From: Eledone cirrhosa
Taxonomy: Eukaryota
Assembly (NCBI GenBank): GCA_964016885.1
Contig: OZ024759.1
Coordinates: 36,270,001-36,334,000 of the forward strand
DNA length: 64,000 bases
Direction of reading: 5' to 3'
In this document: positions 1 to 64,000 of the stretch, one piece after another
Position numbering within the stretch: position 1 is the stretch's first letter
Layout of the letters: each line of letters begins with the position of its first letter
Made by a program: the position numbers and the translations under genes
The notes under the pieces: model-generated
Databases searched by the model: none
What the model was told of the DNA's origin: nothing
The model's input: only the letters and a program-made list of their open reading frames with translations

Positions 1-68
1 CTGGTTACAGCCGGTTTGAACAGAAAGAGGTGAGAGTATTCTGGCCGGTTTAAATGCTAAAAGGTTAA
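1..68 (+). mobile_element. piggyBac-like MITE, right end only
   Basis: Matches the family 3' part ending taaatgctaaaaggttaa. Confidence 0.75.
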
Positions 69-458
69 CAGATTGAATAGTGATTGTGTCTTTAATGAAA
101 TACATTGTCTACCTTCCATCCACTTCCTACATGTTACATGTGTTCCTCTATATTTTGCAGACAATACATGTGTCCGTAAACATGAGATCTCCATACATGG
201 TAATACCAGAATATGGATCCTTGCAGAAGTAAGATTCTTTAAAACATATATTTAAATCTCATTTGAAAATTTGAGAGGCCCAAAATATAGAACTTCAGTT
301 TTTCCCAACTTTACTGTAAGCCCTTTTGATGGGAAGTTCTATTTCCAAAGTTGGAATACATTTAGGCAGCCACCAAGGGACCTGTTATTTTTATCTAAAG
401 ACATTTTTTTCCAATTCCAACCCACCTGTCCCCTCAATCTATCTTATTTCTCATTCTT

Positions 459-494
459 TCTTCTGATGAAGGACTAGCGTCCGAAACGTTAAGA
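459..494 (+). ncRNA. Minimal type I hammerhead ribozyme motif (family A) in a ~220-bp dispersed element (~365..585)
   Basis: TCTT-CTGATGA-A-GGAC(TAGC)GTCC-GAAAC-GTT^AAGA; palindromic ACGT helix III. Confidence 0.65.
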
Positions 495-593
495 CCCTCT
501 TCCTGCTATTTCAAGATTTAACCTAATATATCCCTTCCATATACTGTACCGAGTGTGTTGTTATTTCTTTTTACCTTTTACATGCATATATAT

Positions 594-703
<110 letters not shown>

Positions 704-712
704 CACACACAT

Positions 713-757
<45 letters not shown>

Positions 758-870
758 CACCCATACACACACGCATATATATATATATACACATACATAC
801 ACACACACACATATATATATACACATGAAATAGTTAAATGATATTTTCTCTTCATTTTTGTGTGTAACAG

Positions 871-949
871 AGGTGGTTACGTATTGATTGTTGACTTTGG
901 TACATTGACCCTGGAAAGTGAGTTACAACCCAAAACTGTTTCCCTCGAG
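871..949 (+). CDS. VPS13: VPS13 exon 1 (window numbering)
   Basis: aacag|...|gtaaga; [26 protein letters not shown]. Confidence 0.85.
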
Positions 950-3559
950 GTAAGACATACTCTTATATACATATTTAGGGAACTTATAGTTATATACATA
1001 TTTAGGGAACCTATAGTTATATACATAATTAGGGAACCTATAGTTATACACATATGATGTGATATGTATGTATGTCTGTATGTATGCAAGTATATGTATG
1101 AGATATTTATGAATTAAGAAGTTCAAATTATATAAATTTGTTGGGAATGTCCTCAAGGGAATAAATAACACTCATGAATAAATAACACTCATGACAATGT
1201 AGTAAATGTAAAAAAAACAGTGTTTGTATGTAAAATGATATTTTAACACCTTATTTACATCGAATTTGAAGTTGGTGAAAATCATCAAAATATTGACCAC
1301 GAATATAAGCCGACCTCATTTTGCCATCGATTATTAGGTCGCATATACCTCGGCTTATATTCAAGTATAAACGGTAACTCATTACTTTCCATCAAGCTAT
1401 GTTATTCTGATATTCTCTTTAACTTTTTTATCCTACTATTCTGTTTAATCAACATATTCTATGTAACTTGTATTTGTTTTGCAAGTTTTTGATATGAAAT
1501 CGTGTGTTGAAGATATTGTTATATTTGGGGAGGGTCATGTGGTCTTAATATTGCCAAAAGTAATAAATGAGAAATTATATTTATATTTATATTTTTAACT
1601 GTTGGTCAATCAATGATAAACATTGATTGGCAGTTAAATTATTTATAGAAATATAACAATATACTAAACCAAACCAAACAGAGTGTTTTATTATTACTTT
1701 TGGCAATTGATTTCAAATCCTGCTGAGGCTAGCTTTGCAGGGTCGATAAAATAAAGTACCAGTGACGAACTGGGGTCGATTCAATCGACTTTCCCCTTCC
1801 TCAAAATTGCTGTCCTTGTGCTTAAATCAGAAACCATTATTATTTTTGGCCATATTAGGACCCCCTGACCCCCCAATATAACAATATCTATGTAACTTAT
1901 TCTTTATCAATTAACTCATGTTATTTATTCTGATATTAATTCGTTTTGTTCCAATTTTTTTCTTTATAATTTCTTATTGTAACAGAATAACTTCGAGAAA
2001 TGGGTCCAGGTGAGAGAAGCACCTTCCTTAGCTTACTTTATAAAGCACGCCCTTAATGAACCCTAGATAACCCACAAATATTATTTACCTTAATAATAAT
2101 GCAAACTTCAATAGGCTATATTATTTTGGTTGGTTTGAGAGTCATTATTTTTTAAATCTAATTTATTTCGTTGGTTAGTTCATATTTTCATGATCGTTCA
2201 TTGTCTCTCTATCTATTGTTATCTCCCTTATATTATGTTGATAAAACCAAATAAGGTCATGTTATGTTGACAGGGTTGTTAAAAAATATTACATTTACTA
2301 GGAATTTAATTATATATATAACATTAATTGAAAAGGTTTGAAGTGATGAGTGTATATGAATATTTGTAAATTGGAGTATTCTCAGCACGAGGGGGTGTAA
2401 ACAGCTGGATACTATTACATAGTAAACATTTTTGTGAAATTGTGAGTTTGATTCCCAGACCTGGTGATGTGTTGTGTCCTTGAACAAGACATTTTATTTC
2501 ATGTTGCTCCAGTTTACTCAGCTGTAGAAATGAGTTGCGACATCACTGGTGCCAAGCTGTATCAGCCATAGCCATTCCCTTGGACAACACTGTTGATGCA
2601 GTGAGGGGGAGGGGACTGATATACATAGGCGACTGCTGGTCTTGTACCTCAGAGGGGAACTTTCTTGGTGCAAATCCCATGGTTATTCATAACCGAAGGG
2701 GATCTTTACCGTTATCCTTATATATATATATTATTGCTTTAACTTAGATGCAAACAACTTGAGCATAAAATCAAGCAAATGAAGGGACAAAAAAAAAAAG
2801 GAACATAGTTTGCTTGAAGTATTGCAAAATATGTAGAGTACAGTTTGTCATGGAAAGCTATAGTAATGGAGATCAAGAGTTACATATCAATAATGACAAT
2901 AATATAAATGTTGAAATGTTACTTTACAAGTATTTACTTGGTCCTTATATTTTGAGTAAAATATCCCTTTTCAAAGACTAGATGGGTTACAGAACTACAT
3001 CTTTTTCATACGTTCCATATTTGGTATGATTCCTACAGCTGGATGCTCTTCCTAATACCAACAACATTACAGAGTGTACTCAATGCATTTTATCATCTTA
3101 GTCTATTATCACAATATATTTATGTTTGACATTTTCAAATGTCAAACATTCCCAGCACTTCGATAATTCATAAGATTTAATATATTTATTAGTTAATATA
3201 AAACCACTCAGTATCTACTGCTAATGGGAGTGTAATGACAGTTTACCTAAAGGGAAGTAACTGTCTTTCATAATGTTTCTTTCTGTTGCATATGTGTAAT
3301 AAGTAGTGCATGTTAGATTCATATCATTGAATGCTTCTTAATTAGCTCGTTGTCATTCAATTATGATTAATTAATTACTTTCCAGTAATTTTATCAATGT
3401 AGATTAAAAAAAAAAACTTCTGAGTATTATTAGTTCAATCTTTTTTATGGTCATTTTTGGAACTCTCTTGTGTAGAAAATCAGTTCTGTGTGAATTTGGT
3501 TTGTTTTCTTATTTTTCTTTCCTTATTTAAAGAAATCATTATCATTATTAATATTATTA

Positions 3560-3602
<43 letters not shown>

Positions 3603-5295
3603 ATGTTATCTTGTGCAGTAGATTGGCAGTATCAGTAGAGGGTCGGACGCGATGCTTAGCAGCATAGAGTTATGTCCCTTTATGATCTGAGTTCAAATCC
3701 CGCCGAGGTTAACTTTGCCTTTCATCCTTGCGGGGTCGATAAAATAAAGTACCAGTAATACACTGGGGTCGATTTAATCAACTTTCCCCTCCTCCCAAAT
3801 TGCTGGCCTTCTGCCCATATAAGAAACCATTTATTATTTTAAAGTAGAAACAATTATTATTATTATTATTAAGTGTTATGTTCATCATTACACAGTGTTG
3901 ATGTTAATTACCGGTATTTCTCTTCTTACCATCAGGCTCTTCATCTCTGAGCTTAAGATGATAAGAGTTGCTTTTTACTCTCCTAGATGGTATCCATCAC
4001 TTCTCTAATTATTCTGGCAGAGCCAAGTAGGCCGGCCTTTTCTACAGCCTCTGTACCAACATCAAATCAAATTTGTTGCAAAATATTTGTAAGATTGTCT
4101 GTTATATATCCCAGGACTCCTATAATTACTGGTACCAATATTACCTTACTTACCCCCTCCATACTTTCAGAACTTCACATTTGAGATCGTTGTAGTAGTT
4201 TTATCACTATATGTCAGCCCTTGTGGCCAATAAATGAAATTATCATTATTATTATTATTATTATTATCATTATTATAGTTACGTCCCTTTACGATCTGAG
4301 TTCAAATTCCGCCGAGGTTGACTTTGCCTTTCATCCTTACGGGGTCGATAAAATAAAGTACCAGTAATGCACTGGGTAATTGCTGGCCTTGTGCCTAAAG
4401 TAGAAACAATTATTATTATCATTATTACCATTATTATCATTATTATTATTATTATTATCATCATCATTTTCTGGTAGTAAAGTTGTTTCTCTTGTTTAAT
4501 GTCAGCCCCAATTGTAATAAAGTCATGACCACCCCATCTTTCAGGCCAGTCTATCCCTGACTACATGTCAGATGTCTTTGTATTTTATATTTAAGTTGCT
4601 AGGATATTGTTTTGAAGAAGATTTGTCTGCTATTTCTAGTGGGTCTAGTGACTCCCTTATTGGCTCAGGGTTGTAAATTAATTTTACAGAATAATATATT
4701 TTATATATATACACATATGCGTACATGTTCATACTCACACACAGTCTCTGTGCCTATATAACACTTTGTTTTCATATTATATTTTTCAAGAAATTTTTAT
4801 TATTTTTTCTTCTTAACCCTTTAGCATTTATGTTAATCTATATTTACTATTGTATTTTCATGGTAAACATTTCATCTCACATGATATCGAATCTATGAGA
4901 TTTGGATATTATTTATTTTGAGAACAATACCTTAACATAAGTATGAGTAGCCAGTCACAGCCAGTTTCAACAGAAAGAGGTGAGTGAATTCTGGTGAGAT
5001 ATGGCTGGTTTAAATGCTAAAGGGTTAAAATATTTAAGAATATGTCTTGTTTTCTAGAAAGCCAGATATATCAAGGCTTTGCTTTATTTATTTTTTATTT
5101 TAAATATTTTTTTATCTATTAATTAACAGAAAAATAATTATATCAGTTTTCCTACAGAAACAAGATTATGAAATCATATTAAAAATATTTACATGCAAGA
5201 TTCGTCACTGCCAATTTCCAGGAAGGAAGTTCTACAAATGATGTGTGATATATATATATGTGTGTGTATGTATATATCATCATTATCATCATCAT

Positions 5296-5368
<73 letters not shown>

Positions 5369-5603
5369 TGTAATAAACAACATAAGACAATTATTCCATT
5401 TACCAAAGGTTTCATGAAGACAGACGAGCTCGACACAGATCTCTGAAATCATTCGTCAGAGATCTGTGTCGAGCTCGTCTGTCTTTGTGAAACCTTTGGT
5501 AAATGGAATAATTGTCTTATGTTGTTTATTACATAACTAAAAAGCTCTGTAGCCTACATAGAGCACTCTCTTTTCCTTTACCTTTCCTACGGAAACACTT
5601 CGA

Positions 5604-5645
<42 letters not shown>

Positions 5646-8600
5646 AATCAAAGTTGAAGCTGCCATATAGCAATTGTTTGAGGCAATCACAATATTTTAT
5701 TTTTCTTCAATTTCAGGATGCAACAATGTCTGAGATAGAAGCCCGCTTATATGACCAGTTTACAATCAAAATAAATGAAGTTAAAATACTTCTCGCTGAT
5801 TCAGGTGAGAAGTTATATATATAATATAATGAAAATTATTGTGTACATTGCTCAGGTGCACTACAACTCATCAAAGGTGCATGTATAGTACATAGAATAA
5901 TGTACAAAAGTCAGGAAAGTGAACAGTGCATGGGTCATGATATACACACACACACACACACACCTTTCATGGAATTTTAAGTTTATAGCTTTAACCCTTT
6001 ACCATTTACATTACTCTATATAGACTATTGTATTTTCACAGTAAAGGCTTTGTCTTACATAACTATCTCACATAATATCGAATCTACAAGATTTTGATAT
6101 TATTCATTTTGAGAACAATAACTTGACATCAGTATGAACAGACATTTATGGCTGGTTTAAACAGAAAGAGGTGAGAGAATTGTGGCCGGATATGGCGGGC
6201 TTGTTAGGATATTTGTTCCAGTTCTCTGTACTCTGAGTTTGAATCCCAGCAAGGTCAACTTTGCCTTTCATCTTTTCAAGGAGGTTGATAATACATACAT
6301 ACATATATATGAAGAACTCAGAGCTGTACGGGAGCCTCCCAAAAGTCAGCTCGAGAGTGACACAGAGGAGACTGAGGTTAGCTGGACATGCTCACTGACA
6401 TCCAGTGTTGACACTGCACTCAGTGCTCCTGTGGGAGCCCCTACATGGACACACTGGAAGAGGAAGACCAAGGTTAACGTATGTTGATGCCCTAAGGACA
6501 GACAGTGGTCTGTTGGAGATGCAGGACATGGCAGCAATAATGAGGGACAGAGACCACAGGAGAGAACTCGTCCATGGATCTCGGGAATTTTACCCGCCCT
6601 AGACATAGACATATATATGCACATATACATACATACAATCTTTTAACATACACTCCAGATGTGTCTCTAGTAAACTACAGATGTTTCTATTAACATACAC
6701 TCCAGATGTTTCTATTAACATACACTCCAGATGTGTCTCTAGTAAACTACAGATGTTTCTATTAACATACACTCCAGATGTTTCTATTAACATACACTCC
6801 AGATGTGTCTCTAGTAAACTACAGATGTTTCTATTAACAGGTGATGACTGGCATACCTTCCAGACAGAACCAGACTCCCTCTATCACCTCCTACCCAGTA
6901 CTAAAATGTTGATGACATTATTCAATAGTGTTAAACCAGACTACAAGCAACTACCTCAGTGAGTAATTCTCTCTCCTCCTCCTCCTCCTCTTCATCATCA
7001 TCCCCCTCCTCCCTCACCTCATCCTCCACCTCCCACCCCTCCTCTTCCCCCTCTTGTCTCCCTCCTCCTCATCCGGAATGTCAGCAGCCCATCAGAGGAA
7101 GGAGCCACCCCAAGGTGGGGCGGCTGTTGCATCAGGTGTCACTGGCCATTGTCTGCAGCAGGAATGCTTTTGCTGTTTTCTCCGCAGGGCACAGCCCTAA
7201 CACCGCCGTGCCCTAGCCCCAGAGCCCACCACCCTCCCCTCTATTCCCATTCTTCTGTCACCCTATAGCCCTTGCCTTTCCTTTCCTTTTCCATTTTCAT
7301 AACCACAAAAGAGATTTGCATTTTTCTTTACAATAAAACATATTTTTATACATATTCTTTGTTTGTTTCTCAGACATAAACTTGTGACAACACTTCCCTC
7401 CATCAAAGTCAATATCTCTGATGAACGACTGCTTACACTTGTGGCATTCTTCAACCATTTCCCAATTCCTGGCAGCTCCAGTATGATTACAATTGTTGAA
7501 GACTCCGTTGATGGCAATATGATAAACTACCACCTAGAACTGGTACGCAGTGTTTAGGTTCATTAATCAATTTAATGGTTATTGTATTGTATTGTTTATT
7601 ATATTGATTATTGTATTGTTTATTGATTATTGTATTGTTTATTATATTGATTATTGTATTGTTTATTGATTATTGTATTGTTTATTATATTGATTATTGT
7701 ATGGTTTATTGATTATTGTATTAAGAACCTGTTGTTGGATTGGCAGTATCAGTAGAGCATCAGACACCATGCTTCACAGCATAGAGTTACGGCTCTTTAC
7801 ATTCTGAGTTTAAATCCTGCCAAGGTTAGCTTTGCTTCCTCTGTCTGACTTTACAGAGGAAATCAGCAGTGCATGGACCACTGGATATCTTTCCTAATGG
7901 ACTACTGCTGTTATTTAGCCCAAGGCAGCCCCATTATTGAAAGAACCTATAATCAAAGGCATAGCTATGTTGTCTTATGCAGTGTATCTAAGACTACATT
8001 ATTCAATGTGTCGCTACACTTTAAAAAAAGACAGTTGGGTGTTGTATTTGAGGGATAATTCGCTGTTATTTCTAGCAGGCTAAGGAACCATATAGATTTC
8101 ACATTGACACACACAGTAAATGTGGTTGGTGTTAGGAAGGGCATCCAGCTGTAAAATACCTGGCCAAATGTACAGTCTTTGGAGCAAGGTGTGGCATGGC
8201 TGACTCTGGCCAGACTTGCCTCCCGGCATAGACGACCCATGTAACCCATACAAGCATGGAAAAATGGATGCTAAATGGTGATGATGATGATGATAACTGG
8301 TTCTATACTTCACTGGTTTTTTTCTTTCTTGTTCTACAGGACAAAAGAGATATCCAGCCAGACATAGAAATATCTTTCCTAAAGTCTGTCCGTAGCAGTG
8401 TACTGGGTCGGGCTGTGGTTAACATGTCTCAAGAAACAGGCCATCATGGAATATCTCCAGCTGAAGAACTCAACAGAGAAAACAGCCGTAAGTAAACTCA
8501 CACATACACATATTGATAAACATGCACAGACACCCTCTCGTATTGATAAACATGCACAGACACCCTCTCGTATTGATAAACATGCACAGACACCCTCTCA

Positions 8601-10673
8601 TATTGATAAACATGCACAGACACCCTCTCGTATTGATAAACACACTTGCACTGAAGCATTGTGAGATATGTAATAATTACTTCTGAAAGCTGGTAGAAAT
8701 ATATAAAAGACATATATAACAAATAAAACAAAACAAAGTAATGTTTTACCCAGTATATTTCAACATAATATTTCAGGGCTAATACACTCTTTTCAAATGT
8801 AAAACAAAATTGAACAATATGTTCTTCCTGATCTATTGTTTATTTGTGGATTCAGTGTGTTGATGATTAAAGCCTCTTTAATCCTTAAACTCCCCTTTCT
8901 ATCATTTCAATGGTGACCTCAATATCTCAGTTGCAGCATTTGTCCAGGTCTTTTGATAGAGGAATGATTTCCTCAGTCTCATTTACGATCTCCACTCGTT
9001 AAGCAAATGGGGTCTGGGATCTCGACGATTGATTGTTAATAAATATATAACCCATGCAAGCATGAGTGAGTGCAAAATGATAATAATGATGCTACATATA
9101 AACCTATAACTAAAAGTAAAACTTAATTTTCTATTTCCATTACAATCTTTTTCTTTCCTTTGAAAACAGAAGAATATTTTGGTTCAGCTTCTGAAAATTC
9201 AGACGAGGAATTACCACTCCGCCACAAGTAAGTTATTCAATATATTGATTATTCTAGTTCTTAGCCCTTCTCACACTATATTACTAATGACTAAACTGCC
9301 TTACATCTTTTAATTAATTTACAATATAATCAACACTTTGGAAGACCGTTTTATGTCTTCTTTTTCTTCTCCCACTTATTCCTGAGATGGTCGTGGGGAC
9401 AGAGTCCTCAAGTACTCCTTCTAGTGGGTCCTGTCAGAACCGTCTCCAACTGATCTGGCTGCTGGATCCCCTAGACCAACCAAACCCATGGATGTTATCA
9501 AACCATCTTACTCAGGGTCTACCTCTGGGTCTCCTGCTGGCTGGTTTTGCCTGTAAAATCTGTCTAGTGATTCTTTCCTGAGATATTCTCACCATGTAAC
9601 CATAGTATTGGAGCAATGATCTCTCAATTCGGAGAAGTAGTGGCTCTACCTGGAGTGACTCTCTGATCTCTCAGCTACTCACCCTATCAAGTATCATTAC
9701 TCCAAAGACCCTTCAGAAGAAGCCATTTTGGCCGTTTGTATTTGAGATCGTATTATTTCAGTCATTACTCAAGATTCATGAATATAGGTAAGGGTTGGTA
9801 CAAATACCAAATTAAAGACAGAGAGTTTGGTTTTTACACCTACCTCCCTTGCATTTTATTTGTTTTTAATTTAATTTTTTAAATACATCTTTTATTTTGA
9901 AATGACTTTAATTTCCATTACTTATATATATTTGAATGTGTTGTAATATATCTTGCAGAGCAAGTGACATCAAATCTGTTGACGACCATTCTTCGGCATC
10001 AAACACCATTACAATACTAACCAGGGTTGTACTTAATGAAGCTGTTCTACAGTTATCAAAGAAGATTGATAAACGAGAGTCCCCTTACCTAATGTTCCGT
10101 ATCAATAAACTATATGTAGACAGTGCCGTGACTGTGTATGGAATGGTGGTGAATGCCAGTCTTGGTGGTATTGAACTAGTTGATAAAATTCATATTGGTA
10201 AGTGTGTTTTATATCGTAATTGACTTTCAGTTTTGTGTCTTAACTAGTTTTTTATCTAAACCATTTTTTTTTTAAAATCTGACCCAGGCTTTACATTTAA
10301 CCCTTTAGCATTTACATTACTTGATATTTACTATTATATGTTCATGATAAAGGCTTTATGTCACATAATATCGAATCTATGAGATTTTGAAATTATTTAC
10401 TTTGAGAACAGTATCTTAACATCAGTATGAGTGGCTAGTTACAGCCAGTTTGAACAGAAAGAGGTGAGATAATTCTGGCCAGATATGGCCAGTTTAAATA
10501 CTAAAGGGTTAAACTAATTTTTTATCTAACAATTATTTATATCTAAACCACTAGTTTTTAATCTCACTCAATTATAAATTTAAACCCAGGTTTTAAATCC
10601 AATCCAGTTTTTAATTCAATTCAGTTTTAATTTAATTCAGTTTTTAAATCCTAGCTAGTTTTTAATCTGACTA

Positions 10674-10740
<67 letters not shown>

Positions 10741-13700
10741 GGCACTGTTTGTTTTTAATTTTATGAATGTGTATTTAACTATATATGTATATATCTGTGT
10801 GTGTGTGTGTGTTTGTATATATATATATATATGTCCAACCCTTGCAAGCAGGGAAAAGCGGACGTAAAATGATGAAGATGTATGTATGTAAAAGGTAAAC
10901 AGAAATAACAACACAATCAGTACAGTATATAGAAGGTTAATGCTTGATATAGCAGGAAGAGGGTCTTAACGTTTCGGATGCTAGTCCTTCATCAGAAGAA
11001 AGAATGAGAAATAAGATAGATTGAGGGGATGGGCGGGTCGGAGTTGGAAAAAATGTCTTTAGATAAAAATAACAGGTCCATTCATGTTGACATCTCTTGG
11101 AAATATATATATATGTATGTTTGTATATATATATATATGTATGTTTGTATATATATATATATATGTATGTTTGTATTCCAGAGAAAATTTCATTTATCAA
11201 AGTTATGTTGTGTATTTTCAGGTCCCTCAGGAGAATACCTGGAACTGATACGAAGTAAATCCAATGATAACTTGGTATCCATTACTTATAGAATGGTATG
11301 ATTCTATTTACCTACTTCCCTTCTATGTAGCTACTACAGTTCTATCTACTTACTATGTAGCTACTACAGTTCTATCTCCCTACTATGTAGCTACTACAGT
11401 TCTATCTACCTACTATGTAGCTACTACAGTTCTATCTATCTCCCTACTCTGTAGCTACTACAGTTCTATCTCCCTACTATGTAGCTACTACAGTTCTATC
11501 TCCCTACTATGTAGCTACTACAGTTCTATCTCCCTACTATGTAGCTACTACAGTTCTATCTCCCTACTATGTAGCTACTACAGTTCTATCTACTTACTAT
11601 GTAGCTACTACAGTTCTATCTCCCTACTCTGTAGCTACTACAGTTCTATCTCCCTACTATGTAGCTACTACAGTTCTATCTATCTCCCTACTCTGTAGCT
11701 ACTACAGTTCTATCTCCCTACTATGTAGCTACTACAGTTCTATCTATCTCCCTACTCTGTAGCTACTACAGTTCTATCTCCCTACTATGTAGCTGCTACA
11801 GTTCTATCTACCTACTCTGTAGCTACTACAGTTCTATCTCCCTACTATGTAGCTGCTACAGTTCTATCTACCTACTATGTAACTACTACAGTTCTATCTA
11901 CCTACTATATAGCTACTACAGTTCTATCTCCCTACTCTGTAGCTACTACAGTTCTATCTCCCTACTATGTAGCTACTACAGTTCTATCTATCTCCCTACT
12001 CTGTAGCTACTACAGTTCTATCTCCCTACTATGTAGCTGCTACAGTTCTATCTACCTACTCTGTAGCTACTACAGTTCTATCTCCCTACTATGTAGCTGC
12101 TACAGTTCTATCTACCTACTATGTAGCTACTACAGTTCTATCTACCTACTATGTAGCTACTACAGTTCTATCTACCTACTATATAGCTACTACAGTTTTA
12201 TCTATCTCCCTACTATCTAGCTACTACAGTTCTATCTATCTCCCTACTATGTAGCTACTACAATTCTATCTACCTACTATGTAGCTACTACAGTTCTATC
12301 TCCCTACTATGTAGCTACTACAGTTCTATCTCCCTACTATGTAGCTACTACAGTTCTATCTCAGTTTAAAAGAAATAGCTTTAGTATCATAGAACCAAGT
12401 TTCCTCATGAAATCCTTCAAACCTATTTCTCCTCTTTTCACCCTACTTGAAGTAAACTATAACCCCCTGTTAATTATTCTCATTATTCCAGACTGATCCG
12501 GAATGTCCTGATTTTGGTGTGTATGGCTACGTAATCCAAGGATTACAACTGAGAATGGACACAATTTCCTTTTTCCTCCATCAAGTTGGTATAACACACC
12601 TCAACACTTACATGACACGGCTGATTAACAGGTGACTTGTTGTCTTATATAACTTACTGTTTCAAATAATTACACCATTGACACCACCATCAACACTGTC
12701 ACTGCCACTATCATCACCACCACCACCATAACCACCAACACTATAACCATCACCACTGACATCAACACCACCATAACCACTAACACTAGCACCGTCATCG
12801 CCATCACCACCATAACCACACCAACACCACCACCACCACTATCACTACCACTGCCACCACCATCACCATCATCACTATCAACATTACCACTACCACCACC
12901 ACCACCACCACCACAACAACAACATTATTCTCCTTATATCCATTCCAGTATCAATGAAAAGAAGATGAAGACCAGTGTAGTGAGCAGTATTTCCAATTCT
13001 GATTCAACTGAAGAATTTAACATTTTACAACCTCTAACAAGGATGGTTTCACTTACTGCTAGTATGTAAACCTTCTTTATATTATCAAATCTGGGATCTG
13101 GGTGTGATGGAGGGCAAGGTGCATGTGTGTGTGTGTTTGTGGTATTGTGTACATGTGTATGTTTGTGTGTGTCTGTGAGCTTATATATTATCGTATATAT
13201 GTATTTGTTTGTGTGTATGTGTGCATGTGCTTGTATATACATGTGCGTTGGTGTAACGTGTTTTTTTTTAAAGTCTTAATCTCACCCAGTTTTCCCCGTT
13301 TCTTCATTAGATGATGTTCCAGACAATTTGGTAAAATTCAGTTTTTCTGCTGCTATCAAAGATGTCAACTTCAAGATTTGTGATTCTGAAAATGACATTG
13401 CGGACATCCATATTCTTGGTAAGATCTTCATTTAAGACATTGTCATCATTTTCTTCTTTTTATTCTCTGTTATCTTCTTTCATCTGATTCTTTCTTTCTT
13501 TTTCTTCATCTACCCTCTTTTCAGTGCTCTCTTTCATCTTTTTTTTACTTAACCCTTTATTATTTTAACTGGCCAGAATTCTCTCACCTTCTTCTGTTCA
13601 AACCAGCTGTTAATACTTATGTTAAAGTATTGTTCTCAAAATAAATAATATCAAAATCTTGTAGATTCAATATTACGTGAGATAAAGCCTTTACTGTGAA

Positions 13701-16700
13701 AATACAATAGTATATATAGAGTAATGTAAATGTTATGTGAGATATTATGTGAGGTAAAGCCTTTACTGTGAAAATACAATAGTATATATATACTAATGTA
13801 AATGTTATGTGAGATATTATGTGAGGTAAAGCCTTTACTGTGAAAATACAATAGTATATATAGAGTAATGTAAATGTTATGTGAGATATTATGTGAGGTA
13901 AAGCCTTTACTGTGACAATACAATAGTATATATAGAGTAATGTAAATGTTATGTGAGATATTATGTGAGGTAAAGCCTTTACTGTGACAATACAATAGTA
14001 TATATAGAGTAATGTAAATGTTATGTGAGATATTATGTGAGGTAAAGCCTTTACTGTGACAATACAATAGTATATATAGAGTAATGTAAATGTTATGTGA
14101 GATATTATGTGAAGTAAAGCCTTTACTGTGAAAATACAATAGTATATATAGAGTAATGTAAATGTTATGTGAGATATTATGTGAAGTAAAGCCTTTACTG
14201 TGAAAATACAATAGTATATATAGAGTAATGTAAATGTTATGTGAGATATTATGTGAGGTAAAGCCTTTACTGTGAAAATACAATAGTATATATAGAGTAA
14301 TGTAAATGTTATGTGAGATATTATGTAAGATAAAGCCTTTACTGTGAAAATACAATAGTATATATAGAGTAATGTAAATGTTATGTGAGATATTATGTGA
14401 GGTAAAGCCTTTACTGTGACAATACAATAGTATATATAGAGTAATGTAAATGTTATGTGAGATATTATGTGAGGTAAAGCCTTTACTGTGACAATACAAT
14501 AGTATATATAGAGTAATGTAAATGTTATGTGAGATATTATGTGAGGTAAAGCCTTTACTGTGACAATACAATAGTATATATAGAGTAATGTAAATGTTAT
14601 ATGAGATATTATGTAAGATAAAGCCTTTACTGTGAAAATACAATAGTATATATAGAGTAATGTAAATGTTATATGAGATATTATGTGAGGTAAAGCCTTT
14701 ACTGTGACAATACAATAGTATATATAGAGTAATGTAAATGTTATGTGAGATATTATGTGAGGTAAAGCCTTTACTGTGAAAATACAATAGTATATATAGA
14801 GTAATGTAAATGTTATGTGAGATATTATGTGAGGTAAAGCCTTTACTGTGAAAATACAATAGTATATATAGAGTAATGTAAATGTTATGTGAGATATTAT
14901 GTGAGGTAAAGCCTTTACTGTGAAAATACAATAGTATATATAGAGTAATGTAAATGTTATGTGAGATATTATGTGAGGTAAAGCCTTTACTGTGAAAATA
15001 CAATAGTATATATAGAGTAATGTAAATGTTATGTGAGATATTATGTGAGGTAAAGCCTTTACTGTGAAAATACAATAGTATATATAGAGTAATGTAAATG
15101 TTATGTGAGATATTATGTGAGGTAAAGCCTTTACTGTGACAATACAATAGTATATATAGAGTAATGTAAATGTTATGTGAGATATTATGTGAGGTAAAGC
15201 CTTTACTGTGAAAATACAATAGTATATATAGAGTAATGTAAATGGTAAAAGGTTACGGCAGTTAATCCTGCTGGGGTCAACTTTACATTTCATCCTCTCG
15301 GAGTTGATAAAGTACTTGACCAGAGGTGATGGTAAATTGACCAAAATATTAGTAAGACAGGATGCTTGGCAAAGCTGTTTGTTTTAATTTCATTCAACCT
15401 TATATTTATTTAGATCAGATCTTGATAACTATTTTTATACGAAACTGTCTGAAACTGCTCCATGTTCTATAATACAAAGCTGTTTGTTTTAAATTCATTC
15501 TTTCAACTTTATATTTATTTCTATCAGATCTTGAGTGCCAAGTACTGATGAAATCAAACAAGACATTGGTGTTTTGTGGACTGAAAGACCTCAATATGAA
15601 AGATTGTTCCCCTGGTGCTATTTACCCAAACGTAAGTATAAGAGTCAAGAGAACTCTTCAACTGTGTAAAAGTCATGAGAACGTTCCTTGTGTTGGTGAT
15701 GTATATGATAGAATGCACCTAGTACACTCTGTAAAGTGGTTTGTTATTTTGATAATTTAATGACAAAGACAGAAATTTCTTGTTAGAAACTCAGATACAG
15801 AAATATTTAAATTCACAGCTTAATTTTAAACTGTCATTTAATTATTAGTATAAAAATCTGTACAAAATATAAATATTTATTCCTTCTTTAATCTCTTTTC
15901 AGATCATAATGCTTGAGAAATCAAATCTATTTGAACTGGAGGTATGTTATTTTATTATGATTAACACCTCAGCTTGAAACTGGGTCATTAATACCTTTAT
16001 TTTATAATTATGAGATCTGTTTGGTCTCATTGACTGGCAATATTTTCATCACCATTTTCATACCCCATTGGCTTGCCTTAGAAGGAGTCCCCTTCATATA
16101 TACACCTGTATTATATATACCTTTATATACACCTGTATTATATATACCTTTATATACATTCTTTCATATACACCTGTCTTAAACAAAAGTCTCGTCTTAT
16201 ACCTTATATTTTACCATATTGCTCTGCCAAAATAATTAAAGATATTTTAAAATAATTTTCAGTTTATATACTACAGTAAGGTTCTTGGCAAGAATAAGAA
16301 AAACCCAGACTACAAACTAAGATTAAGGGTCGGCCAACTTCAAATTGTCTGCCTTGCAAAATTCTTCTGGGATCTCACGGTAAGTTTTGGTTTATCTATT
16401 TTTTAAAAGTCATATCTTTATATGTCCAGTTGAAGAATAAATCTTTGATGAATATGTGTGTGTGTGTATATAGTCCATGGAACGAGTTTGGTAGAAGTAG
16501 TTCCACAATAGTTAATTCACCATTTCTGAGAACAATTTGTTTCACCTTAACGGATCTTAGCTGATGATCCATCAAAGGTGAAACAAATTGTTCTTGGAAA
16601 TGGTGAATTAACTGTTGTGGAACTACTTATATATATATATATATATATCAATGATATTAATAAATGGAAACTAAATTTATAAAACTATATTTATTCTATT

Positions 16701-16806
16701 ATCTATGTTTCAAGGGTACCAAAACTTTGGTACGTTCTCATCAGATAAGATACAAAGTTTGTTTTATAAATATTGACATATCCAGGAACGAGACCTTAAC
16801 GGTTCA

Positions 16807-16878
<72 letters not shown>

Positions 16879-19800
16879 AAAGGTAAACAGAAATAACAAA
16901 ATAATCGGTAGAGTATATGGAAGGAGTATATTAGGTTAACACTTGATATAGCAGGAAGAGGGTCTTAATGCATGGATGAGTTGAGAAAGAAACTGGGTAT
17001 AAGAGGGATAAATTGTGGTGTGCAGGAGAGAAGACTGAGATGGTATGGACATGTGATGCTCATGGAGGATGACCGCTGGGTAAAGAAGTACCAAGAAATG
17101 CCAGTAGAAGGAAGACGCAGTAGAGGAAGACCACGAAAAACATGGGCGGTGTTGGTGATAGATGACCTCAGATCGCTGAAGCTCATGGAGGGATGACGAA
17201 GGACTGTGACAAGTGGAGAGATGCTGTGTTGAATAGGACCCGTCCCACCCTTGTAAGCAGGGAAAAGTGGACGTAAAATGATGATGATGATGAGGATGAT
17301 ATATATATATAACCCTTTTCTTCTTATTGTACATATGTAGAACTTGCAATGTTTTGATAAAATTCTATCAATTCTATCAAATTTCTATTTCAGAGGTTTT
17401 TTGAACCAATTGTTACACCAAACCTTATTGACGAGACTGGTGCCGCTGTGACAAGAACAGTTTCTAAAAATGTTTGTTTGATTCACTTTAATTATTTATT
17501 TTCTATTTCTATTTATTACTGGTGGTATTTGTAACCTATTCCATACCAAACCATTCAATACCCCCTGATTCTGTGGTAGTAATAAATTGGCAGTATCGGT
17601 GGAGGGTCAGACGCCATGCTTTGACGCATTGAGTTACGGCCCTTGCCATTCTGAGTTCAAATCCCACCGAGTTTAACTTTGCCTTTCATCCTTACAGGGT
17701 CGATAAAATAAAGTATCAGTAATACACTGGGATAATTGCTGGCCTTGTGCCAAAAGTAGAAACAATTATAATTTAATTAAAGAAACTACAACTGCCACCA
17801 CCACCACTACTACAATCACCTCCACCACCACAACTACTAACACCACCACTACTACAATCACTAACACCACAACTACTACCATCACCACCACAACAACAAC
17901 ACCACCACTACTACAATCACCTCCACCACCACTACTACCACCACCACTACTACAATCACCACCACTACAGTCACCACCACTACCACCACCGTCACCACCA
18001 CCACCACCGCTACCACCACCTCTACTACAGCTACCACCACCTCCACCATCACTACCACCATCATCATCATCATCATTGTATATATCTTTCTTCCTTCTCC
18101 ACCAGATGAACCGTATGAAATTACACCATGCCCACACCAGTTTCAATTTTGATGTGTACGCTCCGATATTGTTAATCCCCAAACATTCTAAATCTACCGA
18201 CTTACTCTACGTACGTCTTGGATACCTGAAACTGAGGAACTTCTTTGAAATGACAACAGAACCGTCCCAGGAGTGGAACCATATTTTCCTTACACTCAGC
18301 TCCATTAAAATCAGCAGGTAAATTGTTGCTGTTGTTCTTATTTTGCATATGTTTCTAGTTGTGTCATTCATGGAACTGTGGCCTTTCTGGAGCATCAGTC
18401 TGTTAGGGTAGATAGGTAGAGTCTGTTAGGGTAGAGAGGTAGAGTCTGTTAGGGTAGAGAGGTAGAGTCTGTTAGGGTAGAGAGGTAGAGTTTGTTAGGG
18501 TAGAGAGGTAGAGTTTGTTAGGGTAGAGAGGTAGAGTCTGTTAGGGTAGAGAGGTAGAGTTTGTTAGGGTAGAGAGGTAGAGTCTGTTAGGGTAGAGAGG
18601 TAGAGTCTGTTAGGGTAGAGAGGTAGAGTTTGTTAGGGTAGAGAGGTAGAGTCTGTTAGGGTAGAGAGGTAGAGTTTGTTAGGGTAGAGAGGTAGAGTTT
18701 GTTAGGGTAGAGAGGTAGAGTCTGTTAGGGTAGAGAGGTAGAGTTTGTTAGGGTAGAGAGGTAGAGTCTGTTAGGGTAGAGAGGTAGAGTTTGTTAGGGT
18801 AGAGAGGTAGAGTCTGTTAGGGTAGAGAGGTAGAGTCTGTTAGGGTAGAGAGGTAGAGTTTGTTAGGGTAGAGAGGTAGAGTTTGTTAGGGTAGAGAGGT
18901 AGAGTCTGTTAGGGTAGAGAGGTAGAGTCTGTTAGGGTAGAGAGGTAGAGTTTGTTAGGGTAGAGAGGTAGAGTCTGTTAGGGTAGATAGGTAGAGTCTG
19001 TTAGGGTAGATAGGTAGAGTCTGTTAGGGTAGAGAGGTAGAGTTTGTTAGGGTAGAGAGGTAGAGTCTGTTAGGGTAGAGAGGTAGAGTCTGTTAGGGTA
19101 GAGAGGTTGTTGGACCATCTTCTTCTCAGAAGATGGTCCGACAAAATTCCTGAAGAAAATCAGAGTGGAGAGGGAAGTGCTACTTTCCAACCACATTTGT
19201 TGAAAGGTGGGTGAGAGAGGCAAGAATGGGCTTGCTCTGAGCGTGTGCCTGTAATATTGAGGACACCTAGGAGAGGTCGCTTGTCCTAGCTGTCAGGGTG
19301 ATCATGGCTTTTGTGGGCTTTCTCCACGAGTAACCCTTGGGGTCTCCTCACCATTGGGGATTTTGATATGTTTGTTTTTTTTAAATATTTATTTTCTTAG
19401 TCTCTGTTAGAAATTTTATTTTACACAAAAAACCCACAATGTATCGTCCTGTACCGTCTTTAATGTTTCCTTAATGTGAACCCTGTGTGGCTAATAAAGA
19501 AAGCATTATTATTATTATTATTATTGGAGTGGATGGCAGTGGATTGGCAGTATCGGTAGAGGGTCGGACACCATGCTTTGAAGCATAGAGTTACGTCCCT
19601 TTATGATCTGAGTTCAAATCCCGCCGAGGTTAACTTTGCCTTTCATCCTTACAGGGTCGATAAAATAAAGTACCAGTAATGCACTGGGGTCGACTTTCCC
19701 TTCCCCACAAATTACTGGCCTTGTGCCTATATAAGAAACCATTATTATTATTATTATTTTGTTTGTTATATTACAGAGCTGAGTTATCATTAGCAGATGA

Positions 19801-22800
19801 TGTCTACAACATTGTACAAGATATTTTAGACCCTGTAAACCTAAAAGCTGATATCAAAAATGCCCTTTATCCATTGGCATCTAAGGTCCACTATGATATC
19901 TCAGGACAACTTGATCTAGTCAAGGTAACTTCATATTTCTTCCCCTACCTTACATATTTCTTTGTGTTTACCTTCTTAAATGTTTGCTGTTTTAGAGCAT
20001 AACATTGTTTAACCCTTTACCATTTACATTACTCTATATTTACTATTATATTTTTGTGGTAAAGGCATATCTCATATCTCACATAATATTGAATCTACAA
20101 GATTTTGATGTTATTTATTTTCAGAACAATATTTTAACATTTAGCATTTACATTTACAATACCTTAACATCAGTATGAATGGCCAGTTATGGCCGGTTTG
20201 GACAGAAAAAGGTGAGAAAATTCTGGCTGGATACGGACAGTTTAAATGCTAAAGGGTTAAACATCTAAAATAAGTAATAACATTTTAAAATGATTGGTTA
20301 TGTATCATAAAAGCAGGGAAGGTTTAGGTGAGTTCAGGCAAGTTGCTATCAAAAGAGTTAAAGTTACATAAAGGAACTGTTGTTGAAATATTGAAATCTC
20401 TTTGTCTTTCAGATTCATTTGATCCAAAAGGACATACAATCAATAATGGGTATTTATCAAGAAAACCTCATGGAAGGTGCACCCTCATTGTCCCCTGTTG
20501 GTAAGTATCACATGATCTTACTTGTATATTTTATATCAGGGTGCAGGCATGGCAGTGCAATAAAGACATTTGCTGATATATCAATTGATTTAAATAATGG
20601 TAATATAAGGCATCCCACATGTTAGTATGAGTGTGAGTGACATGGGGGAGATCAGTGATTTGGTTGGCCTCAATATAGCAAATGAATTAAAAACACTCTT
20701 CACAGCAATTGGCATTGGTGTATACTGTGATGGTGGCTTACTCCCACACCACAAACTGATCCTTTAAACCACTGGCATGTATATACATATACACACACAC
20801 ATATATATATTTATATATATGTGTGTGTATATATATATACACATATATATATTTATATATATGATAAAACAACGGTGTCTCTGGTCGATACGAAGCGAGA
20901 GTGTATTTGAATACGTAAAATAGCTAGAAGAGCTGTTAAAACAGCTAAATGCTGTCAAAGACAGTGATGGGTAAAAATGCCTTAGATGACAGAGACCAGC
21001 AGCCAATAGTCAACAGAGAGACAATCCACAAAGTAGGTGACAGGTAAATGAAATATAATGTCTCAGAGGACAGAGACCAGCGGCCAGTGGTCAACAGAGA
21101 GACAATCTATAAGGCGGGTGACAGGCAGAGGAAATATAGAAAAGATTGAAAGAGGAGGAGGACAAGAAGTGTGTTGGTACACAGAAGTGACCAGAAGAGG
21201 GACTTGTTTTATACATTCTTTTCTTTATTTCCTCTTCCGGTCACTTCTGTGCCCAGTCACTAACCCTTACATCATCATCTGGCAGCCTCAGCCAAAATAG
21301 ACTCAACAATTGGTCTCCACATGGGTCTGTTGTTCATTGTTGTTGTCAAGTCCTAGATTTCAATACCAGAATCTCTGGAGATGACATCGGGATAGGAGAG
21401 CTTGCATCCTCTCTTATTAGTGACTACTTGAGGTTTCCAAAGCACTAATGGGGACACAGCCTCATAGGTGGCACGATGGCACTGCCCAGCAAAATTTACT
21501 CTCCTTTTACGTACAATGACAGATAGGCACGGGAGGCCAGCATATATCTCTCTCAAAGTCAGATGTCGCCAGCTTATGATCTGAATGTGTTGAAGCAGGC
21601 GAGTGTAGGTGACAGTAGTAGTAGTAGTAGTAGTAGTAGTGTAAGTGCCATCAAAGTACTTTTGTTGTTTGGATGAAAGCGTCCATGTTTCACTTCCATA
21701 TTATATTCCCCAAAATGCAGTATTATTAATTTCATTTCTTTGTTTTTCTTCCTTAAAGCTGGTTACCATTTTCCAACCAAAGAATCCTCCCCAATGGCCA
21801 CAGACTCACTATGTGCCAGTTCTGAGGAATCATTAAAGAATCAACCCAGATCAGCCATAAACCTCAATTTTACTTTGGATGGTATCGTGATATGTCTCGT
21901 TGAACAGAAACCTACACAACTGGTCAGTATCTTTTAACATTTTCATCTGTTAGGAAAAAAATGAATCAATGGTGGTGCCCCAGCATGGCCTCAGCTTCTC
22001 AGCTGGAACACGTAATAGAGTTATAGAGTAATATGTAGTAGCAGTGCCCCAGCATGGCCACAGTCTCTCGGCTGGAACACGTAACACAGTTATAGAGTAA
22101 TATGTAGTAGCAGTGCCCCAGCATGGCCACAGTCTCTCGGCTGGAACACGTAACACAGTTATAGAGTAATATGTAGTAGCGGTGCCCCAGCATGGCCATG
22201 GTCTCTTGGCTAGAACATGTAAAATCTGTTAACATTGACTGGCTGTATTTAGTCCTAGTACTAGTATCTGTTAACATTAACTGATTCCCAAGGCCTCAAT
22301 AGACCCAAGTCATCTGCTCCATAACATGGCAGAGGTAACCAAGGCCTCAATAGACCCAAGTCATCTGCTCCATAACATAGCAGAGGTAACCAAGGCCTCA
22401 ATAGACCCAAGTCATCTGCTCCATAACATGGCAGAGGTAACCAAGGCCTCAATAGACCCAAGTCATCTGCTCCATAACATAGCAGAGGTAACCAAGGCCT
22501 CAATAGACCCAAGTCATCTGCTCCATAACATGGCAGAGGTAACCAAGGCCTCAATAGACCCAAGTCATCTGCTCCATAATATAGCAGAGGTAACCAAGGC
22601 CTCAATAGACCCAAGTCATCTGCTCCATAACATGGCAGAGGTAACCAAGGCCTCAATAGACCCAAGTCATCTGCTCCATAACATAGCAGAGGTAACCAAG
22701 GCCTCAATAGACCCAAATCATCTGCTCCATAACATAGCAGAGGTAACCAAGGCCTCAATAGACCCAAGTCATCTGCTCCATAATATAGCAGAGGTAACCA

Positions 22801-25800
22801 AGGCCTCAATAGACCCAAGTCATCTGCTCCATAATATAGCAGAGGTAACCAAGGCCTCAATAGACCCAAGTCATCTGCTCCATAATATAGCAGAGGTAAC
22901 CAAGGCCTCAATAGACCCAAGTCATCTGCTCCATAACATGGCAGAGGTAACCAAGGCCTCAATAGACCCAAGTCATCTGCTCCATAACATAGCAGAGGTA
23001 ACCAAGGCCTCAATAGACCCAAGTCATCTGCTCCATAACATAGCAGAGGTAACCAAGGCCTCAATAGACCCAAGTCATCTGCTCCATAACATGGCAGAGG
23101 TAACCAAGGCCTCAATAGACCCAAGTCATCTGCTCCATAACATAGCAGAGGTAACCAAGGCCTCAATAGACCCAAGTCATCTGCTCCATAATATAGCAGA
23201 GGTAACCAAGGCCTCAATAGACCCAAGTCATCTGCTCCATAATATAGCAGAGGTAACCAAGGCCTCAATAGACCCAAGTCATCTGCTCCATAATATAGCA
23301 GAGGTAACCAAGGCCTCAATAGACCCAAGTCATCTGCTCCATAACATGGCAGAGGTAACCAAGGCCTCAATAGACCCAAGTCATCTGCTCCATAACATAG
23401 CAGAGGTAACCAAGGCCTCAATAGACCCAAGTCATCTGCTCCATAATATAGCAGAGGTAACCAAGGCCTCAATAGACCCAAGTCATCTGCTCCATAATAT
23501 AGCAGAGGTAACCAAGGCCTCAATAGACCCAAGTCATCTGCTCCATAACATGGCAGAGGTAACCAAGGCCTCAATAGACCCAAGTCATCTGCTCCATAAC
23601 ATAGCAGAGGTAACCAAGGCCTCAATAGACCCAAGTCATCTGCTCCATAACATGGCAGAGGTAACCAAGGCCTCAATAGACCCAAGTCATCTGCTCCATA
23701 ATATAGCAGAGGTAACCAAGGCCTCAATAGACCCAAGTCATCTGCTCCATAATATAGCAGAGGTAACCAAGGCCTCAATAGACCCAAGTCATCTGCTCCA
23801 TAACATAGCAGAGGTAACCAAGGCCTCAATAGACCCAAGTCATCTGCTCCATAACATAGCAGAGGTAACCAAGGCCTCAATAGACCCAAGTCATCTGCTC
23901 CATAATATAGCAGAGGTAACCAAGGCCTCAATAGACCCAAGTCATCTGCTCCATAACATAGCAGAGGTAACCAAGGCCTCAATAGACCCAAGTCATCTGC
24001 TCCATAACATGGCAGAGGTAACCAAGGCCTCAATAGACCCAAGTCATCTGCTCCATAATATAGCAGAGGTAACCAAGGCCTCAATAGACCCAAGTCATCT
24101 GCTCCATAACATAGCAGAGGTAACCAAGGCCTCAATAGACCCAAGTCATCTGCTCCATAACATGGCAGAGGTAACCAAGGCCTCAATAGACCCAAGGAAG
24201 TGAGTATCCCTCAGTCGGCTATGCACAAGTTTCGGTTGATTCAATGCAGCCATGCACCGCTGGGGGCTGAGACCATCAGCAGCTTGTATGTGTGGTTCAC
24301 CAGAGCAGACTACTAAACATATACTAAGTGCTCATTCACCCTAATTCCACAACTGTGAGCTGGTTGCAGAACCTGGGATATATCATGTGATTACAGTTTC
24401 ATATACAACAAGAAGAACAACAACACTTTAGACTTTATAGATATGTGATGGTTTTTTTTTGTTTTGTTTTAACCCTTTAGCATTTACATTACTCTACATA
24501 TATTATTGTAATTCTGTGGTAAAATCTTTATCTCACATAATTATCTCACATAATTATCTCACATAATATCGAATCTATAAGATTTTGATATTATTTATTT
24601 TCGGAACAATACCTTAAGATCGGTATGAGTGGTTGGTTATGGCTGGTTTGAACAGAAAGAGGTGAGAGAATTCTGGCCGGATATGGCCAGTTTAAATGCT
24701 AAAGGGTTAATGAATAACAAAGGTGTTTATATATGAAATACATGTTTATGAGTGAAAAACAATTTACAGGTGAATAGTTTTCAGTTCAGTTCAAAATTCA
24801 TTCTAGGGTTTCCAGAAACAAGGATTGAGTCGGTTCCAGATGGGACGTGTAACTATAAAAAGAAGCCAGTTGTTTGATGGGTCTGCTGAAGGTTCCTTAC
24901 AAGTGAAATGGTTAATGATTGATGACATAAGTCCAGACAGCAAAGCCATTGTCAAAAGGTAAAACTTTCTTTACATCACAACATGAGATTGTTTTTGTTA
25001 TGATATAGCTGTAATGTGGTTGTGTAGGTGTCACGACAAAACACACAGTCCACACTGTAATGTGGCCATGTAGGTAACACGGTAAAAAGCTCCCAGTCCA
25101 CACTGTAAATGTGGTTGGTGTTAGGAAGGGCATCCAGTCATAGAAAACCTGCCAGATGGTCCTATATGAGCGAGACACAGTCACCCGACCAATCTTGCTT
25201 CAAGTGGGACAATTCCCGTCTAACCCATGCTAGTGTGGAAGATAGACATTAAATGATGATGATGATGATGATACCTGACTCCATGAAAAGTGTTCATATT
25301 TTCATTAGAAACATTCACCAAGTATTGAAGACCAACGCAACACAAAAAAGTGTTTAACCCTTTAGTATTTACATTACTCTATATATACTATTGTATTTTC
25401 AAGATAATGGCTTTATCTCACATAATATCGAATCTATGAGATTTTGATATTATTTATTTTGAGAACAGCACCTTAACATGAGTATGAGTGGCCAGTTATA
25501 GCTGGTTTGAACAAAGAGGTGAGAGAATTCTGGCTAGATATGGCCAGTTTAAATGCTAATGGGTTAAATATAAGTTTGAAATCAAGGTCAACAGAAAGTA
25601 GGTCCAGCCAAGTGTTGGTGAAGGGGAACAGAAGCCTCAGTTTAAATACACAATAAGTCTCCGATATTGAAGTGGTTAAAAGATATCAGTAGAAGGTCTC
25701 CCAGGAGTCATGACATGCATGTGAGCTGGTTCCCTTAGAGTAAAAGAAGTTAAGGGTTGAAACATTTGTCTGCAGGAGTGGGCTCTGCTCTGAAGACATT

Positions 25801-28290
25801 CTGCTGTTAAGCATGGTGTCCAATGCTCTACCAATTACTCCAATTCACCGCCCTCTATCACTCTAAATAATGGTTCCCGATTTAGGCCAACAGTTGTGGG
25901 AGATGGGAGAGTCAATTAAATCTTCCCTAGTACATGACTGGTACTTTATTTTACCAACCCCGTAAGAATGAAAGGCAAACTTTATTCTGCTTCTTTCCAT
26001 TTACATATTTGAAATATTCCCTGAATATTGTGTTAATTACTTTATTGTTTATTAATTAATATAATTTCTTCCATTCCATCAGAGTGCTGAAAATTGTGAA
26101 AAATAAAAGTAATTCTGAAATACAAGATATTCCTGTATTTAAGATTGATTATAAAAACTCTGGAGATGGCTGCCAAAAAGGTAAAAATTTTATTAAAATG
26201 AGTTGTTAATTAAAGATTACTTCATTTAGATCTATTACTAATTTCAGGGAAGTCTCACCTCTACACTGTCTCACCTCTATACTGTCTCACCTCTACACTG
26301 TCTCACCTCTACACTGTCTCACCTCTATACTGTCTCACCTCTACACTATCTCACCTCTACACTGTCTCACCTCTATACTGTCTCACCTCTACACTATCTC
26401 ACCTCTATACTGTCTCACCTCTACACTGTCTCACCTCTACACTATCTCACCTCTACACTGTCTCACCTCTACACTGTCTCACCTCTACACTATCTCTATA
26501 CTATCTCACCTCTACACTGTCTCACCTCTACACTATCTCTATACTATCTCACCTCTACACTCTCTCTACACTGCCTCACCTCTACACTGTCTCACCTCTA
26601 CACTCTCTCTACACTATCTCACCTCTACACTGTCTCACCTCTACACTATCTCACCTCTACACTGTCTCACCTCTACACTATCTCACCTCTACACTGTCTC
26701 ACCTCTACACTGTCTCACCTCTACACTGTCTCACCTCTACACTATCTCACCTCTACACTGTCTCACCTCTACACTATCTCACCTCTACACTGTCTCACCT
26801 CTACACTGTCTCACCTATACACTGTCTCACCTCTACACTGTCTCACCTATACACTGTCTCACCTCTACACTATCTCACCTCTACACTGTCTCACCTCTAC
26901 ACTATCTCACCTCTATACTGTCTCACCTCTACACTGTCTCACCTCTACACTATCTCACCTCTACACTGTCTCACCTCTACACTGTCTCACCTCTACACTA
27001 TCTCACCTCTATACTGTCTCACCTCTACACTGTCTCACCTCTACACTATCTCACCTCTACACTATCTCACCTCTACACTGTCTCACCTCTACACTATCTC
27101 ACCTCTATACTGCCTCACCTCTACACTGTCTCACCTCTACACTGTCTCACCTCTACACTGTCTCACCTCTACACTGTCTCACCTCTACACTATCTCACCT
27201 CTACACTGTCTCACCTCTACACTGTCTCACCTCTACACTATCTCACCTCTATACTGTCTCACCTCTACACTGTCTCACCTCTACACTCTCTCTACACTGT
27301 CTCTACACTGGGCTGCTTCTACACTGTCTCACTGACTTCTGTCTTGTTTTCATTATTCTATGTACAAACACATATATATATAGATAACGGAGGAGTTGTG
27401 GTAAGGAACCAGATGGACCATAATGCACCAGAGTCCAGAAATAGCCGTCGAAACGGCTTGAGCTCTGCCGTCGGGGTCATACTTTCTCCTATATATATAT
27501 ATTTGAAAAAGGAAAAGAATAACTTCACTTGTAGTTCTAAACAATTTGATTTAATTTTATGATATTATAATTTTACAATTTAGTTATATACACTCACACA
27601 TATATATATATATATATATGCACACACATACACACTATACATATATGCACACACATACACACCAAACACACACACACACACATATATATATATAAACCAC
27701 TTTCAAGCATTGTTATTCATAAGAAGCTCAAGGATGACGTCAATTGCCAATGTAATATTTGATATATTTTTATTTCTAGTGGATCTGTCACTGAGGAAAC
27801 TACGTTTCCATATTTGCCCAACATATTTGAATTCTCTGATCCATTTTCTCAACGGTGCCATTGAAACCAGCTACACATCAACTGTAGATGGCATGAATTC
27901 TTCAACTTCAATAACTACACAACACTCAAAACCTTATTTCTTGTTACCCACTGATGCATCTAATCTTACTGTCAGCTGCAAAATTGCAGATCCAGAAATT
28001 GTATTCTTTTCAAATCCAGAAAAACGAACTTGTCCTATTCTTGTTTTAAAGGTAAATTTTATTTATAATTCCATCATCATCATCAGTATTATAATTTAGT
28101 GTTTGTTTTTTTTTTTCCTTTATTTTTAGGTTTTTCCTAGTATATATATTAGTATATATGTGTGTATATATACAGGGTGTGGACGATATTTGTTTGCAAT
28201 TTTGTATATATATATAACAGAAAAAGAGTCAGGACCCTGACAGCTGAGCTCTGGTCGTTTCGACAGCTATCATCATCATCATCATCATCA

Positions 28291-28349
<59 letters not shown>

Positions 28350-31180
28350 GTGTGTGTGTATATGTATATCATCATCGTTTAACATTTATCTAGCCATCCA
28401 TTCACCCAGTGTTTGTGTATGTGTGTGCATATATGTGTGTATGTATATATATATGTGTGTATGTATGTCTGTCAGTGTGTTTATTATTACTGACTGCTAT
28501 TCTTTCTATTGCTGTTTATTATTCTAGGCTGGTATGAGGCTTGATTATTTCTATTTCAACTTACGTGAAGAACTCCAAGTCGACATCCAGAAATTGCAGT
28601 TAATTTCCTGCTTTTATGGTCAGTTTGACGACAGTTCTAACAAGGTAGGAAACTGTCTATAGTAATTATGGTCAGTTTGACGACAGTTCTAACAAGGTAG
28701 GTAACTGTCTATAGTAATTATGGTTAGTTTGATGACAGTTCTAACAAGGTAGGTAACTGTCTATAGTAATTATGGTTAGTTTGACGACAGTTCTAACAAG
28801 GGAGGTAACTGTCTATAGTAATTATGGTTAGTTTGACGACAGTTCTAACAAGGTAGGTAACTGTCTATAGTAATTATGGTCAGTTTGACGACAGTTCTAA
28901 CAAGGTAGGTAACTGTCTATAGTAATTATGGTTAGTTTGATGACAGTTCTAACAAGGTAGGTAACTGTCTATAGTAATTATGGTTAATTTGATGACAGTT
29001 CTAACAAGGTAGGTAACTGTCTATAGTAACTATGGTTAGTTTGACGACAGTTCTAACAAGGTAGGTAACTGTCTATAGTAACTATGGTTAGTTTGACGAC
29101 AGTTCTAACAAGGTAGGTAACTGTCTATAGTAACTATGGTTAGTTTGATGACAGTTCTAACAAGGTAGGTAACTGTCTATAGTAACTATGGTTAATTTGA
29201 TGACAGTTCTAACAAGGTAGGTAACTGTCTATAGTAATTATGGTCAGTTTGTTTATCAAACCATCACTCTAGAAATAGAGAAATATACACACATATCCAT
29301 ATGCTTATGTTCCAATAAATATATATATATTTGTATTTACTATTAGTAAGTAAGGTGCTCAATAGAGTGCAGAGTATAAACATATATATATATATTTATA
29401 TAGATTTATAGATAGATAGATTTAAATAGATATTCTTGATATCTACTTAGATGTATTTATATATGGACATATATCCTTGTTTTTCTTGGTTTATTTTCAG
29501 ATAATTTACCCAAGTGACATAACATTTGGCAGAGTAAATGATTACCAAAAGAAATTAACAGAAACCAATGTTCGGATTGATAAGATCTATTTACATTTGT
29601 CAGCTTCGGTGATTAACTTGGTACAAAGTGTATTAGAAAGCTATCCGTCCTGGAAGTCCCAAACTGTGAGTGTTGTCAGTCTTGTCATGTTATTTAGTTA
29701 TTATGACTAGGGTCAGGTTTAGATCTTGGGAGGGGGTCCTTCATATATTGTTTATATATTTTTCACATAATATTTCTTTATTTATCCTATTTTAGAAGAA
29801 AGAAAACCACACACCCGCCATGTCTCAGGAACCAACCAATAATTTATGGGGTGTACAGAAAGTTTCTTCCGAAAAATGGCTGGAATTTACTGCTATTACA
29901 GGTTTTTATAGAATTTACACTTTAAAATCTTTCTTGTTTGTGTACATGTATGTGTGTGGATGTGTATATATGTGTGTGCATGCATGTTTATGTATCTATG
30001 TGTGGATGTGTATGTATATATGTATGTGTGTGCATCTATGTGTGTGTATCTGTATTTATGTGTATTTATACATGTTTATGTGTATGTAGATGTATGTCTG
30101 TGTTTATGAAGTATGTATATATTATATATATTTCACTGAGGTATGTATATATTATGTATATTTGACTAAAGTATATATATTTGTACATTATTCTATGTAC
30201 TATACATGCACCTTTGATGAGTTGTAGTGCACCTGAGCACTGTACACAATAATTTCATTATTATCATTATATATTATATATATTTTCAGGAGATACAGGT
30301 GCCAGTGAAAGGAAATTTATTTCCAATGGTTTTGTGGAAAAATTCAATCTTACAATCAATGAACTCGATCTTGTGTTTGAGGTTGAAAACCGAGATAATG
30401 AAATTCCTATTTTATACTTGAAATCTTCCTTAGATGCTAAGATGAAGAATCTTTCTAGTCAGGTATACACATTTTATTATTATTGTTCACTTTTAAAATG
30501 AAATATTTTATATAAAATAAAAGCCAGCTATTACCCCAGTGAATGACCGGTACTTTATCAACTCTGTAAGGATGAAAGGCAAAACTAACCATATAATAAC
30601 TAAATAATAAGGATATGTAATCTACAGTTTATGTTATATTATATTTGTGCTTTTGGTGGATTGGCAGTATCAGTAGAGGGTCAGACACTATGCTTTGTAG
30701 CATAGAGTTACGGCCCTTTATGATCTGAGTTCAAATCCTGCCGAGGTTAACTTTGCTTTTCATCCTTACGGGGTCGATAAAATAAAGTACCAGTAATACA
30801 CTGGGGTAATTGCTGGCCTTGTGCCAAAAGTAGAAACAATTATTATATTTCCTTTTATATGACTGTAAATAATTTCACTATCGTTAAATAGCGTCTCAAC
30901 GTTTCTTGTGTTTCTAGTTGCAGCTGCAGTCTGAGATAAACATTGAAGTTGCTTACTTCAATGAGAAGTTAAGTGTTTGGGAACCGTTTATTGAACCAGT
31001 TATGGAGAAGGAGAACTTGTATCGACCGTGGGAATTACAAATCAAGGTAACCACTTCAACTATTTCATCATCATCATCATCGTTTTTAGTATCTTTACTT
31101 TGACATGGTGGTGTGGTCTGGATGGTAGGTTTTCTACTGCTACTACTACTACTACTACTACTGTTGCTGCTGCTGTTACC

Positions 31181-31242
<62 letters not shown>

Positions 31243-31243
31243 C

Positions 31244-31281
<38 letters not shown>

Positions 31282-31368
31282 CACCACCACTACTCCACCA
31301 CCACTACTACCACTACCACCACCACCACCACCACCACCACCACCACCACCACCACCACCACCACCACC

Positions 31369-31415
<47 letters not shown>

Positions 31416-32500
31416 CACTATTACTACTACTACTACTACTACTACCACCACTACTCCACCATCACTACTACCACTACTACTATTACCACTACTACTACTA
31501 CTCCTACTATTACCATTACTACTACTACCAACAAATGAAATATTCAACAGAAAATTTGTTTCCATAATGTAGCATTAGTTTTTATTGTTTAGATGGTTCA
31601 AGCAGCAAGCCAGCCAATCACCACCAGTTATGAAGAAACTAGAATGGATATTGTTGATGGGTTTGATGAAGATATGCATAATAATCTTCAAAAAAGCCGT
31701 GTGAAGTCGAGTAGTTCAGAATCGGAAACTGATTCCAATACAGAGATGACTGTTATCAGACGGAAACCATCAAAGAAGAAAAGACTTAATAGTGAAAGAA
31801 GTTTTGGTAAGTGGAAAGTATATATATATAAGTTTATCCTGGGTTCAATCGGGGGTAACCACAGTAAGTAAGGTACTCAATACAAAGCAGAGTATAAATA
31901 TTTAATATAGAAAAGCTTCTACAGGACTAGAACTGTTTCATTCGGGAGAAATCATCAGGAAGCTCACTGTCCAAGTAATCCAATATATATATATATATAA
32001 AATGGTCGTTTTTGAAGCCCCATATATATGTGTGTCTGTGTATGTATGTTTATAAATGTGCATGCATGTGTGTGTGTGTGTGTGTGTTTATAAATGTGCA
32101 TGCATGTGTGTGTGTGTGTGTGTTTATAAATGTGCGTGCATGTGTGTGTGTATGTTTATAAATGTGCATGCGTGTGTGTGTGTGTGTGTTTATAAATGTG
32201 CATGCATGTGTGTGTGTGTTTATAAATGTGCATGCATGTGTGTGTGTGTGTTTATAAATGTGCATGCATGTGTGTGTGTGTGTGTGTTTATAAATGTGCA
32301 TGCATGTGTGTGTGTGTGTTTATAAATGTGCATGCATGTGTGTGTGTGTGTGTGTGTGTTTATAAATGTGCGTGCATGTGTGTGTCTATGTGTGTATGAA
32401 CACAACTCCTGAGCCGTAGGGACGCTGTATTGGGCATTTTAAACCTGGCAGAGTTCATCCTCCTCTGCAGGTCTGAACACTGCTGGTTTCTTCCAGAAAC

Positions 32501-32541
<41 letters not shown>

Positions 32542-34272
32542 CAGTAAGAAACAGAGAGAGAAAGAATACCTCACAGATTAATACCACATTGATATATCTC
32601 ACATCCCAACACCACTTTGATATATCTCACAGATCAATACCACAGATGAATACTACATTAATACATCTCCCAATATCTCACAGATCAATACAACATTGAT
32701 ACACCTGACAGAATTAACAAGAGATATCCTTATTTCAGATACAGTGAGTCACCAAAGCAGTATCCAAGGTGAATCAGATTCAGAGCCTGAGACATTTATC
32801 CATAATATCACAAATAAACTAGGTAATATCTTCTCTAGTGATAGTAGTGAAGCAGATGTCAGTGAAACAGATGACAATGATGAAGCCTTTGATCCCTCTC
32901 TCAATGATCCAGTATTTATGACATCCAAAGGCCTTATACATGCTGGCATGAGTGGTAGGGAAGCCTGTCTTCTTGTCTCTTCAACCATTAAACTGCTGTT
33001 TTATGTTGTCACTGCATATCTGTACATCTGTAGCAGGCTTATGTTGCACCTACCCATGCATTTGTATCGCTTATGTGTTGTTCTGTATTATATTATATTA
33101 TATTATGTTATGTTATAATATATAATTATGTTGTATTATATTATGTTATATTATAAGAGAGTGTTGTAGTTGCTTAAAGCATTGTGCTTTAAGTATAAGA
33201 TGGTATGTAATTCGAAGGCTGCGACACTGCATTGACCTCCAATATTTGGGGAAAGGGTTAAGTTAATTCTATTAACCTCCAATATTTGGGGACAGGTTCA
33301 TCATTGTTTATTTCATCCAACCCAGAAGGGTAAAAGACAAAGTTGACCTTGGCATGATTTGAAACCAAAACAGAATAATCCAGAACAAATGCTACCTGTC
33401 ATTTGTCCAATGATTAAATGCCAGGTAGCTGACCTCTCCCCCCTCTTACACATAACAACATAATTTAGCAGTGGAGATTTCTGGTGTCCTTGGCTCTAGG
33501 ACCACCTCTACAACTCAACACAGCTACAACTCTCATCAAAGCATGCCAGCATGTCGTTATATAAACCTCTAACCAAAGCTTTAAATCACAGTTTTTCACA
33601 TTCTTCACATACCTGACACATTTTTTGTCACACAACCCTTTTGATGCCAAACTTCCTCAGTTTATATGAATCAAAACAACCCATTTTAAAGGTTCCTTCT
33701 TAACCCTTTAACATTTAAACATGGCCATAATTGGCCAGAATTCTCTCACCTTTTTCTGTTCATAACAAGCCACTCATACTTATGTTAAGGTATTGTTCTC
33801 AAAATATATAATATCAAAATCTTGTAGATTCGATATTATGCGAGATAATTATATGAGATAAAGTGTTTACCATGAAAATAAAATAGTAAATATAGAGTAA
33901 TGTAAATGTTAAAGGGTTAAATTAAGACCTTCTAACAGCATATATGAACATTTCGTTGTTACAAATGTCATCTTAATAAAATTGTTGCACTTGGTGGTGA
34001 ATTGATGATTATTTTTTTGTTTTTGTTTCCCCCTTTTTTCCTTTCTCTTGCTTTGATCGTATATTTTGGTGTATTACATTTGTGGGGTTCCTACCAATAG
34101 TGTATTCTATTTATTATATGTGTTTATATTTTAATTCTGAAAGAATTGTGAACAATTTGTAATGTAATTCATACAACTGTGAATAATAGTGATGTATATT
34201 TAAAAAAAGATGTGGTAATAACTTATCCATTTAGTATATATACACATGTATGTATATATATATATATATATG

Positions 34273-34363
<91 letters not shown>

Positions 34364-35146
34364 ATGTATGTATATATATATATATATATGTATGTATATA
34401 TGATCTGTTTCTATTTAAGTGTATTTCTGTACTGATGCTGTAGGTTCAACATCTGATGAAGTTGATGGTCAGATCCATGAAGACAATGACACTAACATAT
34501 GTAACTACATCATCATAAACTCAAAAGATTCTTTCCAAATGAATATAACACCTGCAGCTATCAGTGTAGCTAACGACGTCTATGAGGTGAGTAACGTTAT
34601 ATAACCTATATATATGTTGTACAAGGAGATATATATGTGTGTGTGTATATATATATAACGGAGGAAATGTGGTAAGGAACCAGGTGGACCATAACGCACC
34701 AAAGTACTCAATACTTAGGGTAGTAGAGTGGGTAATAGGAACGAGTAGGACCCCGACGGCAGAGCTCAAGCCGTTTCGACGGTTAATTCAGGACGCTAAT
34801 TCAGTCCAGAATTAGCCATCGAAACGGCTTGAGCTCTGCCGTCGGGGTCCTACTCGTTCCTATATATATATATATATAAAACATAAAATTTTATATTGAA
34901 ATGGCTTGTACAGGACTAGAACTGTTTCATTCGAAGGAAATCATCAGGAAAGCACTTTCCTTGTGATTTCCTTCGAATGAAACAGTTCTATTCCTGTAGA
35001 AGCCATTTCTATATATATATATATATATAGTGAAAGAATAAAGAATAACATGGTCGGCTGTACAAAAAGGGTTTATTTACAGTATTAACAATTGTTTCGT
35101 TAATCAGGTGAGTCTAGCTGGATTACCTTAAACGACACCTTGTTAT

Positions 35147-35223
<77 letters not shown>

Positions 35224-35747
35224 ACATCTTACAGATATTTATTTCTCACCATATTGGTTAATATTTTCACATTTCTCTCTCTCAAGGCTTTGATGGCCCC
35301 AACAGGAACAGGTGTTACTCTGGTCAGGGATCTTTCTTCCTTGCAACTCATCAATGAAGTAAGTGTCTCCTGTTTGTTTGTCTTCTATTCTTTTTATTCT
35401 GTTTCTGGTGTTCAGTCTTTATGTGTCGGCCATGCTGGAGCACAGCCTGAAGGAATTTACTCAATCATATTGACTCCCAAAACTTATATTTTTTTGAAAT
35501 CTGGTACTTATTTTATCAATCTTTAATTGTTGAGCTGCTATGTCATGTGAGGAAGACGCAGTAGAGGAAGACCACGAAAATCATGGGCATAGGTGGTGAG
35601 AGCTGACTTCTGATCACTGAAGCTCACGGAGGAGATGAAGAAGGGCCGTGACAAGTGGAGAGATGGTGTGCTGAATAAGACCTGTCCCACCCTTGCAAGT
35701 AGGGAAAAGCGGACGTAAAATGATGATGATATATATATATACATATG

Positions 35748-35795
<48 letters not shown>

Positions 35796-35886
35796 TATGT
35801 AATGTATAATATTTATTTTTATCTTTACCAGCTTGGCTGTCATGCTGTAGTGACCCTGCATCATTCTGTCAAGGTAATTGTGTTAA

Positions 35887-35941
<55 letters not shown>

Positions 35942-37361
35942 TATGTATGTGTGTGTATATATATATTTGAAAATTATGTGGTTCTATTCACTATGTTCTT
36001 AGAACCCCGAAGAAAAAGTTCAAGGCTGTTCAGTGGTTCAGAAGAATGTTAATGGCATTGAAGAAAAGAAAATAATTACCTCTCCAGATTGGACCACCTC
36101 TCCAGATGATGAGTAAGAATATTATTTTTTTATTTGCATATTGTGAGATGGAAGACTGTGTGTTACATTATGTTGGTATCACAGAACATCCAGTCCACAC
36201 TGTAAGGTGGTCATGTAGGAGACAGTGAAAAGGCTCCCAGTCCACACTGTAAGGTGGTCATGTAGGAGACACAGTGAAAAGGCTCCCAGTCCACATTGTA
36301 AAGTGGTCATGTAGGAGACACAGTGAAAAGGCTCCCAGTCCACACTCTAAATGTGGTCATGTAGGAGACACAGTGAAAAGGCTCCCAGTCCACATTGTGA
36401 AGTGGTCATGTAGGAGACACAGTGAAAAGGCTCCCAGTCCACACTGTAAGGTGGTAATGTAGGAGACACAGTGAAAAGGCTCCCAGTCCACACTGTAAAG
36501 TGGTCATGTAGGAGACACAGTGAAAAGACTCCCAGTCCACACTGTAAGGTGGTCATGTAGGAGACACAGTGAAAAGGCTCCCAGTCCACACTGTAAATGT
36601 GGTCATGTAGGAGACAGTAAAAAGGCTCCCAGTCCACACTGTAAATGTGGTTGGCGTTAGAAAGGGTATCCAGTCATAGAAAACCAGCCAGAAACAGTTC
36701 GGTATGAGCAAGACACAATCACCCAATCAATCTTGCCTCAAGTGGGACAAACCTGTCCAACCCATGACATTGTAATACCACAACACAACACATTCTACCT
36801 GACATTGTAATACCACAACACAACACATTCTACCTGACATTGTAATACCACAACACAACACATTCTACCTGACATTGTAATACCACAACACAACACAGTC
36901 TACCAATTCACCATACACCTACAAATATCAAAATTAATATTATAATGACATTTGTCCTGAACATATTATCTATTGCAGTGAAACGGATGGGTTGAGTTTC
37001 TTGCCTAAGGCATTGGCCAATATTGGTAACATGGTGAAGTTGTTCCCGACTCAACAATTCCCTGATACTTTGGATTATACAACAAATGAGATGCTTGACA
37101 AAAACCAGATGTCACTGCAGGTAAGTTTACTTTATGCCAACACCACCAACACCATCATCATTACTACTACCACCACCACCATTAACACCATCACCACCAT
37201 CAACATCATCACCACCACCACCATCATCACCACTACTACTACTACCACCACCACTATCATCACCACCACCATCACCACCACCTCCACCACCATTAACATC
37301 ATCACCACTACTACTACTACCACCATCACCACCACCATCATCACCACCACCATCACTACCT

Positions 37362-37400
<39 letters not shown>

Positions 37401-39260
37401 TCACCATCACCACCACCATCACCACCATCACCATTACTACCACCACCATCATCATTTTATAATATTATTTTCCTTACGACCAGTTGTTTTTTTATATTTA
37501 ATTTCAGTTTGACGGCTTTGACCCGATGACCCTGTCCTACGCCAGAGCATGTCACAAATTAATACCTATGTTACCTGTTAAGGTGAGTTAATTAGTTTGT
37601 CAGTTTGTTACAGTTAATTATTGACATGGTGGTAGCCAATTGACCTGACTTCCTCATAGTGGGACCACCCAGAGTCCTTGGTGTGGCCAGCTCACCAAAT
37701 TCAAGGGTTGACTTATATTCAAGGGTGGCCTTATATTCAAGAGTCAGCTTATATTCAAGGGTCAGCTTATATTCAGGGGTTAGCTTATATTCAAGGGTCA
37801 GCTTATATTCAGGGGTCGGCTTATGTTCAAGTATATACAGCATCTTTTTTCTTTTAAATTCTAACAACTTTTTTTTAATATCAAATTTCCTTTCAGAACA
37901 ACACAAAATATTGTTTTGTTTGGGATGTCGACATAACTCATGGAAGGAAGCTTGTTAAAGTCAGCTCTCCCCTCAAGGTAAAACTACTTGATCTTAATAT
38001 ATGTTGCTGTTATTATTGTTGGCCTAGTGCCTAAATCAGAAACCATTATTACATCTCTAGAAATTACCATATTTGGTCAACAACTTGATCTTAAACTACT
38101 CGATCTTAATATTTGTTGCTGTTGTTGTTGTAGTTGTTGCTGGCCTTGTGCCTAAATTATAAATCATATTACATCTCTGGAAATGACCATATTTGGTCAA
38201 CAACAATAGCCAATGAATGTCTTCATTTTGTTTTTAAATATTTCAGATCCAAAACAACTTAACGATGGGTCTGGATGTCTTCTGTAAATCCCAGGCCCTG
38301 AAAGCCATCCCAGAATTAGCCATTAGAGCTGAAATGGATGATGATAAAGGTTATGTGAAGCTGACCACGATTGCTAGTGGCGACAGTTACCAAATACCTT
38401 TACTTATTGCCTACCACTGTGAACTGTTTGTTTCACCTGTTGATTTATTGTAAGTAGAGAGACTTACTGAAGCTGTTTGTTGTAATCTTTTGTTTATTCT
38501 TTTCAGTTGCTGTTTCATTAGATAGAATTAGAGAGAGAGAGAGAGAGGGGGGGAGGTAGACAAAACAAGGGTGAGAGAGTGAAAGATTGAGAGACAGTGA
38601 GAGGGAGAGAGAGAGAGAGAGAGATGGCTAATTATTGTGTTAATTTGTAGATATCTCATAAAGATGGCTGTGAGACAGTAAATTAACTGAGTCAGTAGAG
38701 TGTCAGATAGAATATTTTGTGGTATTTGTTCTGGCTCTCTGCCATTGTAAGACTCCAAGCTTGTGACAGACTTTAACCCTGCAGTGGACTGGTGTCCTGT
38801 CCAAGGGGAAGTCTTGTACTCACAATTGCTTAATGCCACAGTACTAGCCATTGTAAGCTTCCAAGCTTGAACAAAACACTTCATTTCACATTGCTCCAAT
38901 ATACTCAGCTGAAAATGAGTACCATAAATAGCTGGGTGTTTAACCCTGCAATGGACTGGCATCCTGTCCAGGGGGAAGTTTTGTCATTTCAATTACTTAA
39001 TGTCACAGAAACTGAGAGAAGCACTGGCCATTGTGAGCCTCTATTTCAATGGTTTATTTATTTTGTACTTATAGCTTTCCAAAGACAGAAACTGGTATCT
39101 GGTGGAAGGATCTTATACAGATGAAGGACAGATGTAAACATTATTCATGTGTTCCAACAGGTCTGGCACGACCTTTTACTATAAAGGTAAATCATTCTTT
39201 CTTTTGCTATATGTGTATATGTGTTTTTTTAATGTTTTCTAATATATGTATGTTTGTGTG

Positions 39261-39292
<32 letters not shown>

Positions 39293-42200
39293 TCACCGTC
39301 GCCATTACCATTTAACATTTATTTATATTTTCAGGTCAGCTGCAAAGACCAGGAGACACTATATCCATCGCAGACCCTTCCTAAAAGTATTCCCTACTAT
39401 ATACTCCACATGAACCCACCAGTTGTCCTACACAACCTCTTACCCTATGATGTACAGTTTTCTCTGGAGGTAATATTTATTTTTACTTTTTCAATCTCAT
39501 TCAGTTTAGAATTCAGTATTTGTGACCCTTACCCATCGTCATGGATATTGGGTAATGACTGAAAGATTACAACCATAAATACAAGCCCCTAAAATCTGGT
39601 TCCTCTGAATGGTCTTTGGAGTAACATTACTCTATCGAGTAACATTACAGATATTTCTATATCTCTATATTTTCCCCAAAGAAACCCCTTAATATTTCTA
39701 TATATGTTTATTTCTCCAAAGATAACCCCTAATAGGGCCTATATCTATATATTTTCTCCAAAGAAAACCCCTAATATTTCTATATCTGTGTATTTTTTTA
39801 GGGTTCCAACTCGTACAGCAGTTTAACCCATGGTGATATGACCCCGCTGTACACAGTAGATGTTACCAAGATGCAGAAATTGGCCTTGCAGGTAGATATA
39901 TAAACTGGGGCTTACAGGGGTCATGGCTATAAACTGGGGCTTACAGGGGTCATGGCACGTGGTGGTGGTCAGGGATGGCTGTCATCATCATTATTGTCAA
40001 CATCATTGTCATCACCATCATTGTCATCACCATCAGTCATCATTATCTTCATCATTGCTGGTACTCATTTTCAGCTAAGTAAACAATGTGAAATGAAGTA
40101 TCTTGCTCAAGAACACAACACACAACCCAGGAATCGGACCCACGACATTATGATTGTAAGTCCAACACCCTAACCACTAGGCCACACACCTCCACTCAAC
40201 TAGACAATAACTAGACAGTATAAAAATTGCTCCTGCAAACCAGATGTGACTTGACATGACCTGGAGTGACCGGATGTAACCAGTTGTGGCCAGATCTAAC
40301 CAGTTGTGGCCAGATGTGTCCAGATGTGACACAACTGGAATTACAACTCACCATCTTTCTATTTCCTTTGTAGATAACTGATTATCTCTCTTGCGAATGG
40401 AGTGGGAATTTAGACATTGGCAACGACATGGAAGAATTCAAAGCTATTTCCATGGAAACGGAGACTGATATGGAATCAAGCGAGAAGTACCTGAGTATTA
40501 GTATCCATTCTGTGCAGTCCTTGTCTCATGATCTTCGTATCTATTCCCCCTACTGGATCATGAACAAAACAGATTTTCCTATTATGCTGCGGGTAAATAA
40601 ACTTGTCTTTTTAAAACAGAATTTCTTGTTGTATTCTCTCTGAAAATCTGGAAATTATAAATTAAAAAAAATATCTAATGAGGCAGTTATTTTTATTCTT
40701 CATCATGTGACCATTAATTATAGACATGGAACTAAGGACTAGTTACAGTGAAGGAATAATCTCAGTTTATTATAGATATGTCATCATCACCACCCTTACA
40801 CTGTAAAGTTATGTTGGTATCACAACAAAAAAGCACCCAGCCCACACTGTAAAGTGGTCGTGTAGAAGTCATGACAAAAAGTAATCCAATACAATCTGAC
40901 ATTTGTACATTATTCTATGCACCTTTGATAAGTTGTAGTGCACCTGAGCACTGTACACAATAATTATTATTCTATTATTTCCACAGGGCACTGGCTCTGA
41001 TGCTGTTTTTGAGTGCAGTCCATCAGGTGTTCCCGTATTATTCAGATACAAAAAACACAGGAGAAAAAAGGTTTGTATTATTTCATCTTCTCTTTTATCA
41101 ACCCCATAAGGAGGAAAGGCAAAGTTAACCTCAGCGGGATTTGAACTCAGAGCGTAAAAAGTTATGAGGATTAACAGTATCGGTAGAGTGTCGGACAGCA
41201 TGCTTCGTGGCATAGAGTTACAGCCCTTTATATTCTGAGTTCAAATCCTGCTGAGGTTAGCCTTGCCTTTCATCCTTACAAGGTCGATAAAATAAAGTAC
41301 CAGTAACACACTGGGGTGGATTTAACCCTTTAGCATTTACATTATTCTATATTTACTATTGTATATTCACATAAAAGGCTTTACCTCACATAATCTCGAG
41401 TCTACAAGATTCTGATGATATTGTTTCTTTTAAGAATATCTTAATGTTGGTGTGAAGTGTTACAGCTGGTCTCAAGAAGGGGAAAGAGTTCTGGCTGGAT
41501 ACAACCAGTTTAAATGCTAAAGGGTTAATCCACTTTTCCCTCCGCCCAATTTACTGGCTTTGTGCCGATAATAGATATCGTTTTATTCTATCCCTTAATT
41601 TTTATTTCTTATGTTGTTGTTTTTCCAGGCCAAATTACATGTTTATGATTCTAAATGGTCCCAGTCATTCTCCATGGATACAGTCAACAGTGCTGGTGTC
41701 ATTATTTGCAATGATAAGGAGAGAAATCGCAAATATCAGGTGAGTTCAATCAAAATGTTTACTCTAAGGTCTAGGGACTCGGTATATCACTATAGTGACC
41801 CTAGGTCTCCACACAATTATGCTCTCTACATACATATATATACATATGTGGAGGCACATGGCTTAGTGGTTAGAGCATTGGCCTTGCAATCGAACGGTTG
41901 TGAGTTCAATTGTCAGACCGGGTGATGTGTTTTTTCCTTGAGCAAGACACTTTATTTCACATTGCTCCAGTTTACTCAGCTGTAGAAATGAGATGATAGG
42001 GACTGGGTTCCCTATCATTCCACTGCAAAGTGGTCATGGAGGTGCCACGGCAAAAAAGCACCCAGCACTCACTGTAAATGAGGTTAGTGTTAGGAAGGGC
42101 ATCCAGCTGTAGAAATCAAGCCAGAATCAGTTCCCGTCCCACCCTTGCAAGCAGGGAAAAGCGGACGTAAAATGAAATGATGATATATATATATATAATT

Positions 42201-44599
42201 GTCCACAGTAGGCTTGTGACTGAGGTTGGGAGTTTGTTTCCTGAAACAAGCTGTGTGTTGTATCCTTGAGCAAGGCACTTTACTTTCTTGATGCTCATAA
42301 TCCACTCAGCTGGAAAATATAAAGGGCTGCAACAACAATGGTGCCAAGTTGTATCAGCTTTTACCTTTCCCTTGGACAATATTGGTGTTGGGGAGAGAAC
42401 TGAGTGAAGCCAAGCTGAGCTAGACAGAGCTGTGTTGGGGAGAGAACTGAGTGAAGCCAAGCTGAGCTAGACAGAGCTGTGTTGGGGAGAGAACTGAGTG
42501 AAGCCAAGCTGAGCTAGACAGAGCTGTGTTGGGGAGAGAACTGAGTGAAGCCAAGCTGAGCTAGACAGAGCTGTGTTGGGGAGAGAACTGAGTGAAGCCA
42601 AGCTGAGCTAGACAGAGCTGTGTTGGGGAGAGAACTGAGTGAAGCCAAGCTGAGCTAGACAGAGCTGTGTTGGGGAGAGAACTGAGTGAAGCCAAGCTGA
42701 GCTAGACAGAGCTGTGTTGGGGAGAGAACTGAGTGAAGCCAAGCTGAGCTAGACAGAGCTGTGTTGGGGAGAGAACTGAGTGAAGCCAAGCTGAGCTAGA
42801 CAGAGCTGTGTTGGGGAGAGAACTGAGTGAAGCCAAGCTGAGCTAGACAGAGCTGTGTTGGGGAGAGAACTGAGTGAAGCCAAGCTGAGCTAGACAGAGC
42901 TGTGTTGGGGAGAGAACTGAGTGAAGCCAAGCTGAGCTAGACAGAGCTGTGTTGATCTGATCTGATCCCAGATACCAAATCCGTTCCAGATTCCCAATCC
43001 AATGTGGGATCCCCAATCCGATCCCGAGCCAAGCTGGACAGAGCTGAGTTAAGCTAAGCCAAGCTGAGTTGTATATATATAAGTCCTGATGTATTCTATG
43101 TAATATGTAAGTCCTGGGGTCATTATGGGCCTTGATATATCACAGTTATGCTCTCTACATACATATACTCTTTTACCTGTTCCAGCCATCCGACTGAGGC
43201 CATGCTGGGGTATATACATTAATTTATGATGAAAATATTTCTATTTATCTTCTTCCAGTTTTTGATGCAAGTTCAACTGTCCAAGATGAAATTGACCAAA
43301 ATTGTGACAATCATGCCCTACTTTTTAATAGTCAACAACTCCCACTCAAGACTTCGATTTATGGAAGATAATGAAGATGCTGATCTTTGGTTTGATTTAC
43401 CGCCCAAAGAAGTAAGTTATCTCCCCTTCATATTTCCTTCCGCCTAAATTACTCCTGGGTGGGGCCCCTTCTCCCTCTTATTGGAGAATTCTGTTGTTAT
43501 TAAATTTGGAAAGGGTCATGTTGTCCTCATATTGCCAGAAAAATATAATAAAACACACTCACTGTTTGGTCTCGTTTTTGCTTCAGTGTATTTGTATATT
43601 TCTATAAATAATTTAGCTAGCAATCTAATTATCATTGATTGACCAACAGTTAAAAATATAAATAGTTTTTCAAAGTTCTCTTCTCACACATATCCGTGAC
43701 GTCATCAGTGATTATTTCAAAAACCTTGCAAAACAAATACATCTGTTATCAATTTGTTGTTATTTGTTACCTGTTGATATTTAAATAGCCAGTGTCCCTA
43801 AATAATATATTATCTTCATTGTTTTGGAGCCTAATGGCCAATAAAAAAATTATTATTAATATTACTCCAGTAGATTGACTGGTTGGATAACATCCATGAG
43901 CTTGGCTGGTCTCGCTTAGCGGGGATCCAGACAGAACCCTCTGGAAGGAGTGTTTGAGGACTTTGCCCCCATCACCCTCTCAGGAATAAGTGCGAGAAGA
44001 AGACGTAATATATTCTCATTTTTGTTGTTTTTTTGTTTTTCTTCTATCATTGTAGTGTGTTCCATATTGGCCCATAACCGATTCCTACAGGATCTTTGTT
44101 AAATATGACCATAGTACTGCTATTTCTCCACACATTCCTATCAAGACCATCCATAGCACAGTATTACGTATGGAAAACGGGGTTAGTATTTTATTCCTTT
44201 AATTATTATTGATAAAATGATGTTCCAATGTAAAAACTATTAGTCTGAGAGAGAGAGGCCATATTGAAACCAATCTTTAAAAAATCTACCAAGAAACATT
44301 TTCATCATACATATATATATTACGTTACTTTAAATTAGTTTATATATATATATTATATTATATTATATATGTATATCATCAACATCGTTTAACATCTATC
44401 TTCCACGCTAGCAGGTGTTAGACGGAAATTATCCCACTTGAGACAAAATTGGTTGTCTTGCTCGTATAGGACTGTCTAGCGGGTTTTCTACGGCTGGATG
44501 CCCTTCCTAACACCAACCACATTTACAGTGTGGACTGGGAGGTTTTTACCGTGTTACCTACACGGTATATATATATATATTATATTATATATATTATAT

Positions 44600-44668
<69 letters not shown>

Positions 44669-44689
44669 TATATATATATTATATTATAT

Positions 44690-44723
<34 letters not shown>

Positions 44724-44736
44724 ATATATATATATT

Positions 44737-44805
<69 letters not shown>

Positions 44806-45263
44806 TTATATATATATATAACTACCTAGATTGGGAGTTCAATATAGGATTAAAGGTTTATCAAATATAAACAAAAAATCTTTGTATATGGAAGCTATGA
44901 AAATGCAATTGGTAGATATGAGTTAACCTTAATGTAACAGGAGACTTGGCTTTAAAAAGACTATCCTTTCTTTCTTCTATCAATGTTATTATAGTTACTA
45001 CAGTGACAGGTCTTACATTATTACCGTGAAAATACAATATCTCTTTACAGACTGGACTTTGTGTTGAGGTGAGCGGCGGGACCCAGACACCTATCAGTAT
45101 TTGTTTCTCAGATTATTTCTCTGGTGGAGCACCTGTCCGTATAGAAAACCTATGTGATGACATTTTCATCAAGGTTCACCAAAAGTGAGCATAACTTCCT
45201 TTCAGAAATATTTTTATATCTATCTATATATATGTGTGTGTGTATAATATATATGTGTGTGTG

Positions 45264-45310
<47 letters not shown>

Positions 45311-45569
45311 ATATATATATTATAGGTTATAGATTCCATACACTGGTTTTATTGATAGCGCACTGTATCTCTCTCTAGTGTGTTACCTTTTCAATATATT
45401 GTATATATATATATATATATATGTATATGTGTGTGTATATAATATATATATGTGGGTGTATATATAATATATATCTATTCACCTTTCTCTCTATCTATCT
45501 ATATATCCATCCATATATATATATATCATCATCGTTTAACGTCCACTTTCCACGCTAGCATGGGTCTGG

Positions 45570-45631
<62 letters not shown>

Positions 45632-46010
45632 CATAATTACCATCACCCATCATAATCTTCCTCACCACCACCATAATCATCATCATCACCATCATCATTA
45701 TTATTATTTAACTATATTTAAACGTTTAATTTTTTAATTTCTTTATAAACAATTTTTAAAATGTCACAACTACAAACTTTGTTCAATAATTTCCATGAGA
45801 TTACATCGAACCTTTGTTATACAAATATGTGTTTGTCCTCCCTAGGAATCAGAGTCAAGTGACATTGTTGTCACCAAACCAGGCAATCTTATATACCTGG
45901 GATGATCCTGCTGCAGAGAGGACTTTAATGTGGAATGTATATGGTGGCAAAAGACCAAGTTTTCCAGCTGCCATTTCAAAGGTTAGTCCCTTTCTCTCTA
46001 TATAAATAAA

Positions 46011-46050
<40 letters not shown>

Positions 46051-46452
46051 AATTATTGTGTACAGTGCTCAGGTGCACTACAACTCGTCAAAGGTGCATG
46101 TATATTACATAGAATAATATACAAATGTCAGGGAAGTGAACAGTGTATGAGTCATGAAATACTTGTGTGTATGTGTATGGAGGGGGAACATTAGGTGTAG
46201 GTGTTGGCGAATCTCGGGAAGTATGGAGGTTTTAAAGGATGCAGTGTCTTGGCAGCTAACAACTGATGCAGGGAGTTTGTTCCATGCTTCAGCAACTCTG
46301 AACGGGAAAAATAAAAAATCTATATATATATATATTTTTTTCCCCGTTCAGAGTTGCTGAAGCATGGAACAAACTACCTGCATCAGTTGTTAGCTGCCAA
46401 GACACTGCATCCTTTAAAACCTCCATACTTCCCGAGATTCGCCAACACAACA

Positions 46453-46522
<70 letters not shown>

Positions 46523-48274
46523 TATATGGTAAAAATTCTATGGCATTTGCACTTTGAAGCTAGAGGGGTACACTATGGAATGATGACATAAATTGATTTA
46601 TTTTGCTTAAACTACTTTTTTTCTATTTCTTTTCTCCTTAATAAAATATTTTACTAGGATGGTTATGGAAATGTCCACCTGAGAGTACAGTCCCTCTCAA
46701 TGAGGCTTGATTCTGTGGATGGTTATGAATTGCCTGAGAGCAGCACGGAAGGTATTTCAATAGAATTATCACTTTATCTATACTCTTTCTCTTTCTAGTC
46801 TCTCTCTTTCTCCTACTCTCTGTCTTTCTCCTGCTTTTTCTCTCTCTTTCTCTCTCTTTCTCCTACTCAATCCTACTCTTTCTCTTTCTTGCTACCACTC
46901 TCTCTTCCTCTCTCTCTTTCTTCCTCTCTTTGCCTTTCATCTTTACGAGGTTGAAAAAATAAAGCACCAGTAACGTACTGGGGTCAATTTAATCAACTTT
47001 TCCCTATCGCAAGATTGTTGGCCTTGTGTCTAAAGTAGAAACCATTATTAATTGTGGATTAGCACTAATCGGTAGAGCATCCGACAACATGCTTTGTGGC
47101 ATTGAGTTACAACTCTTTACATTCTGAGTTCAAATCCTGCTGAGGTTAGCTTTACCTTTCATCTTTACGGAGTCAATAAATTAAAGTACCAGTAATACAC
47201 TGGTGTTGATTTAATCGACTTTCCCTTCTCCCCAAATTTCTGGCATTGTGCCTAAAGTAAAATCCATTATTAATTTCAGATGACAGTGATGAACCGGACG
47301 CGATGACGACCTCATTTACTGATTCCTTATATGGTAAAACCCGCAGTGATAAAGTGGTGATATACTGGATGTCGTTCCTAGACGGCCATCAACGTGTCTT
47401 GTTGTTTACTAGAGATGAAAGAGTTGCTCAAGCAGTGAGACAGGTTAGTAACAGCTTTTTTAAGACAATTATCTCTCTTCTTCTTCTTTGGCTCATTCTT
47501 CTTATTTCTAGACAATAATTTCATTATTATTATTTTTTTTATTCGTCTAATTCTTCTTCTTCTCCTTTGCCTTCTTCTTCGCCTTCTTCTTCTTCTTCTT
47601 CTTTGCCTTCTTCTTCGCCTTCTTCTTCTTCTTCTTCTTCTTCTTCTTCTTCTTCTTCTTCTTCTTCTTCTTCTTCTTCGCCTTCTTCTTCGCCTTCTTC
47701 TTCTTCTCCTTTGCCTTCTTCTTCTTCTTCTTCGCCTTTTCTCCCCCCCCCCCCCCCTTATTCTTGGTTATTGAGATTTTAGTTTAAAGTTTTACTCTAA
47801 GAATCTGTTCTATTTTTTCTATGTTGATACAGTCTCTAACATCTACTCTAACTCCTGTCAACCTCATACCATTCAAGTGTGTACATATACATATATATAT
47901 ACATATATATATACATACATATAAACACACACATATATATATATATATATGCAAGAAAGTAAATGGAAACAACAAACTAAACAACACAATACAATGAAAA
48001 TATATTAGTTTAATGCTTGATACAGTAGGTAAAGAGTCTTTATGTTCCGGGCGTTAGTCCTTCATCAGAAGATAGATGTGAAATAAAAGATGAAATAGAA
48101 AAATAGAGAGTGAGGAGAGGAAAGAAAGGAAGAAAGGTTTTTGAGAAAAAACATGTTTAGTTAGCCATGTATATATATATTTATATGTACTTATATATAT
48201 ATATATATATATATATAGGAAAATCTTTAACCTTGATGGCAGAGCTCAAGCCGTTTCGACGGCTATTTCCTTCG

Positions 48275-48323
<49 letters not shown>

Positions 48324-48775
48324 TATGCATGTATGTATGTAGAATGTATATACCTATATATGTGTCTGTGTGTGTATATATATATATGATGTATATGTAT
48401 GTATATACAATTTCTGTGGTTCCATGAAAATGCAGCCAATACACACTGTAAAGTGGTTGGTGTTAGGAAGGGGATCCAGCTATATAAAGCTTGCCAATCA
48501 AAGGGTTGGGAGGACCCTTCAGTTATGATAAATGCACATAGTACATGCTATAATGTGGTTGGTGATAGGAAGGGCAACTAGCTGTGGAAAGTTTTCTAAA
48601 TAAAAGGTTAGGAAGAGCTTTTGGTTGAGTCAAAGACATGATGTCTTCCCTAGTGTTGGTGCCTTGATAAAATGTACCTGGTAGAGTGTGGGATCACATG
48701 TAAGGGAAGATCATGCTTGAATTCTGACACATCATCATCATCATAAATGTTTAACATCTATTTTCCAAGCTTGCA

Positions 48776-48816
<41 letters not shown>

Positions 48817-50974
48817 GGTTGTGTAGTTCTCTGTAGTGTGTGCAGTTCAGGGTAAGAAGAGTAAGCTATAGAGAGCTGAGAGAAGCTAGAATATAATAAA
48901 ATACAATAAACAGGATAAAATTTGTTTAAAAACAGTTTATGTTTTGTGTTTTATATAAATGTATATAAGTGAGACCAAAGGGTGTTTGGAGTAATGTTAC
49001 TCGATAGAGATGTGAGAGTCACTCCAGAGCTGCTACTTCTCCAAATTGAGAGATCACAGCTCTGATACTATGGAGGACATGTGGTGAGAATGTCTTAGGA
49101 AAGAATCGCTGGACAGATTTTATGGGCAAAACCAACTAGCAGGAGACCCAGGGGTAAACCTCGAACAAGATGTTTGGATAACATTCATGAGCTTGGCTGG
49201 TCTTACTTGGGGTTCCAGCTGGATCAGTTGGAGACGGTTGCTTCTGACAGGACCCACTGGAAGGGAGTGTTTGAGGACTCTGCTCCCTCGACCCTTTCAG
49301 GATTAAGTAAGAAGAGGCTAGACTGACTTAAAATAAGTCGCTTTTACTCATACATGTTCCCCAACTATGGTTTCTGGAATTCAAGAAGCAACATTAAATA
49401 TTCCAAGACATTGGAATAACCAATATTAACATCTATCTTCCACTCTAGCATGGGTTAGATGACAATATACATATATATATATATATGAACGTATGTATAT
49501 ATATATATATATATATATAGTTTGTTAACAAACCAAAGAATTAAGACATTTCTTGACTGATAATTGTTTCTACTCAGGTTACGCTACCTATAGCAAATTA
49601 TTTTATTTAATAATTCACAATTAGTAAGTATAGACCGTGGGTGCCATCAGAGTTTATTTACAGTTTATTTAAATACTGGTCTACATGCTAGGTTGCCTCT
49701 CACTGATAGTTTTCTAAAGTGCTGTTTGCCATGGTGGTAGTAGGTGAAGTTGATTCCATCCAACATCTGACAAATGCTTTTCTAATAATATAGGCTCATA
49801 TACAAGGTGTAGACCTACCACATGAACGAGGCGTGTTGAAGGTAAAACTACAAGCCCTATTTGCTTCTTGGTGAACATTTTTTAGCAAGTGTCTCGACTC
49901 TTTGCTTATCCTTTTAAAACCCTTATCATTATTGTTGCTTATGTCTTGCATGGCCTTGTAACATTGAAATATAAGAAATTTTGTCTATTGCTTTAATTAT
50001 TAAGATTACCAATATATTATGATGATAATAATAATAATATTTATCATTATTATTGTTATTGTTGTCATTATTGTTATTATTACTATTCTTCTTCTTATTA
50101 TTATTGTTGTTGTTTTTATTATCATTATTGTTATTATATTGGATTCGCAGAATCGGTAGAGTGTCAGACACCATGCTTTACAGCATAGAGTTACGCCCCT
50201 TTACGATCTGAGTTCAAATCCCCTTGAGGTTAGCTTTGCCTTTCATCTTTACTGGGTCGATAAAATAAAGTACCAGTAATGCACTGCGATCAATTTGATT
50301 GACTTTCTTTTTTGACTTTTAAATTACTGGCCTTGTGCCAAAAGTAGAAATTATTATTATTATTATTATAATATAAATTTATAAAATCTTTTCTTTTTCT
50401 CTCCAAAGAATTTAATATATTAAAAGATCCTCAGTGAAATATTCCTATCTTTATCTTTATGTTTATGCGACTTTTTAAAATTCTTTTTTATTTTTGTTTG
50501 TTTATTTATTTATTTATTGTCACATTTCACAATGTCCTAAATCACATGCATGTGAACTGACTGCAACACATATTTCACAATGTCCGATATCTTGACAAAC
50601 TTCAATTTGTGTTCATTACCAAGTGTTCTCCTTGGTACATATATGTTTAACAAGAGATCTGTCTGTTGAAATTGAAGCCATTATATTGTGGAAGTGACAT
50701 ATTAATTGATCAAATAATTTTGATCATCAGGAAAAAAAGTAAGGATAATTACGTCTAACGACGTAAAAAGCAAGGTAATTACTTCTAACGATGTAATTAT
50801 CCTTGCTTTTTTTCCGTTCATTGCCAGGGAACATCTTCACGAACCAAAGTATCGTCTTCCAGTTTTCCTTTGGTTGCAACGTTTTTCGAAATATTTACTT
50901 CTGTGTCCAGAAGATCCCGTTAAGGGTGAAAGCAGCGATTCTTTGCTTAAACTTTAATCTGTTCTTATAATAAA

Positions 50975-51021
<47 letters not shown>

Positions 51022-51356
51022 ATGTGTATAGGTAAGTAGGTAGATAGATAGGTAGAGCCGTTTAATCTGGAAATTTGTTTTCCTTTGTTTTTCACACTGA
51101 GATCAAGGAGGTGTTTTACCATAGTTTGGTGTGGGGCAGTGTGTTTAATGTGTTGCGCTGTGATGTGCTTTTTTTCTTTGTTTTTTTATTCATCTTCTTT
51201 GTTGTCATCTTCTCTTCCATCTAAATACCAAAATAAAAAAAAATGTAGAACATATATATAGCCAATCTCTCAGACATTTACAAAGCTTTGAGGAGATAAA
51301 TTTAATATAACGAGTGGTGTGCTCATAAACAGAGATGCTATGAAATAGCTTCAAAG

Positions 51357-51390
<34 letters not shown>

Positions 51391-51434
51391 CACCTTTTCT
51401 CTATAACCAGTTTTGTATAGAACCTTACTTCCCT

Positions 51435-51525
<91 letters not shown>

Positions 51526-51526
51526 C

Positions 51527-51615
<89 letters not shown>

Positions 51616-51808
51616 TATAAATATATATGTATGCCCATTGCCTTCGGTTGGTTTTCTTGGTGTCACACTTTTTAACTGTTGTGTTCACACTGGAGATAAT
51701 GTATTAACATCTCTCTATTGAATGTTTTGTGATTGCCTCAAACAACTCAATTAATACCTGGTATATGGCAGCTACTACTTCAATTCATACCTAATATAAT
51801 ATAATATG

Positions 51809-51847
<39 letters not shown>

Positions 51848-54800
51848 GATATTAAATAAATGGAAACTATATTTATAAAACCATATTTATTTCATTATAT
51901 ATATTTCAGGGATATCATATTAAAAATATGTTATGCCTTCCTCAGACAAAATACAATATAAACAGTCTTATAAATAGATAGATTCGACATACCTTTCAAC
52001 ATCGACAACTCATATATATGCCGTCTTCAGAAATAATTATTTCTGAAGACGGCATATATATGAGTTGTCGATGTTGAAAGGTATGTCGAATCTATCTATT
52101 TATAAGACTGTTTATATTGTATTTTGTCTGAGGAAGGCATAACATATTTTTAATATGATATCCCTGAAATATATATAATGAAATAAATATGGTTTTATAA
52201 ATATAGTTTCCATTTATTTAATATCGTAAATATACTCCAAATACTTGTTGAGTGCTTTTATATCAGTTATAAATATTTACTCGTTGTTAACCCAACAATT
52301 TAAATAAAACTTTGCATATATATATATGTATATATATATATATGTATATATGTATATATATATATATATATACATTATTCCAGGTTGAATCAGAAGTAAC
52401 CACAGTAAGTAAGGTACTCAATACATAGCAGAGTATAAAAGTTTTAATATAGCTGAGATTCTACAGGACTAGAACTGTTTCATTCTTTAGAAATCATCAG
52501 GAATCTCTGATGATTTCTAAAGAATGAAACAGTTCTAGTCCTGTAGAATCTCATCTATATTAAAATATATATATATAATCAATGAAAAAAGAGTCAGTTG
52601 ATTTGTAATCAACTGACTTGTAATTAACAGATGCCAAGCACTCAGTGGTATATATTTATCCGGAGTATTATTGTAAAGTATATATCTTTCATTTATTACT
52701 ATTATTACTATGAGGGCGGTGGATTGGTAGTATCGGTAGAGGGTCAGACGCCGTGCTAGGGCGGTGGATTGGCAGTATCGCTAGAGGGTCAGACACCATG
52801 CTAGGGCGGTGGATTGGCAGTATCGCTAGAGGGTCAGACACCATGCTAGGGCGGTGGATTGGCAGTATCGGTAGAGGGTCAGACGCCATGTTAGGGCGGT
52901 GGATTGGCAGTATGGGTAGAGGGTCAGACGCCATGTTTTCTAGCACAGTTACGTCCCTTTTCGGTCTGAGTTCAAATCCCACCGAGGTTAACTTTGCCTT
53001 TCATCCTATCGGGGTCGATAAAATAAAGTACCAGTAATTCACTGGGATAATTGCTGGCCTTGTTCCAAAAGTAGAAACAATTATTATTATTATATATAAC
53101 AAAGAGGGTGCAGTAAGATACCAGGTGGACCATAACACACCAGAGTACTCAATACTTAGGGTAGTAGAGTGGGTAATAGAAAAAGAGTCAGGACCCCGAC
53201 GGCTGAGCTCCGGCCATTTTGACAGCTAGAAACGAACGGATGGACATTACTATTTCATGCAAATTGTAAAAACTGTATTTTTTTTACCATCCTTCAAATT
53301 AAATATTTTTGTCTTGCAGATTACCATCATTGTTATTTCTATGTTATTTCAATATGTCAGTCTGAACCTTGCATTACCTAGCATGTTTTGTTAACATCAT
53401 TATTATTATCATTATTATTACTTTGATATCTCAATCATTGTTGTTATTTAACCAGAAAATTTGCCCTGATGAACATGAAGCCGCTACCTGCAGCCTCAGA
53501 TATTCAGGACGTATCGGAGGGTCTTTGCTATTCCCAGTAGGTAATCCTTCTGGAGTGTTCTGAAAAAGGTGGTTGGGCTAATGTTCTTTAACCAGCCTTA
53601 GAAGCTCTTCGAGATAGTACATATTTCTCCTATGACGATGGGGTTAACCTTGATCTCATGACAGTCCCAAATCCTATCAGTTCCCACTTTAAATCCTAGT
53701 ACCAACTATTCTTTTCCTTCTCCTTATCTTGCACTCTTGTGTCAAAGGGGCAAGCTACATCTGTAATCAAGCAAGATCTTTTTTCCTTGTCAACAACCAC
53801 CAGGTCAGGCCTATTGTGTTCTAATTGTTTATCTGTTTATATCCTGAAATCCCACAGCACCTTCACCCGATCGTTTTCTATCACTGATTCTGGCTTATGT
53901 TCATACCATTTTTTCAGAATGAGGTAATTTGTTCAGTTTGCATAAATACCAGTGTTTGGTTTTCTATATATTGTTTGTTTTTCTATATTTATAGATGAGT
54001 CAGGCTGAACAAACGAACTATTCAGTGGTCCTTTCACTTGACAGTGTCTTAATATCAGTGGTCAACACAGCATATAAAGAATACAGAGAGTTAATGGTTG
54101 TCAGTGTGTCCAATTGTCCAGCTCTTTGGGAAGTGGAGGTGAACAATAAATGGAAATTACTCAATGTTGAACTACAGACTTGGCTTGAAGAAAGATGGAA
54201 GAGTAAAAGTATTCAAGTTAACCTTTATGAACAAATTGAAGTAAGTGCTAACAACAATATTATAATAATATAATATAATAATGAAAATTACTGTGTACAG
54301 TGCTCAGGTGCACTACAACTAATCAAAGGTACATATATAGTACATAGAATAATGTACAGAAGTCAGGAAAGTGAACAGTGTATGAGTCATGATATACACA
54401 TAGAGACACACAGACACATGTGTGTGTGTGTATGGAGGGGGAATATTAGGTGTAGTGTTGGCGAATTTCAGGAAGTATGGAGGTTTTAAAGGATGCAGTG
54501 TCTCGACAGCTAACAACAGATGCAGGTAGTTTGTTCCATGGAGGTTTTGAAGGATGCAGTGTCTCGATAGCTAACAACTGATGCAGGTAGTTTTTTCCAT
54601 GGAGGTTTTGAAGGATGCAGTGTCTCGATAGCTAACAACTGATGCAGGTAGTTTGTTCCATGAAATTTTTAAAGGATGCAGTGTCTCGACAGCTAACAAC
54701 TGATGCAGGTAGTTTGTTCCATGGAGGTTTTAAAGGATGCAGTGTCTCGATAGCTAACAACTGATACAGGGAGTTTGTTCCATGCTTCAGCAACTCTGAG

Positions 54801-57648
54801 TGTGAAAATATGTTTCTGAAACTCATGTAACTTTAAGTGGTTTATTTTATTCGCAAAAATTACTGAGAGAATTTTATCTTATATTTCAGGCTGACCTGTC
54901 CAAAATGACCATGACAAAACCCTACATGGGTGCATTGCGACGTACCTATTCACCAGCTTTGTGGGTACTCTATCGCCAATCAGTCAACCACAAAGCAATA
55001 CACCTTAAAATACAAAGACTGCAGGTAAATAACACTGTTTAATAAAATTTAGCTTTTTTTCTGCTGACCAAAGTTTGAGACCTGCTCTCAAGTAATTTGG
55101 GACTGCTGGTTTTAAAATGACAATACATGTTTCTATCACGTCAAGTTTTCACTTGGCCAACAACAGGGTAACAATATATCTGTGTCTCCTGTGTTGTTCA
55201 ATGTTGATAGAACAATGTCAATTGTTACCATTTATGATATTATAATACGTGTGTGTGGAGGACATGTGGTGTTGCATGGTAGTTAGACATGGACTGTGTC
55301 TGTAGAGGACATGTGGTGCTACATGGTAGTGAGACATGGGCTGTGTCTGTAGAGGACATGTGGTGCTACATGGTAGTGAGACATGGGCTGTGTCTGTAGA
55401 GGACATGTGGTGCTACATGGTAGTGAGACATGAGCTGTCTGTAGAGGACATGAGGTGCTGCATGGTAGTGAGACATGGGCTGTGTCTGTAGAGGACATGT
55501 GGTGCTACATGGTAGTGAGACATGGGATGTGTCTGTAGAGGACATGTGGTGCTACATGGTAGTGAGACATGGGCTGTGTCTGTAGAGGGCATGTGGTGCT
55601 ACATGGTAGTGAGACATGGGCTGTGTCTGTAGAGGACATGTGGTGCTACATGGTAGTGAGGCATGGACTGTGTCTGTAGAGGACATGTGGTGCTACATGG
55701 GCTGTGTCTGTAGAGGACATATGATGCTACATGGTAGTGAGACATGGGCTGTGTCTGTAGAGGACATGTGGTGCTACATGGTAGTGAGACATGGGCTGTC
55801 TGTAGAGGACATGTGGTGCTACATGGTAGTGAGACATGGACTGTGTCTATTGAGGACATGTGGTGCTACATGGTAGTGAGGCATGGGCTGTGTCTGTAGA
55901 GGACATGTGGTGCTACATGGTAGTGAGACATGGGCTGTGTCTGTAGAGGACATGTGGTGCTACATGGTAGTGAGGCATGGGCTGTGTTTGTAGAGGACAT
56001 GTGGTGCTACATGGTAGTGAGACATGGGCTGTCTGTAGAGGACATGTGGTGCTACATGGTAGTGAGACATGGACTGTGTCTATTGAGGACATGTGGTGCT
56101 ACATGGTAGTGAGGCATGGGCTGTGTCTGTAGAGGACATGTGGTGCTACATGGTAGTGAGACATGGGCTGTGTCTGTAGAGGACATGTGGTGCTACATGG
56201 TAGTGAGGCATGGGCTGTGTTTGTAGAGGACATGTGGTGCTACATGGTAGTGAGACATGGACTGTGTCTATTGAGGACATGTGGTGCTACATGGTAGTGA
56301 GGCATGGGCTGTGTCTGTAGAGGACATGAGGTGCTACATGGTAGTGAGACATGGGATGTGTCTGTAGAGGATATGTGGTGCTACATGGTAGTGAGACATG
56401 GGCTGTGTTTGTAGAGGACATGTGGTGCTGCATGGTAGTGTAATATATATACATGTACACATATATACACACAAATACACACACATATATACGCAATTAC
56501 TCGCACATAACACACAAATACATACACATATACATATATACATGCATACATACATACACACACATATATACACACAGGTTGATTTACCTATCATATATTT
56601 ATATCAATATTTCAGGTGGACAATCAATTACCAGATGCTTATTTTCCGACCATTCTATATCCAATCCCTGTTCCTACTTATATCCTCAAAAAAGTTGGTC
56701 CGAAACCGTTCCTGGAGTTTGTAGCTATGCGACAGACAGTTCCAGAAAAGAATGTTGACAGCATGAGGTAAACTGTGTTTATATTTTGTTGTTGTTATTG
56801 TATTTTAAATTATTTACTAGAAAAGGACAAATAACTGTGACATAGGTTATATAGAACCTGTCACACCTCACAAATTACTGTACCATATCTTTCACAGGGT
56901 CTCTCACACCTCACAAATTAATGCTGTTGGTGTTTCGTTTAACCCTTTAGTATTTACATTACTCTATATATACTATTGTATTTTCACAGTAAAGGCTTTA
57001 CCTCACATAATATCTCACATAACATTTACATTACTCTATATATACTATTGTATTTTCACAGTAAAGGCTTTACCTCACATAATATCTCACATAACATTTA
57101 CATTACTCTATATATACTATTATATTTTCACAGTAAAGGCTTTACCTCACATAATATCTCACATAACATTTACATTACTCTATATATACTATTGTATTTT
57201 CACAGTAAAGGCTTTACCTCACATAATATCTCACATAACATTTACATTACTCTATATATACTATTGTATTTTCACAGTAAAGGCTTTACCTCACATAATA
57301 TCTCACATAACATTTACATTACTCTATATATACTATTGTATTTTCACAGTAAAGGCTTTACCTCACATTATATTGAATCTATGAGTATGAGTGGCCAGTT
57401 ATGGCAGGTTTGAGCAGAAAGAGGTGAGAGAATTCTGGCTGGGTGGTGAGGGTGGTGTAGTGAAGATGATGATGATGAATTTGTGTGAGTTATTTGTTAA
57501 TTTCTGTTTGTATTTCCAGGAATATAAAGCTACTTATACAGGAATTCACTCTGAAACTTGACAAAGGGTTCATGTTGTCTGCACTGGATATGATTAACTG
57601 GAACTTTGATCCTGGAGAGGTAAGGCTTTATATATATACACACACACG

Positions 57649-57680
<32 letters not shown>

Positions 57681-57693
57681 CATACACACACAC

Positions 57694-57728
<35 letters not shown>

Positions 57729-58854
57729 CATACACACACACATGTATATATATATATATATACACACACACATATATATACATACACACACACACGTATA
57801 TATATATATACACACACACGTATATATACATACACACACACATGTATATATATATATATATACACACACACGTATATATACATACACACACACATGTATA
57901 TATATATATATACATACAAATATACATACACACACGTGTGTGTGTATATACACACATATACATACACACACATCCATGAGCTTGGCTGGTCTCACTTGGG
58001 GACCCAGCTGGATCAGTTGGAGATGGTTGCTTCTGGCAGGACCTGCTAGAATGAGTGTTTGAGGACTCTTCCCCCCCCCCTCCCAACCCTTTTTGGTTAC
58101 ATATTTTAATACGAGGCCTTACGGGGTCAATAAAATAAAGTAGCAGTAATACACTGGGGTAATTGACGGCCTTGTGCCAAAATGTAGAAACAATTATAAT
58201 ATGAAGTCCTGTCTCTACTTCAGAGCTCCAGCTTCCAGTCTGATATGGTCCTGTCTCAGAGATCTTTACAACAAGTGGCATGTATTTCTGTAAGTATCTT
58301 TATATAAACACACACATATATCATCATCATCATTATCATTTTATATATATGTATATAGATATAGATATAAATGTATATATCCAGGAAGCTCCAACCGTTA
58401 AGGTTGTCTTTTTTTCCAGGTATGTCAATATTTATTTATAAAACAAATCTGTATTTTATCTGATGAAAGCGCACCATAATTTGCCTTGGTTGCCCTTGAA
58501 ATATGTATAATAAAATAAATATGGTTTTATAAATATAGTTTCCATTTATTAATATATTGTGTATTTACTCCACTAACTTGTTGAGTGCTTTATATCAGTT
58601 ATAAAAAAAAATGTTTAAGCTTGTTGAATCCCACCAAATTAAATATAACCTCTGCATATATATATATATATTTATATATACATATTTATATATATACTCA
58701 TATATATATATATATATGGAGAAAAAAAATATATATATACATATTTATGTATATACTCATATCATCATCACCGTTTTACGTCCGTTCTTCCACGCTAGCA
58801 TGGGTTATATATATATATATATCTGTTGTGGTAATGTTAAATAATGATTTTGAA

Positions 58855-58885
<31 letters not shown>

Positions 58886-61003
58886 TTTTTCTCCAGAGAA
58901 CTGACCAGAATTCTAAAATATTTTTTGAGTACCTACATTTATCTCCCTTGAAGGTATGTCCTACCATTTCAATAAATATTCTAAACTTACACAACCATTA
59001 GCTAACTAGCTCTTTTAACCTCCTCAGTGCTGTAGACGAGATAACTCGTACTAACATGTTTGAACTCCTTTCCAACAGTTTATAACCTCAATTGCTGGCC
59101 TTGTGCCTAAAATAGAAATTATTATTATTGTTAAAGGGGGGTGAATTGGCTGTATTGGTAGAGGGTCAGACAACATTCTTTGGAACTTAGGGTTACAGCC
59201 CTTTACTTTTTGAGTTCAAATCCTGCCAAGGTTAGCTTTACCTTTCAGGGTTGATAAAATAAAGCACCAGTAATGTACATAGGGTCGATTTTATTGACTT
59301 TCTTCCCCCACAAAATTGTTAGCCTTCTGCCTAAATCAAAAAACATTATTATTATTATTATTATTTTCTTTCTTCTTGTTTTCTCTTTAGTTTCATGTCA
59401 GCTTCTCGTTGAATGGAGTTGCTCATGTGACACGTGAAGTGCCTTCTACACTCACCTCTGATGTCGTAGACTTTTTCCTCAGTTCTGTTGGTGTTACATT
59501 TACAGAAGTCAAAGATATAGAACTCCGGTAATGTTACCTTCTTTTTCTTTTCCCTATATATTTATATATTCATCTGTCTGTTGCTCTGGTCTTGGCTCCG
59601 TTGTCCACCCCTTCCTTCCTTTACATTTTCTTTAATATTGCAACATTAAAAGAATATATCTTTCTGAAAGAATCACGAGCAATTTATAATGTTGTCTAAG
59701 CATTTGTAGTTATTTATGTATATATTTAAAACATATTTGTTACGTTATTCTACTGTAAATTTATTTATATGCTTTGTAAAATAAAAATTAATTTATCAGT
59801 TTGAATTTCCATCATTTTGTCATTACCACAGTAATGTCCCTTTTTTTTCACTATATTTTATATACAATGTTTGGAGAACTGCAAGACTGTTCAGTTTATT
59901 ATTTTACATCATGTTATTAAAATAAGTTGGATTACTTTGAATAAATCATGACTGAATTTTATGTAATTTATCTACTAAATTTCTTAGATCTTGATTAAAC
60001 ATGAATAATCTTATATATAATGTATTGCTTATTTCAAGAATCACTTCTGTTAAAACTTTCAAATGTCAATTTCCGACTTAGAATAGAATTATTTGTTGAT
60101 ATCTTTATAATTTTCTTCTTTTTATTTTTATTTATCTTCATTTATTTTATTTTATTTTATTTTTTGTTATTTAACTCTTCCATTTCAGGATGGCGTATTT
60201 TGACTGCAAGGGTGTTATGTTAACAGTAGGCCAACTTTTCTCACAGATCCAGACACATTATTTCTACCAAGCTATTCAGCAAGCTTACGTCCTCGTCTTG
60301 GGTCTTGATGTTCTTGGAAATCCATATGGATTAATCCGAGATTTTACCCAGGGATTAGGTGATCTCTTCTATGAACCATTCTTGGTAATTCCTTTTTTTT
60401 ATTTAATTTCCTTTTTGTGTTTGTTTTGCTCAATCATGTTTTTGAAAGAGATATTGTTATACTCTGGGAGGGGATTACAGCCAATATCAGCCTGTAACTC
60501 ACCATATACACACTTCAAAAAGACAATCGTCTTTGACACAATTGAAGGGTCTTCCCATCCCTTTGTTTGGCAAGCCTGCCATGGCTGGCTGCGCTTCCCA
60601 TAACCAACCACCTTACAAAGGGACAGTGGCTAGGAATGTGTGGAAGGGAGGACATGAGGTATATGTCGTCTGTCATTACCTACTTCTTGTAATTAATAAA
60701 ATAATGTTTAATTAACTTTCAGGGCTCAATTCAGGGAACAGATGAATTCACTGAAGGTCTGGTGAGAGGAGTTCAAAGTCTCCTAGGACATACTGTAGGT
60801 AAGGGCTTTCTGTCTTTGGGTCTTACTGTAAGTAAGGGGTTGTTGTCTTTGAGGTTCTTTTATAAAATTATATATACGGTATATAAATATATATAATTAG
60901 TTATATATATGGAGTGTGTGTGTATATATATATATATATAATTTTAGTTATATATATGGTGTGTGTGTATATATATATATATATATAATTAGTTATATAT
61001 ATG

Positions 61004-61034
<31 letters not shown>

Positions 61035-61662
61035 ATTAGTTATATATATATATATATATATAAATATATAATTGGCTATATATATATATATATATGGTGT
61101 ATATGGTGTATATAACTTGCTATAGTGTTTGATGTTTTATATTTTCAATAGGAAGCACTGCTGGATCTGTTGCTTTAATGACTGGCTCTGTAGGAAATGC
61201 CCTTGCCTCCCTCTCCTTTGATTCTGATTATAAAAAGGTAACTATTTATATAATTATATCTTTAAAATACCTATCTTTGTAGTGCAGCATTTACCAACTG
61301 AGAGCACTTGTTATGTTTACATCCACGTTTTGCTCACCTATTCCCACCTGATTTCAAATGTTTACACTCAGTTGCTGTTAGTACTCATTACTCTATGTAC
61401 TATACATGCACCTTTGATGAGTTGTAGTGCACCTGAGCACTGTACACAATAATTTTCATTACTATTATAAAAACTTACCAAATCCGATTGCATCAATTTG
61501 AAACCCCATGAGAATTACTGCTATCTATGTCATTGTAGAAGCGTCGAACTCGAGTGATGCAACAACCAGAAAGCCTACCAGAAACTCTTGCAATTGGAAC
61601 GAGAGGTTTCATTTATGGAGTTGCTCTTGGACTTTCTGGAATTATCCTTGATCCAATAAAAG
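871..61662 (+). CDS. VPS13: VPS13A/C-like intermembrane lipid transfer protein, partial gene (60 exons in window, about 2575 aa; N- and C-termini outside window)
   Basis: Hand-spliced GT-AG exons keep one open frame. VPS13 motifs recognised: [97 protein letters not shown]. Confidence 0.95.
3617..3835 (+). mobile_element. tRNA-derived SINE family 1 (partial copies also at ~1705, 4280, 6200, 7737, 15260, 25800(-), 41090(-), 58115)
   Basis: A-box tggcagtatcagtaga, B-box gagttcaaatcc, central gcctttcatcct..gggtcgataaaataaagtacc, (ATT)n tail. Confidence 0.85.
3872..4195 (-). mobile_element. R4/Dong-like non-LTR retrotransposon 3' end (RLE domain C-terminus)
   Basis: Minus strand reads [10 protein letters not shown]...[12 protein letters not shown]...[11 protein letters not shown], then a short UTR into (TAA)n. 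Confidence 0.65.
4813..5028 (+). mobile_element. piggyBac-like MITE (TTAA TSD, TIR CCCTTTAGCATTTA)
   Basis: ttaa-ccctttagcattta...taaatgctaaaggg-ttaa. Confidence 0.88.
5363..5539. repeat. Fold-back inverted repeat (~83-bp arms) next to (TA)n
   Basis: Arms are reverse complements except a TG/CA difference. Confidence 0.95.
5401..5459 (-). ncRNA. Hammerhead core inside fold-back palindrome 5363..5539
   Basis: Reverse complement CTGACGA-ATGA...TCAT-GAAACC-TTT-GGTA; the stem I 5' strand is replaced by the inverted arm. Confidence 0.5.
5717..5804 (+). CDS. VPS13: VPS13 exon 2
   Basis: ttcag|...|gtgaga; [29 protein letters not shown]. Confidence 0.9.
5991..6200 (+). mobile_element. piggyBac-like MITE, right TIR lost
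   Basis: ttaaccctttaccattta plus family body. Confidence 0.75.
6312..6600 (+). mobile_element. LINE ORF2 C-terminal fragment (RTE-like)
   Basis: [24 protein letters not shown]...MRDR. Confidence 0.7.
6642..6840. repeat. 72-bp tandem repeat (~2.7 copies) ending at the exon 3 acceptor
   Basis: taacatacactccagatgtgtctctagtaaactacagatgtttctat... Confidence 0.9.
6841..6958 (+). CDS. VPS13: VPS13 exon 3
   Basis: aacag|...|gtgagt; [19 protein letters not shown]...DYKQLP. Confidence 0.85.
7374..7542 (+). CDS. VPS13: VPS13 exon 4
   Basis: ctcag|...|gtacgc; [32 protein letters not shown]. Confidence 0.88.
8340..8487 (+). CDS. VPS13: VPS13 exon 5
   Basis: tacag|...|gtaagt; [15 protein letters not shown]...RENS. 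Confidence 0.82.
9170..9227 (+). CDS. VPS13: VPS13 exon 6 (FFAT-like loop)
   Basis: aacag|...|gtaagt; [18 protein letters not shown]; needed to restore phase between exons 5 and 7. Confidence 0.8.
9365..9850 (-). mobile_element. RTE-like LINE 3' fragment (related: 43880..44010, 48975..49315, 57970..58075)
   Basis: Minus strand reads [38 protein letters not shown]. Confidence 0.7.
9959..10197 (+). CDS. VPS13: VPS13 exon 7
   Basis: tgcag|...|gtaagt; ASDIKSV...[14 protein letters not shown]. Confidence 0.88.
10297..10512 (+). mobile_element. piggyBac-like MITE
   Basis: TTAA-flanked TIRs. Confidence 0.88.
10964..10999 (-). ncRNA. Hammerhead motif, family A copy (element ~10890..11100)
   Basis: Reverse complement TCTT-CTGATGA-AGGACTAGCATCC-GAAAC-GTT-AAGA. 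Confidence 0.6.
11222..11295 (+). CDS. VPS13: VPS13 exon 8
   Basis: ttcag|...|gtatga; [24 protein letters not shown]. Confidence 0.85.
11320..12362. repeat. 30/34-bp minisatellite
   Basis: ctactatgtagctactacagttctatctcc. Confidence 0.95.
12492..12631 (+). CDS. VPS13: VPS13 exon 9
   Basis: tccag|...|gtgact; [31 protein letters not shown]. Confidence 0.85.
12949..13061 (+). CDS. VPS13: VPS13 exon 10
   Basis: tccag|...|gtatgt; [11 protein letters not shown]...MVSLTA. Confidence 0.78.
13311..13418 (+). CDS. VPS13: VPS13 exon 11
   Basis: attag|...|gtaaga; [35 protein letters not shown]. Confidence 0.85.
13549..15255 (-). mobile_element. piggyBac-like MITE with internal 72-bp tandem array (~21-22 copies)
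   Basis: MITE ends flank the array; the unit equals the MITE 5' internal sequence. Confidence 0.85.
15528..15631 (+). CDS. VPS13: VPS13 exon 12
   Basis: atcag|...|gtaagt; [25 protein letters not shown]...IYPN. Confidence 0.85.
15903..15941 (+). CDS. VPS13: VPS13 exon 13 (39 nt)
   Basis: ttcag|...|gtatgt; [13 protein letters not shown]. Confidence 0.78.
16263..16379 (+). CDS. VPS13: VPS13 exon 14
   Basis: ttcag|...|gtaagt; FIYYSK...[21 protein letters not shown]. Confidence 0.85.
16495..16628. repeat. Fold-back inverted repeat centred on CTGATGA...GAAAC
   Basis: aagtagttccacaa...ttgtggaactactt; (TA)n follows. Confidence 0.93.
16692..16752 (-). ncRNA. Hammerhead motif, family B
   Basis: Reverse complement TATCTTAT-CTGATGA-GAAC-GTACCAAA(GT)TTTGGTAC-CCTT-GAAACATAGATA-ATAGAATA. 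Confidence 0.55.
16968..17295 (+). mobile_element. RTE LINE 3' end with (ATG)n tail (related: 35548..35730)
   Basis: [20 protein letters not shown]...[12 protein letters not shown]. Confidence 0.85.
17394..17471 (+). CDS. VPS13: VPS13 exon 15
   Basis: ttcag|...|gtttgt; [26 protein letters not shown]. Confidence 0.8.
17586..17768 (+). mobile_element. SINE family 1
   Basis: Same A/B boxes and body. Confidence 0.85.
18106..18317 (+). CDS. VPS13: VPS13 exon 16
   Basis: accag|...|gtaaat; [33 protein letters not shown] (RBG repeat P-x-x-x-I-P signature). Confidence 0.9.
18397..19107. repeat. 23-bp minisatellite containing TTAGGG (~31 copies)
   Basis: gtctgttagggtagagaggtaga. Confidence 0.95.
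19540..19758 (+). mobile_element. SINE family 1, tail abuts the exon 17 acceptor
   Basis: Full-length copy between (ATT)n tracts. Confidence 0.87.
19777..19924 (+). CDS. VPS13: VPS13 exon 17
   Basis: tacag|...|gtaact; AELSLADD...ILDPVNL...[10 protein letters not shown]. Confidence 0.87.
20009..20260 (+). mobile_element. piggyBac-like MITE
   Basis: TTAA-flanked TIRs; small internal TIR-like duplication. Confidence 0.85.
20413..20500 (+). CDS. VPS13: VPS13 exon 18
   Basis: ttcag|...|gtaagt; [22 protein letters not shown]. Confidence 0.87.
21330..21612 (-). mobile_element. LINE ORF2 C-terminal fragment
   Basis: [12 protein letters not shown]...LVLWKP...[10 protein letters not shown]. Confidence 0.68.
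21759..21922 (+). CDS. VPS13: VPS13 exon 19
   Basis: taaag|...|gtcagt; GYHFPTK...[14 protein letters not shown]. Confidence 0.78.
21975..22222. repeat. 69-bp tandem repeat (~3.5 copies) of a dispersed-repeat end
   Basis: gtgccccagcatggcc...gctggaacacgtaa. Confidence 0.88.
22288..24197. repeat. 51-bp minisatellite (~37 copies)
   Basis: ccaaggcctcaatagacccaagtcatctgctccataa(c/t)at(a/g)gcagaggtaa. Confidence 0.97.
24469..24710 (+). mobile_element. piggyBac-like MITE
   Basis: TTAA-flanked TIRs; ttatctcacataa x3. Confidence 0.88.
24807..24958 (+). CDS. VPS13: VPS13 exon 20
   Basis: tctag|...|gtaaaa; [13 protein letters not shown]...[10 protein letters not shown]. Confidence 0.82.
25354..25567 (+). 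mobile_element. piggyBac-like MITE
   Basis: TTAA-flanked TIRs. Confidence 0.87.
26083..26180 (+). CDS. VPS13: VPS13 exon 21
   Basis: atcag|...|gtaaaa; VLKIVK...[16 protein letters not shown]. Confidence 0.82.
26252..27310. repeat. 16-bp minisatellite
   Basis: gtctcacctctacact. Confidence 0.95.
27780..28051 (+). CDS. VPS13: VPS13 exon 22
   Basis: tctag|...|gtaaat; [23 protein letters not shown]...IADPEIVFF. Confidence 0.88.
28528..28644 (+). CDS. VPS13: VPS13 exon 23
   Basis: tctag|...|gtagga; AGMRLDYFY...[17 protein letters not shown]. Confidence 0.85.
28613..29250 (+). repeat. 52-bp tandem array (12 units) spanning the exon 23 5' splice site
   Basis: tatggtcagtttgacgacagttctaacaag|gtaggtaactgtctatagtaat. 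Confidence 0.95.
29501..29665 (+). CDS. VPS13: VPS13 exon 24
   Basis: ttcag|...|gtgagt; IIYPSDITF...[12 protein letters not shown]. Confidence 0.88.
29796..29901 (+). CDS. VPS13: VPS13 exon 25
   Basis: tttag|...|gttttt (weak donor); KKENH...[16 protein letters not shown]. Confidence 0.78.
30290..30462 (+). CDS. VPS13: VPS13 exon 26
   Basis: ttcag|...|gtatac; [15 protein letters not shown]...[19 protein letters not shown]. Confidence 0.87.
30658..30846 (+). mobile_element. SINE family 1
   Basis: Full-length copy. Confidence 0.85.
30918..31046 (+). CDS. VPS13: VPS13 exon 27 (WEP motif)
   Basis: tctag|...|gtaacc; [17 protein letters not shown]. Confidence 0.95.
31135..31532. repeat. (CTA)n/(CCA)n low-complexity tract (similar at 12680..12920, 17785..18075, 37140..37455); many (TA)n/(CA)n/(GA)n tracts throughout
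   Basis: Direct observation. Confidence 0.95.
31593..31806 (+). CDS. VPS13: VPS13 exon 28
   Basis: tttag|...|gtaagt; MVQAASQ...[16 protein letters not shown]. Confidence 0.82.
32739..32954 (+). CDS. VPS13: VPS13 exon 29
   Basis: ttcag|...|gtaggg; acidic [17 protein letters not shown]...; donor position less certain. Confidence 0.72.
33700..33920 (-). mobile_element. piggyBac-like MITE (reverse orientation)
   Basis: ttaaccctttaacattta...taaatgttaaagggttaa. Confidence 0.87.
34444..34586 (+). CDS. VPS13: VPS13 exon 30
   Basis: tgtag|...|gtgagt; [19 protein letters not shown]. Confidence 0.85.
34735..34863. repeat. Fold-back inverted repeat of a (TA)n-embedded element (other pieces 27385..27490, 28218..28268, 48235..48275, 53100..53230)
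   Basis: taggaacgagtaggaccccgacggc...gccgtcggggtcctactcgttccta. Confidence 0.92.
34893..35013. repeat. Fold-back inverted repeat, family C hammerhead-like element
   Basis: acaggactagaactgtttcattc...gaatgaaacagttctattcctgt; single-arm copy at 31860..31980. Confidence 0.9.
35287..35358 (+). CDS. VPS13: VPS13 exon 31
   Basis: tcaag|...|gtaagt; ALMAPTG...SLQLINE. Confidence 0.8.
35832..35873 (+). CDS. VPS13: VPS13 exon 32 (42 nt)
   Basis: accag|...|gtaatt; [14 protein letters not shown]. Confidence 0.77.
36003..36112 (+). CDS. VPS13: VPS13 exon 33
   Basis: cttag|...|gtaaga; [12 protein letters not shown]...TSPDD. Confidence 0.78.
36190..36650. repeat. 47-49-bp tandem array derived from SINE-like family 3
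   Basis: ccagtccacactgtaaggtggtcatgtaggagacacagtgaaaaggctc, running into the family body. Confidence 0.9.
36979..37120 (+). CDS. VPS13: VPS13 exon 34
   Basis: tgcag|...|gtaagt; [12 protein letters not shown]...QMSLQ. Confidence 0.8.
37508..37582 (+). CDS. VPS13: VPS13 exon 35
   Basis: ttcag|...|gtgagt; [25 protein letters not shown]. Confidence 0.82.
37700..37840. repeat. 18-bp tandem array resembling a Tc1/pogo-type MITE subterminal repeat (related end at ~1300..1376)
   Basis: gggtcagcttatattcaa; ends cggcttatgttcaagtatatacag versus cggcttatattcaagtataaacggta. Confidence 0.7.
37897..37977 (+). CDS. VPS13: VPS13 exon 36
   Basis: ttcag|...|gtaaaa; [19 protein letters not shown] (VAB repeat boundary). 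Confidence 0.87.
38247..38449 (+). CDS. VPS13: VPS13 exon 37
   Basis: ttcag|...|gtaagt; [12 protein letters not shown]...SYQIPL...LFVSP. Confidence 0.87.
39075..39186 (+). CDS. VPS13: VPS13 exon 38
   Basis: tatag|...|gtaaat; [13 protein letters not shown]. Confidence 0.85.
39335..39469 (+). CDS. VPS13: VPS13 exon 39
   Basis: ttcag|...|gtaata; [17 protein letters not shown] (VAB motif). Confidence 0.92.
39802..39891 (+). CDS. VPS13: VPS13 exon 40
   Basis: tttag|...|gtagat; [20 protein letters not shown]. Confidence 0.85.
40374..40592 (+). CDS. VPS13: VPS13 exon 41
   Basis: tgtag|...|gtaaat; [15 protein letters not shown]. Confidence 0.92.
40987..41070 (+). CDS. VPS13: VPS13 exon 42
   Basis: cacag|...|gtttgt; [13 protein letters not shown]. 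Confidence 0.85.
41322..41528 (+). mobile_element. piggyBac-like MITE nested in a SINE at TTAA
   Basis: SINE ctggggtggat-TTAA[MITE]TTAA-tccactttt; intact copies read ctggggtcgatttaatc. Confidence 0.9.
41629..41739 (+). CDS. VPS13: VPS13 exon 43
   Basis: tccag|...|gtgagt; [12 protein letters not shown]. Confidence 0.92.
41850..41992 (+). mobile_element. tRNA-derived SINE family 2 (copies ~2430..2710, 38865..39040, 40050..40195(-), 42205..42390)
   Basis: tggcttagtggttagag A-box, gagttcaat B-box, ccttgagcaagacactt core-like segment. Confidence 0.75.
42385..42953. repeat. 47-bp minisatellite (~12 near-identical copies)
   Basis: tgtgttggggagagaactgagtgaagccaagctgagctagacagagc. Confidence 0.95.
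43259..43411 (+). CDS. VPS13: VPS13 exon 44
   Basis: tccag|...|gtaagt; [15 protein letters not shown]. Confidence 0.92.
44056..44181 (+). CDS. VPS13: VPS13 exon 45
   Basis: tgtag|...|gttagt; CVPYWP...TVLRMENG. Confidence 0.9.
45051..45184 (+). CDS. VPS13: VPS13 exon 46
   Basis: tacag|...|gtgagc; [15 protein letters not shown]. Confidence 0.9.
45846..45981 (+). CDS. VPS13: VPS13 exon 47
   Basis: cctag|...|gttagt; [22 protein letters not shown]. Confidence 0.92.
46192..46456. repeat. Inverted duplication of a CR1-like 3' fragment with a (TA)n spacer
   Basis: ~120-bp near-perfect arms. Confidence 0.92.
46658..46751 (+). CDS. VPS13: VPS13 exon 48
   Basis: actag|...|gtattt; [10 protein letters not shown]. 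Confidence 0.83.
46930..47272 (+). mobile_element. Two tandem SINE family 1 copies, tail abuts the exon 49 acceptor
   Basis: Partial plus full copy. Confidence 0.8.
47280..47443 (+). CDS. VPS13: VPS13 exon 49
   Basis: ttcag|...|gttagt; [17 protein letters not shown]. Confidence 0.93.
48037..48072 (-). ncRNA. Degenerate hammerhead motif, family A
   Basis: Reverse complement TCTT-CTGATGA-AGGACTAACGCCC-GGAAC-ATA-AAGA (GAAA mutated). Confidence 0.4.
50140..50370 (+). mobile_element. SINE family 1
   Basis: Full-length copy in a (TTA)n tract. Confidence 0.83.
51845..52228. repeat. 384-bp perfect palindrome (192-bp arms, no spacer)
   Basis: Axis at 52036/52037 (cagaaataa|ttatttctg); no mismatch seen by eye. 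Confidence 0.95.
52120..52185 (+). ncRNA. Hammerhead motif, family B (mirror copy at 51888..51953 on minus)
   Basis: TATTTTGT-CTGAGGA-AGG-CATAACATATT(TTT)AATATGATATC-CCT-GAAATATATATA^ATGAAATA. Confidence 0.6.
52442..52565. repeat. Fold-back inverted repeat, family C hammerhead-like element
   Basis: ...aaatcatcag-gaatct-ctgatgattt... Confidence 0.92.
52712..53092 (+). mobile_element. SINE family 1 with 5 tandem 45-bp A-box heads
   Basis: gggcggtggattggcagtatcggtagagggtcagacgccatgcta x5, then B-box and body. Confidence 0.87.
53540..53925 (-). mobile_element. R4/Dong-like RLE endonuclease fragment (degenerate)
   Basis: Minus strand reads [37 protein letters not shown]...KEKEK..DLKWEL, a PD-(D/E)xK motif. 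Confidence 0.7.
53995..54240 (+). CDS. VPS13: VPS13 exon 50 (start of WWE-like domain)
   Basis: tatag|...|gtaagt; [12 protein letters not shown]...[10 protein letters not shown]...WLEERW. Confidence 0.9.
54285..54830 (-). mobile_element. CR1-like LINE 3' end with 5 x 61-bp internal tandem copies (3' UTR pieces also ~5830, 30180, 40895, 46050, 61390)
   Basis: Minus strand reads [22 protein letters not shown]; UTR ctgagcactgtacacaataat. Confidence 0.72.
54890..55024 (+). CDS. VPS13: VPS13 exon 51
   Basis: ttcag|...|gtaaat; [20 protein letters not shown]...KIQRLQ. Confidence 0.9.
55255..56440. repeat. 47-bp minisatellite derived from RTE ORF2 sequence
   Basis: gaggacatgtggtgctacatggtagtgagacatgggctgtgtctgta; reads LHGSETWAV. 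Confidence 0.92.
56616..56767 (+). CDS. VPS13: VPS13 exon 52
   Basis: ttcag|...|gtaaac; [11 protein letters not shown]...PKPFLE. Confidence 0.93.
56939..57441 (+). mobile_element. piggyBac-like MITE with ~6 copies of the same 72-bp unit, right end truncated
   Basis: Left TIR, then array, then family 3' body. Confidence 0.83.
57520..57619 (+). CDS. VPS13: VPS13 exon 53
   Basis: tccag|...|gtaagg; [15 protein letters not shown]. Confidence 0.92.
58224..58289 (+). CDS. VPS13: VPS13 exon 54
   Basis: ttcag|...|gtaagt; [22 protein letters not shown]. Confidence 0.77.
58452..58517 (+). ncRNA. Hammerhead motif, family B (element ~58375..58655)
   Basis: TATTTTAT-CTGATGA-AAG...CTT-GAAATATGTATA^ATAAAATA; 8-bp perfect stem I. 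Confidence 0.65.
58897..58953 (+). CDS. VPS13: VPS13 exon 55
   Basis: tccag|...|gtatgt; [11 protein letters not shown]. Confidence 0.9.
59090..59365 (+). mobile_element. SINE family 1 (tail plus full copy)
   Basis: Family motifs. Confidence 0.78.
59391..59527 (+). CDS. VPS13: VPS13 exon 56
   Basis: tttag|...|gtaatg; FHVSFSL...[11 protein letters not shown]. Confidence 0.9.
60189..60384 (+). CDS. VPS13: VPS13 exon 57
   Basis: ttcag|...|gtaatt; [26 protein letters not shown]...FYEP. Confidence 0.95.
60723..60798 (+). CDS. VPS13: VPS13 exon 58
   Basis: ttcag|...|gtaagg; [25 protein letters not shown]. Confidence 0.92.
61152..61237 (+). CDS. VPS13: VPS13 exon 59
   Basis: aatag|...|gtaact; [17 protein letters not shown]. 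Confidence 0.92.
61539..61662 (+). CDS. VPS13: VPS13 exon 60 (ATG2_C-like helices)
   Basis: tgtag|...|gtaagt; [19 protein letters not shown]. Confidence 0.92.
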
Positions 61663-61855
61663 GTAAGTTGTAGTTTCAGTTCCTCCACTTTCATCCCCTA
61701 CATCTTGGTCATTGTAACATCTGTACACACACATTATATATATGTGTGTGTGTGTATATATATATATATATACACACACATATATATACATATATATATA
61801 TACACACACACATTATATATATGTGTGTGTGTGTGTATATATATATGTATATATA

Positions 61856-61927
<72 letters not shown>

Positions 61928-62259
61928 AATTAATAAAAACAAAGAACAAGTTCCTTATATTAAAAAATTCATCATTTTACGATTGTTTCTAGGATATATA
62001 TGTGTTAGTGTTGGTATGTATATCATATAGATCTATGTAAAAATATTACAAACTATCAGAGGAAATATACATACCTACACATATATATACTGTCTTCAGA
62101 AATGATGAGATTTGTTTATTGAAAAAAACCAACAAAGACTTAATATAATAGGTCTGTTTGGGAACAGGTTTTGAATTGACCAATGGAAAAGTAGTAAGTG
62201 GTCAAGTTGATAGAATAGTAGTAGTAGAAATTTAATTTAGGGGTAGAGGGGTGCAGACT

Positions 62260-62661
62260 TATGTTTTGAATAGAAAGAATACTTTGGGGATGAAAAGAGG
62301 TCAAGGTTGAAAAGAGGTCAAGCCTGTGAAGGGTACACGAAATTTTGAAGTACCAGTAATACACTGGGTAATTTGCTGGTCTTGTGCCTAAAGTAGAAAC
62401 AGTTATTAAAGAATAGTGTTAAAAACGAAGGAAAGAGTAGTAGTTAGAAATACCAATCTTATATAAACTACAAGGAATCTAGATTCATAACAGGAAATTA
62501 AATTAATTTATATGGTATTTCTCACTTACCCTAAAATTTTACTTTCTTTTGTTTTTAACACTATTCTTTAATAACATTTTTGTGTACCCTTCACCAGCTT
62601 GACCTCTTTTCATCCCCAAAGTATTCTTTTCATTCAAAGTATTCTTTTTATTCAAAACATG
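62260..62661. repeat. Older imperfect inverted repeat, left arm interrupted by a SINE tail
   Basis: atactttggggatgaaaagaggtcaag / cttgacctcttttcatccccaaagtat; ttattaaagaatagtgttaaaaac / gtttttaacactattctttaataa. Confidence 0.8.
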
Positions 62662-62902
62662 GTAGATTTATATACATATATATATGTATATCCATGTGTA
62701 TGCTTGTATGTAACTATATGTTGACAGCACCCCGCCCAACTGTGACTGATAGCACCCCTTATTTTTCATTGTTTATTTTATTATTTTTATTTTTATTTTT
62801 ATTTTTATTTTTACTTTTACTTCCTTAATATCCTTTATCTTCTATTATTTTTCATTCTTCAATGTCTTGGATTTGTTATTGCTTGTGTGGTATGTAATTA
62901 AC

Positions 62903-62960
62903 CTTTATGCTCTGATGAGTCCCACTTATAGTGCGGATGAAACAATGTTAGCAAGTAAAG
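62903..62960 (+). ncRNA. Type I hammerhead ribozyme motif with bulged stem I
   Basis: CTTTA-TGCT-CTGATGA-GTCC-CACT(TAT)AGTG-C-GGAT-GAAAC-AAT-GTT^AGCA-AG-TAAAG. Confidence 0.7.
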
Positions 62961-63544
62961 ATATGCATATGCTATAGGCGTTCTTTGTTATTTATTATAT
63001 CACGGCTCTGTCCTCAGACATCGAGCTAACCTTATACTGCCTGCTGGATAAGTGGAGTGTTATACACCCCTGATCCTCTCCCTAGTATACTATGTATATA
63101 TATATGTATGTATATATATATATGTATATATATTATATATATATATATAATGTATATATATATATATATGTATGTATATATATGTATATATATGTATATA
63201 TATATGTATATATATATGTATAATATATATGTATATATATATATATATATATACCAAATCAGTTCTTGTATGAGCAAGGCATGGTCAGCCGACCAGACAC
63301 TGCCCACAACAGGACAGCCCGTCTAACCCATGCTAGCGTGGAAGAACGGACGTAAAACGGTGATGATGATGATGATGATATGTATATATATATATATATC
63401 ATCATCATCATCATCATCGTTTAATGTCCATCTTCCACGCTTGCATATATATATATATATGCATATATATATATATATGTATATATATATGTGTATATAT
63501 ATGTGTATATATATGCATATATATATATGTATCATCATCATCAT

Positions 63545-63815
63545 CATCATCGTTTAACGTCCATGTTCCACGCTCGCATGGGTTTGGACGGGAGTTTTCC
63601 CCACTTGAGGCAAGAGTGATTGTCTTGCTCGCATAGGACTGTCTGGCGGGTTTTCTACAGTTGGATGCCCTTCCTAACACCAACCACATTTACAGTGTGG
63701 GTCTGGGAGGTTTTTACCGTGTTGCCTACACGGCCACATTACAGCGTGGACTGTGTGTTTTTTTTGTCATGACACCTACACGATCTCATTTGTTTCGGCC
63801 TGGATGTTGTGGCAC
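63545..63815 (-). mobile_element. RTE-tailed SINE-like family 3 (copies ~8110..8295, 25010..25272, 36190..36765, 42020..42182, 44380..44565)
   Basis: ggttggtgttaggaagggcatcca...aacccatgc..gcgtggaa..ggacgttaaa(tga)n, tail shared with the RTE fragments. Confidence 0.72.
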
Positions 63816-63826
63816 CAATATATATG

Positions 63827-63888
<62 letters not shown>

Positions 63889-64000
63889 TGTGTGTGTATA
63901 TATATATGTATATATATATATGTGTATATATATGTGTATATATATGTGTATATATATGTGTATATATATGCATATATATATGTGTGTATATATATGTGTA

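Follow-up and report, generated by a model that had tools for sequence, protein, structure and literature searches.

Palindromic insertions at (TA)n in Eledone cirrhosa are inverted ends of Penelope-like elements, probably of the Hydra clade

Where do short, nearly perfect hairpins in a genome come from, and what decides where they fold? Both questions are raised by a 64,000-nucleotide stretch of the Eledone cirrhosa genome (contig OZ024759.1, positions 36,270,001 to 36,334,000; 'the window'). It holds five intronic palindromes, with VPS13 exons on either side, and all five touch (TA)n. A sequence-only reading had placed their axes on or near CTGANGA, the core of the hammerhead ribozyme, and proposed a new ribozyme-retroelement system. 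Here we report that the palindromes are inverted, hammerhead-bearing ends of Penelope-like elements (PLEs) targeted to (TA)n. A new ribozyme-retroelement or retrozyme system is unsupported; the ends belong to PLEs, probably of the Hydra clade.

The five palindromes are real and had been placed correctly. Inverted-repeat arms and loops are found in the window sequence at 5363-5539 (arm 84, loop 9) and 51839-52234 (arm 198, loop 0), and arms are detected at 16495-16628, 34892-35015 and 52442-52565. Two further palindromes of equal quality, at 34735-34863 and 46201-46448, had been passed over; both lack CTGANGA. Within six window palindromes, arm differs from arm at 0-3 positions. All six CTGANGA words named earlier are present, and every one is the hammerhead core of some repeat family. 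Each palindrome is a pLTR (the hammerhead-bearing PLE end) present twice, head to head, with a 3' tail on a single arm (Table 1). This head-to-head architecture and the targeting of (TA)n are already published for PLEs. Hairpins of this sort resemble miRNA precursors and MITEs, which is a hazard for annotation.

Table 1. PLE-derived features of the window
Feature	Position	Strand	Remarks
Family B pLTR end, tail-less arm	5363..5460	-	core CTGACGA 5453-5459; stem I 5' strand missing; 30 relatives
Family B pLTR end, tail-bearing arm	5456..5601	+	begins 13 nt into ribozyme, extends to (TA)n
Family C pLTR end, partial tail	16472..16556	-	begins 15 nt into ribozyme
Family C tail-less arm	16559..16631	+	core CTGATGA 16561-16567
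Solo D-type pLTR end	16649..16794	-	core 16738-16744
Remnant of RT/GIY-YIG ORF, 41-44 codons	20621-20752		
Family E head-to-head stump, arms very unequal	27384..27492	.	
Solo family A end	31820..31978	-	complete hammerhead and tail
Family E head-to-head stump	34657..34863	.	axis ~34799 in loop II; without 5' core half; tail on left arm
Older family A head-to-head stump	34883..35015	.	core 34941-34947, minus strand
Tail-less arm, family D end with 31-nt G piece at 5' end	51845..52036	-	complete D hammerhead core at 51939-51945
Tail-bearing arm, G piece then D	52037..52321	+	G 52036-52066, D from 52067; G core CTGAAGA 52043; complete D hammerhead 52128; tail to ~52321
Family A tail-bearing arm	52372..52506	-	complete type I hammerhead: stem I 7 bp, core 52494-52500, GUA site
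Family A tail-less arm	52507..52565	+	begins at core 52507-52513; stem I partner missing
Solo D-type end	58399..58661	+	complete hammerhead (core 58460) and tail
Solo family G end	61928..62189	-	core ~62093-62099

To which elements do these ends belong? The window itself, as had been noted before, contains no RT/GIY-YIG ORF except the short remnant in Table 1. Elsewhere in the genome, at loci numbered with the prefix L, four families stand behind Hydra-clade RT/GIY-YIG ORFs: family C downstream of Hydra-type ORFs at L295 and L296, D with Hydra ORFs at L294, L290 and L328, G with those at L338, L339 and L341, and E at L345, where the Hydra ORF is full-length and E ends are found both inverted and in partial tandem. 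The link is weaker for A (one locus, L298, with the ORF broken off) and B (one partial match, L293). Neptune-type ORFs, which make up the bulk of the GIY-YIG family search, are in no case joined to window families. The layout of PLE insertions (an inverted 5'-truncated copy, partial tandem, a tail at one end) is found at L345, L294 and L296.

The L345 unit, of ~3.1 kb, has a single ORF of 719 aa from the ATG at 3079, with YRDD (RT) and VIY..YIG (C-terminal GIY-YIG). The protein has no match in local Pfam and PDB. Of the 8000 scored, 2054 are homologues at E<=1e-20; the best have PF01541 and many have PF26215. Read by eye, its RWK and DKT motifs are RLRWRTFF (R for K) and SDKTGN, the counterparts in Hydra-1_Obim being RRMRWKAFF and SDKTNN; the CxCX5C linker, also by eye, is CNCPDRSIC in L345, CNCRDRSKC in L294 and CNCRNKANC in L339. 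Also by eye, L345 has CNLCSEE (CxxC) and CKH (CxH), motifs that in the Hydra clade stand next to conserved E and N, and it lacks CCHH. One family E word has 22,280 exact matches in the genome and one family G word 8,068, and at the inner end of family E 3356 public reads run on into TA. A DNA search with the E tail gave no matches, probably because frequent words are passed over; no RNA record is listed for family E, which is no guide to its expression.

The Hydra clade, which includes Hydra-1_Obim of Octopus bimaculoides, is described by Craig et al. 2021 (PMC8557442). Its PLEs and ours have in common the C-terminal GIY-YIG, DKT, RW(K/R), the CxCX5C linker, (TA)n targets and a canonical hammerhead close to the 3' end, in which a T often follows the core and another precedes GAA; an inverted 5'-truncated copy of Penelope-13_HM is on record there. 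Our elements differ in comprising many families with very large numbers of ORF-less stumps, in the U3-A8 core of the family E hammerhead and the ~110-nt stem II region of family G, and in length, Hydra-clade PLEs being usually <3 kb and the L345 unit slightly over.

All six cores named earlier belong to hammerheads, but only the one at 52494-52500 (-) passes the full type I descriptor. The hammerheads at 5453, 16561, 34941, 52043 and 52507 are incomplete, and the 52043 core comes from family G: a 31-nt piece of it has been joined to family D, and the complete hammerhead of D is ~92 nt off the axis (52128). In the window, the descriptor identifies complete type I hammerheads (core plus stems I-III) at 52500(-), 52128(+), 51945(-), 31958(-), 58460(+) and 62912(+). 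It finds matches among copies of A, B, D and E; the hammerheads of C and G were read by eye. Family A has compensatory variants in stem I. An Rfam scan of the window gave no hammerhead and just sub-threshold miRNA matches among the 150 of 168 matches listed. Free folding of six candidate ribozymes gives the hammerhead form no advantage (z -0.97 to +1.13) and is uninformative.

What, then, sets the axis? In three families the arms leave the template at a sharp 5' edge. In family A, 52 of the 73 arms reaching +4 end at -10 to +4 (22 at -6/-5), and 3 of the 21 arms passing the edge end in the following 15 nt. In family E, 70 of 76 arms end at +39 to +53. For family G, about 28 of the first 100 matches listed leave the template at -7 and 1-2 in the next 12 nt, as read by eye. 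Families B, C and D have no sharp edge. In families A and E the edge lies 25-33 nt behind a TATA motif. The motif stands 29-33 nt upstream in nine of ten long A copies and four of five long E copies, over a background of 1.5%, although TATTTATT, one of three words counted as TATA, joined the list once the E data had been seen and gives two of those four; in family G the motif was found in none of nine long copies. By eye, G replaces the template's C before the edge in nine of ten truncated A arms. Taken together, the sharp edge, the TATA motif in two families and the frequent extra G suggest, on sequence grounds, that the edges in A, E and G reflect run-off at a capped RNA start.

Several observations bear on these edges. 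A natural CCAGAG variant of A (L144) could be a source of the extra G. Family E shows 18 G's in 100 matches listed, read by eye, about half of which could derive from the partner arm. In public runs, contig depth for family E steps 9- to 18-fold at the same edge, and strand-switch joints occur there in raw reads. The depth step in raw reads has a confounder, a likely AATT restriction site at 5164. A spliced leader was rejected as the origin of the AG before A's stem I: truncated arms retain that A and diverge further upstream. It is rare for an arm to stop 3 nt or less from the cleavage site (A 4/101, B 4/85, C 2/51, E 2/117). A position 40-45 nt before that site fits the axis in A and E and fails as a rule for all families in G, where the cut lies ~125 nt downstream; distances in B and C give no clear 40-45 nt fit.

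We think it probable, on balance, that the stumps are ORF-less Hydra-clade pLTR ends made from two short cDNAs, primed at two fixed internal sites on the RNA and then joined by their 3' ends, with the RNA start setting the axis in A, E and G. By analogy with in vitro work on the Anolis PLE (PMC11167929), the GIY-YIG nuclease would nick both strands of (TA)n; synthesis would be primed at the inner site from one nick and at the tail end from the other. To judge from DNA motifs, many of the A, E and G cDNAs would run off an RNA begun at the pLTR promoter, at its capped 5' end, and this run-off position would fix the axis; in B, C and D they would halt at scattered sites. The hammerhead would be copied uncut, and would come to lie near the axis because it sits just inside the pLTR. 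The stumps are probably dead ends, made anew with each insertion. In the accessible account of in vitro TPRT by that element, PAc (Poseidon of Anolis; PMC11167929), there are likewise two internal start sites flanking the tail, both DNA strands are cut and extended, and uncut RNA is the main template; PAc belongs to another clade, and that account does not take up the origin of inverted junctions or the place of their axis.

Could the run-off be part of the normal PLE cycle? Tentatively, the stumps may be its fossil record: from two fixed sites a short way downstream of the promoter, two enzymes would copy the RNA until they ran off its capped 5' end, giving a product akin to retroviral strong-stop DNA. 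In the normal course a repeat of ~45 nt (45 nt in A, 41-45 nt in E), reaching from the start site to the hammerhead cut, would let the cDNA jump to the RNA 3' end, and failed jumps would fuse into palindromes. The hammerhead would then set the 3' end of the repeat; in family E the promoter would lie inside ribozyme loop II, so that the 5' copy could not cut.

A single cDNA might serve instead of two. Self-priming has been put forward to account for head-to-head PLE palindromes (PMC3846280), and resolution by a nuclease to account for the tail (PMC8557442): a tail-primed cDNA would fold, copy itself and be cut at the pLTR/tail border, and loops would later invert between the arms. Near-identity of the arms is in keeping with such a snap-back. 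So is the G/D fusion at 51845, which is identical on both arms, is not found in other copies among the best 40 candidates, and is easier to explain by one cDNA being copied than by two primings, provided that the RNA was not fused beforehand. We nevertheless consider this route unlikely, on the evidence of tails and arm lengths. Of 112 close head-to-head insertions, 109 carry the tail on one arm only, 3 lack it and none has it on both arms; related copies among them do not count as independent, and tail-baited searches supplied some of them. In families A, B, C and E (n=102; D was left out, its subfamily differences having broken alignments), it is the tail-less arm that extends further upstream, by 10 nt or more, in 37 insertions and the tail-bearing one in 17, with the two agreeing to within 10 nt in 48 (p=0.009), some arm ends being alignment breaks at subfamily differences. 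The excess in the tail-less arm disfavours a simple hairpin snap-back. An identical 102-bp centre in family A has the tail on the right at 17 and on the left at 13 of 30 loci; a snap-back requires inversion past equilibrium even in such identical young copies, and across kilobase ORFs (L294 versus L296). It must also contend with loops of 0-2 nt without template overhang: these occur at 9 of 72 resolved centres, one being a TA run, and template extends at least 3 nt beyond the axis in just one (a clean centre is missing in 31 of 103 insertions).

Each family has two fixed outer ends, the inner site and the tail end, and junctions that vary among copies; at the 52036 centre, two copies stop on the same base with the overlap AT. 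Loops could have inverted after insertion. That either arm can extend further upstream, and that two-tail insertions are absent, favours two separately primed cDNAs over snap-back. In L1 twin priming, each of the two target strands primes a cDNA, and microhomology joining yields a 5' inversion. The L1 cDNAs cover different parts of the RNA, whereas overlapping cDNAs here would give a palindrome. Our literature search, with most subscription papers outside it, turned up nothing on twin priming in PLEs or on a pivot at the start site.

The sequence-only reading had the reverse transcriptase stall or switch template at the folded hammerhead, so that the ribozyme sets the axis. We sampled 98 evenly spaced 10-kb pieces of the genome (980 kb, satellite locus L110 excluded) and found 61 palindromes. 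Only 4 have an axis within 7 nt of CTGANGA; this exceeds the 1.0% of random positions but amounts to no rule. (TA)4+ is touched by 37 of the 61, versus 19% of random intervals, and close head-to-head pairs number ~24 per Mb in five families taken together. A general pivot on the CUGANGA core did not hold up: only families A and G have their axis at the core. There the ends, clustered at -6 to +4 in A and at -7 in G, fall beside or within the stem I 5' strand, as a stall might have it, and ~60 nt or less separates the majority of B and C ends from the core. Yet the families share no structural position. Family E, the commonest, folds ~45 nt downstream of the core in loop II, inside the ribozyme, with none of 117 arms ending at -10 to +5 of the core; the axes of B and C are scattered and those of D mostly far upstream. 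The edges are one-sided, hard on the 5' side, and the stem I partner would already have been copied when the enzyme reached the stem I 5' strand. Finally, insertion products in vitro are unchanged by catalytic mutants (PMC11167929). A ribozyme-set axis is quite improbable.

It is more improbable still that the stumps propagate themselves as non-autonomous, retrozyme- or MITE-like units, each copied whole from a palindromic master. The identical 102-bp centre is common to all 40 scored family A candidates, as such masters would predict, but it occurs in both orientations relative to the tail. Tail-baited copies include many different junctions, solo ends and long uninverted copies, and there are no tandem units or fixed symmetric ends; this reading is already largely refuted. 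The direct tandem repeats with a hammerhead per unit of a non-LTR retrozyme were not found at the five loci, and a MITE or foldback DNA transposon was rejected on the asymmetric ends (the tail) and centres that vary among copies. As described in bioRxiv 10.64898/2026.07.22.740005 and PMC7229834, animal non-LTR retrozymes resemble the stumps in being non-coding, with a type I hammerhead and a proposed PLE origin; they consist of units repeated directly in tandem, each with its own hammerhead, where ours are inverted pairs with most ribozymes broken. Assembly or library fold-back artefacts have a negligible chance of being the answer: the five window loci are known from the assembly alone, but the ends are fixed and specific to each family, arm differences at 5415-5416 and 16527-16528 are of the CpG-decay type, and the family E strand-switch joints occur in raw reads from a separate 2026 sample.

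The closest published architecture is that of the inverted-pLTR Penelope elements of Adineta vaga (PMC3846280) and D. virilis (PMC2377424). These papers describe a head-to-head arrangement, a palindromic junction, a tail at one end and pLTR promoter motifs, all found here as well. In Eledone the two copies have each been shortened to 50-200 bp, the tails measure ~60-90 nt against 30-40 there, and target duplications are invisible within (TA)n.

How PLEs arrive at their pLTRs, tails and inverted copies, and what the hammerhead does, are questions posed by earlier work (PMC8557442, PMC11167929). Short, young insertions from many families number in the tens of thousands in the Eledone genome. The junctions of these insertions can separate snap-back from twin priming and test the RNA start as the element that sets the fold, and the apparently intact Hydra-clade ORF at L345 is a candidate assay protein. 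If the stumps do record run-off in the normal cycle, these tens of thousands of insertions would map the start and priming sites of many PLE families.

The palindromes are almost certainly stumps of Penelope-like element (PLE) ends. A fold-back scan found eight in the window, one of them a simple repeat. The sequence-only reading had described five in or beside (TA)n, each with its symmetry axis on or near a CTGANGA hammerhead core. All five are present at the coordinates given, adjoin (TA)n and include the named CTGANGA words; the observation as a whole is partly confirmed. Because neighbouring exons match VPS13 domains (four of the six window exons scanned), the palindrome loci are intronic.

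Features of the window and of loci elsewhere in the same genome
Location	Feature	Remarks
Window 5363-5539	Palindrome	CTGACGA, minus strand, 5453-5459
Window 16495-16628	Palindrome	CTGATGA 16561-16567
Window 34893-35013	Palindrome	TCATCAG 34941-34947
Window 51845-52228	Palindrome	CTGAAGA 52043-52049
Window 52442-52565	Palindrome	TCATCAG 52494-52500; CTGATGA 52507-52513
Window 34735-34863	Palindrome	No CTGANGA word in the fold-back scan
Window 46201-46448	Palindrome	No CTGANGA word in the same scan; 106-bp arms, TA run in loop, no hammerhead
Window 54477-54784	61-bp tandem array	Built by the repeat family of palindrome 46201-46448
Window 13670-15244; 56952-57373	One 72-bp minisatellite	Opposite orientation, 42 kb apart
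Window 20621-20752	Short Hydra-type RT remnant	
Window 62902-62960	Another complete hammerhead-like motif	No match among family references used
L345 3079-5235	Apparently intact Hydra-clade ORF	Wholly missed by local Pfam and PDB sequence searches
L161 1500-2640 (also L299)	Family A end	Head to head with a PLE ORF that is truncated, Neptune-type and from another family
L170-L198	Neptune-type GIY-YIG families	Abundant
L337 (G000:C1:23582207-23582289)	Palindrome centre	Junction with family G 13-nt 5' end three times, like telomerase-style template-end re-copying
L108 5114-5197	Family E hammerhead	U3-A8 core; TATA/initiator-like words within loop II
L334 1503-1640	Family G hammerhead	Stem II region of ~110 nt holding short tandem duplications
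L062 3649-4579; L066 (minus strand)	Tandem hammerheads	310-bp period, like an animal non-LTR retrozyme

The 3.0-Gb animal genome, probably that of a cephalopod, was searched using tail or arm sequences from each family of hammerhead-bearing PLE ends (pLTRs; families A to E and G), and 30 loci were inspected per search. In every family two outer ends are fixed and enter (TA)n: an inner site and, ~60-90 nt beyond it, the end of the tail. The remaining end is variable; it extends upstream, halts or joins an inverted copy. Long copies reach ORFs. Family C lies behind a Hydra-type ORF at L295, and in inverted form it flanks one at L296; families D (L294, L290, L328) and G (L338, L339, L341) are linked likewise. 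The family E locus L345 has the textbook layout of an inverted pLTR with tail, a truncated copy, a full 719-aa ORF and a tail-less pLTR. Its ORF shows RW(R), DKT, CxCX5C, CxxC and CxH, given as Hydra marks by Craig et al. (PMC8557442), and by eye resembles Hydra-1_Obim from that paper's supplement, which assigns (TA)n targets and canonical hammerheads to the clade. The proposed tie between palindrome arms and PLE ORFs holds for families C, D, E and G; families A (L298) and B (L293) have one partial Hydra link each. Among the regions listed, the 3' regions of the Neptune-type families at L170-L198 gave no match to the window families.

Does the axis fall on the ribozyme core? As a rule it does not: in 98 samples (980 kb, satellite locus L110 left out), CTGANGA lay within 7 nt of the axis in 4 of 61 palindromes, compared with 1.0% of random positions. 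Hammerhead-family references match 25 of the 61, some perhaps via flanking repeats, and 12 are family E. In 990 kb, families A-E supply 24 close head-to-head pairs; the four centred on the core are all family A. A larger arm set was drawn from samples, tail-baited loci and flanks, leaving out centres baited with palindromes and any duplicate loci. Its arms end at -10 to +5 of the core in 52/101 cases for A, 13/85 for B, 11/51 for C and 0/117 for E, and no more than 3 nt from the cleavage site in 4/101, 4/85, 2/51 and 2/117, respectively; family D arms mostly reach 30-60 nt or more upstream. The core-centred pairs and the family-by-family arm ends therefore make the pivot particular to each family. 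The earlier interpretation as a whole is partly supported; its proposal that reverse transcription stalls or switches template at the ribozyme is unlikely.

The arm ends have sharp edges in families A, E and G. Family A has a hard edge at -6 relative to the core, with further ends trailing downstream, and family E has one at +39 to +44, within loop II. By eye, ~28 of the first 100 family G matches listed depart from the template at -7, five of them with the same neighbour and perhaps not independent. A TATA motif (background 1.5%) precedes the edge by 29-33 nt in 9/10 long family A copies, which include subfamilies with differing spacers, and in 4/5 long family E copies, two of these four resting on a word added post hoc; none was found upstream of the edge in long family G copies. 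The edges coincide with YCA/TTA words, which we take to be an initiator-like motif. G replaces template C in 9/10 truncated family A arms, and likewise in 8/28 family G and 18/~64 family E cases (by eye), some of which could derive from the partner arm. Cap copying, as in L1, would produce such a G. When four public runs were mapped to a long family E copy, depth rose 18-fold and 9-fold at the edge in two contig sets, and raw reads of a separate sample contain strand-switch joints at 5153-5170 of that copy; the raw-read run is RAD-seq, and a probable AATT site confounds its depth step. Start sites within the pLTR are described for PLEs in PMC2377424 and PMC3846280.

How does the palindrome form? 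In close pairs the tail is on one arm in 109 of 112, on none in three and on both in none. Snap-back of a tail-primed cDNA is disfavoured: it would need the tail arm to reach furthest, but of 102 pairs outside family D, 37 have a tail-less arm extending at least 10 nt further and 17 a tail arm that does so (p=0.009). We lean towards a twin-primed, start-site model. Two cDNAs would be primed on opposite target strands, one from each internal site, and then joined end to end into a palindrome. This priming fits because the tail-less arm is often longer, identical young centres occur with both tail orientations (17:13) and the loop measures just 0-2 nt in 9 of the 72 resolved centres. Counting against it, the arms at 51845 share one fusion, absent from other copies among 40 scored candidates; later loop inversion is also possible, and the copies are not independent. 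For another PLE, Frangieh et al. (PMC11167929) showed that synthesis starts at two internal sites, that both strands are extended and that uncut RNA is used.

A descriptor search found six complete type I hammerhead motifs in the window and 69 strong matches in evenly spaced samples totalling 990 kb, 16 of these matches from two satellites, versus none in reversed sequence. Among the six cores named by the sequence-only reading, that at 52494 passes the type I descriptor, but the other five do not. At 52043 the core marks the beginning of family G, a separate family that is fused here to family D; the complete family D ribozyme begins at 52128. A family G 23-mer has 1,858 exact matches. The family E core is mostly TTGANAA, a U3-A8 covariant known from Schistosoma PLEs (PMC4209133).

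The palindromes do not fit the definition of retrozymes, which bioRxiv 10.64898/2026.07.22.740005 bases on tandem units. In the literature covered, which is incomplete, we found no paper that connects axis and start site or proposes twin priming for PLEs. PMC3846280 and PMC8557442 already describe inverted copies that are truncated, tails on one side, palindromes at junctions, hammerheads and the targeting of (TA)n. The window palindromes belong to an already known kind of element.
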